In this document: one piece after another, positions 1-64,000 of the stretch | Position numbering within the stretch: the first letter of the stretch is position 1 | Layout of the letters: each line of letters opens with the position of its first letter | From: a virus | Lineage: Duplodnaviria > Caudoviricetes | Virus record (IMG/VR): IMGVR_UViG_3300006153_000003 | Length of the DNA stretch: 64,000 bases | Direction: 5' to 3' (one strand) | Notes under the pieces: generated by a model | What the model saw: the letters and a program-made list of their open reading frames with translations, nothing else | What the model was told of the DNA's origin: nothing | Database searches by the model: none | Translations under genes and position numbers: made by a program

Positions 1-25
1 TAAAGCGTATAGAGGAGGAATATTA

Positions 26-685
26 ATGATTTCTACAAAAGATATGGCATTTTATTATCCTAATGGTGAAGAAATCAAAAAAGAAATATTTTTAGATTTC
101 TATAGTAAATGCTATTATATGAATAATAATGTTTTTGTCGAAGATGAGATTGAGAAATTATTAGATAAAGGTAAAAATAATTTGACAGAAGAGGATTTGT
201 TTAATATTTTAGCTTGGAAGATTGGGAAGATTAATCACAAAAAATCCAATCCAGATGATGGTATAATATATTATAAGGATTGGAACAAAGAACTTTTAGA
301 AGCTAAAATATATAAAGATTCATTGGACAAAGAGTTTTTTTCTTGCATTAAAAAAAGTTTATTAGAAATTAATGGTGAAGAATTGATCGATTATATAAAC
401 AAATTGAAAGATATAAATCATCTAGGACCAGTGTATATTGTCACATTGAGATATTTTTCAACAAAAGGGAAATATCCAATTTATGATAGATTTGCATATA
501 AAGCAATACAAGCCATTTTAAATAATCATATTCCTTTTGATTTAATTCCTGAAAAAAATACATTAAATAAAAACATTAATGATATATATAATGAATATTT
601 AAAAAAATTACAAAATATTTTTCCAGAGAATTTTAGCGAACGAAAAGTTGACCAAGCATTGTGGGTTTATGGACATTTATTTTAA
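26..685 (+). CDS. AT-rich cargo protein, possible OGG/HhH DNA-glycosylase-like fold
   Basis: 219-aa ORF with GGAGG RBS; LAWK, GPVYIVTL, PIYDRF and RKVDQALW motifs resemble OGG-fold proteins; function is inference. Confidence 0.5.
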   Translation: MISTKDMAFYYPNGEEIKKEIFLDFYSKCYYMNNNVFVEDEIEKLLDKGKNNLTEEDLFNILAWKIGKINHKKSNPDDGIIYYKDWNKELLEAKIYKDSLDKEFFSCIKKSLLEINGEELIDYINKLKDINHLGPVYIVTLRYFSTKGKYPIYDRFAYKAIQAILNNHIPFDLIPEKNTLNKNINDIYNEYLKKLQNIFPENFSERKVDQALWVYGHLF

Positions 686-703
686 ACACTTTGATTAATA
701 ATA

Positions 704-731
704 TTGTCACTCAACTAAGTATCTAATATCT
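704..731 (-). repeat. Putative recombination site C (direct repeat of 2888-2915)
   Basis: TTGTCACTCAACTAAGTATCTAATATCT, 25/28 identical to 2888-2915. Confidence 0.75.
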
Positions 732-763
732 ATATTATAATTTGATTTTTAATTCTTAAAGTA

Positions 764-798
764 ATAAAAGACATCAGTACCTATCTGGTGTCTTTTAT
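764..798. terminator. Bidirectional intrinsic terminator
   Basis: ATAAAAGACATCAG...CTGGTGTCTTTTAT hairpin between convergent genes. Confidence 0.7.
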
Positions 799-837
799 CA
801 ATTATATGTAATTATTGTAGTTGATTATTTTGTGCAT

Positions 838-1830
838 TTATGCACTCAAATATTTTTTATGATGATACTGTACACTTGCTTGGTCAACAGTACAGTAAAT
901 CATAGTAGTTTCGAGTTTTGCGTGTCCTAAGAAGCGAGAAACTTCTTGTAAGGGCATTCCTCTATTCAATGCGTTAGTTGCTGCTGTCCGACGAAAACGA
1001 TGTGGATGAGCGTCTTCAACACCAGCGCGTTTGCCAATGCGTCGAATAATATCTTCTGCACCAGCTTTTGTTAATCGTTTGTTTGGTTTCCTTAATCCTA
1101 CAAATAAAGCAGGGTTATCATCATCCCGGCTATCTAAATATTCTTTCATGTACATACATGATCTGTCGTTCAAGTAAACAATTCTTTCTTTTCCTCCTTT
1201 CCCATACACGAGTAAGTCTCTTGTCATGAAATTCAAATCTTTTCTATCAAGACTTAAAAATTCACTTACTCGAACTGCTGTACTATACAAGAATTCTAAC
1301 ATTGCCTTATCTCTGAGATTAGTGCAGTTTCGAGATAGTAATTCCCTTTCTTCGTCTGTGTAAGGTTTCTTTAGAATCTGTTCCACCTTGATATCTGATA
1401 CGAGAACCATAGGATTTTTACGGATTCGATCACGGTCACGTAACCAGGTGAAAAAGCTATTAAAGACTGCTCGTACATTTCTTAAGGTTACATTTGCGAC
1501 TTTCCGTGTTGCTTTGTAGGTTCTCATGTATCTGGATATATCACCATCTGTTATCATATCTACAGGTTTGTTGATGTATGATAACAGACGATGTAATTCA
1601 TACTGGTATCGTATTGTTGTTTCTCTGGATCTGCCTTCAAGCATCTTTGCAATAATGAAATCTTCCAAGTCATCCATCCAACTGTCGTCTATAACCATTA
1701 GTTCCGTATTTTTGACTAAATCACAATCAGCAAAAGAGATTTGCATGATTTCTTTTAATTCCCCTAATTGTTTTTCATCTAAAATGTCTTGTGCTTTTCT
1801 CAATACTTCCATAATTTTTTGTTCAACCAT
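838..1830 (-). CDS. Tyrosine recombinase (XerC/D-like), probable shufflon invertase
   Basis: SAM-like N-terminal domain; TAVRVSE (R), GKGGKER (K), HPHRFRRT (HxxR), LGH and TTMIY catalytic motifs. Confidence 0.92.
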   Translation of the reverse strand: MVEQKIMEVLRKAQDILDEKQLGELKEIMQISFADCDLVKNTELMVIDDSWMDDLEDFIIAKMLEGRSRETTIRYQYELHRLLSYINKPVDMITDGDISRYMRTYKATRKVANVTLRNVRAVFNSFFTWLRDRDRIRKNPMVLVSDIKVEQILKKPYTDEERELLSRNCTNLRDKAMLEFLYSTAVRVSEFLSLDRKDLNFMTRDLLVYGKGGKERIVYLNDRSCMYMKEYLDSRDDDNPALFVGLRKPNKRLTKAGAEDIIRRIGKRAGVEDAHPHRFRRTAATNALNRGMPLQEVSRFLGHAKLETTMIYCTVDQASVQYHHKKYLSA

Positions 1831-2020
1831 ATTTCACACACTCCTTTATACTCTTTTGGTTTCAATATGGTTCTTCTGTATTTATTGGAAAAACATACCA
1901 AAAATATGTTCGGTATAAAGGAGAGTGAGATAAGTATAGAAAATTTCTTGCTTTCCATCATGTAAAAATTTGTTTCGAAATGTTATATTGTAATCGCGCA
2001 GGTAGGAAAATCAATGGAAA

Positions 2021-2362
2021 TTGCTTACTCATCTAAATGGCAATTTTATAATGATATCGGGAACTGGTGGTAGTTTAGAAGCTATAGAGGGAGTAAGTGA
2101 AATATATTTTGATGATTATTGTAGATTTTGGCATAACAATTTTATAGGATGTGTAAGTGTTACTTTCACTAATTTTACAGAAATACCAGCTTGGCGTGGA
2201 TTTATACGATTACCCTTTAAAACATATCGAGAGTGTGTGACACATCTATACGATGCACCAGACATTCAAGTGTATGCAGGTACAGGAACTGCAGTGAATA
2301 CTATGTCACGCCCCATACCTGTGGGGAAACATCATTTTGACATGGTAGTTTCACTCATCTAA
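2021..2362 (+). CDS. Silent tail-fibre C-terminal cassette 1 (begins LNGN at 2033)
   Basis: No strong RBS; frame opens through site A; beta-rich ~110-aa domain. Confidence 0.6.
   Translation: MLTHLNGNFIMISGTGGSLEAIEGVSEIYFDDYCRFWHNNFIGCVSVTFTNFTEIPAWRGFIRLPFKTYRECVTHLYDAPDIQVYAGTGTAVNTMSRPIPVGKHHFDMVVSLI
2026..2043 (+). repeat. Putative recombination site A (inverted relative to sites B and C)
   Basis: TACTCATCTAAATGGCAA versus TACTTAGTTAAATGGCAA (reverse complement of 2888-2905), 15/18 identical. Confidence 0.7.
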
Positions 2363-2394
2363 CATAGCATTCCTGTAAATTGAATTTCGCGACT

Positions 2395-2898
2395 TTACAC
2401 TGGATACTTGTAAAATCGAACGCCTACGCTTTGTTCAACTGTAGAATATATTCTCCATTTGTCACTTTCCCAAAAAATATGTTCTAGGCATTCATTAGTC
2501 TTATTATGATCGAAAACAACAGGTATGTAATTAAATGCATTTGGTGCATTGAGGATTTCAACAGAATGATCCGCAACTGTATTGAAAAAAATGTCGACAT
2601 ATCCTAAATCAGAGGTTCGCACATAAAACTGCCAATCTCCCCAATTAGTACCATCATAGAATTTAGTAGCTAACGGTGTAGAACCGATTCCGGTTAAAAT
2701 CACTTTTATATTTGTCTGGAGTCTTTTTAAAATAATAGCGTTTCCATAAGCATAGCTAAAGTTTGGTAAATCTTCACCCTTATATCCGGCTCCACTTAGT
2801 ATATACATAAAAAGCCCTTGCGCTGCAATCTCTACTGCTTTATTCAAAACACTTGTTGATAAAACGGATTCGTTTGTGCTTCCTAACTTGCCATTTAA
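2395..2898 (-). CDS. Silent tail-fibre C-terminal cassette 2 (begins LNGK; pyocin-knob-like W-x-x-W segment)
   Basis: Frame extends upstream of 2847 to TAG|TTA AAT GGC AAG inside site B; FYDGTNWGDWQ segment. Confidence 0.65.
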   Translation of the reverse strand, partial: LNGKLGSTNESVLSTSVLNKAVEIAAQGLFMYILSGAGYKGEDLPNFSYAYGNAIILKRLQTNIKVILTGIGSTPLATKFYDGTNWGDWQFYVRTSDLGYVDIFFNTVADHSVEILNAPNAFNYIPVVFDHNKTNECLEHIFWESDKWRIYSTVEQSVGVRFYKYPV

Positions 2899-2915
2899 CT
2901 AAGTATCTAATATCT
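2888..2915 (-). repeat. Putative recombination site B
   Basis: TTGCCATTTAACTAAGTATCTAATATCT. Confidence 0.75.
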
Positions 2916-3065
2916 TTCTTCAATTTACACAATTTCACAGAAAATAGTACAAATGAAAGAGCAATTTCATCTGTATTATTTTCACTCATTTCAGAGTAAA
3001 ACAAGGTTTTCTAGCCTTGTTTTTTTTATACCCAAAATTCAAAAAAAGAAAGGAAGAAAAATTTT

Positions 3066-4073
3066 ATGGCACATTTATTTGTAATCGCAGGACACGGACA
3101 CGGAGATTCAGGAGCAGTTGGGAATGGTTTCACAGAAGCAGAACGAGTAAGAGCATTAGCAAGTAGAATTGGTGAACTTGGAGGTTCAAATGTAACACTC
3201 GGAGATATGAGTCGTGACTATTATGCTGACAATGGAATATCAAAGCTTAATATTCCGAAGGACTGGGCGATTATCGAACTCCATATGGACAGCGGAGCAA
3301 GTTCAGCAAAAGGTGGTCACGTAATTATTTGCAGTGGATTAAATGCAGATGCATACGATAATGCACTTGCAAACTTTATTGGTGGAATACTTCCGGGGAG
3401 AAGCAACAAAATCGTAGCAAGAAACAACTTAGCAAATCCAAGACGGGCAAAAGCAAGAGGATTTAATTACCGTCTGTTAGAATGCGGATTTATATCTAAT
3501 GCAAATGACGTAGCTATTTTCAATAATAGAATGGATGAAATCGCCCGGGGAATTCTTGCTGCATTTGGAATCGGAGCGTCTGGTAAAGTAAATACGCCTG
3601 CACCGACTCCAGTGCCGACTCCGACACCTAAACCAACCAACAATACAAATGCTGGTGGCACGCAGGCAATGAAAAATGCTCAGGTACATATCAATAATTT
3701 CTGTGGGGCAGGTCTCGTTGCAGATGGAATTATTGGTCCCAAAACAAGAAAAGGACTTATTAAAGCTCTTCAGGTGGCTTTAAACAAGGACTATAATGCC
3801 AAACTTGTAGAAGATGGTATTTGGGGTCCTAAGACAAAAGCTGCATTAGGAAATCACTGTGTAGGCCGTGGAGATACTCAATATCTTGTGACTTTTGCAA
3901 AAATTGGACTTACTGCACTGAGCTACTTTGGGAATGCGGTAGAATCTCCTGGAAAGTTTGGATCTGATTTTGAAAAATCTGTTTATAATTTCCAGGTTGC
4001 AACTGGTTTAACGAAAGACAAAATTGTAGGGAAAAATACAATTAATATGATTCTAACAAAACTTGGATGTTAG
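3066..4073 (+). CDS. Endolysin: N-acetylmuramoyl-L-alanine amidase (Amidase_3) with PT linker and peptidoglycan-binding domains
   Basis: IAGHG..DSGAVG, E, ELHMD and LLECGFISN motifs; DGIIGPKT and DGIWGPKT repeats. Confidence 0.92.
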   Translation: MAHLFVIAGHGHGDSGAVGNGFTEAERVRALASRIGELGGSNVTLGDMSRDYYADNGISKLNIPKDWAIIELHMDSGASSAKGGHVIICSGLNADAYDNALANFIGGILPGRSNKIVARNNLANPRRAKARGFNYRLLECGFISNANDVAIFNNRMDEIARGILAAFGIGASGKVNTPAPTPVPTPTPKPTNNTNAGGTQAMKNAQVHINNFCGAGLVADGIIGPKTRKGLIKALQVALNKDYNAKLVEDGIWGPKTKAALGNHCVGRGDTQYLVTFAKIGLTALSYFGNAVESPGKFGSDFEKSVYNFQVATGLTKDKIVGKNTINMILTKLGC

Positions 4074-4096
4074 TACATCTGCTATTTGATATGATT

Positions 4097-4136
4097 ATAG
4101 GGTAGTTGAGATTAATTCTCTTCTACCCTATTTTTT
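4097..4136 (+). terminator. Intrinsic terminator after endolysin
   Basis: ATAGGGTAG...CTACCCTAT followed by a T-run. Confidence 0.75.
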
Positions 4137-4392
4137 ACGATTTGTTATATTCTTTGATTTTCCTTAAAATTCCCCTATATATCTTATCTTTTAATAAATG
4201 GATATACTCACGAGATATGGGGTATTCAGACATAAACTCCGGATTATCGTGGAAAAATTTCTTTTGTTCTTCATCTGGGAGATAGATTGTATATTCCTCA
4301 TAGAAATCAAGGTCACTTCCGAACGCATAACTAAACAACCTCCGTATTTGTTCAGGGGTCATACTAATAGCATTTAGTTGGTTGTGCATCAT
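4135..4392 (-). CDS. Hypothetical protein
   Basis: 85-aa ORF with GAGG RBS, divergent from the HTH gene. Confidence 0.6.
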   Translation of the reverse strand: MMHNQLNAISMTPEQIRRLFSYAFGSDLDFYEEYTIYLPDEEQKKFFHDNPEFMSEYPISREYIHLLKDKIYRGILRKIKEYNKS

Positions 4393-4432
4393 ATCATTAT
4401 CCTCATTTCCCTACATTTGTCCACATATAAAT

Positions 4433-4454
4433 TATAGTCTCGATTAAGACTATA
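4433..4454. promoter_or_regulatory. Palindromic operator between divergent genes
   Basis: TATAGTCT-N6-AGACTATA upstream of the HTH gene. Confidence 0.5.
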
Positions 4455-4503
4455 GTCAATAAAAAGACTTCATATTATTCTAAATTACAGGGAGGCGGAC
4501 GCG

Positions 4504-4722
4504 ATGATAGAATATAGTCCATCCTGGAAAACACTTAAAGGCTCAACTGAATCAACATATACACTGGTTACCAAGCACCATATATCTAGTTCTACTCTTG
4601 ATAAACTTCGTAAGAACAAACCCTTGAATACTACTACTATTAATGACTTGTGCAGGATTTTAAATTGTCAGATCCAGGATATCTGCCAATATATGCCATC
4701 CGATGACGATCAGAAGTTATAA
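4504..4722 (+). CDS. Cro/C1-type (HTH_26) transcriptional regulator
   Basis: ISSSTLDKLRKNK...TINDLCRILNCQIQDI; GGGAGG RBS. Confidence 0.85.
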   Translation: MIEYSPSWKTLKGSTESTYTLVTKHHISSSTLDKLRKNKPLNTTTINDLCRILNCQIQDICQYMPSDDDQKL

Positions 4723-4884
4723 ATGAGAAAATTATAGTAGAATTTGTTCTCGTTCCGAGATAATAAATAATCAATAATAATACAACACATTAAAAAATAT
4801 TATAAGAGTTTTTAGGCCACTTACAATTAAATAATTATTTTCAGTATTTATAGCTATGTGATAGTTGGGTTGATTTTGATTTTG

Positions 4885-4917
4885 TTTTCTAACAGTTGTC
4901 TAACACTTTTCTAACAC
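4885..4917 (+). repeat. attP left arm: three 11-bp direct repeats
   Basis: TTTTCTAACAG / TTGTCTAACAC / TTTTCTAACAC. Confidence 0.8.
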
Positions 4918-5105
4918 TTGTGCAGAAAAAATGCAAAATTTTTGTAAACCATTGTGAATTTGCACAAACCATAAGATTAGCGCATTCTAAACATTTTTGT
5001 TGCATTTTCCTTGTATTCTCAAGGGTTTACCAATTTAATTTAGTTGTAATATATAGTGTAAATCATTATAAAATTTTGTACAATTTGCTAAAAATAACAC
5101 CTCAA

Positions 5106-5153
5106 ACTTCACTCGTAATGAAGGGGTCGTCGGTTCAAGTCCGATTTCCAGCT
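5106..5153 (+). tRNA. 3' half of tRNA-Thr(CGT), attP core (not a complete tRNA)
   Basis: Anticodon arm CTTCA-CTCGTAA-TGAAG, T arm GTCGG-TTCAAGT-CCGAT, 3' acceptor strand TTCCAGC; 5' acceptor strand and D arm absent. Confidence 0.85.
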
Positions 5154-5165
5154 TTCAATGAGAGA

Positions 5166-5204
5166 GGTCATAATCCTTTAGATGCGGAGGATTATGGCTT
5201 TTTT
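5166..5204 (+). terminator. Terminator downstream of the tRNA fragment
   Basis: GGTCATAATCCT...AGGATTATGGCT followed by a T-run. Confidence 0.7.
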
Positions 5205-5235
5205 ATTACTCCGTTGTGAAGTGCTCAATACCTTT

Positions 5236-5268
5236 TTTTCTAACACTTTTCTAACACTTTTCTAACAC
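5236..5268 (+). repeat. attP right arm: three perfect 11-bp direct repeats
   Basis: (TTTTCTAACAC)x3. Confidence 0.85.
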
Positions 5269-5296
5269 CTGTGTAAGCAAGTGAATTGTTAGGATA

Positions 5297-6526
5297 TCAT
5301 ATAATTACTTGTTTTGATAGTGTATCAACCATATTTTTCTTAGAATTTTGATTAACATGAACATATATTCTTGCCGTAGTATCATAATTTGCATGACCTA
5401 GCCACTCTTGGATTTCTTTCATCTGATACCCTAAGTTTAACAACAAAGAAGCACAACTATGTCTCAACCCATGAAATGTTATGGGTGGAAGTTCATTTTT
5501 TTTAATCACTTTTGAAAAAGTATGAGTAATATAAGTCGGTGTAATCAAATTACCATTTTCGTGAACAAATAAATATTCTAAATTATCAGTGTTATACGCA
5601 TTCCCGTAAATTTTCATATAATACTTTTTATCTTCAATTATCTTTTTCAAATATTCTTCTAATTCTGAAAATAACGGGAAACTTCTTATTGAAGATTCGT
5701 TTTTCAATTGATTTTTCTTTAAGTGCACAGTTCTATATTTGTTTTCAGTATCGTCTAACATAAACCCGGTCACTACGCTATGTTGTATATAAAGAATATG
5801 ATTAATAAAATCAACATCGCTTATTTTAATTCCAACCACTTCTTCTCTTCTTAACCCATAATAACTTGCTAATAACACAGGTATTAAAATTTTACTATCT
5901 TCAGATTTCAGAATATTAATTAATTCTTGAATTTGATCTATATTATACCACTGTGCTTTTTTTGTATCACATTTAGGCTTGACAACATTATCAATAGCTT
6001 CTTTCCTGATGTATCCTTCTTTTATAGCTTTTGATATTATCGACATTAAAGTTGCATAGTGTCGTTGCAGTGACGTTCCTGATAATTTTTTTCTTCCATC
6101 ATATCCATTCTTTTTTTCATCAAAATATCGATTAATGTCATTAGAATTTAGATTACAAATTTTTATCTTTTGTTTATAAAAATATGGATACAGATGCACT
6201 CGAACTGTTAATTCATCTGAGGCAAAAGTTATATCATCAACTCTACTCTTTTGAGTCTCAAGCCATTGCTTCATATAATCACAAAACAATAAAGACTCTT
6301 TATTATTCAAAAATTCTATATTTGTATGTTTAGAAGAATTGTATTTAGTCAATTCTTCTTCCAACATTATCTCGGCCTTCTTTTTATTTCCCCTTATATC
6401 TAATTTTGTATTTATCCATTTAAGTTTTCTTTTGTTTTCCTTATCATATAAATTTAAGACGATATACCATTTCCCATTTTTCTTTTGAACACTTCCTGTA
6501 ATCTCTTTTTTATTTTGGGTTTTCAC
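5297..6526 (-). CDS. int: Phage integrase (tyrosine recombinase with N-terminal arm-binding domain)
   Basis: YGLRREE, FHGLRHS, WLGH, TTARIY motifs; adjacent to attP. Confidence 0.95.
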   Translation of the reverse strand: MKTQNKKEITGSVQKKNGKWYIVLNLYDKENKRKLKWINTKLDIRGNKKKAEIMLEEELTKYNSSKHTNIEFLNNKESLLFCDYMKQWLETQKSRVDDITFASDELTVRVHLYPYFYKQKIKICNLNSNDINRYFDEKKNGYDGRKKLSGTSLQRHYATLMSIISKAIKEGYIRKEAIDNVVKPKCDTKKAQWYNIDQIQELINILKSEDSKILIPVLLASYYGLRREEVVGIKISDVDFINHILYIQHSVVTGFMLDDTENKYRTVHLKKNQLKNESSIRSFPLFSELEEYLKKIIEDKKYYMKIYGNAYNTDNLEYLFVHENGNLITPTYITHTFSKVIKKNELPPITFHGLRHSCASLLLNLGYQMKEIQEWLGHANYDTTARIYVHVNQNSKKNMVDTLSKQVII

Positions 6527-6605
6527 TTATTTTAACCTCCTTAGTTAAAACCCAACTATCACTTAACATATTGTATTATATCATAGTTGGGTTTTAAAAA
6601 CTATG

Positions 6606-6773
6606 TCATTTAAGAAAATTGATTAAATTTTCTTTTGTTACTCTATATTCTCTTCCAATTTTTATACTTTTGATTTTATTTTGTTTAAATAGAGTTCTAA
6701 CCATTTGCTGGCTCACCACGAGAATATCAGCTACTTCCTTTGTTGTTAATAAATCTTTATATTCATCAAGCAT
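6606..6773 (-). CDS. xis: Excisionase-like HTH protein (55 aa, not in ORF track)
   Basis: Manual translation MLDEYKDLLTTKEVADIL...KIGREYRVTKENLINFLK; AAGGTG RBS; directly upstream of int. Confidence 0.8.
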   Translation of the reverse strand: MLDEYKDLLTTKEVADILVVSQQMVRTLFKQNKIKSIKIGREYRVTKENLINFLK

Positions 6774-6794
6774 ATAATCACCTTAATATTTTAA

Positions 6795-7307
6795 TTACCT
6801 TCCTGTACTTCCAAATCCGCCATTTCTCACACCACCCGCTTCATCATCATATGTAATGCCATATTCTACAAAAATCCCCTGGGCAATACCATCTCCTTTT
6901 TTAACTTGGATAACTTTTTCATCATTTGAATCATTACTGAGTTTTAAGAAGATGTGTCCTTCATTATCTGAGTAATAAAAATCACTATCTATTATCCCAA
7001 CCGTATTATCCAACTGGAGACGATATTTGAATCCCAACCCACTTCTTGGATAACATTTTAGTACCCATCCATCTTCTATCTTACATCTAATGCCTGTTGG
7101 GATTTTGATTGATTCTCCAGGACGCAAAATAAAACCTGTTGGTGTATAAAAATCATATCCTGCGGATCCTTTCGTTGCTCTTTCAGGCAACTTGATATTA
7201 TTGTACATTTCTGTAATTATGTGCTCAGGTTTGTTTCCTTGAGCATCCACCCAATCCTTCATAAAACGCCCCAAGCTAATCTTTTCAAATTTTGCGACTC
7301 TCTTCAT
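6795..7307 (-). CDS. dut: Trimeric dUTPase
   Basis: SAGYDF, PRSGLG, GIIDSD and RNGGFGSTG motifs. Confidence 0.95.
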   Translation of the reverse strand: MKRVAKFEKISLGRFMKDWVDAQGNKPEHIITEMYNNIKLPERATKGSAGYDFYTPTGFILRPGESIKIPTGIRCKIEDGWVLKCYPRSGLGFKYRLQLDNTVGIIDSDFYYSDNEGHIFLKLSNDSNDEKVIQVKKGDGIAQGIFVEYGITYDDEAGGVRNGGFGSTGR

Positions 7308-7310
7308 TTT

Positions 7311-7655
7311 TTACACCTCTCTATATTTATTGATAATTCCTGCCTTTTTCATAGCCCGGAATTCTTCATTCAAATTATCTCTAACTGTTTTCAATACATT
7401 ATTCTCATTTGAATTAGACCATTCACGGTCATAATATGCAGAATATAAATTCCCTGAACAAGAATCTACAATGTCATATCCAATATATCCATATGTCATA
7501 AAAGCTGCGAATTGAACTTCTATGACCGCCTTACCATTATATTTATACAAAGGAATCGTTCGTGTATAGACGATTTCTTTGCTTTTTCGTCTTTTGAATC
7601 CATAGTCTATGAGATTTCCAATATTGCAATTTTTATGTAACCTCACCTGATCCAT
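7311..7655 (-). CDS. Hypothetical phage protein
   Basis: 114-aa ORF with GGAG RBS, in operon. Confidence 0.65.
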   Translation of the reverse strand: MDQVRLHKNCNIGNLIDYGFKRRKSKEIVYTRTIPLYKYNGKAVIEVQFAAFMTYGYIGYDIVDSCSGNLYSAYYDREWSNSNENNVLKTVRDNLNEEFRAMKKAGIINKYREV

Positions 7656-7814
7656 ATCATCACTCTCCTTCGGATTTTATTTCCTTGTATTCACATGGTA
7701 TACATTGTCCAAAATAATACGACTTATCTTTAATGCTACAATATACTCTGATTTTTGATTTATCAGTATCATCAAGTATTGAGTGAATACATTTTTCGCA
7801 TTCACTCGTAATAA

Positions 7815-8462
7815 TCATTCGCATATCTTTTTACACTCTTTCTTAAGATAGTTTATATAATTTTCCCATTTGCCGATAGAGTGTATATAATTCTTTCCAG
7901 ATAAACCTTTCAACGCCATATCTGCCTTTATATCTTCCCAAGTATTTCTTTTCGTTACCAATGATTTCAAATAAGAATTTAACATATGTGTTAGAGTTAT
8001 TATCTGCTTTTGACCTATATCTCTAACTATATCTTTATAGGCCACTAAATCTTCATCCGGTATCTTGTATGCCTTATTTTTAGGTAAATTCTTTAAACTG
8101 AACGGACTGATATTAGACCCTCCTGTTTTTGGTCGCAGATATTTTTCTAGGTCTGACATGTACTTTGCTTTAAACTGGAATAGTATTTCTGAATCATTTT
8201 CTTCCTTATTATATATGATATCTTGTCCTAGTTCTTCTTCTATCGTCTTAATCAGATTTCGTCCTCTGATCTTTGAAGGAATATATGCCTCCAGAGTTGA
8301 TTTTCCATAATAGAAGATTCTTATATTGTTATAGCAATCTATGTAGCAGTCTATATCCTCATAGGTTCCATCAAGTTTTCTAGTAAATTGATTTATTGTC
8401 TTATCGTATTCACACTTAATACGATACTGCCCTTTATAATGAGATATCAAATAATTTGCCAT
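7815..8462 (-). CDS. Hypothetical phage protein, separated from its RBS by an IS
   Basis: 215-aa ORF; native GGAGGT now lies at about 10213-10218. Confidence 0.7.
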   Translation of the reverse strand: MANYLISHYKGQYRIKCEYDKTINQFTRKLDGTYEDIDCYIDCYNNIRIFYYGKSTLEAYIPSKIRGRNLIKTIEEELGQDIIYNKEENDSEILFQFKAKYMSDLEKYLRPKTGGSNISPFSLKNLPKNKAYKIPDEDLVAYKDIVRDIGQKQIITLTHMLNSYLKSLVTKRNTWEDIKADMALKGLSGKNYIHSIGKWENYINYLKKECKKICE

Positions 8463-8470
8463 ATTGAAAC

Positions 8471-10202
8471 CAATGTTAACAACCTAACTCAAGCAACTAC
8501 AACATATAGTGTTTCTTTTAATTGGCACGGGATTCCCTGTGCCTTTCTTTATTTATAACCACTAATACGATTAAAATATTGCACAAAATTCGCCCATAAA
8601 AACCAGCATATTTACTATTGACATAAGCTCCAAAAAATGCGGCGCAGCCCTTGTTTATATTACTTTTTTAAGGGGGCTGCATCGTATGAATTTAATTCAA
8701 ATCTTAGTCGATATTATCTGTAACACATTACTTGATCCACATGTCCTTGAACGGGCCAGAAACAGAAAAGGGGCTTTTACACGCAATTGCGGGAAACTTC
8801 CCTATTGGACATTGATCAAACTGTTATTAAGAAATTCCAAGAAAACTATTTCTTCATCACTGGATGAATTCTTTACCGAATTGCGGCATATATCAGGAAT
8901 TCCAATCTCTGATACTGTGAAATGTTCCCAACAGGCTTTCAGCAAGGCCCGTTCCGGCATTGATCACTCTATTTTCAAAGAATGCTTCGAACGTGTACTT
9001 GACTTCCTTTGCAGCAGGGATTCCCTGGATTTCCATTCACGTTTCATGGGTGTATGGGGACGGCAGATCATTGCTGTTGACGGCTCTAAAATACCTCTTC
9101 CTAACCGTAAGACTCTTCTTGATAAATACGGCAGCATAGGGAGAGGCCAAAACTCTCCCACTGCCATTGCCAGTGTTGCTTTTGATGTACTGAATCACCG
9201 CATCCTTGATGCACAGCTCGAACCCATGAGCGTCGGTGAACGTACCCTTGCCATAAGGCATATGCAAAATATAAAAAGCAAAGCACGGACGAATCTATTA
9301 TACACCATATTTGTCTTCGATAGGGGATATGCTTCAAAAAATTTATTTTCTTTTATCGAAGACACCTTACATGCCGGATATCTCTTCCGGTTAAGGACTA
9401 AATTTAACACGGATATTGATGCACTCCCTGTACCGGCGGATCGAAATGGAATCAGTGACTATATCTTTTTCCTTGATGGCAGGAAAGTACGCATCCTTAA
9501 ATTTTACCTCCCAAGTGGGACGGTGGAAACGCTGATCACAAATGATTTTGACCTTGCCAAAGAACTGTTCCGCCAGTGTTACTTCCTTAGATGGCCGGTG
9601 GAGGAGAATTATAAGCTTGTCAAAGAAAAGATCGGGCTCACTAATTTCCGGGGCTATTCCGAGAACTCCGTTCTCCAGGAATTCTGGATATCGGTATTGC
9701 TTGCAAACCTGGCTCTTGCCATAAAGCGGGAGACGGACGGCATTGTTGACAGCACCATAAACCAGAAAGGGAATCAGAACAAATATATGACAAACATGAA
9801 TGAGCTTGTCGGATACCTGAGCCGTCACATAGGAGAATATATGGATGCTGATACAGACACAGAAAAGTATGGCATCATCCGCTGTATATTTGATTTTGCC
9901 GTATCTCACCGGGTGCGTGACAAAAAGGGCAGCGGGGAATCAAATCTACGTACAACTCCAAGAAAAGTCAAACATCATTACAATAACAAGACTACACACT
10001 AATACCATTTAAGAAAGGTGGTGGTGCCAGTTTCTTTATATTCTACAATACAAACGCCATATCTAAAAAAACAGCTGATAGCAACCAAGGGGAAAGTCTG
10101 CCCTTTTTTCAGTGTATTTTAATCATTTCTATCATCTGCTATTATTGGTTTAATAGCTTAATCCTATTGTGATATCATGCCACTACTAAGTTGTTAACAT
10201 TG
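8471..10202 (+). mobile_element. IS4-family insertion sequence
   Basis: Terminal inverted repeats CAATGTTAACAAC / GTTGTTAACATTG; 10-bp target duplication ATATTGAAAC at 8461-8470 and 10203-10212; higher GC. Confidence 0.93.
8686..10002 (+). CDS. IS4-family DDE transposase
   Basis: AVDGS, FDRGY and YFLRWPVEENYK (YREK) motifs; SQQAFSKAR. Confidence 0.93.
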   Translation: MNLIQILVDIICNTLLDPHVLERARNRKGAFTRNCGKLPYWTLIKLLLRNSKKTISSSLDEFFTELRHISGIPISDTVKCSQQAFSKARSGIDHSIFKECFERVLDFLCSRDSLDFHSRFMGVWGRQIIAVDGSKIPLPNRKTLLDKYGSIGRGQNSPTAIASVAFDVLNHRILDAQLEPMSVGERTLAIRHMQNIKSKARTNLLYTIFVFDRGYASKNLFSFIEDTLHAGYLFRLRTKFNTDIDALPVPADRNGISDYIFFLDGRKVRILKFYLPSGTVETLITNDFDLAKELFRQCYFLRWPVEENYKLVKEKIGLTNFRGYSENSVLQEFWISVLLANLALAIKRETDGIVDSTINQKGNQNKYMTNMNELVGYLSRHIGEYMDADTDTEKYGIIRCIFDFAVSHRVRDKKGSGESNLRTTPRKVKHHYNNKTTH

Positions 10203-10502
10203 ATATTGAAACACCTCCTCATTCTGGCATATAATACACATAGCTCGGATTTTGCTTTCCCACACCAGTCGCCTCGCATTCCTTTAAATACTGATATGTA
10301 TCACATATTTCATTTAATGTTTTAATGGCTTCTCCTTCTGATTTGTATCTTCCAAGATTGCATGAACTTTCAGTATTACCATTATATGACTGCACAAATT
10401 ATTCTGAATTTTGTAAAACTATACAAATAGAATCTATACCTTCCATCACAACTATCGTTGTTTTATCCTGAGATCTTATAAGTATACCTTTATCCTCGTC
10501 TT

Positions 10503-10772
10503 CTAATATTCTTCATAATCTATCTCACATTTTTCTTCCGGCGCTGACTTCTCTGCCTCATTGACTTTTGTAAGAGCTATATTCCTATCAAAAAATACAA
10601 TTTTTTCAATATCAGTATTATTGAAGAGATATGCCCGTTTATCTCTTTTGTCTACGGCAACAAACCAGGAATCTCTTACTGTGCGCACTATTAATTCACA
10701 CACTTCATAAATCCTTGTCCTAGGAATAACCCGGGCATAATATAAACTATCTTTTCTCTTTAATCGCACCAT
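10503..10772 (-). CDS. Hypothetical phage protein
   Basis: 89-aa ORF overlapping the nrdG stop. Confidence 0.6.
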   Translation of the reverse strand: MVRLKRKDSLYYARVIPRTRIYEVCELIVRTVRDSWFVAVDKRDKRAYLFNNTDIEKIVFFDRNIALTKVNEAEKSAPEEKCEIDYEEY

Positions 10773-11395
10773 AATACAACTTCACCTTGCTGCAATGATT
10801 TTTGCACATCTATTACCCTCTGGTTTCTGGATCCACGCCATTTAAGTGTTATATCTCTCTGATCTTCAATATACCTACCATCTATAAGCACATCACACTG
10901 GGAAACTATTTGCTGCCTTTTCCATCTGCCTATAGATAACTTCTCCATAGTCTGAGGATGATAATGCCATTGAGGATCAAATATATGGTCCCATTCATAT
11001 CCAGTGTAAAGCCAAATAGATTTACGGGGTGTTGAAAGGCGGATTTCATTCGGATTAGCACACAACATACAGTGTTTGTATTCTTTATTTTGCACTATAT
11101 CTTGTTTGATATTGTACCGAACATTCACCTCAGTCACTAAATCTAGGACATCATCAAGATTTTCTTCAAAAAGCGGGTCCCCTCCCGTCAATGTCAGCCC
11201 AGAAATATAGTTTTTATCAAGTTCTCTGAATAATTCTTTTTTTGATGCTTTGCCAAATGAGATACCACTCTTAGCAGCCCATGTTTGAGGATTTTGACAT
11301 CCCTTACATCTATGAGCACAACCTGAGAGCCATAATACCACTCTCAAGCCTTCCCCGTTGCATACATCTTCTTTATCTATTTTAAAATAGTTCAT
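10760..11395 (-). CDS. nrdG: Anaerobic ribonucleotide reductase activase
   Basis: NGEGLR, CxxxCxxC, GGDP and WRGSRNQR motifs; follows nrdD. Confidence 0.95.
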   Translation of the reverse strand: MNYFKIDKEDVCNGEGLRVVLWLSGCAHRCKGCQNPQTWAAKSGISFGKASKKELFRELDKNYISGLTLTGGDPLFEENLDDVLDLVTEVNVRYNIKQDIVQNKEYKHCMLCANPNEIRLSTPRKSIWLYTGYEWDHIFDPQWHYHPQTMEKLSIGRWKRQQIVSQCDVLIDGRYIEDQRDITLKWRGSRNQRVIDVQKSLQQGEVVLWCD

Positions 11396-11403
11396 ACACT
11401 CTC

Positions 11404-14400
11404 CTAAAATTTCTGATGTTTTATCCGCATTTCAACCTCTTGTTGTTTACCTTCGTTAAACGCCGTTTTATAATCTCCTGTCAAATATCCGGTTACTCTA
11501 CGAAGTCTACGAATTTCATTACATCCACACATAGGGCATTCTTTATTTATATCATCACAGTATCCGCAATTTATACACATATCATTTGGAACATTGACTG
11601 CGAAATAAGGTATATCTTTATCCATTGCATAATTAACGATAGACTCAAGTGCATCCAAATTATTTTTAACGCTACCATTGAGTTCAACATATGTTATGCA
11701 TCCTGCACTACTATAACCAGTAAGTTGAGACTCAATATCAATCTTTTCAGTTGGAGACATTTTAATCCATACAGGAACATGTATAGAATTTGTAAAAAAC
11801 TTTTTATCAGATATTTTAGGAATTACTCCATATTCTTCTTGAAATTTCTTCATTGCTGTAAAACACAAATTTTCAGCTGGGGTATAATAAACTCCAAAAT
11901 TCAACTTATACTGTTCTTTAAATTCTGTGCATCTGTCTTTAAATAATTGTTCAATTCGTTTTGCTAAATTCATGCCTTTTTCTGTAGTATGATCACAGTC
12001 AATAAGTATCTGAAGTGTTTCTGCTAATCCTAATTGCCCCATTGCAAGTGTTCCATGCTTTAGAGCTGAGCGAATATTTTTTCCATCATATCCTTCCATA
12101 ACTTTATTTTCGTACATAAATTTAGCTGAATCAGAAGATTGGCTACAAATCCATTCAAATCTTTCAAGCAACATATCCTTTGCTTCATGAATTTTTTCAT
12201 CCAGAAGGTTAAAAAAATCCTCGATTATATATTCTTCTGTACAATCAATATCAAAATCGTCTATCGTTCTCTTTTTTGATCTCATTGCCAATGTCGGCAT
12301 AATAATTGTTACAGGGCAAATATTGCCTCTACCATCTTTTAATTGTCCAAATCCATTAATATCCCAACCATTTGCTGTTCTGCAATTATGACTATAAATT
12401 CCACTGACCTCAAAATGATCACTTTCAGTTTCTACATCATAACTGTATTCCAACATATTACTGATCGGTGCTATACTATTTATTTCTGACTTAAAAAAAT
12501 AATTACTGCTTTCATTTTCTATATAATTATCAAGTTTTTTCTGTGAAACAATAAACGTTAGCAAATCATCATTAGGTACAAATTCAACTCTATATCTTAT
12601 TGCATTTGGATTCTTTTTTGAATAATGATTCTGATATACTGCACATGGCATTCCTAATGATTGCGCTAATGCCATTTGTTGTAATGCTAATTCTTTATTT
12701 GTTGAACCAAGTTGTACAACCGATACATTATGTCTACTAGCATTTATATAACCATCTGCATCTATCATACCTGCTAAAAAACTCAACTTCGCATTATAGT
12801 TCCATGAGAATACTTCATTTGGAATATGTCTTCTTGCTTTTGTAAGTCCTTCATATTTTGTTGATAAATAGTCAATAATATTTGTAACATTACCCATAGA
12901 AAATAAATCTTTATATCTTCCTTTATATCCTCTATGTCTTTCTATTACTTTGACAGAATTATCAAAACATTCTTTCATTCGTTCAATATAAGCAAGTTCT
13001 ATATCATTTTCAGTATCAAATGCAATAGATGATGATAAATGTCCATCATAGCATCCGTCACACAAAATGAACCCTAATAACCAAGCTTTATGCTCATCAA
13101 AAACAAGACTTTCTTCATAATATTGAGAAGGATTTATACTTATAATATCATTCCTTTTAAGTTCATCGGCTCTAATCCTTCCCCGATTTGTATGGAATGG
13201 ATGATCTATTGTACAAATTAATGAACGACCATGTGACATTTTAATATTTAGCCATTCCGAGCTTGTATTCCTAATAACCTTTTTAACTGAAACAAAACCT
13301 TTTTCTGTATCATAAATTTTTACATTGTCAACTTCTAAATATAAATTCTTATTATTTCCATTTTGTTGTTTAGCATTAAAATAGTCAGAAAGACGGTTCC
13401 ACATACGTTTAAAAGATTCCACATATAAATTATCTTTGAATTTATACGTTATTATTTCGTTTCCTTCTACACATCCCATCGTACTAAAATATGTTTTAGG
13501 ATCGTTTCTGTCATATCCCTTATTACCAGACCAATCTACATTTGCATAATTCGGATATAATCGTTGAGCTGTAGATTTAAGTGCTAACCTATACAAGTCA
13601 TAATTCGGATCTTCTGGTTTCCTATTTACACCGTTCATACATTGAAAAATTCCACAAGGGAAAATACTTGTCTTATGTAATTTGCCAATCCCCTCAATCG
13701 AAACTTCTAACAATGCTTTTGTTATCATTCTTCCCTCTGGTTCTGTACAAGTTCCATAATTAATGCTAGTGAACGGTAATTGATTCCCTGATCGACTTTG
13801 TAAAGTATTCAAATTGTGATAGAGTCCTTCGACGGCTTGATATACTTCTTTCTCAGTTTTGTCCATAGCATATTTATATGCTTTTGATTTAAATTCGAAA
13901 TATGTAGAATCTTTAACTGATGGATTATCTTTCTCGTAATCTTTTAGATTCGTTTCGATCCACTCATTATCCATACATTCGATATATTTCATTCCATCGA
14001 GATAATGCTTATAAAAACTTTTTCTCACATATGGGATCATAGTCCAATCAAGATGTGTAGCTGAAACACCACCAAACTGTTGCAAAGATTGTAATTGAAA
14101 TATAACTGCCACTAATTGAAAAGCTGTACTTACTGATTGTGCAGGTCTTACATCTGTTTGTCTTGTATTAAATCCTTCTGCTAATAATTTGTCAAAAGGA
14201 ATTGATAAGCAATTATGACATCCTACGGCATAACTATTTAAATCATGAATGTAAATTTCGTTATTTAAATGGTTGTTTTTTGCCATTTCTGACATACAAT
14301 TATCCAATGCATATTTTTTTAAAACAGTATCACTTGCTTCACCAACACGTCCACCAAATGATTTCTCATCAACATTTGCATTTTGATTTTGAACGTTCTT

Positions 14401-14727
14401 AGCATTAAGTTTTTCAGAAATATCTTTCATAAGTTGAGTATTTTTTTCTCTAATAGCTGTTCTATTATTTCTATATATAATGTACCGTCTTGCAACATCT
14501 TTTCGATTGGATATCATTAATTTTTCTTCTACTAAATTCTGAATCTCTTCTACAGTCATATCTTTATTTAATGACGCTATGTAATTGGCAATATCCCTTG
14601 CTTTTTCTTTTGCATATGCAGTTTCATCACTATCAACATCAAAAAATGCTTTCAGAACAGCAATCTTAATTTTTTCTTTATCAAATTTAACTTTTCGTCC
14701 ATCCCTTTTTTCTATCTGCAATAACAA
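11404..14727 (-). CDS. nrdD: Class III anaerobic ribonucleotide reductase with ATP cone; intein-containing
   Basis: ATP cone, YIHDL, HNCL, MG|CR, C-terminal CxxC...CxxC and RRVTGYL glycyl-radical motif. Confidence 0.96.
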   Translation of the reverse strand: MLLQIEKRDGRKVKFDKEKIKIAVLKAFFDVDSDETAYAKEKARDIANYIASLNKDMTVEEIQNLVEEKLMISNRKDVARRYIIYRNNRTAIREKNTQLMKDISEKLNAKNVQNQNANVDEKSFGGRVGEASDTVLKKYALDNCMSEMAKNNHLNNEIYIHDLNSYAVGCHNCLSIPFDKLLAEGFNTRQTDVRPAQSVSTAFQLVAVIFQLQSLQQFGGVSATHLDWTMIPYVRKSFYKHYLDGMKYIECMDNEWIETNLKDYEKDNPSVKDSTYFEFKSKAYKYAMDKTEKEVYQAVEGLYHNLNTLQSRSGNQLPFTSINYGTCTEPEGRMITKALLEVSIEGIGKLHKTSIFPCGIFQCMNGVNRKPEDPNYDLYRLALKSTAQRLYPNYANVDWSGNKGYDRNDPKTYFSTMGCVEGNEIITYKFKDNLYVESFKRMWNRLSDYFNAKQQNGNNKNLYLEVDNVKIYDTEKGFVSVKKVIRNTSSEWLNIKMSHGRSLICTIDHPFHTNRGRIRADELKRNDIISINPSQYYEESLVFDEHKAWLLGFILCDGCYDGHLSSSIAFDTENDIELAYIERMKECFDNSVKVIERHRGYKGRYKDLFSMGNVTNIIDYLSTKYEGLTKARRHIPNEVFSWNYNAKLSFLAGMIDADGYINASRHNVSVVQLGSTNKELALQQMALAQSLGMPCAVYQNHYSKKNPNAIRYRVEFVPNDDLLTFIVSQKKLDNYIENESSNYFFKSEINSIAPISNMLEYSYDVETESDHFEVSGIYSHNCRTANGWDINGFGQLKDGRGNICPVTIIMPTLAMRSKKRTIDDFDIDCTEEYIIEDFFNLLDEKIHEAKDMLLERFEWICSQSSDSAKFMYENKVMEGYDGKNIRSALKHGTLAMGQLGLAETLQILIDCDHTTEKGMNLAKRIEQLFKDRCTEFKEQYKLNFGVYYTPAENLCFTAMKKFQEEYGVIPKISDKKFFTNSIHVPVWIKMSPTEKIDIESQLTGYSSAGCITYVELNGSVKNNLDALESIVNYAMDKDIPYFAVNVPNDMCINCGYCDDINKECPMCGCNEIRRLRRVTGYLTGDYKTAFNEGKQQEVEMRIKHQKF
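12385..13473 (-). mobile_element. Intein (363 aa) with LAGLIDADG homing endonuclease in nrdD
   Basis: Begins C (CVEGNE), block B TIDHPF, LLGFILCDG and LAGMIDADG motifs, ends SHN followed by Cys. Confidence 0.95.
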
Positions 14728-14895
14728 ATACCTCCAACATTAATTTATCTTTCATCAACTAATTCTTCTAATACACCACCAATTTCAGCGATAACTATTC
14801 CTACTGCCACAGGTACGACCGATTTACTAATTAGTGTAATAATTCCACCAACCACTCTAACCGTTGATTTTGCCAAACTGATGAATAGATGTCCT

Positions 14896-15432
14896 TTACT
14901 GTTCATTTGTTTTTCTAACCTCCTCTGCGATTTTATCTGCTATCATATTGCAATTATAATCACTTGATGTTGTAGTCTCATATGGGATATCCATATCCTC
15001 TAACATTTTAATAATCCTATTTCTTACTTCCTGGGCTTCTTCTTCATTCTGGAATCTCCCGGAGTTTTCATAAGTATGATACCTTGTGAGTAAATAATTT
15101 CTGTTATTATATGAATTGAAAACATTTAGAACTGTTTTATTAAAATTATCTCCTAACGTTTCATCTGAATTGTATACTGCACAGAGTATCAATGGAGAAT
15201 CTACAACCATAACTTCTACTTTATCTTTTACTCTCCCCATTTTGAAAGATTGTTTTCCAAACATATATTCCTGATGTTTAAAAACCTCTCCATTGCTTTC
15301 ATAGACTTTATCTTTCGCAAATTCAGATACATACTCGGCATTAATGCCTTTTCTTTTCAATTTTGCTGTGATATCCATAGCAGCGGTACTCTTACCGGCA
15401 GATGGTTCACCAAACAAATTTATCACTATCAT
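14896..15432 (-). CDS. NadR/AAA_28-like P-loop kinase
   Basis: GEPSAGKST Walker A; EYVSEFAKD; VVDSP. Confidence 0.75.
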   Translation of the reverse strand: MIVINLFGEPSAGKSTAAMDITAKLKRKGINAEYVSEFAKDKVYESNGEVFKHQEYMFGKQSFKMGRVKDKVEVMVVDSPLILCAVYNSDETLGDNFNKTVLNVFNSYNNRNYLLTRYHTYENSGRFQNEEEAQEVRNRIIKMLEDMDIPYETTTSSDYNCNMIADKIAEEVRKTNEQ

Positions 15433-15434
15433 TG

Positions 15435-15653
15435 CTATTCTCTCCTCCTTCTCTTATTGTATATTCTTGTAAATGAAACAAAAGCAATTGCAGCAATCAA
15501 TATCTCAACACCATATTTAGGAACCAGGTATGAAAATGAAAAAATAACGCCAGATGTTCCAAACACCAAAAACATTATGTATACTTCAAAGATGTAATTC
15601 CACACATTGGTTAATATCTTCTTTAATTTATTCTTTAATTTATTCTTCTTCAT
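15435..15653 (-). CDS. Small membrane protein
   Basis: Two hydrophobic segments. Confidence 0.55.
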   Translation of the reverse strand: MKKNKLKNKLKKILTNVWNYIFEVYIMFLVFGTSGVIFSFSYLVPKYGVEILIAAIAFVSFTRIYNKRRRRE

Positions 15654-15903
15654 TTATACGCCACTTTCTAATAAAACAATAAAAATCATGTTCAATACTT
15701 GCATCTGGTGTACTAATGGTAACATCTATAGGACGGGTTAAATCTAGGCTGTAAATTCCCAGGACACTTTTCCCATCAATTACCTGACGATTCTGTTTTA
15801 CATCAATATCACCTGAATAATAATCACTACAGGCTTTTGTAAAACTATTCACATCATTAATTGTCTTTAACCGAATTCTCATATATTTTCCTCCACTATC
15901 CAT
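15640..15903 (-). CDS. HPr-family protein lacking His15 (probable start 15882)
   Basis: IDGKSVLGIYSL Ser46 motif. Confidence 0.8.
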   Translation of the reverse strand: MDSGGKYMRIRLKTINDVNSFTKACSDYYSGDIDVKQNRQVIDGKSVLGIYSLDLTRPIDVTISTPDASIEHDFYCFIRKWRINEEE

Positions 15904-16130
15904 CTATAAATTGAATTCAAAAACTGTTCAACTATTTTTTTATCTTTTGAATGAATTGTCACATGTGCAATCTTTCCCAATGTTGTTGATAGGATTCCTA
16001 GTAAAGATTTTGCGTCTATTACATATCTTCCAATTACATAATCAACGTCTTCATCAAATTCCTCACAGACTTTTGAAAAATCTTTCGCACTATCTATACT
16101 ATTCAATTTAACTTTTACTGTGCTATTCAT
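15879..16130 (-). CDS. HPr-family protein lacking His15
   Basis: IDAKSLLGILS Ser46 motif. Confidence 0.8.
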   Translation of the reverse strand: MNSTVKVKLNSIDSAKDFSKVCEEFDEDVDYVIGRYVIDAKSLLGILSTTLGKIAHVTIHSKDKKIVEQFLNSIYRWIVEENI

Positions 16131-16554
16131 TGTTTTGCCTCCGGTACGCCTCTACAACATTTTCTAACAGAGCTAATCTTTGCATCTCTTCATCAAAATA
16201 TTTAATCTTGCCAAACACACTATCATCTTTAAGTACACCAACATCTTTCCCAGGAGAAATGCAATTTAAATATGCATAGCTATATGAAACATTAGTTTGA
16301 ATAATAATGCCATTTACTATTTCATCATTACTAAATGCATTTACCATGTTACATATTTCATTCTGTGTGAAATTTTCAAAATTGAAATAGACTAAATCAA
16401 TACCAATATTATCACAATCTTTTTTAAGATCTTTATAATATGCGCTATACGTTTTGTCATTCATAACTTGAATCATGATTAATGTTGGTACTTTTTCCAA
16501 TTTTGCCACGTTCTCGATTAAATTTTCTCTTACAATTTTCTGTGCAATATTCAT
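16123..16554 (-). CDS. FolD N-terminal-domain-only protein
   Basis: PTLIMIQV, Y...K..C..IGI, VNGIIIQ, ISPGKDV; NAD(P)-binding domain absent. Confidence 0.65.
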   Translation of the reverse strand: MNIAQKIVRENLIENVAKLEKVPTLIMIQVMNDKTYSAYYKDLKKDCDNIGIDLVYFNFENFTQNEICNMVNAFSNDEIVNGIIIQTNVSYSYAYLNCISPGKDVGVLKDDSVFGKIKYFDEEMQRLALLENVVEAYRRQNNE

Positions 16555-16577
16555 TTTTTCACATCCTCTTTCTGCAT

Positions 16578-17018
16578 TTAAGTATTATTAACATAATGTC
16601 TAATCATATAAAGAATCAGTTCCTCCCTGTCTGTAAATATTCTTTCACAAAACTCTTTAAGCCATGGGTGTATAATATTTTCTTCTCCATTTTCACATAA
16701 ACCAAATATTGGGATTCTATTCTCAGATGCAACTGCCATTTCACAGGCAGTTCCTATACTTTTTGGATCGTTGAAATTTACAATCAACGCATTAGAATTA
16801 CGGATTTTGTACAACTCAAAATTCATGATCTCTTTTTGACTCTTATATCCATAATCATCCAGGAAATTGAAATGATCATTAGGGTTACAACATTTTGCTT
16901 TCCCATCAGTTATTAGCTCTATTCGTGTTTTGATATTTTCTCTCCACTCATTGCATTCTTTGAAACGTTCTTTTCCAAACAGTCCCATGACACCGGAAAG
17001 ATAAAATAATTTTTCTAT
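16578..17018 (-). CDS. Nucleoside 2-deoxyribosyltransferase-like protein (probable ATA start)
   Basis: FYLSG, SIGTACEM, IIHPW motifs; GGAGGTG ahead of ATA at 17018. Confidence 0.7.
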   Translation of the reverse strand: MEKLFYLSGVMGLFGKERFKECNEWRENIKTRIELITDGKAKCCNPNDHFNFLDDYGYKSQKEIMNFELYKIRNSNALIVNFNDPKSIGTACEMAVASENRIPIFGLCENGEENIIHPWLKEFCERIFTDREELILYMIRHYVNNT

Positions 17019-17142
17019 GCAATCACCTCCAGAATTTATTTCTTTTTGAATTCTATAAGAATACAAATTAAACATATACCTATAATTGCACCCGTAAAAA
17101 ATCCAAGAGTTACTCCAAGTCCAAAACATGTAATATTATCCA

Positions 17143-17700
17143 TTATCTTTTCCTATCTCCTATCGTTTTCTTATATGTATATAAAATCATCTCTGCCAGA
17201 ATCTCAGGCTTTAATCCCAGATCGTTACTAAATGAAAAATCCACATAATTAATAATATCAGAGAAATCTTCTCGATCAGCATTTAACCTTCTCACGGCTT
17301 CATTTATATTATCTCCACGGCGTTTTAGCCTGTCCCAAACAGTTTCTTCACTAACGGAAATATAGAAAGAAACCGGATTAAGCGATTCTATATTTTTTAG
17401 TTGTTTTAATCCTTCTGGATTTACAATGATTACTTTATTATCTTTTAGATCCTCTACTGCACTTCCATAATACCAAATTTCCCCAGTCGCAACATGATAT
17501 GAAGTTGTCTCAGCAAAAAATCCTTCTTGCTTTCTTCTCAAAAAATCTTCTTTTGAGATAAAATGATATGTAATACCGTCCTTTTCTCCCGGTCGTGGAG
17601 GGCGAGTTGTATATGTTACAACCGTCTCCATATCATTTTCAACAAGATATTTCTTGATTAAGTCCTTTCCAGCACAACTCTTACCTATTAAGATCAGCAC
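17143..17700 (-). CDS. gmk: Guanylate kinase
   Basis: GKSCAGKD, TTRPPRPGEKDGITYHF and YYGS motifs. Confidence 0.9.
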   Translation of the reverse strand: MLILIGKSCAGKDLIKKYLVENDMETVVTYTTRPPRPGEKDGITYHFISKEDFLRRKQEGFFAETTSYHVATGEIWYYGSAVEDLKDNKVIIVNPEGLKQLKNIESLNPVSFYISVSEETVWDRLKRRGDNINEAVRRLNADREDFSDIINYVDFSFSNDLGLKPEILAEMILYTYKKTIGDRKR

Positions 17701-17703
17701 TAC

Positions 17704-18348
17704 TTATTCCTCCTCAGTTTCAATATCATCAAAAATAATAGGCAATTTCTCTTTCAATTCTGTTAATAGAGAAACCGCAACTTCTCTCATTTGTGGATGT
17801 GCTGCTTTTGTTGTTCTTAGCTTAAAGAAATTTCGCCATTCCCGATAATTTGCAGTAATGACAATTTCTGTTTTCGTGCTATTCGGGAGTACGGATCTTG
17901 CTTCCTGGGGTGTTGCACCATCCTCCAATAGCAACATGTATATTTTTTCACAACAAACCATTGCGCTACACCATCTGTTATATTTATCAGAATCTTCCTT
18001 CCAAAAGCATGGTTTGATAAATGTAATTTCCCCACCATGTTTTTCTTTAGAATAATTACAGTATCGTGTACTCTCCTGGGCAAATGATGCAATTCTATGG
18101 CGAACTAATTCATGTGATACACCACGATCAACAATAAGCTTTACTGATAAAGATGAGTGCTCTACCATCGCTTCATGACCTCTATCAATAATCATCTTAA
18201 CAAATTTCTTTGCTGATCCTCCATCTGCTGTAATTTTATCTTCCGACTTATAACATACTCGTCCTATTTTTTCAATATGCTGAAGTTCCTTAATTCCTCC
18301 TTGGGAAATAGGCGTTAAAATTTCAAATCCTGCATTTATAATTTTCAC
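17704..18348 (-). CDS. thyX: FAD-dependent thymidylate synthase
   Basis: RHRIASFAQESTRY, EARSVLP and AHPQMR motifs. Confidence 0.95.
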   Translation of the reverse strand: MKIINAGFEILTPISQGGIKELQHIEKIGRVCYKSEDKITADGGSAKKFVKMIIDRGHEAMVEHSSLSVKLIVDRGVSHELVRHRIASFAQESTRYCNYSKEKHGGEITFIKPCFWKEDSDKYNRWCSAMVCCEKIYMLLLEDGATPQEARSVLPNSTKTEIVITANYREWRNFFKLRTTKAAHPQMREVAVSLLTELKEKLPIIFDDIETEEE

Positions 18349-18973
18349 TATGTATCACTCCTTATAATTTTTTCATCATTTAACAAATACCATTCTTAAA
18401 AATTTCTATTGCTTTGCTTGTATAACATACTTCACATCCTGTATCATCATCCAAATATGGGCAAGCATTACATTGCATATTTATTTTTCCATCTCTCAAA
18501 TCACACAAATTTTTCATAACTTAATCTTGTTGGCTGTTCATTAATAAATTTAGCAGCATCATTAAACGATAAAGAATCTGCTCCTGCATCTTCTAAAGCC
18601 GAAAAGAAATCCAAGAGATTATTTGCATCAATTAATCTCATCCCAGTTTCTAATTTACTATTCTCCATTTTTATCTTCTTTCTCCTTGCTATTTACTAAT
18701 TCATCCCAGTTATCTATAATGTCTTTAATCACTTCATCACAATGTTCTTTATTTTTTCCTTTATAAATGGCCATTATATTATCACCTCCTTATCACTTCC
18801 TAAATAATTCTTCTTTATTTAATCAACACTTCTACTAAATAATGAAAACAAATCAGCGGGAGACATATCTAATACCAAGTCATCAAATCTATCGCATTGC
18901 TTCTTATACGGACAATCAAAACATTCTTGTCCTAAATCTCTACATTTATTCGCTAAATCCTGTACTGTCATAG

Positions 18974-20950
18974 TCACTTTTCTCCTTCAATCATTTTGAT
19001 AAATTCATTTTCAGATATAATCGGAATCCCTAGATCAATTGCCTTCTTATTTTTCCCAGACTGACTTGTTACATTGTTGTTAATCAAATATGATGTTTTC
19101 TTGGTTACTGATCCGGATACCTTACCACCCAATGATTCAATTGTAGATATCAACTCATCCCGATTCTTGTAATGCTTCAAACTACCAGTAATTACAAACA
19201 TTTTCCCCGATAAATCGATCCCAGTATTCTTATTATCTTCTATTCTAAATAAAAACTCTTTGCTCAATTCAAAAACAGACAAACTCTTTTCATTCCACCA
19301 ATCGTCTAATGATTTACGCATTGAAGGCCCAAATCCATCAATTGACCAAAAATACTTTCCTCCGTATTTAGCCATTATTGTAGTAAAAGCTTCTATATTA
19401 TGATTACAATGTTTTGATATATCCTTACTTGCTGTTCTGCCAATTAAAGGAATACATAAACTATAAAGGAATCTGTCTAATGTCGTGTTTCTACTTTTTT
19501 CGATATTCTCTAGTAGTTTATCAGATGATTTCTTCCCAAATCCTTCAAGCCGATACATTTCATTTTTGTGCTTTGATAATTGATAGATATCCTGGAATGA
19601 ATTTATCCATCCCAAGCTAATAAATTTTTGCAACGTTTGTTCAGATAGTCCTTCAATGCGAATTGCATTTTTACTTACAAAATGTGATAATTTACCAAGC
19701 AATTTGCCCTTACAATTTGGATTGGAACATACAAGAATCTCTGTATCATTATCTTTTACAATCTTTGTATCTCCATCACAAATTGGACATACTTTTACAG
19801 GAGAAATTGCATTTTTGTCCGTAATTTCTATACTGTCTATTTCTGCTGAATCAATCTGTGGAATAATCATGTTACTTTTATATACATTCACTGTTTGCCC
19901 TTTATGAGTGATTCCCAGTTTCTTCATTATAGATAAGTTATGTAATGAAGCTCTTTCAACCATAGTCCCCTCAATCTCTACAGGATTGAAAACTGCTGTC
20001 GGCGTAAGAACTCCTGTTTTTCCCATTGTAAATTCAACATCTAATAATTTTGTAGGATAAATATCATCATAAAATTTGAAAGCCAAGGAATGTTTAGGAT
20101 GATGTCCTGTCATTCCTAAAGATTTTCCATAGGCAATATCATTGTAGGACACAACAAGTCCATCAATCGGAAATCCTTTTTTGTATGCTAAATTCTTTAG
20201 TGTCTCAATATACTTATCATAGTCTTTTTCAATTCCATCTATATAAATGTGTGGAACCACTTCAAAACCTAGCGCTTCGGCATCTTGAAACCCCGTAAGC
20301 ATAGATTCTTTTTCTCCTGGCATTTTCCAGACAATAAATCTGATATGTCTTTCTGCAGCTACTCTACTATCTAATTGTCTAACAGATCCACTGGCCAAGT
20401 TCCGTGGATTTGCATATTTCTTATCCACCGGGAGCTTTTTATTGATTTTTTCAAAGTCACCATATGTGATAATTGCTTCACCCTCAATTTCCAAATGTCC
20501 TGAGAAATCAATATGTAATGGAATATTTTCAAAAACCTTGGCATTGTGGGTAATAATCTCGCCCTCTTCTCCATTACCGCGAGTTTCTGCCTGTGTTAAC
20601 ACTCCATTTTCATAAGTTAAAAGTATGGTCAATCCGTCCATCTTACACATAAGTAGACAATCTTCATCCTTGGCAAACTTTTTCAAATCTTTAACTGACT
20701 TCGTTTTGTCCAGTGAAAGCATGAGATGACTATGCTTTATCTTTTTTAATTTCGACTTCACCTCATAGCCAACCATCTGAGTCGGAGAATTTGTCATTAT
20801 AATATTTGTTTCTTCTTCTAATTTCTTTAACTCATCAAAGAGATCATCATATTCCCGATCTGTTACTATCGATACTGAATCATTATAATATGAATCTCTA
20901 TACTCGTTTAAGAGCTGATTCAGTTCCTTAATTCTCTCTATCTTACTCAA
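18974..20950 (-). CDS. ligA: NAD-dependent DNA ligase
   Basis: MLSLDK, KMDG, TRGNG, NPRN, Zn finger, C-terminal BRCT. Confidence 0.95.
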   Translation of the reverse strand: MSKIERIKELNQLLNEYRDSYYNDSVSIVTDREYDDLFDELKKLEEETNIIMTNSPTQMVGYEVKSKLKKIKHSHLMLSLDKTKSVKDLKKFAKDEDCLLMCKMDGLTILLTYENGVLTQAETRGNGEEGEIITHNAKVFENIPLHIDFSGHLEIEGEAIITYGDFEKINKKLPVDKKYANPRNLASGSVRQLDSRVAAERHIRFIVWKMPGEKESMLTGFQDAEALGFEVVPHIYIDGIEKDYDKYIETLKNLAYKKGFPIDGLVVSYNDIAYGKSLGMTGHHPKHSLAFKFYDDIYPTKLLDVEFTMGKTGVLTPTAVFNPVEIEGTMVERASLHNLSIMKKLGITHKGQTVNVYKSNMIIPQIDSAEIDSIEITDKNAISPVKVCPICDGDTKIVKDNDTEILVCSNPNCKGKLLGKLSHFVSKNAIRIEGLSEQTLQKFISLGWINSFQDIYQLSKHKNEMYRLEGFGKKSSDKLLENIEKSRNTTLDRFLYSLCIPLIGRTASKDISKHCNHNIEAFTTIMAKYGGKYFWSIDGFGPSMRKSLDDWWNEKSLSVFELSKEFLFRIEDNKNTGIDLSGKMFVITGSLKHYKNRDELISTIESLGGKVSGSVTKKTSYLINNNVTSQSGKNKKAIDLGIPIISENEFIKMIEGEK

Positions 20951-21000
20951 TATTCCCTCCTATAAAACACACATTTAATCAATGTTTCTTTTTGCAAATG

Positions 21001-21405
21001 CTACATACTTTTATGAATCATTTTTAATTCTTCAATAACAATTTTCTCTGGAAATGTTAAACTTGTTGCAATATTAAAGATTTGTTCTATAGCTATTAGT
21101 AAACCAATAATAATTAGAATTATTGTTGCTATACCACTAAGTACAGCCCATACATCATTATAATTATAGGAATCACTTTCTTCATATTTTTTAATAAATC
21201 TTTTTGTTTGTTTTGATCCCCATTTAGCAATAAATAAACAGATTACTCCCATTAAAAGCCATATTACACTTGTTGTAATTTCATAATTTATATATTTTCC
21301 ACATAGCTTTTCTAGGTATGGAATTACATTTGCTGATGTCCAATCAATAGCAAGTCCAAATCGTTCTGCAAGCGCATCTAATACTTTTATAATTTCTTCT
21401 GACAT
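21001..21405 (-). CDS. Phage membrane protein
   Basis: Two hydrophobic helices; in operon. Confidence 0.6.
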   Translation of the reverse strand: MSEEIIKVLDALAERFGLAIDWTSANVIPYLEKLCGKYINYEITTSVIWLLMGVICLFIAKWGSKQTKRFIKKYEESDSYNYNDVWAVLSGIATIILIIIGLLIAIEQIFNIATSLTFPEKIVIEELKMIHKSM

Positions 21406-21798
21406 TTATTTCTCATCTCCTTCGTTCCATAGTCCTTTTATTCTATTTGATATAGGATATATTTCTTTTAACAACCAGGCGCGATATTTTAAATAACTTA
21501 ATGGATAAAAAATTATGTAATTATCAGAAAATTTTATTGTTTTAGAATCAAGATAATAACTATAATTTTTTCTTGAATAACGGTTATATTTATTTTCATA
21601 TTTTTGATACACTCTTTTAAATGAATTAAATGTAACCCAATCATATGTCCTTTCGCTTAATAACGTATCAAAAATATGGAACATATAGTTCATAATAAAC
21701 CAGAACATACATATAGTAAGTAAGGTTATCGATATAGCTACCATTATATGCCTCCTCTCATATCCTCTATAGATCATCCCAATCATCATAATCATCAT
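21406..21798 (-). CDS. Hypothetical membrane-anchored protein (probable start at MVAISI)
   Basis: GAGGAGG RBS before the internal Met; N-terminal hydrophobic segment. Confidence 0.55.
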   Translation of the reverse strand: MMIMMIGMIYRGYERRHIMVAISITLLTICMFWFIMNYMFHIFDTLLSERTYDWVTFNSFKRVYQKYENKYNRYSRKNYSYYLDSKTIKFSDNYIIFYPLSYLKYRAWLLKEIYPISNRIKGLWNEGDEK

Positions 21799-22273
21799 TA
21801 TCCTTCTTTACAGGCTCATCCTTCATTAATAAACATACTAAAATCTCAGCATTTGTATCCACAAACACTTCTTCGATGATTGTCTTAACTCTGTCCCAGT
21901 CCATTCCTTCATGACCACAGCCAAGCCTTGGAATAGCGACTTTCGTAATCAAATTTTCTTCCATCTGATCTTTCATATCTTCTAATGCAGCTCGGAGTTT
22001 CTTATATTTTGCCTTCTTGGTCGGATCTCTCTTGATTACAAGATTGAACACATTATCTACAAGCAGCGCATCTCCCAGGTGATATTTTGCGCCTGGGGTG
22101 AAAAATCTATGTAATTTTTCCTTCATATTAAAGATTAAATCAATCTTTTTTGCTACTCCAGCTCCAAGTGAAAAATCCGCCGTAATGCAGTGTGCAAGGT
22201 AATATCCCTGTGGTACATCAAATAAATTTCTTTTTTCTTCTTTAATTATCATGTTTTTCTTCTTCCTTTCCAT
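21767..22273 (-). CDS. Macrodomain protein (Poa1p/TARG1/DarG-like)
   Basis: LAHCITADFSLGAGVA, VFNLVIK and IPRLGCG..GMDW motifs. Confidence 0.85.
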   Translation of the reverse strand: MERKKKNMIIKEEKRNLFDVPQGYYLAHCITADFSLGAGVAKKIDLIFNMKEKLHRFFTPGAKYHLGDALLVDNVFNLVIKRDPTKKAKYKKLRAALEDMKDQMEENLITKVAIPRLGCGHEGMDWDRVKTIIEEVFVDTNAEILVCLLMKDEPVKKDNDDYDDWDDL

Positions 22274-22392
22274 TTACTATTTTAAATTTTGAGTAAGCTT
22301 TTATTACATCATTACAATACATTCTGTATTCTTGCATTGTATCCGGATATTTTATAGAATCGACTTTACTTTCGAACATAGTGTTTCATTCT

Positions 22393-22788
22393 TTATTTCT
22401 TCTGTTTTATAATTTGTAAAATTAAATTTAACAGTTCCTCCATCTTATAAGAATTTCCACTAAATAAATCACCTGTGGTTTTGATTTGATATTCCCATTC
22501 ATTCTCAGGTACAATTTTTACAGGAACATCGTGGTATATAACTGCCCCTATTGGCACACTCCATTCTGATTCACACCATGAAGCTTTGTGCTTATATTCT
22601 TTAATAAGTTTCTTTAAACCATTTTGACATCCCTTTGCGTATATTCTGGAATTATTTTTATCTGTCCGATGGATTCTTGGATATTGAACACCTTCTATTT
22701 CCATAGGTTTAAATTTATTTATCACCAAAAGAACGCCATCAGTTATTCTGTATATATCTTGATAATCTGATTGCACTACTATTTCCAA
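22393..22788 (-). CDS. Hypothetical phage protein
   Basis: GGAGGTG RBS; 131 aa. Confidence 0.6.
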   Translation of the reverse strand: MEIVVQSDYQDIYRITDGVLLVINKFKPMEIEGVQYPRIHRTDKNNSRIYAKGCQNGLKKLIKEYKHKASWCESEWSVPIGAVIYHDVPVKIVPENEWEYQIKTTGDLFSGNSYKMEELLNLILQIIKQKK

Positions 22789-22988
22789 TATTTTTCACCT
22801 CCAATTACACTTAATGAAACCTATCCGTTAAGACCAATCTATGTTCTGATCACAAGTATTACAATTATGTGTTTTTTCATTATTTGCTGTATAAATATAA
22901 AACTACCACAGCTTAGATATACTTTTGAATGTAAGTAGGAAATATATCTGTACCTATTCACAAAATCTTGTATATAGTAAAATAGTTT

Positions 22989-23090
22989 GGTGTTAGTCAA
23001 TAACTGTGTTGACCACCGTATTTTTGCTATATTGAGATATTGAATTTACTACATCTTTAAGCTATACCAACACAGTTATTGACTAACACC
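22989..23090. mobile_element. 102-bp MITE
   Basis: Perfect 23-bp terminal inverted repeats GGTGTTAGTCAATAACTGTGTTG; 8-bp target duplication AATAGTTT at 22981-22988 and 23091-23098. Confidence 0.85.
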
Positions 23091-23248
23091 AATAGTTTAT
23101 ATATTATTCTCTACATATTTTCATCACTCACTTTATTTTGTATAATTTTTGTTATATAATATCATTAATAGTTTGATGGTTTTTCCTATCTCGAATATGG
23201 GCAACCGATAGTAACCTAGCTTGATGTTTTTTATGGAGGGATATATTT

Positions 23249-23902
23249 ATGGATGAAAACTTATTTTGGTGTATCATTGGAGTTATAGGTGGAGCCATTG
23301 TAAGTTATTTTATTAGCTATTTTTTCTATTTCAAAAGCATTAAAAAGAAACGACTTACCTATGATATTAAAACTTTTTGTCTTGTGTCAGATAAAGTAAA
23401 CAATATAGAGGGATTGGAACTAAAATATAATTCCGTAGAAATAGAAGATTTATACTCTTCCACAATAACTATAACTAATATTGGAAATTCAATTATTGAA
23501 GAACAAGACATTGTATCTTCATGTCCGATATCAATATCTACATCTGGACATTTTTTGAAAGCAAAACATGATTCCATAAATTCTTATCCTAAAAATAAAG
23601 TTACTGAATATATTTTATCTTATAATGAAAATAGCGATGTATGTAATTATGTTGAATTCAATTTTGATTATATTCCCCAAAATGCCATTATATCTTTTTC
23701 AGTATTTTATATAGGCGATATAAACTTTAATGGTGCATTAAAAGATGGCGAAATAATTTCACCAGATGCTTATGAGAAAAAGTTGGATCTAAAATTGAAA
23801 TTATTTATAATATATTCGATTTTGTGTTATCCTATAGCTATATTTATTGGATTATTATTTACTAGACTCATCATTGCAGTTTTCCAATACTTATTTGGTT
23901 GA
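23249..23902 (+). CDS. AT-rich membrane protein (moron) with N- and C-terminal TM helices
   Basis: Opposite strand to the lytic operon; GGAGG RBS. Confidence 0.7.
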   Translation: MDENLFWCIIGVIGGAIVSYFISYFFYFKSIKKKRLTYDIKTFCLVSDKVNNIEGLELKYNSVEIEDLYSSTITITNIGNSIIEEQDIVSSCPISISTSGHFLKAKHDSINSYPKNKVTEYILSYNENSDVCNYVEFNFDYIPQNAIISFSVFYIGDINFNGALKDGEIISPDAYEKKLDLKLKLFIIYSILCYPIAIFIGLLFTRLIIAVFQYLFG

Positions 23903-23988
23903 TCACCAACATTTTTTAAATAATGTTTTAACATATATTGTATAAGAAATAATTTATCAAATAAAAGTCCTATTTCATGTCCATATTC

Positions 23989-24036
23989 AGTCTATATATA
24001 GTGTTTTTAAGTTGTGCGAACCACTATATATAGACT
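23989..24036. promoter_or_regulatory. Tandem NrdR-box-like sites (also form a 16-bp inverted repeat)
   Basis: AGTCTATATATAGTGT (23989) and CCACTATATATAGACT (24021), 32 bp apart; match the acaCwAtATaTwGtgt core. Confidence 0.55.
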
Positions 24037-24042
24037 GTTTTT

Positions 24043-26355
24043 TTATGCTGTTTTTCCTTCTAGCATCATCCATGTATTACGCTTATTGTGACTTGTGCGG
24101 ATACACTGTAAAAACGCTTGTGGTTCTGCCAACAGTAGACATCTTTTCTTTGCTCTTGTAAGTAGCGTATACAACATACAGTTATCCAAAAGTTGATGAT
24201 GTGTATTGTCAATAATACCAATAACAATCTTTCTACCGGCTCCCTGTAACTTATGTACAGTCATTGCATAAGCCAGATCCAAAGCTGCCAGTTCTTTCTT
24301 TGTGTACTCAATCAATTTGTCTTTGCCAAAAATGTCAGTATATGTTACCACACAATACTCTTCTTTCTTTTTACCATTTTGTCTCTCACTAATTTCTGTT
24401 ATATATCCTATTTCTCCATTAAACACATTCCTATCATAATCATTTACAGTCTGCATTACTTTAGCACCTAATTTAAATGTCATCTCAAAACCAGATATAC
24501 TTTGCAATACATCTCCTAGCAACTTCTCCTGAATTGTTTTATTCAGTTCATTTGTACTATTCAAGCAATCTTTTCTTCGTGGTACTGTAATAACAACATT
24601 ATCAATCCCATCAGACTCTACCGATTTTAGAAATGTCTTAACTGCAATATCAAATAATGATTGCCTATTTGTACGGAACATATAATACATATCCTGTAAC
24701 TCACCATGAATAATTCTCGGTTGTAACTTTTCAGTTATAGGGTTGATGTTTTCACGGATCAGATTTGCGTCTACAAGAATGCCGGACTTTTCAGCTTGTC
24801 TCATTGGCTTAACCAGTTTACTTACTACTGTATCATCAAACATTTCTATTAAATCAGAAAATACATTACCAAATCCTATTGGCGGTAACTGCTTGTGATC
24901 ACCAGAAATAATAATTCTTGTGTTATCATCAATAGCTTCTAACCAATGGAGAAATAAACTGGCATTTACCATACTTCCCTCATCAAGAAATGCAACGCTT
25001 GTAATCAAGTGATTATCCTTATTAAAATCAAACTTATTCAAACCTTTACATCCTAATGTCCTATGAATCGTCATAGCAGGAAATGATGTTGCTTCAGTTA
25101 TTCTCTGTGCTGCCATAGCTGATAAAGCAGATGCCGTTAATGTAAATTGGTTCTCTGTATATGCTTTTACAATCGCTCTCATAATGGAAGTCTTACCAGT
25201 GCCAGCTTTTCCAGTTATTAGGCTGATTGTTCTATGTAAACTTTTATTGATTGTGTCAAGCTGTTCTACTACATATTGAAATCCTTGTTCTTCTTCTGCA
25301 TGTCTGATCGCCTGTTCTATTTTTTCATCAGAGATATTAATGTCCGTCTGTTTCTTAGACTTTTCAAGCAGTATATTATAAATCTGCATTTCTATATCGT
25401 GATAATATTTCAATCCTACTCTATCTTCTGATATGTGTAAAAACTCATTATTTTCTAATAACCAATCGGTTTTGTCTGCACATTCAGGAACACTATTGCT
25501 TATTGCTGACTTTAGAATTTTAACTGAACACCATGTATGACCACTGCTTTCTCCCAAATCTGTAAAATAGTATTTTATAAAAGCCACTAATCTTTCAGAT
25601 TTATTTATAAGTTCTGGCTTTAATTTTAAAGCTAAATCATCGACCTTCTTAAAGCCAAGCCCATTAATTTTTGTCAAAATGTACGGATTTTCTTCTAATT
25701 TCTGTTTTAACAATACCGGATTAGGCTCGTCTGTGAGAAGTTTCTTAATCATCGTATATGTAACACCTAATGGTTTTAACATAGTTATAATATCCGAAAT
25801 CAGATAATTATTGATAATCTTGTCCCTAATTCTGCTCCAAGTAAATTCTCTAACCCCTTTTACCAAATCATAATCAATCTCCTTTAATGTGCCGTTTGCC
25901 ACATCATTTACTACATTTGGATATACATTGATTAAGTTCTCTGCAATCCAAGGCGAGATGATTGATTGCAGAAACATTAGTTGTGACTCTTTTGTTTGCG
26001 GAATTAAAGCATATATGGCTATTGGTGTATACTGATGCCCATATGTTTTGTCATACTTATACTTTGCTTTTACCATATATTCACCGCCGATAACTAATTC
26101 TTGCATTTTACCAGCTAAAGAACTGAACTTTCTATCCCGGTTGACTTCTTTATTGTCCTCAAAAGGTAAATCCATTTTTGTTTCTTTTGTGTATTGAGGA
26201 ATGTCATCGTCTGTATAGAAACCATAAACTCCCCAAGTAGTATCTGGGTTATAATATCGCTCATATGTTATAACTGCTTTAAATTTTAGAATATCTTCAT
26301 CATTCTCAAACAAATTTATACTGCTACTCCTTTCTTCCTCATCTGATCTAACCAA
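24043..26355 (-). CDS. recD2: RecD2-like ATP-dependent helicase (probable start near 26313)
   Basis: GLGFKKVD HhH, GKAGTGKT, DEGSM, GDHKQL, AYAMTVHKLQG, YTLLTRAK. Confidence 0.93.
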   Translation of the reverse strand: MVRSDEEERSSSINLFENDEDILKFKAVITYERYYNPDTTWGVYGFYTDDDIPQYTKETKMDLPFEDNKEVNRDRKFSSLAGKMQELVIGGEYMVKAKYKYDKTYGHQYTPIAIYALIPQTKESQLMFLQSIISPWIAENLINVYPNVVNDVANGTLKEIDYDLVKGVREFTWSRIRDKIINNYLISDIITMLKPLGVTYTMIKKLLTDEPNPVLLKQKLEENPYILTKINGLGFKKVDDLALKLKPELINKSERLVAFIKYYFTDLGESSGHTWCSVKILKSAISNSVPECADKTDWLLENNEFLHISEDRVGLKYYHDIEMQIYNILLEKSKKQTDINISDEKIEQAIRHAEEEQGFQYVVEQLDTINKSLHRTISLITGKAGTGKTSIMRAIVKAYTENQFTLTASALSAMAAQRITEATSFPAMTIHRTLGCKGLNKFDFNKDNHLITSVAFLDEGSMVNASLFLHWLEAIDDNTRIIISGDHKQLPPIGFGNVFSDLIEMFDDTVVSKLVKPMRQAEKSGILVDANLIRENINPITEKLQPRIIHGELQDMYYMFRTNRQSLFDIAVKTFLKSVESDGIDNVVITVPRRKDCLNSTNELNKTIQEKLLGDVLQSISGFEMTFKLGAKVMQTVNDYDRNVFNGEIGYITEISERQNGKKKEEYCVVTYTDIFGKDKLIEYTKKELAALDLAYAMTVHKLQGAGRKIVIGIIDNTHHQLLDNCMLYTLLTRAKKRCLLLAEPQAFLQCIRTSHNKRNTWMMLEGKTA

Positions 26356-29300
26356 GTATTATATGGCTTTACTTTCTCCACAAAGAAATGTTCTTCCCTC
26401 TTTCTTCCAAGTATTGCAAGGCAGTTTCCTTTCTTAATATCATCGCTATACTGTTTTAATTGACTTGACCAAATAGTTGCCTCAATAATGCCAAACGGTG
26501 TATATAGATCTAAATATGCAAATTGATTCCCGTTTTTATCTTTCTTCCTTTTAATATCAACTATGACACAAAATAATGTAGTCTTATCTCCGTCCTCTAC
26601 CATATCCCAATCTGTTTTTGTATATTTGTAAGCATCTTTTAACGGGTCATTCGTCAGGAACATAGATAATGTATCAAACTCCCACATATACTCATCTTTA
26701 GCATATTTCTCTTGAAATTCGATCATATGATTTTTATATTTCTGATTTTGTTGTTCTATAAATAACTTCTCTTTTGCTTTGTTATAGTCTATCAATAATG
26801 CTTCTTTATTTACTTTTTTCTTATCATTTCTATAATCATCTACATTTAACCCAAACGGGATAAGTTTTGAATATGGAGATGGTAATGTAGTTACTGGTTT
26901 ATATTTTTTCCTTTCAAAAAGTCTGTTAGCATATTTCTTTAAAGAAAGCATTTTATCTTTTGTTGGTACTGCTCCAGCTTTAATCAATGTAATAATTGCA
27001 GTCTTATCAGAAACTTTTTCAACAAAATCACTCATGTTTTGATAAGGTCTATTTTCGATAATCTTATAAACAATAGATTCTCCAAGACCTTTAACTGCCA
27101 ACAGTCCAAACAAAATTTCATTATTTTCTGGCAAAGCAGTAAACTCAATATCTGATTTATTTACATTCGGTGGAGATACTTTAATGCCTAATCTTTTGCA
27201 ATCATTAATCACGATACTAATTTTCTGTACTTTATCACTTTTAGATGTAAGCAGAGCTGCCATAAAATAGATTGTGTAGTGTGTTTTCAAATATGCAGTA
27301 AGATAAGATAACAAGCCATATGCAACAGCGTGACCACGATTAAAACAATATTCTGCCTGTTTAAGCATTAACTGCCAAATTTCAATCAACTGTTCATTGT
27401 TCCAACCTTTTTTTGTAAGACCAACTCTGAAATCAACTTCAAGTTGCTCCATTACTTCTTTCTTCTTTTTTCCAATAGCTCTTCTTGCATTATCAACTTG
27501 TTCCTCTGGAAAATCAGCATGTCTGAATAACTGCAATGCCTGTTCTTGATATAATAAAATATAATGGGTTTTACCAAACAATTCTCTTAAATCTTCATGC
27601 AAGACAGTTACATTTTGGGGATATAACTTATTTTGACAATATGTTGGAAAACTTTCTTTTGTTCCAGGACGATTGGCTGCATTAACAACAATAACGTCCT
27701 CTACATTATCCGCTTGTGCTTCAATACACATCCGTCTTCCTTCTGCTGATTCCATCTGGAAAATACCAACTGTATTGCCATTCTTATATACCTTTTCAAA
27801 AACCTCTTTATCTTCTAAGTTCAAATGGTTAATATCAACATCGTCCCATGTAATACTAGCCATTTTTAATGTGTCATCAACAATATCAAGAGTCTCCAGA
27901 CCAAGATAATCCATCTTTACAAGTCCCAAATCATCCATTGCATTATGCATCTCTAATTCGATCATGATATTTTTCTCAGAGTCATAACATAATGGACAAT
28001 AATCTGTGACTGGCGTAGGAGTTATAAGTGTCCCTGCTGCGTGTCTTCCCATTGATTTAGGTAAACCCTCAACATCCATTACATACTTAAACCATAGGGG
28101 AAATTTATCATATACTTCTTTCAGCTTTTCATTCTTATTGAGAATATCCTTAAGCAGAACATCTTTTTCTTCCTCTTCTCCTAAATCATTTAGCGTCTTG
28201 ATTGTCGGAACCATCTTTGCAACTTCGTCACGCAATTTATATGGTATCTGTTTGTAATATGGAGAATAATCTTTTTCATCCAATACCTTACCAATATCAC
28301 GAATCGCCACCTTTGTACTTAATGTATTAAATGTAGCAATAGGAGCCACGTTTTCTTTTCCAAATAACTCTTCTGATATTTCCACCATTTCTTTTCTTCT
28401 TCGTTTTGATATGTCCCAGTCGAAATCTGCCATAGATTTTCTGCCAAGATTTGCGAAACGTGAAAAGTCTAAATCCCATCTAACACTGTCTATCTGTGTT
28501 ACATTCAACATAAATAGGCATAAACAGTTTGCTCCTGAACCTCTGGAATACCCCAATGGTATTTTTCTTTTTCTTGCCTCTTTTGCAAGCATATACAGCA
28601 TAATGAAATAATCCGTATAGTCAACTGCATATAATACTGGCAGTTCTGTTTCAAGCCTTTGTCTTCTTATCTCCTGATCTTCCTTAGACATATGACCAAA
28701 TTTTTCATCAAAGGTTTTGAATACCAAATATCTCAAATATTCTTCGTGATTATCATAGCCATTTTCAATATTTATTTTTGGCATGATGTTACCTTTATTC
28801 AGACCAATATCAATGTTTTCAATAATGTCTGTTATATTTACAGACTCTTCAATGCCTTTTCTTATAATGTCTTCAGAAAATTGGTCAGATAACTTTTCGT
28901 ATATTTCATTCTCAGTCTGTAAATAGCAGTCTGTATAACTTTCTCCTACTTCTCTCCCTTCCCCTATTTCAACAAACATTGCGTGTGATTCCTTCAAAGA
29001 ATCACTTAACATATGTGCATCTGTTGTAATTGTATATGGTAAATTATGTTTCTGTGAAAAATCATAAATCAGTTGATTTGCATTTGCCTGATCTTCTGTA
29101 TTGTGTGATTGAAGTTCACATACCACATAATCAAATGTATTTTTCAGTTTATCAATATACTCTTCTGCTTCTTCATATTTCCCATTTACAAGGTATCTGC
29201 TCAGTCTTCCCGCTTGACAAGCTGTTAGGCAGATGATACCTTTTCCAAGACCTTTTTCTTGTATGTATTTAATATCAACCCTTGGTTTCTTATAAAGCCC

Positions 29301-29651
29301 TTCTGTTCTTGATACAGATGTGATTTTAATAAGGTTTTTATATCCCTCCTGAGTCCTTGCGAGTAAAATCAAATGATAACGTGGCTGCGTGTATTCTTTT
29401 GTGTCTGCCTTTTCCCACATATCATCTACTTCGTAAATCTCATTTCCAATTATAGGTTTGATATTATATTTATTACACTCTTTAACAAAATCTACAAATG
29501 AAGCCATACTCCCATGATCTGTTAAAGCCATAGCTTTCATATCGTTTTCACTTGCAAATTTAACAGCTTCTTCAACAGTCAATATAGAATCCAGCAGAGA
29601 GCCTTTAGTCGTATGTATATGTAAATGTGTAAACAAACAATCACCTACCAT
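26316..29651 (-). CDS. dnaE: DNA polymerase III alpha subunit
   Basis: PHP domain (HLHIHT, TDHG), RGSGA, DFDWD, GRHAAG, KMDYLGL, FNRGH, C-terminal OB fold. Confidence 0.96.
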   Translation of the reverse strand: MVGDCLFTHLHIHTTKGSLLDSILTVEEAVKFASENDMKAMALTDHGSMASFVDFVKECNKYNIKPIIGNEIYEVDDMWEKADTKEYTQPRYHLILLARTQEGYKNLIKITSVSRTEGLYKKPRVDIKYIQEKGLGKGIICLTACQAGRLSRYLVNGKYEEAEEYIDKLKNTFDYVVCELQSHNTEDQANANQLIYDFSQKHNLPYTITTDAHMLSDSLKESHAMFVEIGEGREVGESYTDCYLQTENEIYEKLSDQFSEDIIRKGIEESVNITDIIENIDIGLNKGNIMPKINIENGYDNHEEYLRYLVFKTFDEKFGHMSKEDQEIRRQRLETELPVLYAVDYTDYFIMLYMLAKEARKRKIPLGYSRGSGANCLCLFMLNVTQIDSVRWDLDFSRFANLGRKSMADFDWDISKRRRKEMVEISEELFGKENVAPIATFNTLSTKVAIRDIGKVLDEKDYSPYYKQIPYKLRDEVAKMVPTIKTLNDLGEEEEKDVLLKDILNKNEKLKEVYDKFPLWFKYVMDVEGLPKSMGRHAAGTLITPTPVTDYCPLCYDSEKNIMIELEMHNAMDDLGLVKMDYLGLETLDIVDDTLKMASITWDDVDINHLNLEDKEVFEKVYKNGNTVGIFQMESAEGRRMCIEAQADNVEDVIVVNAANRPGTKESFPTYCQNKLYPQNVTVLHEDLRELFGKTHYILLYQEQALQLFRHADFPEEQVDNARRAIGKKKKEVMEQLEVDFRVGLTKKGWNNEQLIEIWQLMLKQAEYCFNRGHAVAYGLLSYLTAYLKTHYTIYFMAALLTSKSDKVQKISIVINDCKRLGIKVSPPNVNKSDIEFTALPENNEILFGLLAVKGLGESIVYKIIENRPYQNMSDFVEKVSDKTAIITLIKAGAVPTKDKMLSLKKYANRLFERKKYKPVTTLPSPYSKLIPFGLNVDDYRNDKKKVNKEALLIDYNKAKEKLFIEQQNQKYKNHMIEFQEKYAKDEYMWEFDTLSMFLTNDPLKDAYKYTKTDWDMVEDGDKTTLFCVIVDIKRKKDKNGNQFAYLDLYTPFGIIEATIWSSQLKQYSDDIKKGNCLAILGRKREEHFFVEKVKPYNTWLDQMRKKGVAV

Positions 29652-31420
29652 TCTTCATCGTCATCTGAATTATTTGTACTCACCACAACAACATCTTCAA
29701 TAATTATTTGTGGTGTTCTAACCCCGTTATATTCGTTAATTGATGGTTTCCCTACAATATTAAAGACCACGCTATCATTTTCATCCCAGGCATTTTGAAG
29801 CCAATCATACAATTGATTACCTTCTTTACACTTGAACTGGATATATTTAATCTCATCAATCATAAAACTGATAGTATCTTCATTCTTACCAAATATCTCA
29901 AACTGCTCTTTTGTAAGACTGATATTTTCAATAGCGAGCATTGGTTCTTCGATACCTTGTCCGATAATATCTTCAAGTCTTGCTAAATCAGTCACAATTT
30001 TTATAGTTACATCATCAATATCCATAATGAAATCAACTCGGTATGTAGAATCATACTCAACATCTCGCAAAATATCATTGAGTCTGTTTAATGCGTCATC
30101 TTTTTTATCTATCTCTAAACCGACAATACCGAAAGCATTAGCATGACCTCTACCATCCAATATATTTGTGCTATTGACTATATCCTTGAAACTATCAATA
30201 GGACTGTTATCAATATTTCTCGCACTACCACCATATGTAATCTTCCCTGTTTTCTTATCTAAAAATTTATTTAGTAAGATACATGGTTTATTAAACATTT
30301 CAGCAATTTTAATAGCCACAACGCCTGTTAAGCCATTGTCAAGAATATCGGAGGTGTCAATCATAACAACTTTATCTTCCTGTGGAATATGTTGTGCAAT
30401 CTCTGCAATTTGAGATACACATTTTTCTTTCTGTTTATCTTGCCTACTTTTGGCATTTTTACATAGTCTCGCCGCTCTTTCATATATGCTTTCTTGAATT
30501 ATTTCAGCAGGTTTGTCTTTAGTAGCACGTTTCTTATATTCAAAGAATTCATCCTGTTCAATAAATGCCCTAAATAATAATTCCTTTTCTTCTGGGGAAC
30601 CAATGCGGATCATTCCATTCAAAATCGGAGTAATATACCATTGAACATTATGAATATTTATCTTGCCACTCATACTATAATCCTGTGCATCTACAAGAGC
30701 TTTAAAGCATTTGTTTTTAATATTTAACAATCCCATATCTGTCAGATATCGTGTCTCAAAAGAACGCATATCCATTACATCACTTATATTTGCTAATGCA
30801 CATAAATCTAAATAATCATCTGCAAACTCATTCCAATTCTCTTCATCTAATGCTTGTAAGAAACGATATACTACTCCAGCACCACACAGATTTTTATTGG
30901 AATAATTATTACTTGTTTGGTTATTGACGATAACTGCATACGGATTTTCTTCTTCCTTTTCGTGGTGATCTAAAATTAAAATATCTATCTGACCATTTGA
31001 TAGTTTCTCACATTCAGTTACATCATTTGTTCCTGCGTCTGGAATAATCAATAATCTTATATCTTTAGGAACGACTACATCATCTGATAACCCATGCGCC
31101 TTTGCCCTTCCGTGTAAAATATAATCAACAGGGTAATCGCTATCCATCTGTTTTATATACAGATACATCATTGCAGCAGAGCAAAACCCGTCTGGATCTT
31201 CATCAACCAATATTGCAATTTTATTTTTTTGATTAATGTGTTTCATGAATAAATTAACTGCTTCTTCAATATGGTCTAAGTTTTGATATGGTTCAATAAC
31301 ACTTTCATCTAAGTTTAAATATCTGTTATAATCATTTATCCCTCTATTTTTAAGAACTTCTGCTAACACATTAGAAGTATCATTATTTCCGTTTTCATAT
31401 AATTTATATTGCAAATTCAC
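29645..31420 (-). CDS. recJ: RecJ-like DHH ssDNA exonuclease
   Basis: DEDPDG, LDHH, GAGV, GSAR and GHANAFG motifs. Confidence 0.92.
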   Translation of the reverse strand: MNLQYKLYENGNNDTSNVLAEVLKNRGINDYNRYLNLDESVIEPYQNLDHIEEAVNLFMKHINQKNKIAILVDEDPDGFCSAAMMYLYIKQMDSDYPVDYILHGRAKAHGLSDDVVVPKDIRLLIIPDAGTNDVTECEKLSNGQIDILILDHHEKEEENPYAVIVNNQTSNNYSNKNLCGAGVVYRFLQALDEENWNEFADDYLDLCALANISDVMDMRSFETRYLTDMGLLNIKNKCFKALVDAQDYSMSGKINIHNVQWYITPILNGMIRIGSPEEKELLFRAFIEQDEFFEYKKRATKDKPAEIIQESIYERAARLCKNAKSRQDKQKEKCVSQIAEIAQHIPQEDKVVMIDTSDILDNGLTGVVAIKIAEMFNKPCILLNKFLDKKTGKITYGGSARNIDNSPIDSFKDIVNSTNILDGRGHANAFGIVGLEIDKKDDALNRLNDILRDVEYDSTYRVDFIMDIDDVTIKIVTDLARLEDIIGQGIEEPMLAIENISLTKEQFEIFGKNEDTISFMIDEIKYIQFKCKEGNQLYDWLQNAWDENDSVVFNIVGKPSINEYNGVRTPQIIIEDVVVVSTNNSDDDEEW

Positions 31421-31426
31421 ACCTCT

Positions 31427-32452
31427 CTATCTCAATTTGTAAACATTATGTTCTACCATATATTGCCACTTTGTAGGATTATCTGAAGGTGATTCATGTT
31501 CGTTCAAAATATTGTCTTCATCATACATATAGAAAAGAGGAACCCCATCAGGAAATCTATCAGCTAACCTTTCTAATTCATCTTTTGTAACATCCTTATC
31601 AAAACAGAAAATAATCATTACTCCAAGCCTGACAAGCATATCTATTTGATGTTGCGATAATTCCTTACCTCCTGTTCCCCCACCGTTTCTATATGAATAA
31701 CTCCATAATTGCTGTGTAAATTTTTCTCCCTCACCTACAAATATCTTTCCAGATGATTTTATGTAATCAATAGTCTTGTATAATCCATAGATTATTTTTG
31801 ATCTTGCACACGGTTCTAAGTAGATATATTTGTTTTCGCCATCTGGGACTTCCCTATAAAAATATCTGCCTTTAATTCCTACTAAGTCACCAAGTTCTGA
31901 ACGAATAGGGATTGTATATCTATTACTTTCTTCATCAAAGCCAATCTCAAATTCTTTTTGCGTGGAATAATCTATATTATCTTCATAAAACAAATCGTTT
32001 CCATATCTTTTATAATAGGAAAGCACACTCTCACTAATTGGCTTTAATGGTTTCTCCTTTTCTATATTTGCATTTGAACTCATGTCATCAAGCATTTTCA
32101 AAATCTTAAAACTTTCTGGAATGTCTTCTTCAAAATCATGGTAATAAGACATTCCAATTTCATCACATATAAATTGTAATCCTTTAGGAAAGGTTAAATC
32201 TTTTGTATAACAGACTAAATCAATAATATCAGTCTTTCGATTTGTTTTAATCATCTGCCTTGTGTAGTTCTGACACATTAAATATTCGCTGTTATATAAA
32301 ACAATTGCTCCATTGTTATCTCCTGTTGCGTTTGCACAAGTCCAATAACCGTTTGAAGCATGATATTTGATATGGTGGCAACCAATGGATTCTAGGATTT
32401 GCTCAACATATCGGTTTTCATATATGTAATTCTTTAATTCTTTTACATCCAA
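31427..32452 (-). CDS. Phage primase-like protein (TOPRIM)
   Basis: IPIR, GR, KY, VGEGEK and FCFDKD motifs; position between helicase and RecJ. Confidence 0.8.
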   Translation of the reverse strand: MDVKELKNYIYENRYVEQILESIGCHHIKYHASNGYWTCANATGDNNGAIVLYNSEYLMCQNYTRQMIKTNRKTDIIDLVCYTKDLTFPKGLQFICDEIGMSYYHDFEEDIPESFKILKMLDDMSSNANIEKEKPLKPISESVLSYYKRYGNDLFYEDNIDYSTQKEFEIGFDEESNRYTIPIRSELGDLVGIKGRYFYREVPDGENKYIYLEPCARSKIIYGLYKTIDYIKSSGKIFVGEGEKFTQQLWSYSYRNGGGTGGKELSQHQIDMLVRLGVMIIFCFDKDVTKDELERLADRFPDGVPLFYMYDEDNILNEHESPSDNPTKWQYMVEHNVYKLR

Positions 32453-32467
32453 GTGCCACCCTCCAAA

Positions 32468-34015
32468 TTATTCTGTACTTTTAGGTTTTTTAATGATATA
32501 ACCTATATTTTTCCAAATATTAAAATTGAGATCTATTTCAAACAACATAACTTTGTCTTTACTACCAGCTCTATTTTTATCAGGTTTAATACAAAAGTAT
32601 TGCTTTTTTAAGTCTAAATCTTCTGTAACAGGCTCACCCCAACTATCATTTTCAGCGACCATTTGATATTTGTGATATTCGTCCTTATTCAGTTTCTTAC
32701 CAATATTCAAGATGTCAGCAACGTGCTTTATCTGCTTTGCATTTGCAATATTGTTACTGCTTAGACTGAAAATATCTGTAAACACAGTATCATCACTCAA
32801 CTGAAAGACTGCATAACCACTCATTCTTAATTCTTTTGTCAATTCTTTCAGCTTGGTAGCAAACTGTTTTATTTGTGACCAATCATCTGTGTTATATCCT
32901 TTTAATGTGTCATATCCATAATATTTAATGTTTTGAACCATCTTTGCTTTACGCAGTTCAAACTCAATCTGCTCTGGACTGTAATCATTACCAACATCTT
33001 TAAACAGCACTTTACCCTTACGGTCAGAGCTGTCGATCCATTCTGTTACAGTTTTTACTTGCCAATATTCGTCTGATTCTGACTGTACTCTTTTAATATA
33101 TTCTTCATTAGATTCTATATAGATACCAAAATCATCTATTTTTCTTCTAATGATTTCTCCCTTTTTATCATGGTACACACCAAGAACAATTTCTTTCTCT
33201 GGCTTTTCAAGTACAACACCATGTAAATCCTGAAATTCCTTATTGTTGATTACCGTTGTTATTAAACAGCTTCTCAAATCTTCTTCATCCATTTCATTAC
33301 TCATAAGAAAAAAATTTTCATTCTGTACAAGCGCAACATAGGCTGCTAATAATACCAGTTTTCTTGTTTTGCCCTCATTAGACAAGAAACCTTCAAATAA
33401 CAGTTTTGTATCTCTCATACCAAGGAAATATTCATTATACATATACCAGGGAAACGGTAAACCGAAATTTGGCTTTTCAAGATACTTATCAATCTGTACT
33501 GTGTTATTATCTGTAAGTTCTACTGCCTCTTCTCCTGCATTGATTACTGTGTGTATTTTGTCTGCCTTTGTGCGGATAATTCTATATATATCATTGGGTG
33601 ACATCTTATCGAAGTTCTTATGAGACAGAATCTTTTCAACTGGGAATCCATTTCTTCCATATTCCCTTACAAGAGAATACTTTTTGACTGTATCAAAATA
33701 ATTTTTACAGTCGTTTTCATCTGCAAGATTCATATATTGCTGTATAGTTTTCCAACCTTTGTATTGCTTATATGTGCTTAATCTTTCTGAATTCTGACTC
33801 ATAAACACATTCATTTTTGTCTCATCTACTGTCTGTGAAAAAGTCAAATAATATGTTTCAAAACTGTCATAAAAGAATTTTACTGCCGGATCTGAGAAGT
33901 CGTATTTGCTTCTCATAAAATTACCATAATTAACAAATGAATCAGGCTCTTTGAGTAGTGCGCCCACGAAACATATTTCTGCTTGGACATTTGAAGCACT
34001 ATGTTCTTCTGTCAA
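32468..34015 (-). CDS. DnaB-like replicative helicase
   Basis: AEICFVGALL N-terminus; SNEGKT, SNEM, QL and KNRAG motifs. Confidence 0.85.
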   Translation of the reverse strand: MTEEHSASNVQAEICFVGALLKEPDSFVNYGNFMRSKYDFSDPAVKFFYDSFETYYLTFSQTVDETKMNVFMSQNSERLSTYKQYKGWKTIQQYMNLADENDCKNYFDTVKKYSLVREYGRNGFPVEKILSHKNFDKMSPNDIYRIIRTKADKIHTVINAGEEAVELTDNNTVQIDKYLEKPNFGLPFPWYMYNEYFLGMRDTKLLFEGFLSNEGKTRKLVLLAAYVALVQNENFFLMSNEMDEEDLRSCLITTVINNKEFQDLHGVVLEKPEKEIVLGVYHDKKGEIIRRKIDDFGIYIESNEEYIKRVQSESDEYWQVKTVTEWIDSSDRKGKVLFKDVGNDYSPEQIEFELRKAKMVQNIKYYGYDTLKGYNTDDWSQIKQFATKLKELTKELRMSGYAVFQLSDDTVFTDIFSLSSNNIANAKQIKHVADILNIGKKLNKDEYHKYQMVAENDSWGEPVTEDLDLKKQYFCIKPDKNRAGSKDKVMLFEIDLNFNIWKNIGYIIKKPKSTE

Positions 34016-34032
34016 TCAATTATCACCACCAA

Positions 34033-34725
34033 TCATTCGAAAATATCATCAACCAAAGCAGATATATCATCTGAATCATTCTTTTCAGGTTTATTTGAAG
34101 TTGTATATCCAATACTTTTGCCAACAATATTTTCGCTTTTTTCTATTTCTTTTTCTGATGCTATAATCTTCTGTTTTTCAAGCCACTTTAAATAGCTGTC
34201 ATATTTATTAATCAAAATTGATAAGTCATAGTTGATACGCTTATCAGAACTCATTACGATTCCTTTTGTTTTGTTCCTATCTGCAATACCATTTAACATA
34301 TCAATCTTTCTTTTCCACATATCTAGCAAATGTTCTGGCGGTATTCCAACGGACATTCCCTTAAATGTACCATTATAAATTTCACCTAGTTTTTGCCATA
34401 CAGTTGTTGGTACAATTGTGACATCATACGCATCCTTTATGAACTCGAAAACATTTTCTTTCGTAACTGACAAACTTAAATGTTGATAGGATTCTTTTCT
34501 TATCTGATCTAAATGATCCAGAATCCATGTCCATTTTTGTGAAATATCTTCTCTCTTCATTTTTGAGCGTTTGTTGCATATATTGATAAAGCAACTACTA
34601 TGATATGTTTGTTTATCATAGTAGATTGCATCGTCAATATTGTTATTGTTTATGTAAAAGTATTCTTTGCAACATCCGCATTTTCTTTTTATTCCCATGT
34701 GTTGTTCTTCTTTTATATACCGCAT
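34033..34725 (-). CDS. Conserved phage replication protein with N-terminal Cys/His motif
   Basis: CGCC...HSSC; position in the SPbeta-like replication block. Confidence 0.6.
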   Translation of the reverse strand: MRYIKEEQHMGIKRKCGCCKEYFYINNNNIDDAIYYDKQTYHSSCFINICNKRSKMKREDISQKWTWILDHLDQIRKESYQHLSLSVTKENVFEFIKDAYDVTIVPTTVWQKLGEIYNGTFKGMSVGIPPEHLLDMWKRKIDMLNGIADRNKTKGIVMSSDKRINYDLSILINKYDSYLKWLEKQKIIASEKEIEKSENIVGKSIGYTTSNKPEKNDSDDISALVDDIFE

Positions 34726-34751
34726 TAGTCCACCTTTACATAAAAAATTAA

Positions 34752-35909
34752 TTACTGAAACATATCGAGAACTTTCTGCAAAACAGTAGCATCCGTCACA
34801 TTCTTATATGCTGTAGGTAGTCCTTCTGCTTCCAACTTTTCTTTCATTGCTTTCTTTTCCATAGGCGGTAGTGCATTTCGTTTAGCAATGATTTCTTTCT
34901 TCATTACCTCAATATCTACACTAGAACTATTTTCTTCAGCAGACTCCTCATTTGCAGGTTGTCCAACTTTACCAAGAATTTCCTTACTATAAATATCCTG
35001 TTCAATATCAACAGCCTTTGTAAGATCATTCTTAACAACAAATTGCTTCTTATTTGCAGTTTTATCAATAACTGCTTGCCAATCAACTAATGTAGGGTCT
35101 TCAATTGTGATTTCATCTTCATGCACATGTGTTCTATCCTTTTTAACAAATGCACAAACTATACCATCCTCATTTCTAAACATACGAATTTCTGTTTTCG
35201 CATTATGTGCCATTCCCTTAAATCCATCAGCAATCTTTCTTCCTGTAACAACACTCTGCGTTGTTCCATCTGGCAACTTAATATTTTCTTTTTCATCTGT
35301 TTCTCTTGCAGTAATAATCCAATGCGCACCAGAAGCCATCAAGTCAAGAATCAAATCCTGCCCCTTAAAATTGACTGTTTGATAATCTTTAAGCTCCATT
35401 CCTGCACCTTCAATTTTTACAAGTCGTGCGTCACCAACAAGACCATCTTTATCTGCCTTAACCTTGTTCCTTTTCTTAGAAAACTCAATAAGTCCCTGTT
35501 TAGTTGTTAAGGTAAGAATTGTTGTACCATCGACTACTATCGCATCAGCTCTAAATGGTTCTTTGTCAGCGTCTAAAACAATCTCATCTGTCTCTTCCCC
35601 ATCATCGTCAAGTTCATAAAAATCTTCTCCATTTTTAACCTTCGCAATATACTGTCTTACTTCACCAAGCGACTGTGTATATACAATATAAATATTTTCA
35701 AGATTTACACCGTTCTCTTCCAAATCTCCCAAATAATCATCAATTGAACCCGTTTCAGGATCAAGATACAACACTCTAAACGGCTTACCATCTGGACGTT
35801 TGAAATATGCTAACTGCATAGCCATAGTAGACTTACCCGTAAACGGTTCTCCATATAAAATCATTCCTAACTTACTCTGTGTTACTGACGCTTTTCTCGC
35901 CTTTGCCAT
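34752..35909 (-). CDS. AAA ATPase (Sak4/AAA_24-like)
   Basis: YGEPFTGKST, LDPETG and IVVDG motifs. Confidence 0.8.
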   Translation of the reverse strand: MAKARKASVTQSKLGMILYGEPFTGKSTMAMQLAYFKRPDGKPFRVLYLDPETGSIDDYLGDLEENGVNLENIYIVYTQSLGEVRQYIAKVKNGEDFYELDDDGEETDEIVLDADKEPFRADAIVVDGTTILTLTTKQGLIEFSKKRNKVKADKDGLVGDARLVKIEGAGMELKDYQTVNFKGQDLILDLMASGAHWIITARETDEKENIKLPDGTTQSVVTGRKIADGFKGMAHNAKTEIRMFRNEDGIVCAFVKKDRTHVHEDEITIEDPTLVDWQAVIDKTANKKQFVVKNDLTKAVDIEQDIYSKEILGKVGQPANEESAEENSSSVDIEVMKKEIIAKRNALPPMEKKAMKEKLEAEGLPTAYKNVTDATVLQKVLDMFQ

Positions 35910-35982
35910 TAAATTACCTCCGAAATAGTATTATTTTTTAAGAGTTGTGGAACGCCATTTCTGACGTTCCTTAGTCCAAGAA

Positions 35983-37053
35983 TTACTCCCAAGCTTCATC
36001 ATCGTCTGTATCAAGATTGGCTTCTCCCCAATCATCATTGTCAGTATCGCCACCAAAATCATTTTCAGCTTTGTTTGCCTGTGCAATCTTCGACATAGCT
36101 TCTGTAACATTTGCTTCTGTGTAAAGTTCCTTGTCAACAGTAGAACCCTTTGCGTTGGTAATGATAAATTCCCTCTTAGTAGGTGCAAGAACCTTCTCCA
36201 TAGATACTTCTTCACCCCAGTTGTCATCATCATCTTCAACTGTTTCTGTCTGTGTAGACGCTACCATATGACCGCTGACCTGAATCGCATTATATGGCTT
36301 TAAGGATTTCTTGAACTTATTTGCCAAATCCTTATTCTTGATAATAAACTCAACATCCTCAATGTTGCTGTATGTAATAACCTTTGCGGATACAATAAAT
36401 CTTCCAGTCGGTTTATCATTTTCCTTTTCCTGTTCAATACCCATAAACACAATTACCTGGATAAAGTCATTCTGCTGAGTGAAGTTCTCATCATTAAAAT
36501 CAATTTCTGAACAAAGTGAAATCTGATTAGGAACCAACTTGGTAGATGTCTTCTTATTACCGTTGTTATCCAAGAAGCTACTATAATCAAGACTACCTCT
36601 GATAAATACACTTGCTCCATCTTTCAGATTGTCATTTACTTCCTTGCAAGCATCAAAGTCTGTCATGACCTTTTTATCATTAACGGTCTTACCATTCTCA
36701 TCTACCTTCTTCTTTACTCCAATGTTCTTACCGATAAGACGGAATCCATCACGATTATAAGAAAATCTATCTGCCCAAGGAACCTTTGCAGTTTCAGGCT
36801 TATCGCCCTTCCTTTCAGCCTTCTTTGAGAAATACACATTTTCCTGCTCCATACCCTGTAAATTAACGTAGAGTGTGCTGCCTTCAGCGTATCCAACTCC
36901 AAAGTTAATCATTCTCATATCCTTGTTGCTCTTGGTCTTAATTTCCTTATAGAAGTTTTCCTTCTCTACGCCACTAACAACGCCCTTCAACTGGAATGAT
37001 CCTTTTGTCTCAGGTAAATCAAATAGTCTTCCCTTTTTCTTTGTTTCTGTCAT
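35983..37053 (-). CDS. Putative ssDNA-binding protein
   Basis: Beta-rich body with acidic tail ending DDDEAWE; first gene of the replication block. Confidence 0.6.
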   Translation of the reverse strand: MTETKKKGRLFDLPETKGSFQLKGVVSGVEKENFYKEIKTKSNKDMRMINFGVGYAEGSTLYVNLQGMEQENVYFSKKAERKGDKPETAKVPWADRFSYNRDGFRLIGKNIGVKKKVDENGKTVNDKKVMTDFDACKEVNDNLKDGASVFIRGSLDYSSFLDNNGNKKTSTKLVPNQISLCSEIDFNDENFTQQNDFIQVIVFMGIEQEKENDKPTGRFIVSAKVITYSNIEDVEFIIKNKDLANKFKKSLKPYNAIQVSGHMVASTQTETVEDDDDNWGEEVSMEKVLAPTKREFIITNAKGSTVDKELYTEANVTEAMSKIAQANKAENDFGGDTDNDDWGEANLDTDDDEAWE

Positions 37054-37362
37054 TAAATAAATGTCCTCCTGTAAAATAAAATTATTTTAAATATTTTCAG
37101 ATCTTATATAACATCAACAGCCCTCCCAGGACTGGAACATAGAGATTAAATCTATATAAAATCTATGTTAATCAGTGGTCTATGGCTAAATTTGGCGTAA
37201 TTTAACCAAGGGTATGCTGCTAACCACCAAAAACGAATATAACTGTTCAGTTGTAATTATGATTTTTCACGGATAATCATGTGCTGAAATGATTGATATG
37301 TTCCTAAATATATTCTTCTTTATTTGATAGACTTTCTTACATGAATTCGATTCTTCTAACCT

Positions 37363-37590
37363 CTATTTTGCCATCTTTACTCTTTCTTCTTTTTCCTTCG
37401 CCAATCGATAATTCAATTTTGCCATCACACTCTTCCACTCTGAAATTCGTGTTTTATGTGATGTATTCTTCCCAGGTCGTGTCAATTGCTCTTCATAATA
37501 TTCCCGGGTTCCTTCTGAAAATGGATTGGGTTTGTAGCTATAAGTTTTACCCAGTTCTCTTCTTCTGTTCATTTTCTGGTCTCTTGCCAT
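37363..37590 (-). CDS. Hypothetical basic protein
   Basis: AAGGAG RBS; 75 aa. Confidence 0.55.
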   Translation of the reverse strand: MARDQKMNRRRELGKTYSYKPNPFSEGTREYYEEQLTRPGKNTSHKTRISEWKSVMAKLNYRLAKEKEERVKMAK

Positions 37591-37847
37591 ACTATTCTTC
37601 TCCTTTACATTTTCATATTTTTCTAAAAACCTTTTCTTATTTACAAATATCTTTTTTACTGATAAAATTATAATGGATATATTTTAACTGTATTACCACA
37701 TTGCAGTTCGCCAAGCATGATCATATATCTGGTATTTACCATGTGGGAGCGCCAATGTAAGATAGGCGCTAGGATGAATAATTCTGCTCATTCTGAGCAA
37801 TACAAATATCCTGTTTGAAAATTCTTACAGGAAGGAGGGTAGAGAGG

Positions 37848-38033
37848 TTGTACATTATTATAACTTTAGGATGTGCAATCATTGGTCTTATTGCTATTGG
37901 TATGTACTATCATTCAAAAAACCATACCGTTGACCAAATTTGTAATCATCCTGAACTATCGGATGACAAAGTATGGTCAATTACAAGCATGATGACCAAA
38001 CAACATAAAAAATTCTTTCACAAAAACAGTTAA
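37848..38033 (+). CDS. Small membrane protein (61 aa) behind a structured leader
   Basis: AAGGAGG RBS, TTG start, N-terminal TM helix; hairpin terminator at 38095-38116. Confidence 0.6.
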   Translation: MYIIITLGCAIIGLIAIGMYYHSKNHTVDQICNHPELSDDKVWSITSMMTKQHKKFFHKNS

Positions 38034-38150
38034 TCAATTAATTCTCTAACCACCGTATTTATCTTTTTATATTATTCATCAATTCTTCTAATTTGAGGGC
38101 TGATTATTCAGTCCTCTATATTAATAAATATATTGCCTACCCTTATGGTT

Positions 38151-38552
38151 TTAATCAATAGTCTTCACATCTACAGGGATCCACATATTCGGGTTGAAGT
38201 TTAATGTATATCTATACTTTGAAACTGCATTTTCTCCCAGATTAAGATCCTCTACAACATAAGTCACATTATCACTCAATCCAACAAAATGTTTTACATA
38301 TGTACCATCATCTTCAACGATAATCTCAAGCTGATTATCATCCACATCTGCAGTGATTGACATCTTCCCAGTCATTTGAAATAAAACATCTCCTTCAATA
38401 CAATTAATAACTGTGAGTTGACGTACCACATTAAAGTTATCTGCCTCCTGTGTCAAATTATAATCAACTCTACTTGCTTCTGTTTCACACCCTGTTAATG
38501 TAGTTGCTGCTAAACCTCCTGCTAATAACACTCCTAATAATTTCTTTCTCAT
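38151..38552 (-). CDS. Phage lipoprotein
   Basis: Signal peptide with LTGC lipobox. Confidence 0.75.
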   Translation of the reverse strand: MRKKLLGVLLAGGLAATTLTGCETEASRVDYNLTQEADNFNVVRQLTVINCIEGDVLFQMTGKMSITADVDDNQLEIIVEDDGTYVKHFVGLSDNVTYVVEDLNLGENAVSKYRYTLNFNPNMWIPVDVKTID

Positions 38553-38573
38553 TTATTTATTCTCCTTTTCTAA

Positions 38574-38774
38574 TTATTTTTTCATTCCTTTTAAATTTAA
38601 TGACTTTTCACAGAAATCTTTAATATCTTCAACTGTCTTACCTTCATTACACATATTTAGGATAGCTCCCAGGATCCCCGTTGCACCTGCTTTTAACCCA
38701 GCAAATCGTACTTCTTCAAATTTCTTGTTAAATTCTGTATTCAAATGTTTTTCCTGGCTCTTTGTTAGTGACAT
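38574..38774 (-). CDS. Hypothetical phage protein
   Basis: AAGGAG RBS. Confidence 0.55.
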   Translation of the reverse strand: MSLTKSQEKHLNTEFNKKFEEVRFAGLKAGATGILGAILNMCNEGKTVEDIKDFCEKSLNLKGMKK

Positions 38775-38798
38775 ATATATTACTTCTCCTTTTTCATT

Positions 38799-39116
38799 TT
38801 ATCCAATAGTAAATCCACAAAATCTTTTTATAAAATCGGGTTCTTCAATCTTAAAATACTCATCCTTTTCTCTGTCATATTCAAACCACCATCTTCTATG
38901 TGCCTGATGATATAAACCAACCTCACATTCTTCAATGAGTGCATATTTATAACAGGTTTCATTTATATCACAAATATTTCCCATCACTGCCGACTGAGCA
39001 ACTTCAAATTCAGGATACCAACCAACAAGTCTTTCTGATCCAAACTCAGGGAATTTTGTTTGCCTATTAATGGATAACTCTGTCATTACCATGATTGTAT
39101 ATATCTTGTTCAACAC
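38799..39116 (-). CDS. Hypothetical phage protein
   Basis: ORF in operon, GAGG RBS. Confidence 0.6.
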   Translation of the reverse strand: MLNKIYTIMVMTELSINRQTKFPEFGSERLVGWYPEFEVAQSAVMGNICDINETCYKYALIEECEVGLYHQAHRRWWFEYDREKDEYFKIEEPDFIKRFCGFTIG

Positions 39117-39125
39117 ATCGCCTCA

Positions 39126-39596
39126 TCAAATATTTTTTCTAACTTTCTGTCGACTATATTCTTCTAAAAGTAAGTCAATATTATGTTCTTTGTTATATCT
39201 ATCACATACATCCTGAGCTTCTTCTTTACTACCAAAATATGTATTTATCTTATCTTCTTGTTTTTTGATTATAAGACCATATCCACTACTATCATTTGTG
39301 TATATTTCTAATGATTTATTTCTGTTTTTAAAAGATATAACACTTTTAATTTTCTCTGGCTTACTTAAAATCTTTTCTATAATTTCTTTAGTTTCAAATG
39401 AACCATTACATTCAGGGCACTTGAACTCTTTACCTTTTACTAATATTTTACCCGTATTATCACAATATGCGCATTTTTTATGAAATCTAAATCTATATAT
39501 TTTGTTTGAAATAGGATATATGGTTTGTCCCAGTTTGAATGTACCGGCTTCATAGCCACAATCTATTATCTCGTCTGCATACATTTTCTGTATCAC
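39126..39596 (-). CDS. Zn-ribbon (CxxC...CxxC) hypothetical protein
   Basis: CAYCDNTG and CPECNG. Confidence 0.6.
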   Translation of the reverse strand: MIQKMYADEIIDCGYEAGTFKLGQTIYPISNKIYRFRFHKKCAYCDNTGKILVKGKEFKCPECNGSFETKEIIEKILSKPEKIKSVISFKNRNKSLEIYTNDSSGYGLIIKKQEDKINTYFGSKEEAQDVCDRYNKEHNIDLLLEEYSRQKVRKNI

Positions 39597-39627
39597 CTTC
39601 CATCACTTAAATCCAAGATTCTATCAC

Positions 39628-39849
39628 TTAAAATTCTTCCTCTGGATAATCAGGCTCTTCTAATTCCATTCCTAAAATGCATCCAACTTCATACGCTGCC
39701 CAACTTGTACCAGATTCATATCCATCATCAAAACAATCACTATTATTGCCAGAAGACCTTTCGCATGTCCATCCTGTAGTATATTGTTTATAATTATCTT
39801 TTACCCATTTCTCTAATTTCTTTCTAATATTATTCTCCACCATCAACAT
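39628..39849 (-). CDS. Hypothetical phage protein
   Basis: ORF bracketed by junction motifs at 39607 and 39862. Confidence 0.6.
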   Translation of the reverse strand: MLMVENNIRKKLEKWVKDNYKQYTTGWTCERSSGNNSDCFDDGYESGTSWAAYEVGCILGMELEEPDYPEEEF

Positions 39850-39875
39850 TCCTTTATTTAGATAAAATTAACCTT

Positions 39876-40229
39876 TTATTCCACACTATCTTTTGCCGGA
39901 CAATTTACACAAGACAAATTACAACATTCTCCACAAAATACTCCATTGGGATTCCACCCCATTCCTTCATCATGAATGCCACCTAATTCGTCTTTGAGTA
40001 CAACATCTGTATTTTTCATCCAATCCATTACTTCTATAAGGGATGAATCAAAAGTAAATTCCGAATTAAGTTTTATGGTATTCCATTCGGAATATAGTTG
40101 TTTTAATTCTTTAACAATCTCATCATACGCAAAAATTTGTCCAGCTCTTAAATCAACATTGTAAATGGACTCACTAATCGTACTTAAGCCACATTCTTTT
40201 CCAATATCTAATGCTGTTAATAAATGCAC
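39876..40229 (-). CDS. Hypothetical phage protein with Cys-rich C-terminus
   Basis: GGAGGT RBS; bracketed by junction motifs at 39862 and 40241. Confidence 0.6.
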   Translation of the reverse strand: MHLLTALDIGKECGLSTISESIYNVDLRAGQIFAYDEIVKELKQLYSEWNTIKLNSEFTFDSSLIEVMDWMKNTDVVLKDELGGIHDEGMGWNPNGVFCGECCNLSCVNCPAKDSVE

Positions 40230-40262
40230 TTTTACCTCCTTTGAATCTCTGGATTTATTGCT

Positions 40263-40769
40263 TCACATATAATCTTTGATTCTATTTTCATTTGAATCAA
40301 TCAGATATAGATCTAACAATTTTGCATTCTCAGGTAATGTATAACTATATCTACATGGACGCTCAACAAAAAACTTTTTGATCCTTCCAACAATAATTTT
40401 TTCCCAGTAATCATTTAAAGGCTTCACTAATTGGATTGCTAAAGAGTTACAATCACCTACCATGTGATAAAATGTCATCTGCTCCCAATCATCCACATCT
40501 TGATATGTTTCCATTAAGTATTCATCTTTCAATTCGTAATCATCATAATAATCTTTTCTCTGAGAATTAAATTCCTCTTCCCAAAACAAATCCATCTCAT
40601 AATCGCCATGAAAATCGCCCATTTCCATCTGCACATTATCAAGAGTCCCCAAAGCATAACTTATCAATTCTCTTTCAAAATTTCCTGTGTAGCTGTTCGT
40701 CTTTATAATTAATTCAAAATTTGGAATCTGTGTTATTCTCATATTTCCCTCCGTTATATTCTCATACAA
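40263..40769 (-). CDS. Hypothetical phage protein
   Basis: GGAGGG RBS before the internal Met. Confidence 0.6.
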   Translation of the reverse strand: MYENITEGNMRITQIPNFELIIKTNSYTGNFERELISYALGTLDNVQMEMGDFHGDYEMDLFWEEEFNSQRKDYYDDYELKDEYLMETYQDVDDWEQMTFYHMVGDCNSLAIQLVKPLNDYWEKIIVGRIKKFFVERPCRYSYTLPENAKLLDLYLIDSNENRIKDYM

Positions 40770-41868
40770 AATCCATAAATTTCATATTAAAATATCTTTC
40801 TGCTAACCCAGGCATATCTCTTTCAACTTGTTTCAAATATCTCATTTCAGAACATTCTTTTTGATGTCTTGATTGCTGATACTCAACAAACTCCCTATAT
40901 GACTTCTTTTTAAAAGCACTGGGCTGATTACACCATGCAGCAAGATTTATATATGTACCTCTATACGGAGATTCTTCATATTTATTGAATCTCATTATGT
41001 AAGGCAAACACTGATATCTCATAAGTAACTCGATCCGTTTCCATAAGTCCCACAAATCTTGTTTCCAAAATTCATCATCCCATTTATCTTCTCTGTCAAA
41101 TCCGCAAAATGTATAAAACTTTGGAATCTTATCTGTGTGCTTTCTTAATAACTGCAACTTCTTTTCTATCAAGTCATAATCTGCCACATTATCAAACGCA
41201 AATATGTAATCTCCATCGTACTTACTTTTAAAAAGTACTTCACATTTCTCATCAGTAAGAAGTCTCTCATCCATGCCTTGCTTATACTGAAATGGTTTTC
41301 CTGTAGATTGTAATTCTTCAAAAATTTCTCGCCAGTGTGGACTCCCCAGGATATTATCATCCAATAAACATATCCTCTTTCTTGATGGATCAAGAAATTC
41401 ACTTAATGGACTATGACAAACCACTTTTTTGTAATTACGATTTACACAAAATTCACACTGTCTAAAGCATCCCCTTGTGGTATAGCCTAAGCTATAATCA
41501 AGATAATACTTAAAATCACTTCTCTTTTTCCCACTCTCAATCTGCTCATTTACCCAGTCATCATATAAATAATAATCCGGCATATGATGTTCTACTTCAT
41601 CGGGAAGCTTCGGAGCTTTATCATAAAAGAACCCCGTCCCTCCATAAGACACATTCCCCATCCCAAGGACACCCTCCGGCACTTCCGTATCCGTGAACAC
41701 CTTCGACACATACACCCGGTCAAACCTGTCCATCCCCTCATAATCCGTTTTCAGCGCCACATCATCCCCGCGCCCCTTGTGGTATCCCGATAGCTTCATG
41801 CAGGCAAGGTTCGGGAACCTGTGCTTCTTCCTACCTATTAGATCTGCATCTATAATTGCTACTTTCAA
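40762..41868 (-). CDS. Radical SAM protein with B12-binding-like N-terminus
   Basis: PNLACMKLS, GGTG, TTRGCFRQCEFC (CxxxCxxC) and LLDDN motifs. Confidence 0.8.
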   Translation of the reverse strand: MKVAIIDADLIGRKKHRFPNLACMKLSGYHKGRGDDVALKTDYEGMDRFDRVYVSKVFTDTEVPEGVLGMGNVSYGGTGFFYDKAPKLPDEVEHHMPDYYLYDDWVNEQIESGKKRSDFKYYLDYSLGYTTRGCFRQCEFCVNRNYKKVVCHSPLSEFLDPSRKRICLLDDNILGSPHWREIFEELQSTGKPFQYKQGMDERLLTDEKCEVLFKSKYDGDYIFAFDNVADYDLIEKKLQLLRKHTDKIPKFYTFCGFDREDKWDDEFWKQDLWDLWKRIELLMRYQCLPYIMRFNKYEESPYRGTYINLAAWCNQPSAFKKKSYREFVEYQQSRHQKECSEMRYLKQVERDMPGLAERYFNMKFMDFV

Positions 41869-41877
41869 TATTATCTA

Positions 41878-41921
41878 GGAGTAAAGTATACTTTTCTGTC
41901 ATGACAAACCTCTTTACCTCC
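41878..41921 (-). promoter_or_regulatory. Structured leader E1 (SD-sequestering stem with two internal palindromes)
   Basis: GGAGGTAAAG...CTTTACTCC arms enclosing TGTCATGACA and AAAGTATACTTT. Confidence 0.65.
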
Positions 41922-41924
41922 CGT

Positions 41925-42182
41925 TTAATCTCCTATTACTTTCCAAGTTTCCTTATCACAAATCATTGCATTTTCGCATACTTCCATCATTATATAAGGA
42001 AGATAATTTTCTTCTAAAATCTCATTAGCTACTTGAATAAACTGGTCTCTACTGTATTCAATCTCATTATGAGAATATTCGTCTTCGTAATCCCAGATAT
42101 CGAGATACTGTACACCGATGAATTGATTCCTTTGTATATCTCCTTTAAATCTCTCTAATTCTTCACTGCAAAGTAATGTCAA
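41925..42182 (-). CDS. Hypothetical phage protein
   Basis: AAGGAG RBS. Confidence 0.55.
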   Translation of the reverse strand: MTLLCSEELERFKGDIQRNQFIGVQYLDIWDYEDEYSHNEIEYSRDQFIQVANEILEENYLPYIMMEVCENAMICDKETWKVIGD

Positions 42183-42227
42183 AATTTTATTCTCCTTTAC
42201 ATTATTTCTTAAAATTTTATAAACTTA

Positions 42228-42257
42228 TTGACATATAATTATTATACATGCTATTAT
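42228..42257 (+). promoter_or_regulatory. Sigma-A-type promoter of a moron
   Basis: TTGACA-18-TATTAT with extended -10 TG. Confidence 0.65.
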
Positions 42258-42301
42258 TATATATGTAAATATTAAACATATATTTTTAAGGAGGGTCAAG
42301 T

Positions 42302-42709
42302 ATGCCTACATTTTCTTATGCCGGATTCTGTTCTTCATATTCTTTCAGAAACAGTACCAATAACACCGGCGCACAAGCTGTTTTCAATTTCCTGTGTAAA
42401 CCTGAAAATATTCACAGCATGATTATTTTTGCAAATTTGAAGTTGCCTGTTATCAGTGGAATCGTGAAAGAACTGGAAAATAATTTTTCGAATACCAGGC
42501 AGTTCCCTTTAACAAATCGTACAAACCGACAGACCGTGGGACGTATGATAAAATTCATTCTTGGACATTTTGGCTATGTACCAACGATTGGAAGTCCAGA
42601 TGCCCGGGCAAAACTTCGAAATTTTTCAGAAGCGGAATTATTCAAAATGTGCAGTCTGTATGAGCTCCAAAATACTCCCGTCAACTCTATCTCTATGAAA
42701 ATTATTTAA
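42302..42709 (+). CDS. Hypothetical moron protein
   Basis: Own promoter, AAGGAGG RBS and terminator hairpin at 42720-42746. Confidence 0.75.
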   Translation: MPTFSYAGFCSSYSFRNSTNNTGAQAVFNFLCKPENIHSMIIFANLKLPVISGIVKELENNFSNTRQFPLTNRTNRQTVGRMIKFILGHFGYVPTIGSPDARAKLRNFSEAELFKMCSLYELQNTPVNSISMKII

Positions 42710-42777
42710 TTTTTCTTCTATCCCCAGCATATGAATATGCTGGGATTTTTGATGAAAGCAAAATTTTAACTCCATAT

Positions 42778-43041
42778 TTATTTACTATCCCATGTACTAT
42801 CTTCTGAACCCGAAAAATATATAGTAACTCCAATTGTATTGTCATCAACTGTAAATTTTTCATGTCTATCATAGAAATATCCATCTTTTATATCAATATT
42901 AATATTATCAGAAGAAAAAATGGTTTTATTATATATTTCTATTTTGTCATTTTCATTCTCAAATGTACTACATCCTGTGCATCCTGTTAAGCACTCACAA
43001 ACGCAAAACACACATAAAAGTAATTTTATTTTTCTTTTCAT
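42778..43041 (-). CDS. Putative lipoprotein
   Basis: LTGC lipobox; bracketed by junction motifs at 42752 and 43064. Confidence 0.6.
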   Translation of the reverse strand: MKRKIKLLLCVFCVCECLTGCTGCSTFENENDKIEIYNKTIFSSDNINIDIKDGYFYDRHEKFTVDDNTIGVTIYFSGSEDSTWDSK

Positions 43042-43076
43042 AAAGTCACCTCCAATTTTACCAATGAAAGAGTTGT

Positions 43077-43412
43077 TTAATTCACTACATCTTTACACTT
43101 ATCATTGATAAAGTTTTCAATATCGTTTATTTCGATATCTAACCTAGAACGAATTCTTTTCTTTCTTTCCAAAACATTCAAAATCTTATCATCATAAATT
43201 GGTTTCACAATACTTTTATCCGTAGTTATATTAATTCCCCCTTTTGGTGAATCAGAAAGAAATATATTACCATTTTCGAATATTTCAGAAATGAACAAAT
43301 ATCCGCATCTCTTATATTCTTCCAATAAATATCCACAGATAGCACTTTCATTTTTAACTTTAACTTTTAACCCTACATAGAGTAACATTTTATTTCTCCT
43401 TTTAGTACCCAT
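43077..43412 (-). CDS. Hypothetical phage protein
   Basis: ORF in operon; AAGGAG RBS before the second Met. Confidence 0.55.
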   Translation of the reverse strand: MGTKRRNKMLLYVGLKVKVKNESAICGYLLEEYKRCGYLFISEIFENGNIFLSDSPKGGINITTDKSIVKPIYDDKILNVLERKKRIRSRLDIEINDIENFINDKCKDVVN

Positions 43413-43422
43413 AAAATAAAAT

Positions 43423-43674
43423 CTATCCTAAAGCTTGAAATTTTGTATATCCTAAAATTTTCCAATTATCAGGCGAAGTATCTTGAATACCACAGCTTTT
43501 TGTTTCATCTGCAAAAAATGGACACTCACTGTTACAATCAGTATCATTTATCAAATTGTCTTCACAAACCTGTTTAATAATTTTTAACGATGTTATGATA
43601 CTCTTACCATTTACTTCTATTCCGTCTATTACTTTTTTCATTTTCCCTCCACTGTTTAATCTACAGTCCACCAA
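43423..43674 (-). CDS. Hypothetical Cys-containing phage protein
   Basis: GGAGGG RBS before the internal Met. Confidence 0.55.
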   Translation of the reverse strand: MVDCRLNSGGKMKKVIDGIEVNGKSIITSLKIIKQVCEDNLINDTDCNSECPFFADETKSCGIQDTSPDNWKILGYTKFQALG

Positions 43675-44108
43675 TAATCGAAGATTTTCTTAAATTGATT
43701 CCCTTTATAATGAATTTCTCCTTTATAATTTCTAACACATCGATTGGCATGTTTCTTACAAAATGCGTATCTATTCCCTTTACGATTTCCACGATAGCAT
43801 CTCTTATAATATGGTTTTGGATTTTTCACATATCCTTGTCCTTTAATCCAAATCTCATCAGTATATATAGCTGGAGATGGATATCCTTGAATATTCTCAG
43901 CAAGAAATTTGAGATGGTTCCTGTATTTCTGATCACATTCTCTTTTATTTCTTCTCTTTTGCTTAGAATGGTTTTTATCAATTATCAGTTCAATATATGC
44001 ATCCTCACAATATCCATATAGTAAATTCTTACCACCAACCTTATCACAATATTGTCCACCTAATTCATCTTTATAATATGGACAATTTTCACAATTCAAA
44101 CACATCAT
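43656..44108 (-). CDS. Hypothetical basic phage protein
   Basis: CLNCENC N-terminus; basic C-terminus. Confidence 0.55.
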   Translation of the reverse strand: MMCLNCENCPYYKDELGGQYCDKVGGKNLLYGYCEDAYIELIIDKNHSKQKRRNKRECDQKYRNHLKFLAENIQGYPSPAIYTDEIWIKGQGYVKNPKPYYKRCYRGNRKGNRYAFCKKHANRCVRNYKGEIHYKGNQFKKIFDYWWTVD

Positions 44109-44146
44109 CTCCTTGCTATAAAACCGATGTTTAATCTTATATGTAT

Positions 44147-44968
44147 TTATTCTTCTTCCCCAAAATTAAGCATCTCATCTTTTGCTCTTTGATAAAAAAT
44201 ACGATCAATTTCAAATCCATATGTACTTCTACCCAATTCATATGCTGCTCTTAGAGTAGTGCCAGAACCAGCACACGGATCTATAACTACATCACCAGGA
44301 TCAGTAAATATTTCAATCAATCTTTTTAAAACTGCAACCGGCTTCTGAGCAGGATGAATTTTAGGAATTTCTTTACCATCTTTCTTCCACTCAAACCAGT
44401 TAAAAATCATATGTCCTGTCCCTGGGATATTTTTGCCATTCTCATCGATCTGAAGACCATTTCTGAATTTTGGTAATTTATCACGATACAAAAGTAAAGC
44501 ATATTCTGTAGCTCCTACAACACGCATATTTGCTTTAAGTACCTGTGGACTGTAGTTCTTGCAAAATACAAGTGGTATAAAATGAATAAATCCATGCTTC
44601 TTTGATGCATTGATGAGAGTCTGAATCTGCTCAAAAGAACAAAATACAATCATACATGGCGAATTACTACTTCGTCCTCTCGGCACAGGCTTAATATCAT
44701 CTTTTTTCAACATCTTAGAGCAAAAATGAAAATACTCATAAAGATTAAAATTAAAATCCGAGTTAAAGGCCGCTTTCCCTGCTAATTTACTTTCTCCATT
44801 CTTACTGTCTCCGTTTTTATACCACATTGGATTTGATCCATAAAAATTATTCCCAACATTATAAGGAACATCGGCTATAATTAGTTGAGCTGGCCGGATT
44901 GCATATTTCTTGTAATTTTGCATACTGTCTCTATATAATTCACACTTAATTTTTCTTTTATGTTCCAT
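44147..44968 (-). CDS. DNA N6-adenine/N4-cytosine methyltransferase (beta-class motif order)
   Basis: ADVPY catalytic motif, HPAQKP, DPCAGSGTT. Confidence 0.92.
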   Translation of the reverse strand: MEHKRKIKCELYRDSMQNYKKYAIRPAQLIIADVPYNVGNNFYGSNPMWYKNGDSKNGESKLAGKAAFNSDFNFNLYEYFHFCSKMLKKDDIKPVPRGRSSNSPCMIVFCSFEQIQTLINASKKHGFIHFIPLVFCKNYSPQVLKANMRVVGATEYALLLYRDKLPKFRNGLQIDENGKNIPGTGHMIFNWFEWKKDGKEIPKIHPAQKPVAVLKRLIEIFTDPGDVVIDPCAGSGTTLRAAYELGRSTYGFEIDRIFYQRAKDEMLNFGEEE

Positions 44969-44972
44969 CTAT

Positions 44973-45026
44973 AATAAAGAGTAAATCATGATTTATTCTG
45001 CGCAGAAACCTCATTTCCTCCTTATT
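44973..45026 (-). promoter_or_regulatory. Structured leader E2
   Basis: AATAAGGAGGAAAT...ATTTACTCTTTATT arms enclosing TTCTGCGCAGAA and TAAATCATGATTTA. Confidence 0.65.
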
Positions 45027-45028
45027 TT

Positions 45029-45550
45029 TTACCTTGATCTTGCTAAATATTTACATAATTTTTTTCTTACTCTTGAAACCTGAGATTGTGAACAACCAAC
45101 TATTCTACCAATTTCTCTTTGTTTATATCCTTCGCTGATAAGAATAAAAATCTGTTTATCTCTATCTTTAAGCTTAGTCACATATTCCTCAAAAATAATT
45201 TCTGATAATACACTTTCTTCAACATTTTCTTTCGACGGGATATGATTTACAAAGGTAGATGTACCTTCACCATTACTATCCCCAAATTCAGCTTGATAAT
45301 AAACAACCTGATGATCTTGTATTCTTTTCATAGCCTTTTTATTTCTAACTTGCATAAATACTGTTGTAAACATACATTTATATGCGTACGTTGAAAATTT
45401 TGATTTGCTATCATCAAATTTACTACCGGCTTCACAAAGCCCAATTGCTGCTAAATCATAATAATCTTCGATAGATAAATGATACTTTTGTAAAAATGAA
45501 TATATCAAATTATGGTTCTCTTCTACTAATTTTCTTTGTTCTTCTGTGAT
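45029..45550 (-). CDS. Sigma-70-family sigma factor (probable ATC start)
   Basis: Region 2 (DLAAIGL..A..KFD...KFSTYA) and region 4 HTH (QREIG...SQSQVSR); GGAGGTG ahead of ATC at 45550. Confidence 0.85.
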   Translation of the reverse strand: MTEEQRKLVEENHNLIYSFLQKYHLSIEDYYDLAAIGLCEAGSKFDDSKSKFSTYAYKCMFTTVFMQVRNKKAMKRIQDHQVVYYQAEFGDSNGEGTSTFVNHIPSKENVEESVLSEIIFEEYVTKLKDRDKQIFILISEGYKQREIGRIVGCSQSQVSRVRKKLCKYLARSR

Positions 45551-45599
45551 TTAAAATCACCTCCTTACCAGTTGAATCGAAATTTTTATTTCCATTTAC

Positions 45600-46634
45600 T
45601 TATTTCTCATTCATCTTTTTACAAAATTCTCTATATTGTCTGGTATACTCATAAGTATCACCAAAAATATTATTCACAGCTTTATATAATTTCGGTTCAA
45701 AATTTTTTATCACTTCTAATTCATGCTCAAAATCTCTACCATATGAGCAACCTGCACACCCCGTTCTTTTTAACCCATAATCTGTATAACATTTGCTATG
45801 TATAATATGATAATGTTTATCATAATCTTCTTTATCTGCATTCTTATACCAAAATAAAGGTCTATAATTATCACAGTCATTTTCATTTTCGTCAAAGCAA
45901 CTTTTATATGCAGTTGCCCTGGCACCACCTTCTGCTTTTCTTATTCCAAGTATATTTAGATCATAATCAAATTCCGAAATTATTCTATGAGATACATCTT
46001 TTTTAGCATATTGGCAGCAAAGATTTGATATTTTAAACTGAGGTGGATTTTCAAGAATAAATTCTTTTAACCATTTATTCTGTGTAATGTTAAAATGGCT
46101 ATTTCCTCCTTTGGACTCACACCACCACTCTAAAGCCGATTTACATCCTACCCAACAGCTTTTCTTTTCATTCCATTTACAATATTTGGGGAGTAATTTC
46201 TCTATAGGTTCATCTTCCCATCCAAAGTTATGATTTTGAAGTCTACTCATAAATTCGCTGACTTGTTTTGATAAAAAGGGTTGTCCATATTCTCTACAGC
46301 AAGTAGGAATTGCTTTTACTGCTTTATATGTCTTTATTTCAATTCCATATTTTTCTCTAAGATATTTCAAATGATCTTTTGTCGCCTGGTATTCTAAACC
46401 AGTATCAAACCAAACATAATCTATCTTCTTGTCTTTATCACACCTGATACAAATATCAAGCATTATATCGCTATCAGATCCTCCGGATATCGCACATACG
46501 ATTTTTTTATATTTACTACTATTTATCTTTGCCCATACTCTTACCAGGTTATCTCCTATAATCTGATTTTTAGGACAGTTCTCTAATAGTCCTATTAAAT
46601 TTTTTTCACCCAATATGTATCTTTCCTCACGCAA
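45600..46634 (-). CDS. PAPS reductase-family (PP-loop) protein
   Basis: SGGSDS, DTGLE, CC..AKK, GIRKAEG..R and RTGCAGC motifs. Confidence 0.85.
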   Translation of the reverse strand: MREERYILGEKNLIGLLENCPKNQIIGDNLVRVWAKINSSKYKKIVCAISGGSDSDIMLDICIRCDKDKKIDYVWFDTGLEYQATKDHLKYLREKYGIEIKTYKAVKAIPTCCREYGQPFLSKQVSEFMSRLQNHNFGWEDEPIEKLLPKYCKWNEKKSCWVGCKSALEWWCESKGGNSHFNITQNKWLKEFILENPPQFKISNLCCQYAKKDVSHRIISEFDYDLNILGIRKAEGGARATAYKSCFDENENDCDNYRPLFWYKNADKEDYDKHYHIIHSKCYTDYGLKRTGCAGCSYGRDFEHELEVIKNFEPKLYKAVNNIFGDTYEYTRQYREFCKKMNEK

Positions 46635-46814
46635 TTAATCTACGTTTACGTGAGGTAAAGCCATACTTTATTCACAAATTATATTCGTATTCGTGGGTGT
46701 CTTTTTACGTCACTACCACATAACTTTTTCGATCATTTATCATCAACGTGCCATAATAAATAATCTTGTGACAACCTTTATTGGCTAAAGGTTATAAATA
46801 CTTTGGGTGATAGT

Positions 46815-47171
46815 CTAACCAATCTGTAGCACAGCATCTCCTACATATTCTACATTTAATACTTGTATATTTTTGATGGATATTTTGTGTTTTGACTCAT
46901 AATCTCTTGCAAACATATCAGCCCACATATCATCATATTCTTGTTCACCAGCATTATTTAGAATCATATATTTTTCAGATTCTTTGTAATTATTCTTCTC
47001 AGTCTCATATCCTACAGATACTTTATAAACCGGAAGTTCTAATTTTGATTTAATAAAGTTTCTCGGATGAATATTCATTAGCTTTTTCTTTAAACTGTCA
47101 TCAAAGATCTCAAATACATCAATCCCAGTTCTTATTGTACACCATTCAAAAAACTTACTTGGATGTAGCAC
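46815..47171 (-). CDS. Hypothetical phage protein
   Basis: GGAGGTG RBS. Confidence 0.6.
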   Translation of the reverse strand: MLHPSKFFEWCTIRTGIDVFEIFDDSLKKKLMNIHPRNFIKSKLELPVYKVSVGYETEKNNYKESEKYMILNNAGEQEYDDMWADMFARDYESKHKISIKNIQVLNVEYVGDAVLQIG

Positions 47172-47195
47172 TACTTTTCACCACCTCCTGTCAAA

Positions 47196-47852
47196 TTAAT
47201 TATTTTTCATTCTATAAGAATATTTATTATATCCGGGTTTTACATATCCTACAGGTTCATTAAATGCTCTCTCAATATCCCACCCTCTTGCCAAACGAGT
47301 TTGCAAACATCCACGCTTAAATCCCAAAATATTTTCCCATTCTTTCAAAGTATGAGTTTCGCCATTATAACAAATATTCTTATTATTTCTTCTATTGTTT
47401 TCTTGTACTTTCATTGTCACCCAACGACAATTTTGTGGAGAGTAATTTTCGTCAACATTTATCCTATCAATAGTTAAATTATCTTCATATCCGTTATTTA
47501 TAGACCATTTATAAAATTTAAGAAAACCACCTTTACCCAACCACTCTTTACAAATGGATATTGAACGTCCACCATAATGCTCATACTCTTTCGCATTTTT
47601 ATTAAAGCATCTTTGAATCATATTATAATAAATTTTATAAATTCTTGTTTTAGAAAGCTTATGTGTAGACCTTAATTCTCTAGCAAGACAACCACAACTT
47701 CGTGTATGCCCATTAGTCAAATTATTTATCACAACTCTTGTGACATTTCCACATTCACAATTACATAACCATATATACGATCCATGTTTTGTTTTAGCGA
47801 TAGGCTTAACTGCAGTTAGTCTTCCAAATTTTTCTCCTTTAATATTCTTAAT
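47196..47852 (-). CDS. HNH-type homing endonuclease-like protein (probable ATT start)
   Basis: GEKFGRLT, WLCNCECG, SCGC, YGGR, TIDRI and NYSPQNCRW motifs; frame extends to ATT at 47852 behind GAGGAGG. Confidence 0.8.
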   Translation of the reverse strand: MKNIKGEKFGRLTAVKPIAKTKHGSYIWLCNCECGNVTRVVINNLTNGHTRSCGCLARELRSTHKLSKTRIYKIYYNMIQRCFNKNAKEYEHYGGRSISICKEWLGKGGFLKFYKWSINNGYEDNLTIDRINVDENYSPQNCRWVTMKVQENNRRNNKNICYNGETHTLKEWENILGFKRGCLQTRLARGWDIERAFNEPVGYVKPGYNKYSYRMKNN

Positions 47853-48650
47853 CTTTTCTCCTCCTCTTTCATTACTCTATTTCGTCCCAGCTCAAATATC
47901 TCTTTATCCTTTTCAATACAAATAACTCTACGATTTGTATTAATCCCAGCAATGGCACACGTCATACTTCCAGCTGTGGAATCAAGTACAATATCTCCTT
48001 CATTTGTATATGTCTTCATAAAATACTCATAAATCTCCACAGGTTTCTGTGTCCTATGAATTTTATTAGATTGATCTGCATTACTAAAAATCTGCACATC
48101 AAGAGGATATCTATCTGTACTATCATAAGAAGTCTTTCTTACTTCTCTTCCATAGCAGCTATTTCCATCAGCTTCCCTAATATAATTTGTCTTTGCCACT
48201 TTTCTTTTATGTCCATGAGTCATCTGTGGGTTATATGTAGGTGGCTTCTTATAAAACACTTCTATGTTTTCATGTGCCCTCATTGGCATTTTCTTAGCAT
48301 TAAGATGCCCTTTAGGATGTGTTTTATTCCATATCCATTCATATCTAAACATCTTGGGGTTACTCATTACAAGAGCTGAGGTAAATGGTTGACTACTAAA
48401 GAGAAGAATTGCTCCATTATCTTTGATAATCCTGCAATATTGTTCCCATAATGGTTCAAAAGGAATTATTGTATCCCACTTACATTGAGTTGTACTAACC
48501 ATACGGGAGATCCGCGATTATGCAATCTATTGATTTATCTGGTATATAGCTCATAACATTCAAACAATCTCCGCATATCAATATATTATCTCGGAAACCC
48601 GTATTATCAGACACCTCACTTTCATTTAAAATCTTGTACATATTTATCAA
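47816..48650 (-). pseudogene. DNA N4/N6 methyltransferase split by a 4-nt insertion
   Basis: 5' part (48495-48650) reads GDCL...ADLPYG then stop; the rest (TTQCKWD...HRTQKP...DSTAGS) is in the next frame. Confidence 0.8.
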
Positions 48651-48662
48651 ATATATATTCAC

Positions 48663-48709
48663 CAGAAAGGCATGTCCATCTCACGGCTGCAGCACCTTTA
48701 TCCTTTCTG
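48663..48709 (-). promoter_or_regulatory. Structured leader E3
   Basis: CAGAAAGG...CCTTTCTG arms enclosing the palindrome GCTGCAGC. Confidence 0.65.
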
Positions 48710-48736
48710 TATTATTTTCTATATTGTTTTCTATAT

Positions 48737-49192
48737 TTAATCTAAATCTCCACAATGCACTAATGTGTTGCCACATCTAGGACATAATGTTTCACCTATG
48801 CCACCACTCCAACTTTCATACCATGGAGAAACCCATCTATTACAATGATGGCAAAACCAATCATAACAAATACTTCCGCTATATTTAATATCAGAGCTTC
48901 CGTATTTAGACTTACTATAAACAATTCTCCGTAGTCTTTCCTTTTCTTCTATTGCCTTTCTTTTTCGCTCTTCTATTTCCTTTTCTCTACGTTCTTCTTC
49001 TATCCATTTCAATTCTTGTTCTGAATATTCGTAGTCATCATCATACATCCCTTCAAATATTTCTTCTTCACCATTCCAACTACAGCATGGAGGTTCTATT
49101 GGTACACCACTCGCTCCCGAAGTCCAACCACCAATACAATCGTTTTGGTACAAAGGACATTCACTACAGTCTGTAATATTTTTTGCCTTAAT
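48737..49192 (-). CDS. Cys-rich hypothetical protein (probable ATT start)
   Basis: GGAGGTG ahead of ATT; CSEC, CHHC and CPRC motifs. Confidence 0.6.
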   Translation of the reverse strand: MKAKNITDCSECPLYQNDCIGGWTSGASGVPIEPPCCSWNGEEEIFEGMYDDDYEYSEQELKWIEEERREKEIEERKRKAIEEKERLRRIVYSKSKYGSSDIKYSGSICYDWFCHHCNRWVSPWYESWSGGIGETLCPRCGNTLVHCGDLD

Positions 49193-49235
49193 TTATATCA
49201 CCTCCAATCAAATGAAACAGATTTTTCATCTATAT

Positions 49236-49613
49236 TTATTCTTCTATCTTTTTGCATTTTATTTCGAAAAAGATCTTCATCCTTTCCTCTTCAACTCTTG
49301 TTTCTGCAAGTCTGCTTAAAAGATCAAGACAAGCACTTTTACAATTTATATGTGTTATTACATTATGCTTTTGCCCTCTTTCACCACCATATACAATCCA
49401 AGTGTCCCCTTTCTTTTCAAGACAAACTGTTTCTTCTGCATATCCTCCAAGAGAATAAAAATTTTCAGGAATGCCAAACTCTTTTAATATTTCGATTAAC
49501 ACATCTTGTATTTTTTCTTCCATCAATTTCATAGTCTCAGCTCCTTCAACACCATAACGGTAATAAAAATGCCCACAAGCATGTAGGTGACTTCGTAAAA
49601 TATACTCCTGCAA
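49236..49613 (-). CDS. Hypothetical protein, polymorphic-toxin-immunity-like (probable start at MKLMEEK)
   Basis: GIPENFYSL, W.VY..ERG pattern; function tentative. Confidence 0.45.
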   Translation of the reverse strand: MQEYILRSHLHACGHFYYRYGVEGAETMKLMEEKIQDVLIEILKEFGIPENFYSLGGYAEETVCLEKKGDTWIVYGGERGQKHNVITHINCKSACLDLLSRLAETRVEEERMKIFFEIKCKKIEE

Positions 49614-49761
49614 TAACTCCTATCGCAGTCGTGATCCACGCAGCTATTTGTACTTTCCAACGATTATCTATGTTTTTCACCTCCTACTTAAAATTTCCTT
49701 TAATATCTATACATATTTTTTTCACTTATACAAACACTACCTATGAAAGGAGTGTGTACGC

Positions 49762-49920
49762 ATGAAAAGTAGTAAAACAAATTTACCAACAATAAATCCT
49801 TACTCCAATGACGATTATGACGATGACAATATTCCAGAGGTTGATCTTCCAAAGACAACCGATGCCGAAAATATAATTCCAGATGAAGTGCCACGTCGTG
49901 ATGGTCCTGGTGGAGAGTGA
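49762..49920 (+). CDS. Small acidic protein (52 aa) ending VPRRDGPGGE, not in ORF track
   Basis: AAAGGAG RBS; manual translation; hairpin after the stop. Confidence 0.65.
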   Translation: MKSSKTNLPTINPYSNDDYDDDNIPEVDLPKTTDAENIIPDEVPRRDGPGGE

Positions 49921-49957
49921 GAGGGAATTTCCCCTTACTCACCCCCATACTCTCTCT

Positions 49958-50683
49958 TTACTCCTGCGGCCTGTCTGCTATGCAGGCAATATTTCCTTCA
50001 ATCTTTTTATAAGTATCATTTGCCATAAGAACCTGCAATACCGCATTGGACAGCATCGCCTTCGTGCTTTCATCAAATGCCGCCTTCACATCACGATTTA
50101 CCTGCTGGCGAACTTCATCCACCTGCTTATCCAGATAGCTTTTCACCTCATCATCAATTCCAAGGTGCTGCAGAAGATACTCTTCAAATGTATATTCCTT
50201 CGTTTCCGCTCTGTACCGCCCCTTATTGTACCTGTCCTTCTCAAAGTTCTTAACGATCCGGAATCTATTGTTTTCAATACAATCCTTTACGCATCGCTTC
50301 GCATACTGGAACAATGTAAGCTCTTCTTTCGGTTCATCATCCCAGACATTGGAACCACCAATGCAAATTTTCTCATTAACCATGAAATCCTGTACAATAT
50401 CCTTAATGATATCGCCGGTTGCACACTGAATCTTCTTCTGAATATCCTCCAGGACCTCTCTCTTGATCTCACTCACGATTTCGCTATATAGATTCTTCTT
50501 GACCTCTGATGCTACGACCTGCATAATTCCAGCCGCAAAATTTTCCGTGTTGAATTCTATTTTCAGATTTTCTCTCTCCATCTTTACTTCCGTATTATCC
50601 ATTCCGTCCTGTTCCTCCATTTCTTCCGGCGTAGGCTCGTAGTCCTCGCCATAATAATCATCATAATACATATTTAATTTCAC
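49958..50683 (-). CDS. Hypothetical helical phage protein, higher GC
   Basis: 241-aa ORF with AAGGAG upstream. Confidence 0.65.
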   Translation of the reverse strand: MKLNMYYDDYYGEDYEPTPEEMEEQDGMDNTEVKMERENLKIEFNTENFAAGIMQVVASEVKKNLYSEIVSEIKREVLEDIQKKIQCATGDIIKDIVQDFMVNEKICIGGSNVWDDEPKEELTLFQYAKRCVKDCIENNRFRIVKNFEKDRYNKGRYRAETKEYTFEEYLLQHLGIDDEVKSYLDKQVDEVRQQVNRDVKAAFDESTKAMLSNAVLQVLMANDTYKKIEGNIACIADRPQE

Positions 50684-50699
50684 TCCTTGCCACTAACTT

Positions 50700-50924
50700 T
50701 TAATCTAATGGATCGCCAACATCAAACAGCACTTTATTTACCACTTCGCCAATACCACACATATCTACCCCATACGGCTCCACATCTTTCCAACTGCACT
50801 TGTCACAATCTTGCCCCTTATGCAAAGCTTTCGCATGACATTCTTCCATATCTTTTTCCATCTGATCCGACACATGAAGTATCATCACTGTATGTGGTGC
50901 TTGGAAAAGTTTAATCTTTTTCAT
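50700..50924 (-). CDS. Hypothetical phage protein
   Basis: AAGGAG RBS. Confidence 0.55.
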   Translation of the reverse strand: MKKIKLFQAPHTVMILHVSDQMEKDMEECHAKALHKGQDCDKCSWKDVEPYGVDMCGIGEVVNKVLFDVGDPLD

Positions 50925-51037
50925 CTTTGGTCTCCTTTTATAAACTTTCGATTATTTACAGGTTCCAAATCATTTAATATTTTTCTAAGAATATATTGTG
51001 TGTAGTCATAAAATACTGCACACAATAAAATTCAAAA

Positions 51038-51796
51038 TCATTTCTTTCTATTTGCTTTTAATTCCTGTAACTTTTGATCCACTTCCTCATCTTTCATACG
51101 TTTATCAAGACGCATTTGCTGAACAGTTGAAGAATTCTCATAAGCAACTTTATTCCCATCAGCTTCTTCTTTGGTTTTACGGATTCCATCTCTTACTTTT
51201 TCTAACATTTTATCTTCTTCTTTGGACGAAATACCAGGTGTTGCTTGTAATGACTTAGTGACCTGTGCTGTTTCAAGTGTTAGGATTGCATTTTCTTTTT
51301 CTGATTTCAAATCTCCTAACTCAGCAAAAATATTATCTACAGTCTCTTTTTGCAGGACAGAATTAGACTTAAGTTCTTTTAAAGCATTTTTAATAATGTC
51401 TACTTTTTCATTTACTTCCTGTTGTCGTTTTAAATAAACCTTTGCACCTTCATCATCATTCTTATCAACACAGGTATTGATGTTGAGATTTAATTGCATA
51501 TTCTCTTTCTGCAAAATTCTCAATTGTTCTTCATACGTTTGAATTTTTCCTAACATTTGCGTGTAGATAGAATAAGCCTTTTGATAATCATTTCCCTTCG
51601 CTGCTATTGCAGTATTATAATATGCCTTGGCCCCCTCCGGTGTAGAAGCGTCTTTTGAAATCAATTCGTCTGCTGTTCCAGAAGCCCTTAATCTTATTCT
51701 TTTACCCACCTTAGTAAAAAACAATACACCTCCAATAGTGCAAACAAAAATTAAAATAGCTAGTAGATTTACCATATCAATCCCTTCCTTCATCAA
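51038..51796 (-). CDS. PspA/IM30-like coiled-coil protein with N-terminal TM helix
   Basis: Long helical coiled coil, A..YL and KLQELKA C-terminus; probable start at MVNLL. Confidence 0.65.
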   Translation of the reverse strand: MMKEGIDMVNLLAILIFVCTIGGVLFFTKVGKRIRLRASGTADELISKDASTPEGAKAYYNTAIAAKGNDYQKAYSIYTQMLGKIQTYEEQLRILQKENMQLNLNINTCVDKNDDEGAKVYLKRQQEVNEKVDIIKNALKELKSNSVLQKETVDNIFAELGDLKSEKENAILTLETAQVTKSLQATPGISSKEEDKMLEKVRDGIRKTKEEADGNKVAYENSSTVQQMRLDKRMKDEEVDQKLQELKANRKK

Positions 51797-52415
51797 TATC
51801 TAATCCAAAATTCTTAAAAAGTTCTGTCATACCTCCCACGTAACCTGAACCCATAGCCTGAAACTTAAATCCATCACCATAACGGTATAAACGCCCCATT
51901 TCTACTGCATTCAAATCTGTAAATTTTTCTTCTTCAGACAAATCATACTCTGCAACAAATCCTTTAGGATTATCGTAATCACAAATTATCATTTTGGCAT
52001 TGCTCACCATCCCAAAATTTTGTAATCTCTGTATTGCTCTAAAAATAGTTAAGCACACTGTAAAATCTGTTCTTTCTTTAGGAAACTTGTCTGCATGAAT
52101 AATAAAATATTCGTCATAATGTTTACCGTTAAAATTAATTCCCTGTGAATCGTCACCTGTTCGATTATCTCCTGAAAACTCAATCCATGGATAATCAGTA
52201 CCATTTCCATAAGTATTATAATTTACAATATCTTTAGGATAAGCCACTTTTCTATCCGAATTAGTTAACATCCCATGGATATCAAAATCAATATCTGACT
52301 CTCCTGCAAAACGATTCTCATCCCAATTAACTCCAATAAAGATATTTTTAATTGCACTTCCATCTTCTTTTGCCATACTAATCTTTTGATTCTTACTCAT
52401 ATTAATTACTGCCAT
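51777..52415 (-). CDS. TerD-family protein
   Basis: GVNWD, DFD, GDNRTGD, QNFGMVSNA, GRLYR and FKFQAMGSG motifs. Confidence 0.9.
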   Translation of the reverse strand: MAVINMSKNQKISMAKEDGSAIKNIFIGVNWDENRFAGESDIDFDIHGMLTNSDRKVAYPKDIVNYNTYGNGTDYPWIEFSGDNRTGDDSQGINFNGKHYDEYFIIHADKFPKERTDFTVCLTIFRAIQRLQNFGMVSNAKMIICDYDNPKGFVAEYDLSEEEKFTDLNAVEMGRLYRYGDGFKFQAMGSGYVGGMTELFKNFGLDIDEGRD

Positions 52416-52436
52416 TATTTAACCCTCCATTTTCAA

Positions 52437-53201
52437 TTATTTACTGTTTAACCAATCTTTATATTGTCTTAAAATTTCACTATATAGCTCTTCATCACTC
52501 ATCCTATTCATATCTTTTACTGCTGTAAATCCTGTATTATCATACTTGCGTCTTTTCATATCATCTAAAGAACGTAAATAATCAAAACTTTCATTTCCAA
52601 TACCAATAAACTGAACAAACATATTGTAATTAGATAATTCTCTAATAATTCTGTTTGTCTCTTCGGTATCCCAATTTTCTCCATCTGTTATAAAGATAAT
52701 AAAAGCTGGGATTTCACTTGGTTCAATATCCTTATAATATGAGACAATATCTTTTAAAACTGGTGCATAACTGGTCCCTCCCATACTCATACCTGATCTC
52801 ATCATCACTTTTCTTACATAATTCTTATAATTATTAATATCAACTGCTTCAAGGCGCTTCATACTATTTGAAAATAACCAAGATTCTAATTCACCATTGT
52901 CATCAAACTTCAATGCTATTGGTAAAAGCCTTGTAATTGTATCCTGGACAGAACCATTATTAAACAGCTCACTCATACTTCCTGAATAATCCATAGCCAA
53001 TGCAACTCTTGCAGTATGCTTTGACATATCAATCTTACTTGTTTTCGACATATCAATTAGAACCTTGTTTAGGCTTTTGGCCGACTTTGACATATCAATT
53101 GTTACATTTTCTAAATTCTGTAATGCTACTGGTGTGGCGGTACTATCATGCACCACCATCTGAGAATCCTTTCTACCAAACAATTTTTCAAATAATCCCA
53201 T
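52437..53201 (-). CDS. vWA domain protein (TerF-associated type)
   Basis: DYSGSM MIDAS, GGTSY, FITDG, QFIGIG and DNTGF motifs. Confidence 0.88.
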   Translation of the reverse strand: MGLFEKLFGRKDSQMVVHDSTATPVALQNLENVTIDMSKSAKSLNKVLIDMSKTSKIDMSKHTARVALAMDYSGSMSELFNNGSVQDTITRLLPIALKFDDNGELESWLFSNSMKRLEAVDINNYKNYVRKVMMRSGMSMGGTSYAPVLKDIVSYYKDIEPSEIPAFIIFITDGENWDTEETNRIIRELSNYNMFVQFIGIGNESFDYLRSLDDMKRRKYDNTGFTAVKDMNRMSDEELYSEILRQYKDWLNSK

Positions 53202-53213
53202 TTGTTTCCTCCT

Positions 53214-55820
53214 TTAATTCTTTTTTCTTTTTGTAATATATTTTCTTAATATATCAATTGGAATCACAATAAATCCTAGTCCAATTATGACCATCCATTG
53301 AACGATATTTAATGAACTAACCTTAATAAGATTTCCCATAAACGTACAAACTGCCATCGTTCCTATAAAAATTCCCAAAGCAATTTTTGTAAATAATTTA
53401 TTGCTGCTCAATCCACTAAGCAAATTCATATGTTCTGTTCTAATATTGAAACCATTAAATACTGCCATGAAACATAAGAGAGCAAATCTGGCCGTCAAGC
53501 TTTCCAATTCCGATGTAAATATGCATTTAATTGGAGAAATTGTAAGTATCCCGTAAACAGCGATAAAAGAACACGTACTTATTGCAATTCTTTCTTTTGC
53601 CCCTCTAATAAACAAACCTGATCCTTTTTTAATAGGTTTCTCACTCATATATTCTTCTTTTGGAGGTTCTCCACCAAAAGAAAGTGAATTAAGAGAATCC
53701 ATAATAATGTTTACAATTAAAATCTGAACTGATGCTAATATAGACGCTCCCGCAGACAACATCGGGTATACAATGCTTAAAATCAAAAGTGAAATATTAA
53801 TTGGTAATTGAAATTCTAGGAACATCATGATATTATGCATAAATGTTCTACCCAGTTCTACTGCCTTTACTGTTGAAGCAAAATTGTCATCAGTTAATAC
53901 AATATCGCTTGCTTCTTTTGCTACGTCGCTCCCACTTTGCATCCCAAATCCAACATCTGCCCTCTTTAATGCCGGAGAATCATTTACGCCATCTCCTGTC
54001 ATTGCTACAGATTTACCAATTTCCTGTGCCAATGTTACAAGCCTAAGTTTCGTATTAGGAGAACATCTGGAAATTACTCTAAGCGAAGGAATTACATTCT
54101 TTACTTCTTCATCTGTCATTGCTTCAAATTCATCATTTGATAAAGCTACATCACCCTCTTTATAAATTCCACATTCTCTCGCTACTGAAATAGCTGTTTC
54201 AATACAATCTCCTGTAATTTCAATTACTTGAATACCAGCTTTACGTGCAACCCTTACAGCGTTTGGCACTTCCAACCTTACAGGATCAACTACACCAATA
54301 ATTCCAAGCAATGTCATTTCTGATGGCAGTATATTTTCAATTAAATCTTCGTTTTTCATGGCTAAAGCAATACACCTAATTGACTTCGATGTCATTGTTC
54401 TAATAGTCTCATCTATACTCTTCTTCATTGTGGACGTTAAATCACATATCGATCCATCATTTTTCATAACTCTTGTGCAAGAATCAATCAATTTTTCAGG
54501 AGCCCCTTTGTAATATGTAGTCCCATTTTCAGAAGTAAAAGCTGAATACTTATTAGAACTGTTAAATACCTGCTTGTCCTTCATATTATTATTGTTCAAA
54601 ACAGATAAATACTCTTCATTTTTCACAAGAGAAAGTATAGCTCTATCAATTGAATTGCCGCCTGTAATATTATTTTTGTTGTCAAACGTTGCACTATTGT
54701 TTAATATAATATTCTTTTCAATTTCGCTCCAAAGAGGAGAATTTCGATCAACTTCCTTCCCTTCTCCACTTACAATTGTTTTTGGACTCATAACTCCTGT
54801 TGTTAAGGTCCCTGTTTTGTCAGTGCAAATAATATCTACATAGGCTAATTCTGGAATTTTATTTGGATTTTTTGCCAAAATATTAAATTGTTCCATTGTT
54901 TTAACATTTTGTTTAGTTACAAGTTTTACAATTAATGGAAGTCCTTCTGGAACTGCAGCTACAATGATTGTTAATGCTACCGAAAAATTTTGTGCAAATT
55001 TTTGAATAATATTAAATGGACTATCTGCAAAATATTCGCTAAATCCAACTTCTACAATTCCTGATACAGTAAGGATAACAAATGTTAAAATTGCTGCGAT
55101 TGTTCCCCATTTTGAGATAAATTCACTCAAATTATCAAGTGCAATATCTAATGCTGTCTTAGGTGATTCCAATGTCTGCATTTTAACCATTGTGTCTCCA
55201 TTAATGGTATTAATTCCAACATCTGTTACAACCATCTTCCCCTCACCGGCCATTACTGTAGTTCCTGCAAATAGACAGTTTTCATTTGTATATGCATCTG
55301 TAGATGTTGTTTTCTTATGAATATATCCCTCCACTGGGTACTTTTTACATTCTTTGCTTTCTCCATTTATTGCAGCGTTATTTACAGAAATCTTTCCTTC
55401 TACAATATAACCATCAGCGAATATCTCTTGCCCCATTCCTAGACAAACCAAATCACCAATTACAATATCATCCTTGTTAATTGTTACTACTTTTCCATCA
55501 CGAATAACATCACAATATCGAATTGATGTTTTTGCTCTTAATTCTGCGGCCGATTTCTGTACACCCAATCCTGTTTTTACAGCAATTCCAGTTACAATTC
55601 CAAGCACTACCATAATCATAATAGGTTCTGAAAATTCCATTACACCCATAAATGCAAGAAATAATTGAATAATTGCAATCGCAATAAGAATGAGTGTGAT
55701 TTTTTCGCTCAAAGCATCTTTTGCAAAATCGTACCAACTTTTCAACTCTGGTTCTGGCAGCTTATTACTACCATATTTTTCTCTACTTTTTAATACTTCA
55801 TTGTTTGTTAATCCTTTCAT
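53214..55820 (-). CDS. Calcium-translocating (PMCA/P2-type) P-type ATPase
   Basis: NGES, VPEGL, DKTGTLT, KGAPE, DPVR and MTGDGVND motifs; multiple TM helices. Confidence 0.92.
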   Translation of the reverse strand: MKGLTNNEVLKSREKYGSNKLPEPELKSWYDFAKDALSEKITLILIAIAIIQLFLAFMGVMEFSEPIMIMVVLGIVTGIAVKTGLGVQKSAAELRAKTSIRYCDVIRDGKVVTINKDDIVIGDLVCLGMGQEIFADGYIVEGKISVNNAAINGESKECKKYPVEGYIHKKTTSTDAYTNENCLFAGTTVMAGEGKMVVTDVGINTINGDTMVKMQTLESPKTALDIALDNLSEFISKWGTIAAILTFVILTVSGIVEVGFSEYFADSPFNIIQKFAQNFSVALTIIVAAVPEGLPLIVKLVTKQNVKTMEQFNILAKNPNKIPELAYVDIICTDKTGTLTTGVMSPKTIVSGEGKEVDRNSPLWSEIEKNIILNNSATFDNKNNITGGNSIDRAILSLVKNEEYLSVLNNNNMKDKQVFNSSNKYSAFTSENGTTYYKGAPEKLIDSCTRVMKNDGSICDLTSTMKKSIDETIRTMTSKSIRCIALAMKNEDLIENILPSEMTLLGIIGVVDPVRLEVPNAVRVARKAGIQVIEITGDCIETAISVARECGIYKEGDVALSNDEFEAMTDEEVKNVIPSLRVISRCSPNTKLRLVTLAQEIGKSVAMTGDGVNDSPALKRADVGFGMQSGSDVAKEASDIVLTDDNFASTVKAVELGRTFMHNIMMFLEFQLPINISLLILSIVYPMLSAGASILASVQILIVNIIMDSLNSLSFGGEPPKEEYMSEKPIKKGSGLFIRGAKERIAISTCSFIAVYGILTISPIKCIFTSELESLTARFALLCFMAVFNGFNIRTEHMNLLSGLSSNKLFTKIALGIFIGTMAVCTFMGNLIKVSSLNIVQWMVIIGLGFIVIPIDILRKYITKRKKN

Positions 55821-56174
55821 TTGTCCTCCTTATATTTTATATCTGTTTTATAACATCTATAACAAAAGAATGTTAAAAATAATAAGGCCTAATACATTGA
55901 CCTTTCATCTCAGAATATATCTTCTACATCTGGGTTCAAATCATTCTCCTATTATCATCCAATTTCGTAACAAACTATCTAAACTTGAATATGGACATTC
56001 TGCATTGCTTTTAAGATCCCCGTAAGAATATACAATACTTTCCTTGAAATCTCTTTATTGATATTTTTATCATATATGTACCTCCTTTTTTAAAACCGCA
56101 AGAATTTGTACCTATAAATTTTCCTATAATCATTCATCATCTCCTCAGTTAAAATCTCGATTTTGTAGTGAGAG

Positions 56175-57509
56175 TTAAGCACCTTCAACCACTAACTCTT
56201 CAGCTTCCTCCATATCTGGAGCATCTGCTTTATCCTTGATTATCCCTTCAAGAACCTTAAAACTGAAATTCTTATGTTTATATGCTGTAAATTTCTCTCG
56301 ATTGTCAATTCTAACAACAACACCTTCCCTTACATGTGTCTTTCCAACCGGGTCAGCACCGTCATAATATTTCTCGACTCTCTCCATCAAATCTTCCCAT
56401 GTAGTAAATACAAACTTTTCAAAAGTAGGAACACACTTAACCCCCAGCTTCTTACATTCAATCTGTACCTGCTCCCAAGGAAGTTCCACAGCAAACCCGT
56501 CCTCATTTGTCATAGTCATTCGATATACATAAATATCATTTTCACCTGGCTCACACCCATATGAGAATACAGTTTCCTTACCATACTGCTTTTCAAAATC
56601 CTTATCTTTGACAAGTTTATTTGAACATCTTCCCATAATTGTTTGATTACCCTCTGTATATCCTACAATCTCATAAAATACTTCTACACCTTTTGGCAGT
56701 TTATCTTTGAAAAAGTCCTGATATTTCTGCCTAAACGCATTGCTACCATAATATCCACCTTCGTAATTCCTTAGTGTAGTTCTCTTGGTCCCACTTACTA
56801 CAGTGAATCTTTTTACTTCTTTATCCTTAATCTTAAATATTTTTTTCAAAATATAATGTCTTTTCTTTTTTACAATCTCAATAGCATTTGCAGTTCTGGC
56901 AGATGTGCCATGCATTTTAAGTGTTATGTAACAGGTATCACCCTCTCTAAAAGCATTTTGATTATATGCAAGCTGCGCAGTATCAATATGCTCAACAAAG
57001 AATGGATAAGAAACCTTTTCTTTTTCTTCTTTCTTATTTCTATTTTTATTCCCAGAAGAATTGTTTTCGCACCTTCTCCGATTAGAACGTGGAATATATT
57101 TTTTGCAAATTTCATGCCCATCCAACATAGAAATCTGGTCGCCATCTGATAATGTTTTTACGTCTACATATTTATTTAACACTTCAATTGGCAATACAAG
57201 TCCGTCTGACTTTTCACTTCTGAGTTTTAGAGCTGTGATATTTCTCTTATCAGGATCAAGATACCCTCCAACATTATTACCGTTTTCATCTTTCAAGCGA
57301 ACAAGATTATTTTCACACGCAAATTCTTCACTTAACTGACCATCTACAGGAAAATAAATTACTCGTTGCCCTTCTGTATAACTCATATCTACAATTACAT
57401 TGTTTCCAAAAATTGTTGCACACTGTAATCTGTCTGCATTACTATGTTTTCTAAGCTGCTTAATTGTTGTTATGTATCCACAATATCCATTTGTTCTATT
57501 TTGTTCCAA
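56175..57509 (-). CDS. RNA ligase (Rnl2-like) with N-terminal OB/tRNA-binding domain
   Basis: HSNADRL, KMHGTS (motif I), EIVG, REGVV and YKHK motifs. Confidence 0.85.
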   Translation of the reverse strand: MEQNRTNGYCGYITTIKQLRKHSNADRLQCATIFGNNVIVDMSYTEGQRVIYFPVDGQLSEEFACENNLVRLKDENGNNVGGYLDPDKRNITALKLRSEKSDGLVLPIEVLNKYVDVKTLSDGDQISMLDGHEICKKYIPRSNRRRCENNSSGNKNRNKKEEKEKVSYPFFVEHIDTAQLAYNQNAFREGDTCYITLKMHGTSARTANAIEIVKKKRHYILKKIFKIKDKEVKRFTVVSGTKRTTLRNYEGGYYGSNAFRQKYQDFFKDKLPKGVEVFYEIVGYTEGNQTIMGRCSNKLVKDKDFEKQYGKETVFSYGCEPGENDIYVYRMTMTNEDGFAVELPWEQVQIECKKLGVKCVPTFEKFVFTTWEDLMERVEKYYDGADPVGKTHVREGVVVRIDNREKFTAYKHKNFSFKVLEGIIKDKADAPDMEEAEELVVEGA

Positions 57510-57593
57510 ATTCGCTTACCGTCATAAGCTGTGCGCACTTTTCACCTATAGGAACTTTTGATTTATCCTTTCTTCTTTTCTTCTTTTATTTGA

Positions 57594-57622
57594 TTGACTA
57601 TTATTTTACTTTGTTATATACT
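57594..57622 (+). promoter_or_regulatory. Sigma-A promoter, antisense to the lytic operon
   Basis: TTGACT-17-TATACT. Confidence 0.7.
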
Positions 57623-57717
57623 ATTTTTGCCCCTTCGGTAGGCACTAGACAAAGATCTAACTGAAGGTAGTGGTAGTTCATGGGGCATTTACCATTACTC
57701 TAAAGGAGGTGTTGCCT

Positions 57718-57912
57718 ATGGTAGCAGATATCGCAACCATTGTTTCGTTTATGTGTTTGTTGATCTCGGAACTTGATTGTTTACGTTATCTAAGTCTAGT
57801 GCCCTACTTGAACTATCGCTTTAACTTATTGCTTTTTCTTTCATCCAATAAATCAAATCATTTCTATTATTCTTTAATTCTCCATCTATTACTCTTTTTA
57901 ATATCTCATTGA
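57718..57912 (+). CDS. Small hydrophobic peptide, type I toxin-like
   Basis: AAGGAGGT RBS; hydrophobic N-terminus; long-range pairing in the mRNA. Confidence 0.4.
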   Translation: MVADIATIVSFMCLLISELDCLRYLSLVPYLNYRFNLLLFLSSNKSNHFYYSLILHLLLFLISH

Positions 57913-59173
57913 GCCAATATCCAACGTCCTTCCCTTCTTTCAAATTCATTGTTTTCTTTACATCATTGCCATTTACAGCTAAATCTTTTAATGAAAAACA
58001 TTCTTGTTCCTGTAAAATTTCTTCAAGAATATCTTCTATATTATTTACTTTCTCTATTCGAGATTTTTCATAGTCTGTTTTTTGTCCTTTAATATCTGCT
58101 TTTCCAACTTCTAACAACCGTCTAAATTGCTTTTCGCCGATTTTATTAAGCCATCTCTTCACGTACTTTTTTCCGACTTCAAAAGTAGCATCATGATAAT
58201 ATACCAGCTCTACTACATTATTTCTGGTTCCATTATCAAATCTAAGACGTTTCATAATAGAATCTGTAATATCAGCACTTACTTTCCCATGACCTTTGAA
58301 ATGCCTAATACCATCTTCTCCATCCTGATAAGAATGTGGTTTCCCAAAATCGTGAAAGAAAACTGCAAGCCTTACGATCAAATCATCTGACTCACATTTT
58401 TCTATTGCATGAATCGTATGACCAAATACATCATACGCATGGTATGGATTATTCTGTTGGAAATCTATCATATCTTTTAATTCTGGAATAAACAGAGAAA
58501 ACACATCAGGATACAGCACTAATTCAACACAGAATTGGTTAGAAGCAACTATTTTACAAAATTCGCTGTTAATTCTTTCAACGGAAATATTCTTTAACCG
58601 CTCATATTGTCGTTCTATTTCAAACATTGTTTCTGGGAACCCCGCAAAACCTAACTGCGCTTCAAATCTTATTGCTCTCAGTATCCGCAAAGCATCTTCA
58701 TTAAACCTCTCTTCTGCGAAACCAACGCAACGAATCTTTTTATATTTAATATCTTCCATACCATTAAACGGATCAATCAGACCAGTTTTAGGATTGTATG
58801 CCATAGCATTAATCGTAAAATCTCTTCTCTGTAAATCTTCAACAAGATTCTTTGTGAATGTTACATTATCAGGTCTACGATTATCAGAATAATCTCCATC
58901 AATCCGATAAGTTGTTACCTCATATGGTTCTTTATTTATCAGTATTGTTACTGTACCATGTTTCAGACCAGTAGGAATAACTTCTTCATTTGGAAATGCT
59001 TCTAATATTTCACCTGGCATGGCAGATGTACAGATATCATAGTCATGAATTGGCCGTCCTAATATACTATCTCTAACTGCTCCACCTACCATATATGCTT
59101 CATACCCACATTTCTCTAATTCCTGTATGATATAATTTACCGGCGCAGGAACTTCTATATTAAATCTTTCCAT
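57821..59173 (-). CDS. cca: CCA-adding tRNA nucleotidyltransferase with HD domain
   Basis: VGGAVRD, DYD, RRDFTINAMA, EDALRILR and HDFGK motifs. Confidence 0.92.
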   Translation of the reverse strand: MERFNIEVPAPVNYIIQELEKCGYEAYMVGGAVRDSILGRPIHDYDICTSAMPGEILEAFPNEEVIPTGLKHGTVTILINKEPYEVTTYRIDGDYSDNRRPDNVTFTKNLVEDLQRRDFTINAMAYNPKTGLIDPFNGMEDIKYKKIRCVGFAEERFNEDALRILRAIRFEAQLGFAGFPETMFEIERQYERLKNISVERINSEFCKIVASNQFCVELVLYPDVFSLFIPELKDMIDFQQNNPYHAYDVFGHTIHAIEKCESDDLIVRLAVFFHDFGKPHSYQDGEDGIRHFKGHGKVSADITDSIMKRLRFDNGTRNNVVELVYYHDATFEVGKKYVKRWLNKIGEKQFRRLLEVGKADIKGQKTDYEKSRIEKVNNIEDILEEILQEQECFSLKDLAVNGNDVKKTMNLKEGKDVGYWLNEILKRVIDGELKNNRNDLIYWMKEKAIS

Positions 59174-60116
59174 TAATATCTACCTCAATTTGTGGAATCT
59201 CAATAAACTTCGCCAATAATCCTTCATGGTAAAAAACTTTGTCACTTTCAGTAACTTCTTCTCCAAGAAACTTTCTTAAAACAAATGGCAATGCAAAATT
59301 ATTCAAACATTTAAACTCTATTTCGGTATCACCATTCTCATCCATAATTTCTTTGTAATATCCATCTATCCCAACAATCTTATGAAGTAAAAATAACTCT
59401 GTTTTGAGCGGAACTGGTATATCCTTTATACCATTGCTAATAGCAAATGCAATTCTTTCCTGCCTATTCCTATCCATATCAGAAATATCAAGCATAATTT
59501 CGTCATTAGAAAAAAATACAACTCGATCCAATGATACAAACACTTCTGTTAAATATGTCAATACACCGTCCATAAGATATTTTTCAAATGTGATATGTTT
59601 TTTAGGATTGCAGTTGCCTAAAATAACCTGACGGATATATTTACTATTGATTATGTGCTGGTTATCTGTATATTTACTAATAAAATTCTCCCAAGAAACA
59701 GCTCCACCAAAAATATCAGCGCTATAGTGATGTAAAGATGAAAAGTTTGCTTTTCTCATATCAATACTGATAAAACATTTCCCATCATTTGATGGCTTAA
59801 ATATATCTTTATTAGAAAGGTTTTTATGTGTCACAGCATACTTATTCATATCTTCTTCATTAAATTTTTGATAAGCTTCCGTATTCTTGATATCTAAAAT
59901 AGTAGCATCCTTTACACGATTATATTCTTCAAAATAGTCTTGTTCACAATGGTATTTCCCCAGTTCGCTTAAAAATATATTCCACTTTTTAAGTGTTCCA
60001 TAAAACTTATCATATAGGACCAATCTATCAGTAAAATATGGTTCCTGGAATATCCTGATTGGAATATTGCAATCTTTACAAAATCTTTCTTTTGCCCTAA
60101 CAGATACTTCCATCAT
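59160..60116 (-). CDS. Uncharacterised protein, possible family-A polymerase-like palm
   Basis: SIDMRKANF and FFSNDEI acidic motifs; function is inference. Confidence 0.45.
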   Translation of the reverse strand: MMEVSVRAKERFCKDCNIPIRIFQEPYFTDRLVLYDKFYGTLKKWNIFLSELGKYHCEQDYFEEYNRVKDATILDIKNTEAYQKFNEEDMNKYAVTHKNLSNKDIFKPSNDGKCFISIDMRKANFSSLHHYSADIFGGAVSWENFISKYTDNQHIINSKYIRQVILGNCNPKKHITFEKYLMDGVLTYLTEVFVSLDRVVFFSNDEIMLDISDMDRNRQERIAFAISNGIKDIPVPLKTELFLLHKIVGIDGYYKEIMDENGDTEIEFKCLNNFALPFVLRKFLGEEVTESDKVFYHEGLLAKFIEIPQIEVDINGKI

Positions 60117-61141
60117 ATCTCTCCCTTCACAATTCTCTCATTTACATACATCTTAAACTCGTTAATTCTTTTATGATCTGGCACATCAGGAAGAGAAGTA
60201 TTATTTTTCGCATAATCAAATTTCCTTTCATACTCATTCAGCAAATCGTAAAATGCAGTAGTTGGTTGCCTGTTTTCATCTAAATACTCACCGTTACGTA
60301 TACTCATAAGCAAGTCATGCTCATCCGCCCTATATGTGATAATTTCTTCTTTTTCAAGAATATCAATACACATCATATAAAGCCGGATCAAATGGGCCAT
60401 ATGTTTTCCCAACTTGTCATGCGATATTGCTTTTTCATTTCGTTTGCCGATTTTGTTATAACTGCTTACAATCGCCTTCATTTCATTCCACATACCAGCC
60501 CAGTCTCTCAGTGGATAATGTTTCAAACATACATCCATGAAAATCTCACTGTCATATCCTTCTTGAACTGCTGTATCAATATATAGTTTTACATCACTAT
60601 CATCATGCGGATAATACCTGTTTTTAAAATCGTATTTTGCGTTATTGATGCTTTTTAGAATATATTCTTCATTCTGTGCCTGACCTACCAACCTTGCAGC
60701 TTTATTTTCCATTCTACGGAGTTGGCTGCCGGCATACCCTCCAAATGTATGAATGCAGACTTTAGACAAAAACATTTTTCTATTCTCTAAAAGCTCTTTT
60801 CCAATATTTGATAAATGTAAATAATGCTCCGGCTTGCAACCCAAAATTTCCACCGTGTTAGGGTTGTTGGACGTAAGTAATTGGATCATTTTGTTAAATG
60901 AATATATTGTAGTGTCGGTATCTACATTTACAACCTGCTCAAAATCTGTTCCTAACAGAACATCTTTCTTAGTATTTAAAGCAATCCCTCGCACATCCAA
61001 GTCAGATCCTTCTTTATCCATCCCATAAGCATGACTTCCTCCAAGAGTTAAGAGAATAATATTATCACCCAAATTCTTATCCTCTCTCAGGAAATCATAT
61101 TCACTTGTTTTTAATTTTTCTTTAATCTGTTCAATATTCAT
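60113..61141 (-). CDS. RlaP-like nucleotidyltransferase (Pol beta superfamily)
   Basis: GGSHAYG...SDLDVRG, NPNTVEIL and KHMAHLIRL motifs. Confidence 0.85.
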   Translation of the reverse strand: MNIEQIKEKLKTSEYDFLREDKNLGDNIILLTLGGSHAYGMDKEGSDLDVRGIALNTKKDVLLGTDFEQVVNVDTDTTIYSFNKMIQLLTSNNPNTVEILGCKPEHYLHLSNIGKELLENRKMFLSKVCIHTFGGYAGSQLRRMENKAARLVGQAQNEEYILKSINNAKYDFKNRYYPHDDSDVKLYIDTAVQEGYDSEIFMDVCLKHYPLRDWAGMWNEMKAIVSSYNKIGKRNEKAISHDKLGKHMAHLIRLYMMCIDILEKEEIITYRADEHDLLMSIRNGEYLDENRQPTTAFYDLLNEYERKFDYAKNNTSLPDVPDHKRINEFKMYVNERIVKGEI

Positions 61142-61158
61142 TCTCTCAACTCCCTCTT

Positions 61159-61542
61159 CTATCTACATTCTTCAAATACAATAACTTTAAACACAAGTTT
61201 GAACTGTAAATCTTTTTTAATTATACCAATTTTCTGAAGTTTCACCAACTCAGTTTCTATATATCCATGACATTTTTCTATATCAGAAATATTAAACATT
61301 TCTGTATTAAAGCTATATTCATCACCAGAAGCCAAAACATATCCAAAATATAAATAGGAATCATTCATCGGATCATCAAAAAATTGAATTTCTCCTTTTC
61401 TCTGGTTACAAATATAATTTTCCCCTTCTTTTGACCACTTCCAATCCGCAAACTTATCTGTTTCACATCCGGTCAAATCATAACCGGCTACAACATAATA
61501 ACTACTTTCTATGCTCATTTTTTTCCTCCCAATGAAATGCAA
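61159..61542 (-). CDS. Hypothetical phage protein (probable start at MSIESS)
   Basis: GGGAGG RBS before the internal Met. Confidence 0.6.
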   Translation of the reverse strand: MHFIGRKKMSIESSYYVVAGYDLTGCETDKFADWKWSKEGENYICNQRKGEIQFFDDPMNDSYLYFGYVLASGDEYSFNTEMFNISDIEKCHGYIETELVKLQKIGIIKKDLQFKLVFKVIVFEECR

Positions 61543-61825
61543 GATTTATCCAATAAGACCATTTTTCTTTCGGTGTTCAAAACTACCCATGTGACAACCA
61601 TGATTATGACATACAGAAAAAATATTCATTAGTGGATATTTATAAATACATTTTCCTTACCTAACACATAACATTTCTCCCTTTGTGTAAACATTATCAC
61701 ATTCAATTTGTTTCGGTTTTGCAACATCTTTAAAAATTATTTCAACTTGCATTATATTTCTCCCTTCATATAATCATCATTGATTTTTTGATTATTTTAA
61801 TCAAAGAAATGAATCGTGTGTTCTA

Positions 61826-62329
61826 TTATTTCTTCTCTACCACCAAACTATTTTTCTGCACTGCTGTAATTACATTCGATAATTCATCATCTCTTACTTC
61901 TATTTTCTGTTTAATTTTACCATCTGAATTATATCTGCCACGCATAGCAGCACCAACAGCTATGTAATTGTCTTTTGTAACTGTTGTAATCGTGTTACAT
62001 AGTCCATCAGTCCTAAGAGTATACTCACGCATATTACATCTGCGTTCTTTAATTTTACCTGCCTCATAGTCTTTTCTGATTTGCTTTGCATATTCTGTTC
62101 TCTGATATTTGAGTGCTGCGGGAAGAACATTGTTTTCAACAGCATATAAATAACTATATCCACCAGCATTTCCTAATGGCTGTGCCGTTAAACACATTGC
62201 TATTGCATTTGCATCATATACACGATTTCCCTGGCGATACTGTTTACCAAAATTAATTTCTCCAATACCGCCTAATAAAATTGGTTTATGTTCACCACAA
62301 GTAGATTCTATTCCACTTGTGGCTTGGTA
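61826..62329 (-). CDS. -1-frame extension of the C5 methyltransferase (extra TRD-like repeats)
   Basis: Open frame from the slippery site to 61826; QGNRVYD..AIAMCLTA and CNTITT segments resemble repeats in the upstream gene. Confidence 0.7.
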   Translation of the reverse strand, partial: YQATSGIESTCGEHKPILLGGIGEINFGKQYRQGNRVYDANAIAMCLTAQPLGNAGGYSYLYAVENNVLPAALKYQRTEYAKQIRKDYEAGKIKERRCNMREYTLRTDGLCNTITTVTKDNYIAVGAAMRGRYNSDGKIKQKIEVRDDELSNVITAVQKNSLVVEKK

Positions 62330-62335
62330 AAATTT
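62295..62335 (-). other. Programmed -1 ribosomal frameshift signal
   Basis: A_AAT_TTT heptamer, 6-nt spacer, 11-bp hairpin CCACAAGTGGA / TCTACTTGTGG. Confidence 0.75.
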
Positions 62336-63915
62336 CCTATGTTTATACTCTCATATAGCCTATTTAATGCATATTCAAATGCGCCAATTCCTGAAAAGAA
62401 ACTACTTAGTTTTAAGTTATCAAATAGATATGGCATTGCCTTATATAATTCAACAAATATATAATATAAAACGTCTACAACTATAGAATTACCTGCCTGC
62501 TTATAGAGCTGACTGTTACTTACATTTTTACTTGCTGATTCGTAAGCAGAATCCGCAAATCCCATTAATCGAAAACATTCTTTTGGAGTCAATTTACGAA
62601 TTCTAATTTGCTCTTTTACGAAGTTATTACATTCCCAACTATGTGAAGATAATGTAGGACAAATATCATGTTCTCCACCTTTATTAAAACCCCTTGGCTT
62701 TTGAATTATTGTCTTGTCATCAGTTTCTTTAACCTCTGATACAAGCTGTCTTCTGTGCTTGTCAACATATTGTTCTATTGTCGTTCCTTTATAATAGTTT
62801 GCATCTAGGCAGTAACTATAATCTGGTGTCTCCAAAACGGCAGTACCTTCCGATTTTCTATTACTGATACCACGATCCTCCCTGGCTGTAACACAATTTG
62901 CGTACTCAATCTGTTTTGTATCGTTTATACTTTTATCAATACCACAAATAATCTTAGGTTCATGACTACCGCCACCACACGTATTTAATGTTGGAGAACA
63001 ACCATCAGAATCATAAATTCTTCCCACCTGCGGATTCTTCCAATTTCCATCACAATCAGAAATATTTCCCACTTGTTTTACCACATTTTCATTTACCAAC
63101 CTGGGGTCTTTATAATCTCTTGAATTAAGAGTTGGGCAGTAATCATTATACTCTCTTGATTTACCTTCTCTTTTTACCTGACACGGATCATACAAAAGTG
63201 AATCATTGCTATTTAGACTTGTCAAAAACCTCTGTACTTTATCATTAGAAATATAATATTTTTCATCCACTTCATCTTCCAAAACATCTTTTAATCGAAT
63301 TCCATTATCAAATCTTTCGGGAAATACAAATTTACCATTGTCTAGGTCTTTTTTAATAAAAATAAGATAAACTCGCTCTCTGTTCTGAGGAACCCCATAA
63401 TCCTTTGCATTCAGTACTTTCCAATATGTATTGTATCCATACTCATGTAGCTCATCTTCAAATAGCCTAAATGTAGTATCTCTAAACTGCTTTCCTACAA
63501 TATTTTTAACATTCTCATACATTCCAAAATTCGGCTTATTTGCTCGAATCACTCTCAAATATTCAACAAGCAATGATGATCTTGTCTTTTCGATATTCTC
63601 ACTACTACAATTTGGACATTTATTCCTCTGACTCCAATGTACGGTTAGTGGATTATATCCATGTCCGCAATCTTTACAAGTCCACACTGATCCTTTTTGT
63701 TTACCGGCCACACTGAAATCCTGACAAGGACTGCCTCCACAAATCATATTAAAATCTTTTAATTTCGTTTCATCAACCTTAGTAATATCATCAAGATTCA
63801 AATTTTCATCTACTCCGTGAATTGCACAGTAGCTTTTAACTGCATACTTATCAAATTCACAAAAATTTACCAGTTCCCAATTTTTTCTTAAACTAAATCT
63901 TTCAATGGGAGTCAT
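62308..63915 (-). CDS. dcm: DNA cytosine-C5 methyltransferase, circularly permuted
   Basis: GGSPCQDFS, ENV, PQNRER, RKLTPKEC and QAGNS motifs; motif I FFSGIGAFE at the C-terminus. Confidence 0.92.
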   Translation of the reverse strand: MTPIERFSLRKNWELVNFCEFDKYAVKSYCAIHGVDENLNLDDITKVDETKLKDFNMICGGSPCQDFSVAGKQKGSVWTCKDCGHGYNPLTVHWSQRNKCPNCSSENIEKTRSSLLVEYLRVIRANKPNFGMYENVKNIVGKQFRDTTFRLFEDELHEYGYNTYWKVLNAKDYGVPQNRERVYLIFIKKDLDNGKFVFPERFDNGIRLKDVLEDEVDEKYYISNDKVQRFLTSLNSNDSLLYDPCQVKREGKSREYNDYCPTLNSRDYKDPRLVNENVVKQVGNISDCDGNWKNPQVGRIYDSDGCSPTLNTCGGGSHEPKIICGIDKSINDTKQIEYANCVTAREDRGISNRKSEGTAVLETPDYSYCLDANYYKGTTIEQYVDKHRRQLVSEVKETDDKTIIQKPRGFNKGGEHDICPTLSSHSWECNNFVKEQIRIRKLTPKECFRLMGFADSAYESASKNVSNSQLYKQAGNSIVVDVLYYIFVELYKAMPYLFDNLKLSSFFSGIGAFEYALNRLYESINIGNFTKPQVE

Positions 63916-63948
63916 GAACCCATGAAAGATTCACAAATAACAAATTAG

Positions 63949-64000
63949 AGAAAGGATATAACAAGTAATTCCGGATAAATTAGCGTTGCAACGCCTTGTA
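63949..64000 (-). promoter_or_regulatory. Structured leader E4 (truncated by the window edge)
   Basis: Anti-SD arm TCCTTTCT with palindromes GCGTTGCAACGC and TCCGGA. Confidence 0.55.

Follow-up and report, generated by a model that had tools for sequence, protein, structure and literature searches.

With a probability that we put at about 90%, the temperate phage studied here swaps the end of its tail fibre by means of a six-site shufflon (a multiple-inversion system). The right-hand third of this system, with the recombinase and two silent cassettes, is found within the window (the whole stretch of 64,000 nucleotides that was analysed). The switch is real, and its kind has already been described in other phages. 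The first-pass annotation of this DNA had proposed a shufflon of two cassettes; the shufflon itself stands, but it is in fact larger, with six sites, three cassette pairs and two between-site blocks.

The two cassettes of the window are convergent and 32 bp apart. Cassette 1 (2033-2362, + strand, LNGNFIMISG...) has 109 codons plus stop and cassette 2 (2898-2395, − strand, LNGKLGSTNES...RFYKYPV) has 167 codons plus stop. Both are start-less ORFs headed by an invariant 10-bp core, TAAATGGCAA, from which they open L-N-G-N/K (L-N-G-N-F-I-M... and L-N-G-K-L-G-S..., respectively). The copies of the shared 18-mer site are TACTCATCTAAATGGCAA at 2026-2043 (+) and TACTTAGTTAAATGGCAA at 2888-2905 (−). 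The shared site and the convergent L-N-G-N and L-N-G-K frames beside a tyrosine recombinase, all reported in the first-pass annotation, are present in the sequence, as are the in-frame TAG directly before cassette 2 (2901-2899, −) and the lack of a strong ribosome-binding site for both cassettes. For cassette 1, the open frame extends upstream only as far as a TAG at 2003-2005. Neither cassette has an in-frame start with a Shine-Dalgarno motif at working distance; the AGGAAAA at 2004-2010 serves an out-of-frame ATG at 2014 with 19 codons. Gene callers predict ORFs such as MLTHLNG... from a TTG in the arm of site B, and on that reading cassettes 1 and 2 are independent small genes with internal or upstream TTG/ATG starts. 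We consider this next to impossible: a ribosome-binding site at working distance is absent, the TAG immediately precedes cassette 2, the same cassettes are in-frame C-termini of a fibre protein in other contigs, and cassette conservation begins at the L-N-G codons. Independent translation, which the first-pass annotation had raised as an objection to its own proposal, fails on the same in-frame fusions. Concerning their relatives, a cassette 1 homologue of equal length is 62% identical (dN/dS 0.27), no longer homologue of cassette 1 was found in the protein search, and neither cassette matches a Pfam, PHROG or NCBIfam family.

Each site is asymmetric: it consists of one loose arm and the core, and has no dyad symmetry. 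Site B (2020-2043, +) comprises the arm ATTGCTTACTCATC (2020-2033) and the core (2034-2043), and site C (2911-2888, −) the arm TTAGATACTTAGT (2911-2898) and the core (2897-2888). The arm is loosely conserved (~cTTACTnAny), the core is invariant in all 103 site instances, and translated in the frame of the fibre it reads (L)-N-G-K/N. Three copies of the core are found in 64 kb versus 0.40 expected, a count reached by 1 of 100 shuffles; the three matches to the 18-mer versus 0.89 expected are statistically weak by themselves. The core copy at 57966-57975 lacks the arm and was dismissed as chance. Decisive for the core are other contigs, in which rearrangements have exactly this sequence as their breakpoint.

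One of these comparisons involves L033. This metagenome contig belongs to the same strain of the phage (identity to the window 99.8-100%) and contains the cassette pair in another slot. Its positions 1-5760 correspond to window 8644-2885 reversed (99.98%), 6787-8830 to window 2044-1 reversed (100%) and 8907-9784 to window 2028-2905 in the same orientation (99.8%). Every breakpoint is at a core, and two inversions interconvert the layouts. In L033, the cassette pair of the window lies between the site of a tail-fibre-like gene and the site just upstream of a 219-aa gene. Cassette 2 makes up residues 195-361 of a 361-aa fibre protein there (167/167 identical to the window cassette), behind a constant part of 194 residues that ends ...ADALTELNG, and the site is inside the gene and in frame. 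Cassette 1 follows site D in L033, and none of the sampled contigs has it on the fibre gene. The constant fibre gene is outside the window and, based on L033, is placed left of position 1 in the window orientation. The fusion supports the first-pass prediction of a tail-fibre gene, left of the window, onto which the cassettes are swapped: the upstream gene with an in-frame site is this constant fibre gene, and rearranged isoforms were sought and found (window vs L033, L001 vs L003).

The contigs L001 and L003 present a reciprocal swap. In L001 the fibre gene continues as NLYQKIPWK... and site B as KKIDKNDINKK..., and in L003 the arrangement is exactly the opposite. A census of ~45 related contigs gave 103 site instances, 24 cassette families and up to 11 different site arms; 15 of the 24 families are found behind two to four different arms, and relatives of the cassette 2 family are fused to the constant fibre part in P0001 and P0002. 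The complete six-site layout is present in a single contig (L043). All the layouts seen, including L010 and L036, are reachable by inversions alone, the isoforms being assembled contigs that come partly from different samples. Also, 13 of the 59 contig ends are no more than 130 bp away from a core, which fits mixed isoforms within a sample, and switching probably takes place within one population. An alternative is that the contigs differ by ordinary homologous recombination or mosaicism between strains, the 10-bp motif being a conserved codon string at a domain boundary. The cassettes are themselves mosaic, and protein-identical endolysin backbones carry at least 11 cassette families versus 6 per genome; therefore, some exchange between genomes must also occur. 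As an account of the layouts, however, mosaicism is very unlikely: despite an identity of 99.8-100%, the window and L033 are distinguished by clean inversions that break within the 10-bp core, which is too short for homologous recombination, and the L001/L003 swap is reciprocal. In addition, a dedicated recombinase is always present, and the core is found in non-coding arms as well (C, E, F), where protein constraint is no explanation.

The target gene lies between baseplate genes and the endolysin. The constant fibre part and a neighbouring 339-aa protein have weak to moderate matches to tail-fibre PHROGs, and one cassette contains Phage_fiber_rpt and Peptidase_S74, with a tail-fibre PHROG match at E 4e-11. 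The predicted model of cassette 2 (pLDDT 76) has two beta-rich subdomains and weakly resembles receptor-binding tips of phages (Foldseek E 5e-3; VIA Z at most 6.5); the resemblance could reflect a common beta arrangement. Assignment of cassette 2 to a family from these fold searches was dropped, as the matches are too weak.

In the window both cassettes are parked. The arm side of site B is fixed to the upstream region of the recombinase, and in other contigs the site heads 9 different cassette families; site B is a silent parking site. The arm side of site C always stays with the region upstream of the endolysin gene, and the arm carries the in-frame TAG, and thus site C is a silent parking site as well; its arm is found with at least six cassette families beside a protein-identical endolysin (L007-L016). 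The endolysin (3066-4073, +; Amidase_3 and PG_binding_1) forms the fixed right-hand border of the shufflon. A hairpin with a T-run (2998-3023, +), located between the endolysin gene and site C, is a putative terminator, judged by its sequence; no further terminator-like site was found in 1-4300.

A degenerate copy is located at 704-731 (−). Its arm equals that of site C over 19 nt, its core is TTGAGTGACAA instead of the intact TTAAATGGCAA, and its − strand reading yields only a 10-codon tail. The region delimited in the first-pass annotation starts at 704 and covers this copy, which is absent from its text. Together with site C, the copy forms a direct repeat of 33 nt (704-736 and 2888-2920; 85% identity, 19 nt identical) which flanks the tyrosine recombinase. 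The 2.2-kb stretch between the repeats could accordingly be a small integrative element consisting of a recombinase and two cargo ORFs, with the repeats as attL and attR. This is extremely unlikely, given that in the 21 instances found across contigs the left repeat keeps its flanks and never serves as a breakpoint, the right repeat trades its cassette side with at least four other sites by inversion, and none of the contigs lacks the stretch and contains a single hybrid site. We conclude that 704-731 is a fixed, degenerate pseudo-site (pseudo-site A) of the shufflon.

The recombinase (838-1830, −; 330 aa) contains a Pfam Phage_integrase domain (E 1e-39) and a SAM-like N-domain; the arm-binding N-domain is absent. 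Its best PDB match is XerA (4a8e, E 3e-32), with the R, H-x-x-R, H and Y positions aligned. By NCBIfam it is nearest to the Xer families, below the equivalog cutoffs (XerA: 216.6 bits vs 220, XerC: 161 vs 335, XerD: 156 vs 330). No serine recombinase of the resolvase/invertase family was found; the only domains detected are Phage_integrase domains. The Xer-like protein is the presumed shufflon invertase, and that it acts on the sites is an assignment by adjacency only. The phage also has a classical integrase (5297-6526). The recombinase shares its module, the block between sites D and B, with a 219-aa cargo gene (26-685, +) which has its own RBS and adjoins the recombinase in all close relatives. 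The 219-aa protein has no Pfam, PHROG or NCBIfam match, and in the protein atlas it falls in hypothetical clusters only. Both orientations of this module were observed, as were two positions, one upstream and one downstream of the baseplate module. A more distant relative of the locus is found in Lachnospiraceae bacterium 3-2: its recombinase has 63% identity, the cassettes form two convergent pairs, the core differs (L-N-K-K/N), and the 219-aa gene is missing. In deposited phages the identity of the recombinase is at most 39%; the homologue of phiCp-D sits between tail and lysis genes, without cassettes. Megablast of window 1-4200 against deposited phages gave no match, and for the constant fibre part IMG/VR and species genomes yielded no more than distant relatives. 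Bacterial DNA flanking the related prophage L001 reaches at most 82% identity with one sampled Lachnospiraceae genome, and the host is probably, at family level, a Lachnospiraceae bacterium of the gut.

In the proposed mechanism, the phage's own Xer-like tyrosine recombinase would act on the asymmetric sites, and strand exchange inside the core would join the 194-residue constant part to the cassette behind the partner site. The cassettes are stored as three convergent pairs; stored in this way, each pair moves as a unit. Two between-site blocks separate the pairs: the recombinase/219-aa module, and an 8-kb baseplate/fibre module ending in the constant fibre part. The window represents an isoform with both cassettes silent (cassette 1 on site B, cassette 2 on site C), and the expressed fibre gene would lie ~1.1 kb left of position 1. 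Left of the window, site D is predicted ~80 bp upstream of position 1 with LNGNINTISRG..., and the fibre gene is predicted to be joined to LNGKFAVTIIEG. More tentatively, the sites may invert and reorder whole functional blocks and also serve as entry points where co-resident phage genomes trade cassette pairs, which would create a population-wide, somewhat integron-like pool of tips; we regard this extension as possible and rather less likely than its contrary. The baseplate block is bounded by two sites, yet it has the forward orientation in every contig. If the sites move whole blocks, this constancy would imply selection against that inversion, or control of it.

The choice of bacteria to which a phage can attach is set by its tail-fibre tips, and the tips presumably differ in receptor specificity and hence in host range. 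For a common temperate phage of Clostridia in the gut, a switch with six tips would be part of the explanation of how variable host surfaces are tracked. The shufflon also explains the contig breaks of such phages in short-read assemblies. Annotators label the parked cassettes 'hypothetical proteins' and the invertase 'integrase'. The core, together with the L-N-G junction, makes isoforms easy to count in metagenomic reads.

Known systems resemble the locus to different degrees. Gin (Mu), Cin (P1) and Min (p15B) are serine invertases with an enhancer and Fis. They share with the present system the production of alternative tail-fibre C-termini by DNA inversion as a host-range bet-hedge; the parallel to Gin and Cin drawn in the first-pass annotation therefore holds for the function but not for the enzyme class, which here is a tyrosine recombinase. 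In R64, multiple inversions fuse alternative C-termini to one constant gene, pilV, which encodes a conjugative-pilus adhesin, and rci lies outside the invertible DNA. The available part of one source describes the R64/IncI shufflon with the tyrosine recombinase Rci and asymmetric sfx sites (PMC11852207). As far as that text goes, the enzyme class and the asymmetry of the sites are common to both; unlike in R64, the target here is a phage tail-fibre-like gene instead of pilV, and the enzyme is nearest to Xer families.

In phages, tyrosine-recombinase shufflons were found described from Actinomycetota and Bacteroidota, and the present system extends them beyond these groups; its split layout differs from the compact published ones. 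For BV01-like phages of Phocaeicola vulgatus, the available part of a preprint describes a recombinase next to several cassettes, and directional 10-bp motifs whose extensions are conserved; the distal tail-fibre end is swapped, all configurations are seen in reads, and the compact 1.7-kb region has three cassettes giving six variants and the motif TGGGAGAACT (PMC13596623). On that partial description, several cassettes, a 10-bp motif, a nearby recombinase and the swapped distal fibre end are shared, whereas the split layout, host phylum and motif are different. Likened by its features, the closest published relative is the Rin shufflon of Bifidobacterium breve and B. longum prophages, which is phage-encoded and uses an Xer-like tyrosine recombinase without an arm-binding domain (Mavrich et al. 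2018, PMC6109161). There, an 11-bp asymmetric repeat heads each variable C-terminal cassette, one constant N-terminal receptor-binding/fibre gene is served, and isoforms were found by comparing prophage and virion sequences (PMC6109161). The present locus likewise has an Xer-like enzyme without the arm-binding domain, one short asymmetric site (10 bp plus the loose arm) at every cassette head and, in frame, in the constant gene, and isoform breakpoints that fall in the sites (window vs L033; L001 vs L003). According to its description, Rin has its variable genes in tandem and its recombinase at an edge (PMC6109161); here, by contrast, convergent pairs are found in three places, and the recombinase occupies an internal between-site block that was observed in either orientation and at two positions. 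The present system further differs from Rin by the 8-kb baseplate module between two of its sites, by the cargo gene and pseudo-site that it carries, and by its site sequence and host phylum (Bacillota).

Positions 1-4100 of the window contain a 219-aa gene of no known function (26-685, +), a degenerate site copy (pseudo-site A, 704-731), a tyrosine recombinase gene (330 aa; 838-1830, -), site B (2020-2043, +), the start-less cassettes 1 (2033-2362, +) and 2 (2898-2395, -), site C (2911-2888, -), a terminator-like hairpin (2998-3023) and an endolysin gene (Amidase_3/PG_binding; 3066-4073, +). The first-pass annotation had read this region as a shufflon which swaps the cassettes onto a tail-fibre gene left of the window. 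The features it described are all in the window sequence: the string shared by the two sites, the L-N-G-N and L-N-G-K openings and a TAG immediately 5' of cassette 2, with no usable RBS. The invariant 10-bp core of the sites, TAAATGGCAA, is found three times in 64 kb (0.40 expected); the third copy has no arm, the loosely conserved side of a site, and was rejected as a chance occurrence. These within-window statistics are only suggestive, and the proof comes from other sequences. Concerning the remaining features, the segment 759-803, not called by the terminator scan, may be a terminator common to two convergent genes. The 219-aa gene, which belongs to no family, travels as cargo with the recombinase module and is replaced by a 230-aa variant in two of the contigs compared (L036 and L048). 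In the protein atlas it falls into hypothetical clusters only; one of these has an OGG-type domain in 14% of its members, which is a lead only.

About 45 metagenome contigs were gathered by exact-protein look-up of the 219-aa protein, the endolysin, the recombinase and two baseplate-module proteins (339-aa and DUF6558). The record L033 represents the strain of the window in another arrangement: window 8644-2885 reversed corresponds to L033 1-5760 (99.98% identity), 2044-1 reversed to 6787-8830 (100%) and 2028-2905 in the same orientation to 8907-9784 (99.8%), and all breakpoints are located at cores. Based on these matches, the cassette pair sits in a different slot in L033, between a site within a tail-fibre-like gene and site D, immediately upstream of the gene for the 219-aa protein. 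Cassette 2 (167/167 identical to the copy in the window) makes up residues 195-361 of the fibre protein of L033 (361 aa), which bears out the earlier claim that cassettes are swapped onto a tail-fibre gene; cassette 1 is attached to site D. Two inversions, fibre site x C followed by B x D, convert the layout of L033 into that of the window. On this model, the DNA left of the window should have LNGNINTISRG... attached to D and LNGKFAVTIIEG... to the fibre gene; these two cassettes are also seen as a pair in two other records (L046 and L052), where the fibre arm bears LNGKFAVTIIEG....

Across 103 site instances, 24 cassette families (81-289 residues) were counted, and 15 of these are located behind two to four different arms. 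Eleven arms were told apart. Arm TF lies within the constant fibre gene, and arms B, C and D are fixed to the upstream regions of the recombinase, endolysin and 219-aa genes, respectively. The left (upstream) boundary of the baseplate module carries arms G, G' and F; further left, next to the cassette pair that precedes this module, the outer flank carries E, X1, X2 and X3. The constant part of the fibre ends in ...ADALTELNG, beyond which the proteins are wholly divergent, and a reciprocal swap is seen between the contigs L001 and L003: the fibre-gene cassette of each is the site-B cassette of the other. All arms have in common the core and a loose pattern (~TTACTnAny), and dyad symmetry is absent from the sites. 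The bases directly before and after the core remain with their own side; the exchange therefore takes place inside the 10 bp. Pseudo-site A has 19 nt in common with the arm of C and three changes in the core. A reading of A and C as the att sites of a small element was rejected because the flanks of A are identical in 21 instances and A is never a breakpoint.

The overall layout, with six sites, is contained in one contig, L043. Its left part comprises an X arm, a pair, G', the baseplate module, TF, a second pair and B; its right part runs from B through the recombinase and 219-aa genes to D, a third pair, C and the endolysin gene. The order from G' to TF is 58, 55, 85, DUF6558, 1172, 62, 74 and 339 aa, and the constant fibre part. 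Each convergent pair moves as a unit, since there is no site between its two members, and the census is consistent with this (e.g. families 1 and 2 are always together). The recombinase module is seen in both orientations relative to fixed flanks, and either downstream or upstream (L036, L037 and L048) of the baseplate module, while L010 contains a single pair flanked by the fibre site and C. The baseplate module is bounded by two sites, yet it is forward in every contig with judgeable orientation. All of the layouts seen are reachable through inversions alone. Of the 59 contig ends, 13 are no more than 130 bp away from a core, as would be expected from mixed isoforms of one sample in the assembly graph.

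The recombinase has the make-up of a simple Xer-type enzyme, a SAM-like plus a catalytic domain, and lacks an arm-binding domain. Among solved structures, Pyrococcus XerA (4a8e, E 3e-32) is its best relative, and the Arg, His-x-x-Arg, His and Tyr residues of the recombinase can be aligned with it; its score is slightly below the NCBIfam XerA cutoff and far below those of XerC and XerD. It is assigned to these sites because it is always found next to them. The phage also encodes a classical integrase (409 aa; 5297-6526, -), beside a probable attP region. Just past the 3' end of its gene (5297) there are two clusters of TTTCTAACAC-like 11-bp tandem repeats (4871-4933 and 5222-5273), which may serve as arm-type sites for integrase binding or mark the attP region.

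The cassette 2 family ends in RFYKYPV; two database proteins (P0001 and P0002) show members of it joined to the constant part. Two beta-rich subdomains are seen in the predicted structure of cassette 2 (pLDDT 76), and the best fold matches are phage receptor-binding or tailspike tips (phage K gp144, phi812 baseplate, pyocin fibre and phi11 RBP); the matches are weak (Foldseek E 5e-3, Z at most 6.5), so that the predicted resemblance is a hint only. Another family, which contains Phage_fiber_rpt and Peptidase_S74, has tail-fibre PHROGs among its matches (E 4e-11). For cassette 1, neither a family nor a longer homologue was found, and it was not seen on the fibre gene among the contigs compared. 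It has a homologue of the same length (62% identity) with a dN/dS of 0.27 and is thus a maintained coding segment. Cassettes are also mosaics of two subdomains: the tip of contig L034 (5869-6426) combines an N-terminal subdomain shared with cassette 2 (window 2398-2898) and a C-terminal one shared with a different family, which ends in ...KEII/KEIL.

A similar, smaller shufflon with a 63%-identical recombinase is present in Lachnospiraceae bacterium 3-2 (L022 9900-12600), which makes the system a family among phages of Lachnospiraceae. It contains two convergent cassette pairs, about 79% alike as a 420-nt inverted repeat, and a 151-aa fibre-end gene containing ...TEPGFVMDGKTAADAFAQLNKK...; its core, AAATTAAACAAAAA, differs from that of the window and encodes L-N-K-K/N. 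In the Clostridium phage phiCp-D (L059, a phage isolate of C. perfringens) a 31%-identical Xer-like 'integrase' (21639-22616) is placed between the tail genes and the holin/endolysin genes, with no evident cassettes; it may have a different role in the same genomic niche.

Elsewhere in the window, nearly all large ORFs right of the endolysin gene (5297-64000, >58 kb) are on the - strand, and the fibre-to-lysin block is thus opposite to most phage genes in the window. Compared with the related contig L005, there is a 1.7-kb insertion (8467-10211) encoding a 438-aa DDE_Tnp_1 transposase (8686-10002, +), therefore an IS element within the early region of the phage. A large anaerobic ribonucleotide reductase gene (NrdD; 11404-14559, -) has an intein with a LAGLIDADG homing endonuclease, as judged from the Pfam domains listed for its identical counterpart in L007, and adjoins a radical-SAM activase (NrdG-like) gene (10760-11395).

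Overall, the shufflon interpretation of the first-pass annotation is supported and its observation confirmed; tip swapping may change the host range. Gin, Cin and Min likewise yield alternative tail-fibre C-termini, through serine invertases. Phage shufflons driven by tyrosine recombinases are already published (PMC6109161, PMC13596623). Rin of Bifidobacterium prophages, described as the first phage-encoded tyrosine invertase, acts on an asymmetric 11-bp site (PMC6109161), and a multi-cassette tail-fibre shufflon is reported for BV01-like Phocaeicola phages (PMC13596623). R64 Rci/sfx is the classical shufflon with asymmetric sites (PMC11852207). A literature search gave no description of such a system in phages of Lachnospiraceae or other Bacillota, which is weak evidence of absence. 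What sets this system apart is its architecture, with three convergent pairs and a large common pool of tips, a recombinase-plus-cargo block found in both orientations and at two positions, and an 8-kb baseplate block between sites. The locus is a shufflon of a known type, real and well documented, whose arrangement is new.

Follow-up and report, generated by a model that had tools for sequence, protein, structure and literature searches.

Position-addressed dyad sites at gene junctions of a large temperate phage: candidate core sites for recombinase-guided cassette exchange

What is the short dyad that recurs at gene boundaries in this phage DNA, and could it be the place where accessory genes are exchanged? 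The window, that is, the whole stretch of 64,000 nt analysed here, carries the 18-bp motif WTRAAW-N6-WTTYAW at the junctions of a long accessory gene array, which encodes DNA methyltransferases, a PAPS-reductase-like protein, a P-type ATPase, a TerF-like vWA protein, an RNA ligase, a CCA/polyA polymerase-HD protein, RlaP and many ORFans. The array and two tyrosine recombinase genes of the window are the following:

37100..64000, minus strand: co-directional accessory gene array with cassettes between sites, extending past the window end
5297..6526, minus strand: tyrosine integrase, 409 aa, near the prophage end and conserved in the relative G001
838..1830, minus strand: XerC/XerD-like tyrosine recombinase, 330 aa, of phage or host origin

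An initial annotation had placed the motif at eight exact and six one-mismatch coordinates, all 14 of which were correct; its list of exact matches lacked two intragenic ones (6749 and 11032), and its six one-mismatch sites were a selection from 70 such matches in the window. Over the whole window the exact motif is unremarkable (10 matches against 6.2 ± 2.5 expected), as is the count at one mismatch or fewer (80 against 92.7), and the one-mismatch class showed no non-coding enrichment (10/70, with 14% of the window being non-coding). The claimed bias in position was recovered for the exact matches, seven of the ten being non-coding against 0.9 ± 0.9 expected when the non-coding segments were shuffled. 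None of 2000 such shuffles reached seven, and the same half-sites in 59 alternative arrangements and spacings gave 0-4 non-coding matches each in the window. In a look-elsewhere test, 27 of 40 shuffled non-coding sets contained some dyad motif of equal degeneracy whose nominal P was just as small, so the window alone is not statistically decisive and the signal reported from it could not be established there. Two other early observations held, namely that no sites lie inside the replication core and that all spacers differ, every spacer being unique within its genome.

The motif was fixed in advance before testing in relatives. Exact matches (non-coding/total) numbered 36/45 in G001, 36/45 in G002, 39/43 in G003, 19/38 in G010 and 9/15 in G007, and among relatives from three clades non-coding enrichment was found only when the half-sites were inverted and 6 nt apart. 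Locus L095 held 12 matches against 2.3 ± 1.5 expected, a number reached by 0/200 shuffles. This replication settles that the motif is real and specific. There are about 40-70 sites per genome, and the spacers within a genome were all distinct (36/36, 36/36 and 39/39).

In gene orientation, the motif lies after a stop codon and before the next ribosome-binding site (RBS), at a fixed position 0-10 nt upstream of the Shine-Dalgarno (SD) sequence, so that an exchanged unit would carry its own RBS, ORF(s) and stop. Units between sites comprise 1-5 ORFs, each with its own SD. The consensus is strand-symmetric, WTRAAW(Y)/(R)WTTYAW, and its spacer begins with Y (position 1) and ends with R (position 6). 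At positions 1/18, 50% of the sites have complementary bases, and positions 3/16 combine as A-C (38), G-C (44), G-T (26) and A-T (13), with A-C on the sense strand in 31% of the sites. No covariation between the arms was found, which argues for a symmetric double-stranded DNA site, not a hairpin. RNA folds of the sites were weak (-0.9 to -5 kcal/mol, mostly no better than shuffles), with a dyad hairpin predicted in three of the six window sites folded; together with the lack of covariation, this fits a symmetric protein site on double-stranded DNA. No sigma-70-like promoters were found at the motif (87 promoter-like sites, 95.9 expected), and a terminator-like hairpin adjoins site 42752 only. 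The inverted arms have exactly 6 nt between them, within the 6-8 bp overlap of tyrosine recombinase core sites. Characterised core sites of this type have arms of about 9-13 bp, and conservation here is limited to 6-7 bp per arm.

The sites of the window (no strand assigned; spacers as read on the sense strand) are as follows:

20962..20979: junction site, TGTGTG (minus strand), one mismatch; immediately upstream of the NAD-ligase gene's SD
22814..22831: degenerate junction site, GATAGG, two mismatches; absent from the initial annotation
23961..23978: junction site, TAGGAC; at the border of the replication core, downstream of the gene for an ExoV/Dda-like helicase
39607..39624: junction site, TCTTGG, one mismatch
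39862..39879: junction site, GGTTAA; the left arm contains the stop codon of the upstream gene
40241..40258: junction site, CCAGAG; abuts the SD AGGAGG
42752..42769: junction site, TTTTGC; the terminator-like hairpin lies alongside, at 42723-42744
43064..43081: junction site, CAACTC, one mismatch
44118..44135: junction site, CATCGG, one mismatch
45572..45589: junction site, ATTTCG
49212..49229: junction site, AATCTG
56149..56166: junction site, TCGAGA, one mismatch
61532..61549: junction site, CTTGCA; abuts an SD
2953..2970: putative member, exact match; in a divergent intergenic region
61809..61826: putative member, one mismatch

Partners with the same spacer were found in relatives for 13 of these sites, and none for 2953 and 61809 among the relatives fetched. 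Shared spacers with unrelated flanks were found at 22814 (G001 and G003, collinear, following the TAGGAC site), 39607 (G001-G004, in four different arm versions), 39862 (G002 and G003), 40241 and 43064 (each in G001, G002 and G003) and 61532 (G001 and G003), and with mostly unrelated flanks at 20962 (G001, G002 and G003, collinear). G002 and G003 share the spacer of 42752, where it lies in collinear position with CAACTC and CCAGAG on either side. Site 23961 is present in all five close genomes, with the upstream flank homologous and the downstream flank unrelated in 4/4 relatives. The 3' (sense) edge of 44118 is the exact end of homology with G002 and G003, and a 98%-identical block shared with G001 starts within the left arm of 56149 and stops immediately after 49212. 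Site 45572 follows the PAPS-reductase-like gene in the window and in G002, and a different gene in G003.

The same pattern extends through the genomes. Shared spacers were collinear between close relatives in 27/27, 34/35, 39/39 and 11/11 cases, and of 164 same-spacer pairs 125 showed no protein-level homology for either adjacent gene. Among the site pairs of the close clade whose flanks are unrelated, 122 had an identical spacer, against 9.1 predicted from composition and 16-63 given by flanking hexamer windows. At the 65 addresses present in at least two genomes, upstream contexts were unrelated in 58 and downstream contexts also in 58. Conversely, when pairs were defined by flank homology alone, at a flank identity of only ~70-80%, the spacer was identical in 42/50.

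The arms behave differently from the spacers. Where only the upstream flank was homologous, 77% of the pairs had identical left arms and 32% identical right arms; where only the downstream flank was, the values were 39% and 78%; and with neither flank homologous they were 26% and 31%. The left arm thus tracks the upstream flank and the right arm the downstream flank, which points to crossovers inside the spacer. By this comparative inference, crossovers appear to fall within the overlap, as expected of recombinase core sites. The pattern is repeated in the 81% clade (10 upstream-only and seven downstream-only junctions) and in the 63% clade, where 179 same-spacer pairs were found against 8.6 expected, with order kept, and where the spacer of some sites is the SD itself. 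The initial annotation had proposed aligning relatives, and this alignment bore it out, with homology breakpoints falling in the motif: 55/81 motif-bearing junctions were breakpoints against 103/291 other junctions (OR 3.9), so that 35% of the junctions without a detected motif were breakpoints too. A PAPS-reductase family and a 71-aa family alternate between addresses ATTTCG and TCTTGG, indicating that exchange is not strictly address-bound. Such cases of one cassette family at two addresses were rare.

The reading that we favour, by a modest margin over even chances and from comparative sequence data, is that these are dif/lox-like core sites with position-specific overlaps, through which members of a phage gene pool can exchange cassettes in register. 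A site-specific tyrosine recombinase of the Xer/Cre type would have the motif as its core site, and a dimer of it would bind the two 6-7 bp inverted arms on double-stranded DNA, while the 6-bp centre would serve as the overlap for strand exchange. With a different overlap at each site, sites of the same genome would be mutually incompatible, and deletions and inversions would be suppressed. Related phages have the same overlap at the same position, so that when genomes share a cell, either by co-infection or when a phage meets a resident prophage, recombination would proceed from slot to slot only. One crossover would join the left part of genome A in register to the right part of genome B, two crossovers would replace a cassette, and the exchanged unit would be expressed by read-through of the array. 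We infer both catalysis at the sites and a requirement for overlap identity.

The enzyme could come from the host (Xer) or from the phage, in the form of a Xer-like recombinase embedded in the array or of another integrase. Tyrosine recombinases are encoded in 10/10 relatives checked, and no serine recombinases were found in the five relatives searched. The array-embedded enzyme, of ~330 aa, retains R, K, HxxR, H and Y in the close clade, and its best solved relative is XerH. Counting against the reading, the array-embedded recombinases of the three clades are only ~20% identical although the site arms are nearly the same, and the G010 enzyme is without the conserved Lys and the third His. Such an enzyme could instead serve genome dimer resolution, and the integrase at 5297..6526, also a candidate, is probably the prophage integrase.

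Several known systems resemble these sites in part. The arms of difH (AGTTATGAAAA) and difSL have been published, and a 6-bp central region is standard for such sites (PMC5357621). Like Xer/dif and Cre/lox, the phage motif has inverted arms around a 6-bp centre, with arms resembling the inner arms of difH and difSL, apparently identical centres in partners and an Xer-like recombinase gene beside the sites. Unlike them, the phage has dozens of sites per genome instead of one, the arms are conserved over 6-7 bp only, each unique centre is kept by position across the gene pool, and the apparent role is gene exchange and not dimer resolution. Engineered heterospecific lox spacer variants form separate compatibility classes and are used for recombinase-mediated cassette exchange; phage sites with different centres are predicted to behave as such classes. 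A literature search found no description of natural arrays of this kind.

The initial annotation had called the system integron-like. A likeness may lie in the co-directional array of putatively promoter-less ORF cassettes, each bounded by a candidate recombination site, and is seen in the suspected tyrosine recombinase and in the array as a reservoir of accessory, defence-related functions. Integron attC sites are long, imperfect, folded single-strand hairpins, whereas the phage site is an 18-bp double-stranded dyad with no covariation and weak folds. No attI/Pc platform was noticed in the window or the gene maps, and exchange appears to run slot for slot between genomes, with position-specific spacers, instead of by insertion at one site; in its defining parts the label is not supported. 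Similarly, Tn916 has a 6-bp region between cleavage points, as may the phage motif, but the non-matching coupling sequences invoked from that element do not apply, since partners in different genomes share identical, collinear spacers, each working as a conserved address for its position. What is supported of the earlier recombination reading is the core anatomy of tyrosine recombinase type and the exchange of RBS-gene cassettes, without the integron and Tn916 analogies.

The strongest competing explanation, possible but clearly less probable than core sites, is that the dyad is a regulatory junction signal, such as the site of a dimeric phage protein or a translation-initiation context, and that shuffling is a by-product of short-homology recombination between identical 18-bp islands, carried out by the general recombination or replication machinery of the phage. 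The comparative data equally allow such recombination within the same 18 bp and cannot separate it from site-specific exchange, since a shared spacer and flank-following arms are also expected if crossovers need local identity. The constant placement between stop codon and SD, at a fixed distance from the latter, and the SD-spacers of the 63% clade would fit an expression role, and the window encodes RecJ-like, ExoV/Dda-like, SSB and DnaB-like proteins. There is also a precedent in the PeSLs of T4-type phages, which consist of an early promoter and a terminator stem-loop, are similar within a genome, lie on either side of ORFans in hyperplastic regions and bring about the shuffling of modules by homologous recombination, giving mini-circles (PMC2839356, PMC4122927 for structure and mini-circles; PMC2839356 for flanking and shuffling). 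Like them, the phage motif is a short repeated intergenic element of large phages, found beside non-essential ORFs in their hyperplastic regions and at the breakpoints by which close relatives differ. Unlike PeSLs, it shows no sigma-70-like promoter, terminator signal or hairpin, and its copies within a genome are dissimilar, each differing at the centre. Moreover, an 18-bp stretch whose arm positions vary is very short for exchange driven by homology, and this explanation does not account for a symmetric 6-N6-6 consensus kept across clades with a centre fixed only within a clade.

It seems unlikely that the dyads serve a phage repressor or silencer as operators, the alternative named in the initial annotation, with no causal part in recombination and with breakpoints coinciding only through selection for intact gene units. 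A dimeric DNA-binding protein would suit a symmetric dyad whose arms do not covary, and the SPBRE of Bacillus phage SPbeta, found in about ten promoter regions, is bound by MrpR, a tyrosine-recombinase-like repressor whose catalytic residues are lost (PMC10516654). The phages studied here are, like SPbeta, large and temperate Firmicutes phages with a DNA polymerase III alpha-type polymerase and a repeated short intergenic element, for which the putative binder also has a tyrosine-recombinase fold. An operator, nevertheless, predicts the opposite of what was found, because here the spacer (uncontacted) is invariant and the arms vary. Breaks outside the element predict both arms staying with the spacer, whereas the arm on the replaced flank is at background identity and crossovers appear to map inside the element. 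In addition, the 40-70 sites lie between cistrons within operon-like arrays and away from sigma-70-like promoters, and the array recombinase of the close clade keeps its full catalytic set. Least probable of all, and in our judgement very improbable, is an RNA-level element of the polycistronic transcript, a hairpin or protein site for processing, stability or translational coupling. The dyad hairpins of half the folded window sites would suit it, as would the position of the motif, transcribed and shortly before the SD, but the arms show no compensatory variation, A-C combinations occur on the sense strand in nearly a third of the sites, the stems are weak and the consensus is strand-symmetric; conserved addresses and crossovers between the arms would also be left unexplained.

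Phage mosaicism is usually ascribed either to rare illegitimate recombination whose products selection then filters, or to repeated regulatory elements that share homology. Whether a whole lineage of large temperate gut-Firmicutes phages has its accessory genome formatted by 40-70 uniquely addressed sites and swapped slot-wise by a recombinase, between any two members of the gene pool, is, to our mind, evenly balanced. If this is true, the junctions carry a conserved protein-type site with an address-like centre, and modular exchange in these phages would be programmed and enzyme-guided. It would then parallel, in nature, the cassette exchange engineered with heterospecific lox sites, and would give a molecular basis to the linker sequences that have long been postulated for modular phage evolution. 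If confirmed, the sites would provide short, naturally orthogonal recombination sites that genome engineering might use, a rule predicting which phages can exchange genes, and a directly testable mechanism by which counter-defence and auxiliary genes, such as methyltransferases, an RNA-repair module and ion pumps, turn over rapidly in the prophages of gut bacteria.

The window is AT-rich (GC about 0.33) and belongs to a large temperate phage; from about 4 kb onward, nearly every gene lies on the minus strand. Genes for replication and metabolism include an anaerobic ribonucleotide reductase, an NAD-dependent ligase, an ExoV/Dda-like helicase, a DNA polymerase III alpha-type polymerase, and RecJ-like and DnaB-like proteins; an endolysin and two tyrosine recombinases are also encoded. 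Small accessory genes form a co-directional array, encoding three DNA methyltransferases, a PAPS-reductase-like protein, a P-type ATPase, a TerF-like vWA protein, an RNA ligase, a CCA/polyA-polymerase-HD protein and RlaP. A megablast search with window 24-44 kb gave zero DNA matches among isolate phages. By polymerase, the closest isolate is Clostridium phage Amboise, a [Clostridium] innocuum phage (50% amino acid identity), and 111 relatives were found in IMG/VR, in clades of 91-97%, about 81%, about 63% and about 59% identity; several are annotated as proviruses of 130-217 kb. Particular regions of the window are:

8686-10002 (+): DDE transposase, 438 aa (Pfam DDE_Tnp_1, E 2e-16), on the opposite strand to the phage genes
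11404-14727 (-): NrdD-like anaerobic ribonucleotide reductase, 1107 aa, with an intein insertion at about 12385-13467
44147-44968 (-): DNA methyltransferase
47816-48502 (-): DNA methyltransferase
52437-55820 (-): P-type cation ATPase, 868 aa (E1-E2_ATPase, Cation_ATPase_C), adjoining the TerF-like vWA protein
56175-61141 (-): RNA-repair-like module of an RNA ligase with OB domain, a CCA-adding/polyA polymerase with HD domain, an unknown 318-aa protein and RlaP
62308-63915 (-): DNA methyltransferase

The transposase gene is absent from the codon-usage gene model and lies in a GC-richer region (about 8.5-10.2 kb), apparently an IS element that has inserted into the prophage. The NrdD-like intein holds a LAGLIDADG homing endonuclease (Intein_splicing, LAGLIDADG_3, Hom_end) and seems to be variably present, since the homologue in the close relative G001 is called at 735 aa. 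The ATPase and TerF-like genes form an unusual auxiliary block, 98% identical to G001, and the RNA-repair-like module is probably a counter-measure against tRNA-cleaving host defences. Each methyltransferase occupies a separate array slot, and methyltransferase families (f1, f18) recur in relatives as alternative cassettes, the gene units between motif sites.

The motif WTRAAW-N6-WTTYAW consists of two inverted arms and a 6-nt spacer. All 14 coordinates reported for it at accessory-gene junctions in the initial annotation were correct; two exact matches inside genes had been overlooked, and the six one-mismatch sites were a selection out of 70 such matches. Over the whole window the motif is not enriched, with 10 exact matches versus 6.2 expected, and 80 versus 92.7 at up to one mismatch. 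Seven of the 10 exact matches are non-coding, where shuffling the non-coding segments (14% of the window under a simple gene model) predicts 0.9, and alternative orientations or spacings of the half-sites gave 0-4 non-coding matches. As the consensus had been fitted post hoc, a look-elsewhere test was run, in which every equally degenerate dyad motif with gaps of 0-12 was considered on shuffled non-coding DNA. Some dyad with a nominal P as small as that of the motif arose in 27/40 shuffles, so the finding in the window alone is inseparable from over-fitting. An STWASA-N4 dyad appeared stronger than the motif in this search of the window, and is probably part of the IS element (8.5-10.2 kb).

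Replication in relatives overturned the chance reading, towards which the window statistics had initially leaned. These genomes were scanned with the motif set beforehand. Enrichment was limited to inverted half-sites 6 nt apart, and accessory arrays carry about one site per 1.5-2 kb. The motif is a real element. The replication core is devoid of sites, as originally described.

Exact motif matches in relatives of the window phage
G001 (close relative): 36/45 non-coding; genome 10-13% non-coding
G002 (close relative): 36/45 non-coding; genome 10-13% non-coding
G003 (close relative): 39/43 non-coding; genome 10-13% non-coding
L095 (20 kb locus of G003): 12 matches versus 2.3 ± 1.5 expected; reached in 0/200 shuffles
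G010 (81% clade): 19/38 non-coding; controls 0-9
G007 (63% clade, GC 0.42): 9/15 non-coding; controls 0-3

In gene orientation the order is stop codon, left arm, six variable bases, right arm, 0-10 nt, Shine-Dalgarno and start codon, with the stop often a TAA or TGA within the left arm and otherwise 2-5 nt ahead of it. The close clade prefers the arms WTGAAA...TTTCAW and the other clades ATAAAA...TTTTAW. The consensus is identical on both strands, with a pyrimidine at the first spacer position and a purine at the last. No arm covariation was found: the outer positions are complementary in half of the sites, and positions 3/16 combine as A-C (38), G-C (44), G-T (26) and A-T (13). RNA folds predicted at the sites are weak and mostly not above shuffles; an RNA-level element, and likewise an RNA or single-stranded DNA hairpin, fails on these two counts. 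A sigma-70 promoter or a terminator can also be discarded, being neither enriched nor coincident with the sites, and a search for a wider conserved motif around them gave nothing besides the arms and the Shine-Dalgarno. The lack of covariation, the strand-symmetric consensus, the weak folds and the absence of promoters at the sites point to a symmetric site for a protein that binds double-stranded DNA, and not to a hairpin or a promoter. CcpA cre, LacI-type and CRP-type operators were considered; cre has a different spacing (4 versus 6), and a CG is not fixed at the centre of the spacer.

The only near-consensus sigma-70-like promoters of 38-57 kb are a face-to-face pair at window 42228-42269 (11/12 matches each), and a terminator-like hairpin at 42723-42744 adjoins the site at 42752; together they may mark a transcription-unit boundary within the array. 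At some sites of the 63% clade (G007 72462, 74892 and 66198, and their partners in G011-G015) the spacer itself is the Shine-Dalgarno (GGGAGA, GGAGAG, GAGGAG), with the start codon directly after the right arm, indicating that the motif and the translation start region can overlap.

When the window was aligned with close relatives, homology blocks stopped at sites 39610, 44118, 45573, 49194 and 56164, and the relatives have the same motif and the same spacer as the window. A spacer conserved by position is here called an address, and its position a slot. Among site pairs from different close genomes with both flanks unrelated, 122 have an identical spacer, versus 9.1 predicted from composition and 16-63 for control hexamer windows from the flanks. 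Shared spacers are collinear (27/27, 34/35 and 39/39; 11/11 between the window and G003), indicating that they are not chance matches, and the distance between any same two spacers varies widely among genomes. Within one genome all spacers are different. Neither adjacent protein is homologous in 125/164 same-spacer pairs, and for the 65 addresses found in at least two genomes, unrelated contexts occur upstream in 58 and downstream in 58. The six genomes of the 63% clade gave 179 same-spacer pairs versus 8.6 expected, with the order kept in every pair. Spacer sharing between clades is at chance level only, so the addresses are clade-specific. The PAPS-reductase-like family (window 45600-46613) lies ahead of ATTTCG in the window and G002, and ahead of TCTTGG in G001 (about 81.5 kb), while a 71-aa family (window 39628-39843) lies ahead of TCTTGG in the window and ahead of ATTTCG in G003 (about 42.9 kb); these placements look as if cassettes had occasionally been exchanged across two different addresses.

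Identity of the arms in same-spacer pairs, by homologous flank
Upstream only: left arm identical in 77%, right arm in 32%
Downstream only: left arm identical in 39%, right arm in 78%
Neither: left arm identical in 26%, right arm in 31%

Each arm travels with its own flank and both partners have the spacer in common, placing the exchange point between the arms. This comparison with relatives bore out the breakpoint check proposed in the initial annotation. When pairs were set by flank homology alone, spacers were identical in 42/50 at a flank identity of only about 70-80%, and the 81% clade (G010 versus G005) repeats the pattern at 10 upstream-only and 7 downstream-only junctions. Breakpoints occur at 55/81 informative junctions with the motif versus 103/291 without a detected motif, in genome pairs that are not independent.

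Tyrosine recombinases are encoded by 10/10 relatives examined, and serine recombinases were not found in the five relatives searched. Each relative has a terminal integrase and an array-embedded recombinase of about 330-345 aa, in the same slot within a clade; the window ends short of this slot. It lies before address GATTGA in G002, G003 and G004, at 159138-160166 in G010 and at 79124-79942 in G007. In the close clade the slot is constant and the sequence highly divergent between genomes (scored unique in G004), as if the recombinase were itself an exchangeable cassette. The close-clade enzyme retains Arg, Lys, His-x-x-Arg, His and Tyr, and its closest solved relatives are XerH and XerA. Across three clades the array enzymes are only about 20% identical and that of G010 is without two conserved residues, so the array Xer-like recombinase as the acting enzyme is a lead and not a result; the terminal integrase or a host Xer protein may act instead. 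Single-recombinase dif sites have arms of 10-11 bp and a central region of usually 6-8 bp, as in difH (left arm AGTTATGAAAA) and difSL (arms TTTCCGAAAA and TTTTCTTGAAA) (PMC5357621). The inner arm parts of both resemble the motif arms.

The reading best supported by these sequence patterns is that short dif/lox-like core sites undergo site-specific recombination, in which their overlaps would serve as positional addresses. The recombination proposed in the initial annotation is thereby substantially supported, through shared collinear spacers and crossovers between the arms, with its mechanism unproven. Points against dif/lox-like sites are the short arms, the divergent candidate enzymes, the many breakpoints at junctions without a detected motif, the cassette families at different addresses and the 63% clade spacers that double as Shine-Dalgarno. 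The main rival is that the motif comprises regulatory junction signals, and that the 18 identical bp give rise to crossovers through short-homology recombination. The comparative data are compatible with this rival, which leaves unexplained why a symmetric arm consensus holds clade-wide around a centre that is free yet fixed locally. A pure operator bound by a regulator, the alternative raised initially, is disfavoured by the pattern, as it predicts the opposite conservation and breaks outside the element.

Addressed dif/lox-like core sites also take the place of the integron and Tn916 analogies first offered, the latter because collinear partners have the same spacer. Promoter-less cassettes with recombination sites at their borders are a concept common to integrons and this system, but the defining attC hairpin is missing here. 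PeSLs of T4-type phages (PMC2839356) have a common role in hyperplastic regions, but their defining promoter-terminator is missing here. In SPBRE/MrpR of SPbeta (PMC10516654), too, an intergenic element present in several copies goes together with a protein of the recombinase fold; unlike MrpR, the close-clade array recombinase retains its catalytic residues. The failure of each defining feature sets the addressed sites apart from all three. In a limited literature search, no natural array whose sites each have their own address came to light, and the nearest mechanistic analogue is engineered cassette exchange at heterospecific lox sites. At such core sites, those within one genome would be mutually incompatible, and the same slot would be compatible between related genomes, so that exchange would proceed in register and cassettes could be replaced with their order intact. 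The placement between stop codon and Shine-Dalgarno would make each unit self-sufficient for translation.

Follow-up and report, generated by a model that had tools for sequence, protein, structure and literature searches.

In the 64,000-nucleotide stretch of mouse-gut phage DNA analysed here (the window), mRNA leaders of about 50 bases with a predicted fold precede DNA-modification genes, and this fold would hide the sole ribosome-binding site. All leader-bearing genes lie on the minus strand of the window. A GGAGG-type Shine-Dalgarno (SD) sequence 6-10 nt before the start codon is the rule for most window genes. As a preliminary description of this DNA had noted, no SD stands at normal spacing before 40762-41868, 44147-44968, 48495-48662 and 62308-63915; none stands there before 56175-57509 either. 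The SD that the same description had placed about 50 nt upstream and paired with an anti-SD was found, as a strong SD 45-55 nt upstream, in leaders R1, R2 and R3. In each of these the distal SD pairs with an anti-SD ending 0-8 nt 5' of the SD-less start codon and two palindromes are enclosed; the palindromes originally listed are present at the coordinates given for them. Leader R1 (41869..41924, minus strand), assigned to family A1 from its sequence and by a covariance model (match at 41874-41925, E=3.6e-15), holds palindromes TGTCATGACA (41906-41897) and AAAGTATACTTT (41894-41883) between the arms of its outer helix P1, GGGAG (41922-41918) on the 5' side and CTCCT (41881-41877) on the 3' side. 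It precedes a radical-SAM-like gene (40762..41868; phrog_9298, E=1.2e-47) with a TTG start at 41868 and no SD, which encodes a CxxxCxxC motif, as CFRQCEFC, and gave no match in a Pfam search; the leader is kept in L001-L004, where GTATAC has become GTGCAC or GTGCGC. Also of family A1 is R2 (44969..45028, minus strand; model match at 44974-45025, E=2.4e-15), which stands before N6_N4 DNA methyltransferase (MTase) 1 (44147..44968; PF01555, E=1.1e-25; ATG start at 44968) and in which P1 arms AATAAGGAG (45026-45018) and CTCTTTATT (44981-44973) flank palindromes TTCTGCGCAGAA (45007-44996) and TAAATCATGATTTA (44995-44982). This leader is also found in L019-L026, and in L012 it is placed before the radical-SAM gene. 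R3 (48663..48736, minus strand), identified from sequence and relatives, has the same layout and is a separate sequence family; its P1, CAGAAAGG (48709-48702) paired with CCTTTCTG (48670-48663), is directly adjoined by the GTG start at 48662. Its palindrome GCTGCAGC lies at 48693-48686, and CATG, first taken for the second palindrome, is actually a decayed ATGATCAT, which is intact in relatives L019:386, L020:6 and L021:1122 that carry a compensatory change of GCTGCAGC to GTTGCAAC. The gene behind R3, N6_N4 MTase 2 (47816..48662, minus strand; PF01555), is split into pieces 48495-48662 and 47816-48502 by a +1 frameshift directly after the DLPYG motif, and tblastn with the intact relative of L020 places the frame switch between residues 34 and 36. 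The partial relative reported before the RNA ligase gene (56175-57509, minus strand; TTG start at 57509) is real and is conserved at L051:444; this leader, R5 (57510..57572, minus strand), comprises a distal SD, GAAAGGAT (57572-57565), palindromes CCTATAGG (57552-57545) and GTGCGCAC (57538-57531) and a third hairpin (57529-57514), with the anti-SD arm absent.

Leader R4 lies next to dcm, a C5 cytosine DNA methyltransferase gene (62308..63915, minus strand; PF00145, E=3.9e-59; phrog_116) whose product is apparently circularly permuted, with motif I at the C-terminus. R4 had been described as a truncated copy of the arrangement in R1-R3, but AGAAAGGA, at about 63949-63956, is on the plus strand, opposite dcm. 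The R4 motifs GAAAGGA (63950-63956, plus strand), TCCGGA (63970-63975) and GCGTTGCAACGC (63983-63994) are carried by an invertible DNA segment of about 125 bp, recognised from inverted blocks in relatives, of which 63903..64000 lies in the window and the rest continues past the window end; the gene-proximal breakpoint is at 63902/63903, within TTGAAAGATT. Between the window and L139 the block is inverted at 97% identity while the gene is collinear, three further contig pairs are alike, and near-identical phages from three other studies have the segment flipped relative to the window. An opposite-strand joint, 63902->64000, is present in runs X11, X10 and X17, and X1 is collinear. As the R4 block is inverted relative to dcm, and in the window points away from it, R4 is not a truncated copy of the R1-R3 arrangement. 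Among 79 relatives about 66 are in the forward and about 8 in the flipped orientation, and the window segment is in the minority orientation. The location of R4 in invertible DNA is a new finding of this study.

From the window alone the case for the leaders is weak; perfect palindromes show no overall enrichment there, and the window copies fold no better than shuffles (fold z-scores -0.03 to -1.3). The comparative evidence is strong. Leader relatives occur in well over 100 viral contigs, at 2-3 leaders per phage, with a constant layout and changed palindromes, and upstream of homologous genes the layout is likewise kept while the palindromes differ. The P1 arms covary beyond the SD core (6.56 matched versus 5.65 mismatched, the observed value being reached in 0/20000 permutations). 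Pairing holds in 97% of the cells of the model alignment versus 85% when shuffled (0/500), both sides change in 8/13 pairs, and slid registers give about 50%. The sense fold beats the antisense fold in 26/28 leaders (-13.2 versus -10.6 kcal/mol), P1 gains 0.97 in length if G.U is allowed and 0.25 if A.C is allowed, and 333 palindrome pairs include 17 G.U, 3 A.C and 4 other. Because the arms covary, the non-Watson-Crick pairs are of the G.U and not the A.C kind and folding is better on the sense strand, the leader is an RNA element: its fold is conserved and the constraint acts on the mRNA-sense RNA. The module has also been exchanged between genes, namely those for five DNA-MTase families, radical SAM, PAPS-reductase-like, RNA ligase and zinc-ribbon proteins; some homologues are without it and have a normal SD instead (L014). 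Covariance model matches lie in gene orientation, all those with a downstream gene examined directly precede a gene, and 517 kb of unselected loci gave only 2 matches, both before MTases; of 37 distinct sequences with the 17-nt 5' junction, 26 extend into a complete leader. The element measures 39-54 nt. The end of P1 lies 4-12 nt from the start codon in 31/32 contexts, and the upstream stop codon lies -1 to 23 nt from P1 in 19/22 contexts (median of all 22, 8.5 nt). Of the copies first described together, R1 and R2 alone fit one covariance model and form an alignable family, with junction strand AAAGAGGTTT constant within family A1 while the hairpins vary; R3, R4 and R5 are not captured by the model and share only the layout. 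The preliminary observations are as such confirmed for leaders R1, R2 and R3, and corrected for R4, for the second R3 palindrome and for the single-family reading.

On sequence comparison, these elements are probably cis-acting RNA leaders that throttle or couple the translation of nucleic-acid-modifying enzymes, with phase variation added at R4. R1, R2 and R3 would act in the mRNA as modules of 40-55 nt, each set between the preceding gene's stop codon and a start codon that has no SD, and each folding into a small three-way junction. In this junction the outer helix P1 would join the sole strong SD, as its 5' arm, to an anti-SD, as its 3' arm, at the usual SD position, and the interior would consist of P2 and P3, two short perfect-palindrome hairpins. 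Such a module would hold translation of potentially harmful enzymes low and tie their output to the upstream cistron, as a ribosome that ends translation about 8 nt (median) ahead of P1 would open this helix and might then re-initiate at the start codon thereby brought close; a small-molecule ligand is presumably not involved. Translational coupling cannot be universal, since 10/32 contexts have no ORF of 50 codons or more ending close upstream. SD-sequestering hairpins with coupling by unfolding are known from MS2 coat-replicase and many operons, and resemble the leaders in the paired SD and anti-SD and in an upstream stop so close that a ribosome terminating there could open the helix. In contrast to these, the leader module is portable between unrelated genes and its SD, once freed, lies about 45 nt away from the start, so that unfolding alone makes no normal initiation site. 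The earlier proposal of a candidate regulatory RNA leader coordinating the expression of DNA-modification genes is supported by these data, and the leaders match no catalogued family in Rfam 15.

The hairpin model fails to explain the self-complementarity of the central four nucleotides of the palindromes. These self-complementary centres are under strong selection, being found in 16/36 unselected leader hairpins versus 4.6% of 1801 control hairpins; when they change, the two sides mirror each other (GCGC, CGCG, CCGG, CATG), and L092 shows one intermediate. Where a centre is imperfect, it is of a wobble type still able to pair in sense RNA (4 contexts have CUGG, none CCAG), and a hairpin cannot pair its own centre. 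All of this favours an RNA-RNA dimerisation switch, in which identical leaders would kiss, or join in extended duplexes, through these centres; translation or decay would then follow mRNA concentration, and the effect could add to the P1 mechanism. We nevertheless regard dimerisation as unlikely, as four-nucleotide loops kiss poorly, a simple antiparallel dimer cannot pair both of a leader's two different palindromes, no precedent is known from phage mRNAs and the centre counts are small. Closure of P1 might instead enhance initiation, with a second SD-like GAGG brought near the start. A split ribosome-binding site of this kind, whose folded interior moves the distal SD or the junction GAGG to working distance, is also doubtful. 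The strong consensus of the distal SD, the folded RNA between it and the start, and the tight limit on the P1-to-start distance (4-12 nt) agree with it, and T4 genes 38 and 25, one of the closest known systems (Nivinskas 1999; Malys and Nivinskas 2009; reviewed in PMC3014915), are a precedent, with folding that shortens SD spacing from 22 to 5 nt and from 27 to 11 nt (PMC3014915) in a phage mRNA with an SD far from the start, folded RNA between and an intercistronic junction. However, the T4 SD is single-stranded and one hairpin cuts the spacing to 5-11 nt, whereas the leader's SD is a strand of the closing helix, paired to an anti-SD at the normal SD position around two palindromic hairpins, and the leader probably acts by repression or coupling, not by enhancement. 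Nearly every predicted fold pairs the distal SD, a folded interior with SD1 free leaves 13-14 nt plus a free anti-SD before the start, and several leader classes are without a second SD-like motif.

It is improbable that the leader is an mRNA processing or stability module, in which a start-less SD of the STAB-SD type, or a P1 hairpin at a processed 5' end, would, in a Firmicute host, shield the mRNA that follows from 5'-3' decay. RNase J1 is blocked by a ribosome at a strong SD (PMC5737220), R4 and R5 types have a distal SD without an anti-SD arm beside the start, and GAAAGGAG(G) is similar to the STAB-SD of Bacillus thuringiensis cryIIIA, likewise a GAAAGGAGG-like SD that lacks a start at working distance in the leader of a Firmicute gene (PMC4113751); the STAB-SD, however, is unpaired in a 5' UTR, in contrast to the anti-SD-paired, intercistronic SD of the phage leader, and the anti-SD arm at the SD position, the SD-less starts and the palindromes would all be left unexplained. 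Very improbable is the SAM- or SAH-responsive switch of the preliminary description, in which ligand at the three-way junction would stabilise SD:anti-SD pairing, as in SAM-III/SMK or SAM-VI. Most downstream genes' products use SAM, the leader does precede all four SAM-dependent enzyme genes in the window, the three-way-junction fold has an SD:anti-SD helix, and the family A1 junction strand is conserved while hairpins change. Elsewhere, however, non-SAM genes follow the leader as well (RNA ligase, PAPS-reductase-like and double-zinc-ribbon protein genes, the last being the commonest behind it in an unbiased sample), and Rfam SAM and SAH classes, SAM-III/SMK (RF01767) included, give no score at any leader even at E<=10. 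SAM-III is similarly a small junctioned RNA with a regulatory SD:anti-SD helix, and R3, with its GAAAGGAT...ATGCCTT, had been likened to the SMK core, but the GAAAGGAU...AUGCCUU likeness is superficial: R3 has no model match, and the leaders carry the SD on the 5' side and the anti-SD on the 3' side, opposite to the SMK order, share no conserved ligand core across classes, are most variable in the interior, where a ligand pocket would have to form, and are not upstream of metK. As for DNA-level sites (operators of dimeric proteins, methylation or restriction sensors, including the methylation-sensitive operators first suggested, or cassette-mobilising recombination sites), the palindromes resemble restriction sites, the element is strand-symmetric as DNA, different genes follow it, one contig joins at a leader (48725->56149) and R4 sits in invertible DNA, but such sites are very unlikely given the 17:3 bias of G.U over A.C and the sense-strand folding advantage, hexamers that are as frequent in the rest of the genome as expected, neither unique nor avoided, MTases 84-93% identical with quite different palindromes, about ten different palindromes per phage that would demand as many proteins, and no flipped interior among more than 60 homologues of R2-type leaders. 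The interpretation first offered is in sum retained for the regulatory RNA leader, and abandoned for the SAM/SAH riboswitch and for DNA operators.

With translational leaders as the preferred reading, R4 most likely adds phase variation to leader control. It would be a longer leader relative with its proximal SD and start codon on the invertible segment of about 125 bp, and we therefore propose that the C5-MTase is phase-variable. The first five codons of the C5-MTase (ATG ACT CCC ATT GAA) are inside the segment, and its relatives begin at the same residue. The window orientation would strip the SD-bearing leader from dcm mRNA and leave an SD-less ATG. In L117 the flip leaves an in-frame TAA and no start; in this phage an in-frame start is kept in both segment orientations, so that ON and OFF states of dcm are only presumed. 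The Clostridioides difficile cwpV (PMC2784873) and flgB (PMC5386303) switches are also short invertible segments before an ORF, act after transcription initiation and share the Clostridia setting, but the R4 inverted repeats are only about 7-14 nt, there is no linked RecV-like invertase, and the R4 segment holds the proximal SD together with the initial codons of a phage orphan C5-MTase. Programmed inversions at methyltransferase and R-M genes (PMC9881135; hsdS invertons, PMC7672463) likewise vary DNA methylation; those swap specificity domains between long repeats (at least 22 bp), whereas at R4 the exchanged part is the translation-initiation region plus the five codons that open the gene, and specificity is left untouched.

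Between 40 and 64 kb of the window the genes are encoded on the minus strand, and the leaders are accordingly read as the reverse complement. In this AT-rich DNA (33% GC) most genes carry a strong GGAGG-type Shine-Dalgarno (SD) sequence 6-10 nt 5' of the start codon, which is absent from five genes, all on the minus strand: a radical-SAM-like gene (40762-41868; phrog_9298, E=1e-47, with a CxxxCxxC motif), N6_N4 methyltransferase (MTase) 1 (44147-44968), N6_N4 MTase 2 (47816-48662; with a +1 frameshift directly 3' of its DLPYG motif), an RNA ligase (56175-57509) and the C5-MTase dcm (62308-63915). In the leaders of the first three, R1, R2 and R3, a strong SD 45-55 nt upstream pairs with an anti-SD that terminates 0-8 nt 5' of the start codon, forming an outer helix, P1, that encloses two palindromes; the coordinates and palindromes of the preliminary description proved right when checked against the sequence. 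Chance is hardly excluded by the window alone, as perfect palindromes show no enrichment in a window-only count, being slightly under-represented overall, and its five candidate RNAs fold no better than shuffled sequences (z -0.03 to -1.3); it is the comparison of related sequences that decides.

The same upstream layout recurs in IMG/VR, both before radical-SAM gene homologues (18 loci) and before homologues of MTase 1 (80 loci), with palindromes that vary (TGCGCA, TCCGGA, TCGCGA, CCCGGG, CGGCCG, CCTGCAGG, TGGCCA, ACTAGT, GTATAC, GTGCAC, GACGTC, GATATC and others). Near-identical leaders differ solely at the palindrome centre, as in TGT(GCGC/CGCG/CCGG)ACA and AAAT(CATG/CCGG)ATTT, and one intermediate, TGTCA/CGACA, occurs in L092. 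At locus L012 an R2-type leader precedes a radical-SAM gene, which marks the leader as a portable module, and L014 has a normal SD and no leader module. At L022 (1777-1840) ACG replaces ATG at the MTase start position and an ATG just 3' of the distal SD is in frame across the whole leader, which may there be translated as an N-terminal extension. A covariance model, made from R1/R2-type leaders and then widened to 24 sequences, matches R1 (E=3.6e-15) and R2 (E=2.4e-15) and nothing else in the window below E=0.1. Covariance models did not unite R3, R4 (the dcm leader) or R5 (the RNA ligase leader) with R1 and R2, and MAFFT did not bring P1 into register across leader classes. The shared architecture that had been claimed for these genes therefore stands as a common layout, consisting of a distal GAAAGGA or GGAGG, about 10 nt, palindrome 1, an A-rich spacer and palindrome 2, and not as one sequence family, there being at least three. 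AAAGAGGTTT is kept only in family A1, the alignable family that includes R1 and R2, and junction and interior otherwise differ among leader classes. Relatives of R3 (L019:386, L020:6, L021:1122) show the compensatory change GCTGCAGC to GTTGCAAC and have an intact second palindrome, ATGATCAT, which has decayed in the window's copy, while R5 is conserved in L051 and has no anti-SD arm. From these comparisons the leader is a predicted RNA module, portable and widespread in gut Clostridia-type phages (well over 100 viral contigs) and absent from Rfam. Searched at near-identity, INPHARED phages yielded no match, and literature searches returned no description of a twin-palindrome leader.

Four tests point to a constraint on the mRNA-sense RNA. 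In outline the leader DNA is its own reverse complement, and because this is true of SD and anti-SD together our first structural descriptor matched both strands; this strand-blind descriptor was replaced by G.U/A.C and sense/antisense tests. Of 28 distinct leaders, 26 fold better as sense than as antisense RNA (-13.2 vs -10.6 kcal/mol), and nearly all of the predicted minimum-energy structures contain P1. Pairing of a 5' arm scores higher with the 3' arm of the same leader (6.56) than with arms taken from different leader types (5.65; 0 of 20000 permutations), and allowing G.U lengthens the P1 stem by 0.97, compared with only 0.25 when A.C is allowed. In an alignment of 24 leaders, which was itself fitted to the covariance model, 97% of cells pair vs 85% after shuffling (0 of 500), and 8 of the 13 pairs change on both sides, with slid registers giving about 50%. 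Symmetric scoring of 56 distinct palindromic elements finds 17 G.U, 3 A.C and 4 other non-Watson-Crick pairs, and the excess of G.U over A.C has a one-sided binomial probability of about 0.0013. The leaders thus have the conserved, covarying helix of SD and complement that characterises an SD-sequestering attenuator or coupler, and they probably work like such structures.

The element is 39-54 nt long. The end of P1 lies 4-12 nt 5' of the start codon in 31 of 32 contexts (mode 6-8), the normal position of an SD. An upstream ORF is identifiable in 22 contexts, 19 of which have its stop codon -1 to 23 nt before P1 (median over all 22, 8.5 nt), and is not identifiable in the other 10. P1 would withhold the only SD, and as such the modification enzymes would be made at a low level; a terminating ribosome would melt P1 and may begin again at the start codon, which P1 sets beside the stop. 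The gene directly 5' of R2 and MTase 1 encodes a small sigma-70-like protein with regions 2 and 4 (45029-45508, minus strand). Alternatively, the leader may be a T4-type split RBS (PMC3014915) that uses the GAGG of the junction. The likeness to the T4 case is confined to the distant SD, which should be unpaired in a split RBS and is paired in the predicted folds; for this distal SD the folded interior leaves 13-14 nt where about 5-11 nt are required. The distal SD may also be a stabiliser similar to STAB-SD (PMC4113751, PMC5737220). Translational bypass of the T4 gene-60 type from the upstream ORF was rejected, as R1 has its candidate landing codon in the wrong frame and upstream ORFs vary by context; mini-ORFs upstream showed no conservation in R1-R3 and the homologue leaders read.

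If the palindromes were instead DNA operators, as the preliminary description also allowed, the constraint would act on the duplex. This fares badly, since leader hexamers occur elsewhere in the window about as often as expected (TCATGA 18 vs 20, GTATAC 11 vs 12, TGCGCA 6 vs 6) and MTases that are 84-93% identical have quite different palindromes upstream. The same hexamer counts lead us to reject unique restriction sites shaped by a restriction arms race. An integron attC or cassette site is likewise rejected, the arms being of the AGGAG/CTCCT type, not RYYYAAC...GTTRRRY (R''/R' core), and the only recombinases being phage-integrase-family proteins elsewhere in the window.

Model matches lie in gene orientation, and every match with a downstream gene examined directly precedes a gene. 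Each phage has two or three copies. Across 517 kb of loci selected for C5-MTases only two matches were found, before a classical C5-MTase (L143) and a permuted one (L150). Other leader-bearing genes encode N6_N4 MTases, D12/Dam MTases (L006, L129), an EcoRI-like MTase (L020) and RNA ligase, and a PAPS-reductase-like gene (phrog_424) has a twin-palindrome leader at L038:1752. The window's own phrog_424 gene (45600-46660, minus strand) also has no SD, and its TTG start lies within a hairpin, CCTCACG...CGTGAGG. A scan of all IMG/VR for the 17-nt 5' junction alone found at least 115 contigs, and 26 of the 37 distinct sequences extend into full leaders. The gene downstream in 51 instances encodes a double-zinc-ribbon protein (39, largely from closely related phages), Dam (9), an N6_N4 MTase (2) or a radical SAM protein (1). 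The double-zinc-ribbon protein, of about 203 aa with four CxxC pairs, is sub-threshold for Pfam DZR_2 and has no PHROG; its gene (L192:2497-3105, L189:1476-2141 and about 37 other loci) is the commonest behind an A1 leader, and has no homologue in the window. The leader is thus linked to genes for nucleic-acid modification and repair and to the zinc-ribbon protein, not to SAM as such. Many SAM-using MTases do follow it, as the preliminary description would have it, together with RNA ligase, PAPS-reductase-like and double-zinc-ribbon genes. The leader would mark genes for DNA and RNA modification, often two or three times in one genome.

That these leaders respond to SAM or SAH, which was proposed from the enzymes they precede and from sequestration of the SD, was not borne out, and we regard a SAM/SAH riboswitch as hardly credible. 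When Rfam was searched, as had been suggested, no leader matched a known family: the window gave no match at the gathering threshold, and SAM/SAH classes gave none at a leader at E<=10 (41000-64000) or at E<=1 (five loci), nor did any Rfam family score there even at E<=10. The SAM-III or SMK box (RF01767) has a 5' anti-SD and a 3' SD at working distance; the order in the leaders is the opposite, with the SD as 5' arm, some 45 nt away from the start codon, and the anti-SD as 3' arm. SAM/SAH classes have an invariant ligand-contacting core, in contrast to the leaders, in which the interior is the most variable part and both junction and interior vary by class, and the leader is also carried by genes that do not use SAM. 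Membership tests place the leaders outside SAM-III, outside attC and, as far as the distal SD is concerned, outside the split RBS.

The variable interior does follow a rule of its own. Hairpins with a stem of at least 4 bp and a loop of 4 nt were sampled upstream of every homologue, whether palindromic or not, and loops were self-complementary in 16 of 36 distinct leader hairpins; in those loci the proportion among 1801 control hairpins was 4.6%. Self-complementary loops are therefore selected, and a general template-switch mutational bias is rejected. Where a centre is imperfect, it is mostly a wobble variant and can still pair as RNA: AAAGCUGGCUUU is found in 14 contigs alongside AAAGCCGGCUUU in 12, and the centre CUGG is found in 4 contexts and CCAG in none. 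Since a hairpin is unable to pair its own central nucleotides, a simple three-way-junction picture is incomplete. It is conceivable, if improbable, that leader RNAs of one kind base-pair among themselves, in kissing loops or as extended duplexes, hence the self-complementary, perfect and fast-evolving centres. If so, translation of a DNA-modification enzyme would depend on the concentration of its own mRNA, and each leader would have a private palindrome "address", a bacterial-virus counterpart of retroviral dimerisation sites. The rule that centres remain self-complementary in RNA is a concrete puzzle, open to test.

The leader of dcm differs in kind. The C5-MTase ORF has motif I (FSGIGAFE) 3' of motif X, so the enzyme is apparently circularly permuted, and its relatives begin at the same residue; a 174-codon open frame (61826-62350, minus strand) lies 3' of the gene in another frame and contains a second QGNRVYD...CLTA block. 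Of 79 relatives, about 66 have an SD-bearing block upstream that faces the gene, and 8 have this block exactly reverse-complemented (L099, L117, L119, L148, L160, L161, L166, L167). Pairs of close relatives have collinear flanks around an inverted block of 120-160 bp (L148/L156, 92.5%; L099/L128, 96%; L117/L101, 95%), and the window differs likewise from L139 (97%), with 106 bp of the inverted block inside the window. Both orientations occur in otherwise identical DNA in four contig pairs. Contigs with 0 mismatches to dcm and a flipped block, from three runs of three other studies, are identical to dcm up to 63902 and then switch to the opposite strand of 63903-64000; a contig of run X1 is collinear with the window, whose DNA came from mouse-gut samples. 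Loose contig ends at 63894 (X1, X11) may represent the flipped form's other junction, their 30 letters being too short to tell. Breakpoint repeats are short, AT-rich and inverted (e.g. TTTTGTTTTTAT/ATAAAAACAAAA), with 12 nt perfect in L156/L148 and L117, 10 nt perfect in L101, and the window and L139 sharing no more than a core, TTGAAA(G/T)ATT, of about 7-10 nt.

The block holds the proximal SD and the start codon: that of L101 supplies AAAGGA-ttt-TTG, and flipped L117 has an in-frame TAA and no start. The forward form in the window phage, as in L139, would read TTG GAA AGT AAT AAT AAA/AGA; in the window the flipped form gives ATG ACT CCC ATT GAA/AGA, without an SD. Owing to this flip, the sequence at about 63949-63956 previously taken for the SD of R4 sits on the strand opposite dcm; the upstream neighbour in L139 has the same orientation as dcm, and so this is not a divergent pair. 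No flipped interior was found among more than 60 homologues of R2-type leaders, and contigs of the runs have no strand-change joints at R2, R3 or R5, so inversion is confined to R4. This leader adds a new example to the kind of leader-borne inversion switch known for cwpV and flgB of C. difficile (PMC2784873, PMC5386303), and is predicted to act on the translation start, in contrast to known inversions of MTase genes, where specificity domains are exchanged (PMC9881135, PMC7672463). New here are the evidence that the palindromes are constrained as RNA, an unbiased census of the genes, the separation of the leaders into sequence families and the R4 inversion.

Phage orphan methyltransferases determine which hosts the progeny can infect, and to our knowledge it is largely unknown how the dose of such phage-borne enzymes is controlled. 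With the C5-MTase under a DNA flip-switch predicted to act where its translation starts, epigenetic differences could arise within one clonal population of phage or lysogens, and such heterogeneity would amount to bet-hedging against restriction systems. The window encodes two tyrosine recombinases, one Xer-sized (330 aa; 838-1830, minus strand) and one integrase-type (409 aa; 5297-6526), with a DDE transposase (8686-10002) nearby. The 330-aa recombinase adjoins copies of CTAAATGGCAA, a putative tail-fibre shufflon site, at 2033-2043 (plus strand) and 2888-2898 (minus strand, 1 mismatch); the dcm breakpoint has no match to this site within 2 mismatches, and a close orthologue of the recombinases was found neither in five inverton-bearing contigs nor in the flanks of 80 loci.

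Two further observations concern R3 and its gene. MTase 2 ends in one frame with ...ADLPYG* and continues in the next with ...STTQCKWD, and relatives such as L020:66-863 read through the frameshift site; the X1 contig has no indel there, so MTase 2 is genuinely broken or frameshift-dependent. A contig from a metatranscriptome run (X17), whose contigs were sparse, joins 48725, within R3, to 56149, just beyond the RNA ligase gene, which points to a related phage without the intervening 7.4 kb, or with a replacement for it, and to the leader as a module boundary.

Follow-up and report, generated by a model that had tools for sequence, protein, structure and literature searches.

A horizontally exchanged phage operon combining a PMCA-type P-type ATPase with vWA, TerD and PspA-like proteins: a possible cation-linked membrane-stress module

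Why should a phage carry a P-type ATPase in one tight group with a vWA protein, a TerD-domain protein and a PspA-like protein, and what could the four products do together? The question is raised by a window of 64,000 nucleotides, the whole stretch of DNA analysed here (IMG/VR record IMGVR_UViG_3300006153_000003; Duplodnaviria, Caudoviricetes). The phage origin of the module, claimed in an earlier sequence-only reading, is supported by the other genes of the window, which include those for DNA polymerase, RecJ, NAD ligase, NrdD, two integrases and an endolysin. The four open reading frames described in that reading were found where it had placed them (51038-55820), on the minus strand. TerD proteins occur widely and bind Ca2+; to our knowledge they have been without an explained role for decades. 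The features of the locus are as follows.

55821..56174, minus strand: spacer of 354 nt separating the pump gene from that for RNA ligase, a possible promoter region, with a strong Shine-Dalgarno sequence (AAGGAGG) before the pump ATG
53214..55820, minus strand: gene for a putative PMCA-type (P2B-like) Ca2+-exporting P-type ATPase, 868 aa (Pfam and NCBIfam matches, structure matches, motifs)
52437..53201, minus strand: gene for a vWA-TerF-like protein, 254 aa (PF10138, intact MIDAS)
51777..52415, minus strand: gene for a divergent TerD-domain protein, 212 aa (PF02342, match to 2kxt)
51038..51775, minus strand: gene for a PspA/Vipp1-like protein (ESCRT-III fold) with a predicted membrane anchor, ~245 aa (fold and profile; the longest ORF starts from TTG 51796)
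50989..51033, minus strand: hairpin directly 3' of the final stop codon, with a U-rich tail behind it, a possible operon terminator

The four genes are tightly packed into an operon of 4.8 kb, with intergenic gaps of 12, 21 and 1 nt and a strong Shine-Dalgarno sequence ahead of each. The fourth gene had been delimited as 51038-51796; the gene itself is present, and its most likely start is not the TTG at 51796 but the ATG at 51775, which gives 245 aa. The hairpin at the 3' end has a fold energy of -14.7 kcal/mol (z -3.3 against shuffled sequences), and a consensus terminator scan made no call at it. One sigma-70-like match is located in the upstream spacer at 55908-55879, but such sites number 34 against 36 expected, so the promoter scan is uninformative. 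Alignment of 12 upstream regions revealed no conserved promoter or leader moving with the cassette; the spacer is not conserved.

The best NCBIfam model for the pump is the PMCA-type TIGR01517, ahead of the PMR1 and SERCA types, with a score of 501.9 bits that lies ~5 bits short of the equivalog cut-off (507.05 bits). The closest solved structures are ACA8 (8qmp, 3.5e-102), LMCA1 and PMCA1/2, and the identity of the phage pump to solved Ca2+ pumps is 30–35%. The motifs DKTGT, PEGL, TGD and GDGVND are all present in the window pump, and DKTGT, PEGL, TGD and GDGxND are retained in 118–119 of the 119 pump relatives. The segments FQLPIN of TM5 and VNIIMD of TM6 align with FQLTVN and VNLIMD of PMCA. 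The residues of Ca2+ site II are also present in these pumps: VPEGLP, which supplies the TM4 Glu, is invariant, and V/INI(I/V)MDS, with the TM6 Asn and Asp, corresponds to VNLIMDT of PMCA. Catalytic and ion-site motifs are thus held across a range of 45–98% pump identity. The A-domain motif is not TGES but NGES (n=38) or NGET (n=81); the catalytic Glu is retained, with Thr replaced by Asn throughout the clade. The phage pump resembles the PMCA (P2B) and LMCA1-type ATPases in all catalytic motifs and in a single PMCA-like site formed by the TM4 Glu and the TM6 Asn/Asp, and differs from them in this NGE(S/T) motif and in having no calmodulin-binding tail. The PMCA-like site residues suggest that the pump is specific for Ca2+ and would export it from the cytoplasm.

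The second gene product matches PF10138 (4.7e-60, 203.6 bits with a threshold of 29.4) as well as Copine (5.2e-10), and its MIDAS residues D71, S73, S75, T143 and D173 are invariant among 13 relatives. The conserved MGLFxKLFG motif at its N-terminus was considered as an amphipathic helix similar to α0 of PspA/Vipp1, but its hydrophobic moment (0.15–0.39) is at background (median 0.30), which does not support this idea. The third product is a member of PF02342 (2e-35, 122.4 bits with a gathering threshold of 25.3) and matches Klebsiella TerD (2kxt) at 3.7e-22. As a pair, the vWA and TerD proteins correspond to TerF divided over two genes. The motifs named as intact in the earlier reading (DKTGT, PEGL, MIDAS and GDNRTG) are present, but the acidic loop of TerD is not contiguous. 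Compared with the canonical loop, GDN(R/L)TGEGDGDDE, and with Klebsiella TerD (2kxt), the window protein keeps GDNRTGDD, continues with an 8-residue insertion and only then has DE. The insertion is conserved in the cassettes of the vWA type; those with three TerD genes have the canonical loop. Since the Ca2+ loop is broken by the insertion, Ca2+ binding by this TerD is not assured.

For the fourth product no Pfam match over threshold was obtained: PF04012 gives 10 bits (E 0.67) against a gathering threshold of 33.9 bits, and its relatives reach 26 and 20 bits (8.4e-6 at best). The family profile nevertheless aligns with Vipp1 over residues 29–183 of the latter (E 0.001). The AlphaFold model (pLDDT 78, above 90 over residues 60–170) is a long helical hairpin for which the top 12 Foldseek matches are all Vipp1 or PspA proteins with probability 1.00, including 6zvr, 8qbs and 4whe; the last of these superimposes with TMt 0.76 and rmsd 1.8 over 116 columns. 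By its predicted fold and by profile the protein is thus PspA/Vipp1-like, and it appears to share with PspA, Vipp1 (IM30) and LiaH both the hairpin and the sequence register. It differs from them in two respects. The amphipathic α0 is replaced by what is predicted to be a true transmembrane helix, the N-terminal 19-mer having a Kyte-Doolittle hydropathy of 2.6–3.7 in all full-length relatives, and this helix would tether the protein to the membrane; partners of the PspBC/LiaI type are absent. A prediction of the complex of TerD with the soluble PspA-like part, made without controls, scored 0.01, which counts neither for nor against binding. Distant relatives of the PspA-like protein lie in ABC-transporter or Thg1 contexts, or on contigs of insufficient length for a judgement, and revealed no cellular ancestor of the cassette.

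A survey of gene neighbourhoods in IMG/VR demonstrates that the four genes are conserved together; the sequence-only reading had named the opposite outcome as evidence against the module. Relatives of the window pump are encoded by 137 IMG/VR stretches. The gene order of the window recurs in 71 distinct cassettes, which is far beyond chance, and pump, TerD and PspA-like genes are kept in the same order in 118 of 119 distinct cassettes. Three main layouts are found (vWA+TerD, 3xTerD and vWA+3xTerD). Within them the components are swapped while the composition is kept: there are 11 combinations of component types, and near-identical pumps precede differing TerD/PspA sets. In one pair of cassettes (L032 and L047) the pumps are 92% identical, and the PspA-like and TerD proteins only 37% and 34%. 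That TerD stays with the pump and the PspA-like protein, even though each part has been replaced by a distant version, is good comparative evidence for a joint function of the three.

The cassette is accessory and horizontally exchanged. Sibling phages with polymerases 91–97% identical lack it, and phages with polymerases only 24–34% identical carry pumps that are 63–76% identical. Among 38 polymerase-related phage records the ATPase and TerD coincide, both being present in 6 and neither in 32. As close siblings manage without it, the cassette is dispensable for replication. The phage is temperate, as indicated by the two integrases and by provirus records, so that expression could come from the prophage and not from lytic growth; its size is about 130–160 kb judging from near relatives, and its hosts are gut Ruminococcus/Oscillospiraceae. 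The cultured-phage database contained no DNA match to the module; only the RNA ligase matched, to Bacillus and Lysinibacillus phages. With tblastn the pump gave at most 34% identity there, mostly to short unannotated "phage" records which are taken to be host DNA, and the PspA-like protein had a single match.

Phage Ca2+ pumps as such are not new. The earlier view that a full P-type pump is unusual in a phage is out of date, considering the 137 IMG/VR stretches and the pumps reported in more than 1500 Jug (jumbo gut) phages and in other gut phages (Sci Adv 2026, PMC12880540). The same paper also lists four smaller phages (159–197 kb) and pumps of Bacillota-like type. Similarly to the window phage, Jug phages have a Ca2+ pump with intact DKTGT and several TerD genes, one of which adjoins a pspA-like gene, and the pump, TerD and pspA-like genes are highly transcribed. 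In contrast to the single operon of the window, Jug phages transcribe the pump separately from the TerD/pspA-like genes, a small protein of 77–91 aa accompanies the pump, and the hosts are Bacteroides/Phocaeicola instead of Ruminococcus-type bacteria. The arrangement itself was described in a preprint (bioRxiv 10.64898/2026.10.24.761521, October 2026), in which phage genes for TerD and VWA proteins are flanked by pspA and a Ca2+ ATPase gene; the composition is the same as here. That survey centres on phages above 200 kb, and the window phage is smaller and temperate. Our gain over the two 2026 papers is incremental and consists in the mobility, the mosaic make-up and the PspA-like anchor. Compared with the accessible text of the preprint, the additions are near-identical siblings devoid of the cassette, distant exchange, part-swapping, the transmembrane anchor in place of α0, and a host without a TerD of its own.

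The most likely function of this accessory, exchanged four-gene operon, to which we assign an even chance, is that of a cation-linked membrane-stress module. All four products fall into families of membrane proteins or of Ca2+/divalent-cation proteins. Perturbation of the membrane in an infected or lysogenic cell would let Ca2+ leak in; the cytoplasmic TerD and vWA proteins would bind or sense the entering cation, the anchored PspA-like polymer would stabilise or seal the bilayer, and the pump would bring cytosolic Ca2+ back to its low level, so that the cell might remain energised long enough for a phage of roughly 160 kb to complete its lengthy replication cycle. The conjectural elements of this scheme are the protein contacts, when the genes are expressed and what the phage gains. 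Several features argue against it: the PF04012 score of the PspA-like protein and its apparent loss of α0, the interrupted TerD loop, and a pump under the cut-off with NGES in its A-domain. Moreover, dispensability suits a role in conflict or in lysogenic conversion no less than a housekeeping role at the membrane.

In a conflict role, as proposed in the sequence-only reading, the operon would harden the membrane of an infected or lysogenic cell against DNA injection by other phages, bacteriocins or pore-forming abortive-infection effectors of the host, with Ca2+ influx as the alarm. We regard such superinfection exclusion or counter-defence as rather unlikely. Patchy accessory distribution, frequent exchange and part-swapping are typical of conflict genes, the phage is temperate, and the spot occupied by the cassette is variable, being filled in one sibling by TnpB and a PNK/HD gene. 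Classical ter loci give resistance to phages and colicins. Iyer et al. 2021 (PMC7824862) had already suggested that phage Ter genes act in competition with superinfecting phages. The cassette shares with the Ter systems terZABCDEF/TerY (Anantharaman, Iyer and Aravind 2012, as presented in PMC7824862) TerD domains, a TerF-type vWA and predicted sensing of metals at the membrane, but has a Ca2+ pump and a PspA-like protein in place of the Ter membrane parts. Against a conflict role, a search of five cassette-bearing phage records for TerC (PF03741) and TelA (PF05816) found neither over cut-off, and PADLOC-DB v2, which includes TerY-P, gave no match for the four proteins or for two downstream ORFs. 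The location also speaks against this explanation, since the operon lies co-oriented among a long series of genes for replication, RNA repair and DNA modification and not beside the integrase or an attachment site.

Lysogenic conversion, in which the prophage would give a TerD-less host a Ca2+-linked tolerance of Ter type to membrane-damaging gut stresses such as bile, antimicrobial peptides and metals and so raise the fitness of the lysogen, seems unlikely to us. It agrees with the comparison made on one isolate genome hosting a relative phage, Ruminococcus sp. AM36-2AA: its sole TerD match is the prophage copy and its own Ca2+-type pumps are only 31–33% identical to the phage pump, so the cassette adds new functions to this host, and recent capture of the pump from it can be rejected. 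Scoring of 398 other Clostridia genomes gave no member of the PspA-like family, the operon resembles a moron in having an upstream spacer of its own and a 3' hairpin, and xenobiotic resistance of the host is also mentioned by Iyer et al. 2021 (PMC7824862). However, the host comparison covers a single genome, the promoter-like match upstream does not exceed chance expectation, and the cassette lies on the same strand and in the same context as lytic-cycle genes. Manipulation of Ca2+ for its own sake, which the authors of the Jug-phage study favour for intracellular Ca2+ of the host (PMC12880540), we consider very unlikely here. The pump would lower cytosolic or raise cell-surface Ca2+ and thereby act on host metabolism or on virion assembly, stability or adsorption, with TerD and vWA as buffers and the PspA-like protein as a fellow traveller. 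The pump is indeed the most conserved part, with its motifs intact; yet 118 of the 119 cassettes pair it with a PspA-like gene, including those in which this gene comes from another lineage, which argues for a working partner and not a passenger.

The persistent association of TerD with a Ca2+ pump and with a PspA-like protein bears on the role of TerD. The cassette is well suited for experiments: it is compact, natural near-isogenic phages with and without it exist, and at least one cultured Ruminococcus isolate carries it in prophage form. A sharper proposal, doubtful at present, is that the cassette is a viral form of Ca2+-triggered ESCRT-III membrane repair, in which TerD and the copine-like vWA would sense Ca2+ entering through a lesion and trigger polymerisation of the tethered PspA-like protein there, after which the pump would clear Ca2+ and reset the system. 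If this is true, TerD would gain a defined job as the Ca2+ sensor for an ESCRT-III-type repair polymer.

Four tightly packed, co-oriented ORFs make up the cassette, as the sequence-only reading had described; all lie on the window's minus strand, and a hairpin follows the last:

53214–55820, minus strand: predicted Ca2+ pump, 868 aa
52437–53201, minus strand: vWA protein, 254 aa
51777–52415, minus strand: TerD protein, 212 aa
51038–51796, minus strand: PspA-like protein, 252 aa counted from TTG
50989–51033: hairpin with a U-rich tail, directly 3′ of the PspA-like stop codon (−14.7 kcal/mol, z −3.3)

The intergenic gaps are 12, 21 and 1 nt, and a strong Shine-Dalgarno sequence stands ahead of every gene. 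The PspA-like gene has an alternative start, ATG 51775, located one base past the TerD stop and preceded by GAAGGAAGGGA. This ATG is taken as the real start because its 245-aa product matches the length of most relatives (243–245 aa). The pump gene is separated from the upstream RNA ligase gene by a 354-nt spacer. Given the gaps, the Shine-Dalgarno sequences, the spacer and the 3′ hairpin, the cassette looks like a single operon having its own ends. No promoter could be called with confidence by a promoter scan or by alignment of the upstream regions. The spacer contains a 20-codon ORF (MIKISIKRFQGKYCIFLRGS; window 56011–56073, minus strand) with a strong Shine-Dalgarno sequence (AAAGGAGG), and a 16-codon ORF is located just before it. 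Downstream of the cassette lies a 241-aa ORF (window 49958–50683, minus strand) with no match in Pfam, PHROG or PADLOC; several other cassette-bearing phages (L032, L037, L047, L051, L082 and L105) encode relatives of it, 33–35% identical, within a few kb on the upstream side of their pump genes.

Every domain of a cation P-type ATPase is detected in the pump by Pfam. Its top NCBIfam model is TIGR01517, the PMCA-type Ca2+ pump (501.9 bits, five bits below the cut-off), which scores well above the PMR1, SERCA, H+, Mg2+ and Na/K models. The closest solved structures are plant ACA8, Listeria LMCA1, SPCA1 and human PMCA1/2. Alignment of the C-terminal membrane part with PMCA pairs FQLPIN with FQLTVN in TM5 and VNIIMDS with VNLIMDT in TM6; the residues seen in single-site Ca2+ exporters, namely the PEGL Glu and both the Asn and the Asp of site II, are thus present. 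In 119 distinct pump relatives (45–98% identity) DKTGT, VPEGLP, TGD, GDGxND and the TM5/TM6 residues are near-universal, and NGES or NGET replaces TGES as the A-domain motif. PMCA-type pumps export Ca2+, and from its sequence the phage protein is a predicted exporter of this type.

The vWA protein matches PF10138 (vWA of TerF) at 4.7e-60, and Copine is matched too. Its MIDAS motif is indeed intact: D71, S73, S75, T143 and D173 do not change in 13 relatives with identity down to 29%. MIDAS sites bind divalent cations. The N-terminus, MGLFxKLFG, is conserved inside the cassette family and looks similar to the start of PspA/Vipp1; the hydrophobic-moment test did not support an amphipathic helix here, its value being not over background. 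Residues 1–62 carry a repeated IDMSK...LIDMSK...IDMSK stretch similar to the first strand of TerD. The TerD protein matches PF02342 at 2e-35 and Klebsiella TerD (2kxt) at 3.7e-22. TerD domains in general bind Ca2+; in the window protein the canonical acidic Ca2+ loop is interrupted by eight extra residues after GDNRTGDD. This insertion is present in all vWA-type cassettes, whereas TerD paralogues of the other types have the canonical loop.

The fourth protein of the window has no Pfam match above threshold (PspA_IM30, E 0.67). Its relatives in other cassettes match PF04012 at 8.4e-6 and 4.7e-4 over almost the full profile length, and the best solved sequences found by a 16-relative profile are Vipp1/PspA (E 0.001). 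The AlphaFold model is a long helical hairpin (pLDDT 78 overall, >90 across residues 60–170), and Vipp1 or PspA entries make up all twelve of its best Foldseek matches. A strongly hydrophobic N-terminal 19-mer (KD 2.6–3.7) occurs in every full-length relative; the protein is therefore predicted to be PspA-like with a transmembrane-helix anchor of its own. In contrast to true PspA, this helix would occupy the place of the amphipathic helix α0. An exhaustive profile search recovers only 371 representative clusters of the family, and scoring of 398 other Clostridia genomes gave no member. Those distant relatives that were looked up lie in other phage-like membrane neighbourhoods, adjoining an ABC transporter or Thg1.

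Pump relatives are encoded on 137 IMG/VR stretches and vWA relatives on 74. ORFs downstream of each pump were assigned to types with profiles from our own alignments, giving 119 distinct complete cassettes. The window's layout, pump-vWA-TerD-PspA-like, accounts for 71 of them and pump-TerD-TerD-TerD-PspA-like for 41; pump-vWA-3xTerD-PspA-like occurs five times, and there is one case each of pump-4xTerD-PspA-like and of a pump with TerD only. A lack of joint conservation, named in the sequence-only reading as grounds for refutation, is therefore not what is observed. In the 3xTerD cassettes the position 3′ of the pump, taken by vWA in the window, is occupied by an ORF of 63 aa containing two hydrophobic segments (L002:10618–10809, plus strand; called in L153–L155 as well), reminiscent of the small protein that shares a transcript with the Jug phage pump. 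One 250-kb record of provirus class, IMGVR_UViG_3300029402_000234, holds two different full cassettes ~190 kb apart (L065 and L077, whose pumps share 67% and 64% identity with that of the window), which could be two tandem phages or a chimeric assembly.

The cassette itself is accessory, mobile and mosaic. Among 38 long phage records with DNA polymerase 59–97% identical to the window's, the pump is found in six, and TerD in exactly those six. Three records with polymerase 91–97% identical and estimated completeness of 92–95% are without both. One of these three is the sibling provirus G026 (polymerase 97% identical). Its stretch between RNA ligase and DNA methyltransferase (L262:3925–6371, G026:C1:45424–47870, corresponding to window 48718–56191) has two other genes in place of the cassette, for an AAA_33 kinase + HD protein (303 aa) and for a protein of TnpB/IS605 OrfB type (435 aa), which marks this interval as a variable hot spot. 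Phages with pumps 63–76% identical to the window's have polymerases just 24–34% identical, and those with polymerase 81% identical have pumps 47–49% identical. Pump and PspA-like identities correlate across cassettes with r = 0.61 only; in 49 locus pairs pump identity is at least 85% and PspA-like identity at most 55%, and component types occur in eleven combinations. Parts are thus replaced yet the composition is kept, and nothing else here argues more strongly for joint action of pump, TerD and PspA-like protein.

That the module is phage-borne was confirmed. The window encodes DNA polymerase, RecJ, helicases, NAD ligase, NrdD, RNA ligase and CCA-adding enzyme, and its left end carries a set consistent with a temperate phage:

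838–1830, minus strand: tyrosine recombinase
5297–6526, minus strand: tyrosine recombinase
8686–10002, plus strand: DDE transposase
3066–4073, plus strand: amidase endolysin with peptidoglycan-binding domains

Several IMG/VR records of the group are assigned to the provirus class, and the phage group is therefore temperate. MAGs with close pump relatives are labelled Ruminococcus, Oscillospiraceae, Lachnospiraceae, other Clostridia and one Treponema, and several come from ruminant-gut samples. A metagenomic contig of 774 kb carries a further close relative, in the vicinity of an integrase and a PemK toxin gene. Another is found in the isolate Ruminococcus sp. AM36-2AA; the sole TerD match in this genome is the prophage copy, and the Ca2+-type pumps of the host itself are 31–33% identical to the phage pump.

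Whether the operon is a Ca2+-linked membrane-stress module we regard as an even call, the steps past the identity of the parts being conjectural. The pump would export Ca2+, TerD and the MIDAS site would bind cations, and the PspA-like polymer would stabilise the stressed membrane; PspA and Vipp1 polymers bind and stabilise such membranes. Superinfection exclusion or counter-defence appears doubtful. Iyer et al. 2021 (PMC7824862) proposed that Ter genes help phages to compete against superinfecting ones. TerC and TelA were not found in five cassette-bearing phages, so the cassette is not a canonical Ter system; it matches none of the PADLOC defence models. Lysogenic conversion giving stress tolerance is unlikely as well, and manipulation of Ca2+ for its own sake is quite improbable. 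These readings and the membrane-stress module overlap, and can be separated only via expression timing and phenotypes.

Chen et al. (Sci Adv 2026, PMC12880540) described Ca2+ P-type ATPases in gut phages, both Jug phages and others; four phages of 159–197 kb and Bacillota-like pumps are among those reported, and terD adjoining a pspA-like gene was noted too. According to a preprint (10.64898/2026.10.24.761521), the membrane protein most often encoded near phage pspA is a Ca2+ P-type ATPase (42 of 189 loci). The original observation is therefore correct and belongs to a recently described module, the function of which is predicted. What is added here is the accessory and mosaic nature of the cassette, the transmembrane anchor predicted for the PspA-like protein, the altered TerD loop and pump NGE(S/T) motif, and a host, Ruminococcus sp. 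AM36-2AA, in which the phage supplies the only TerD.
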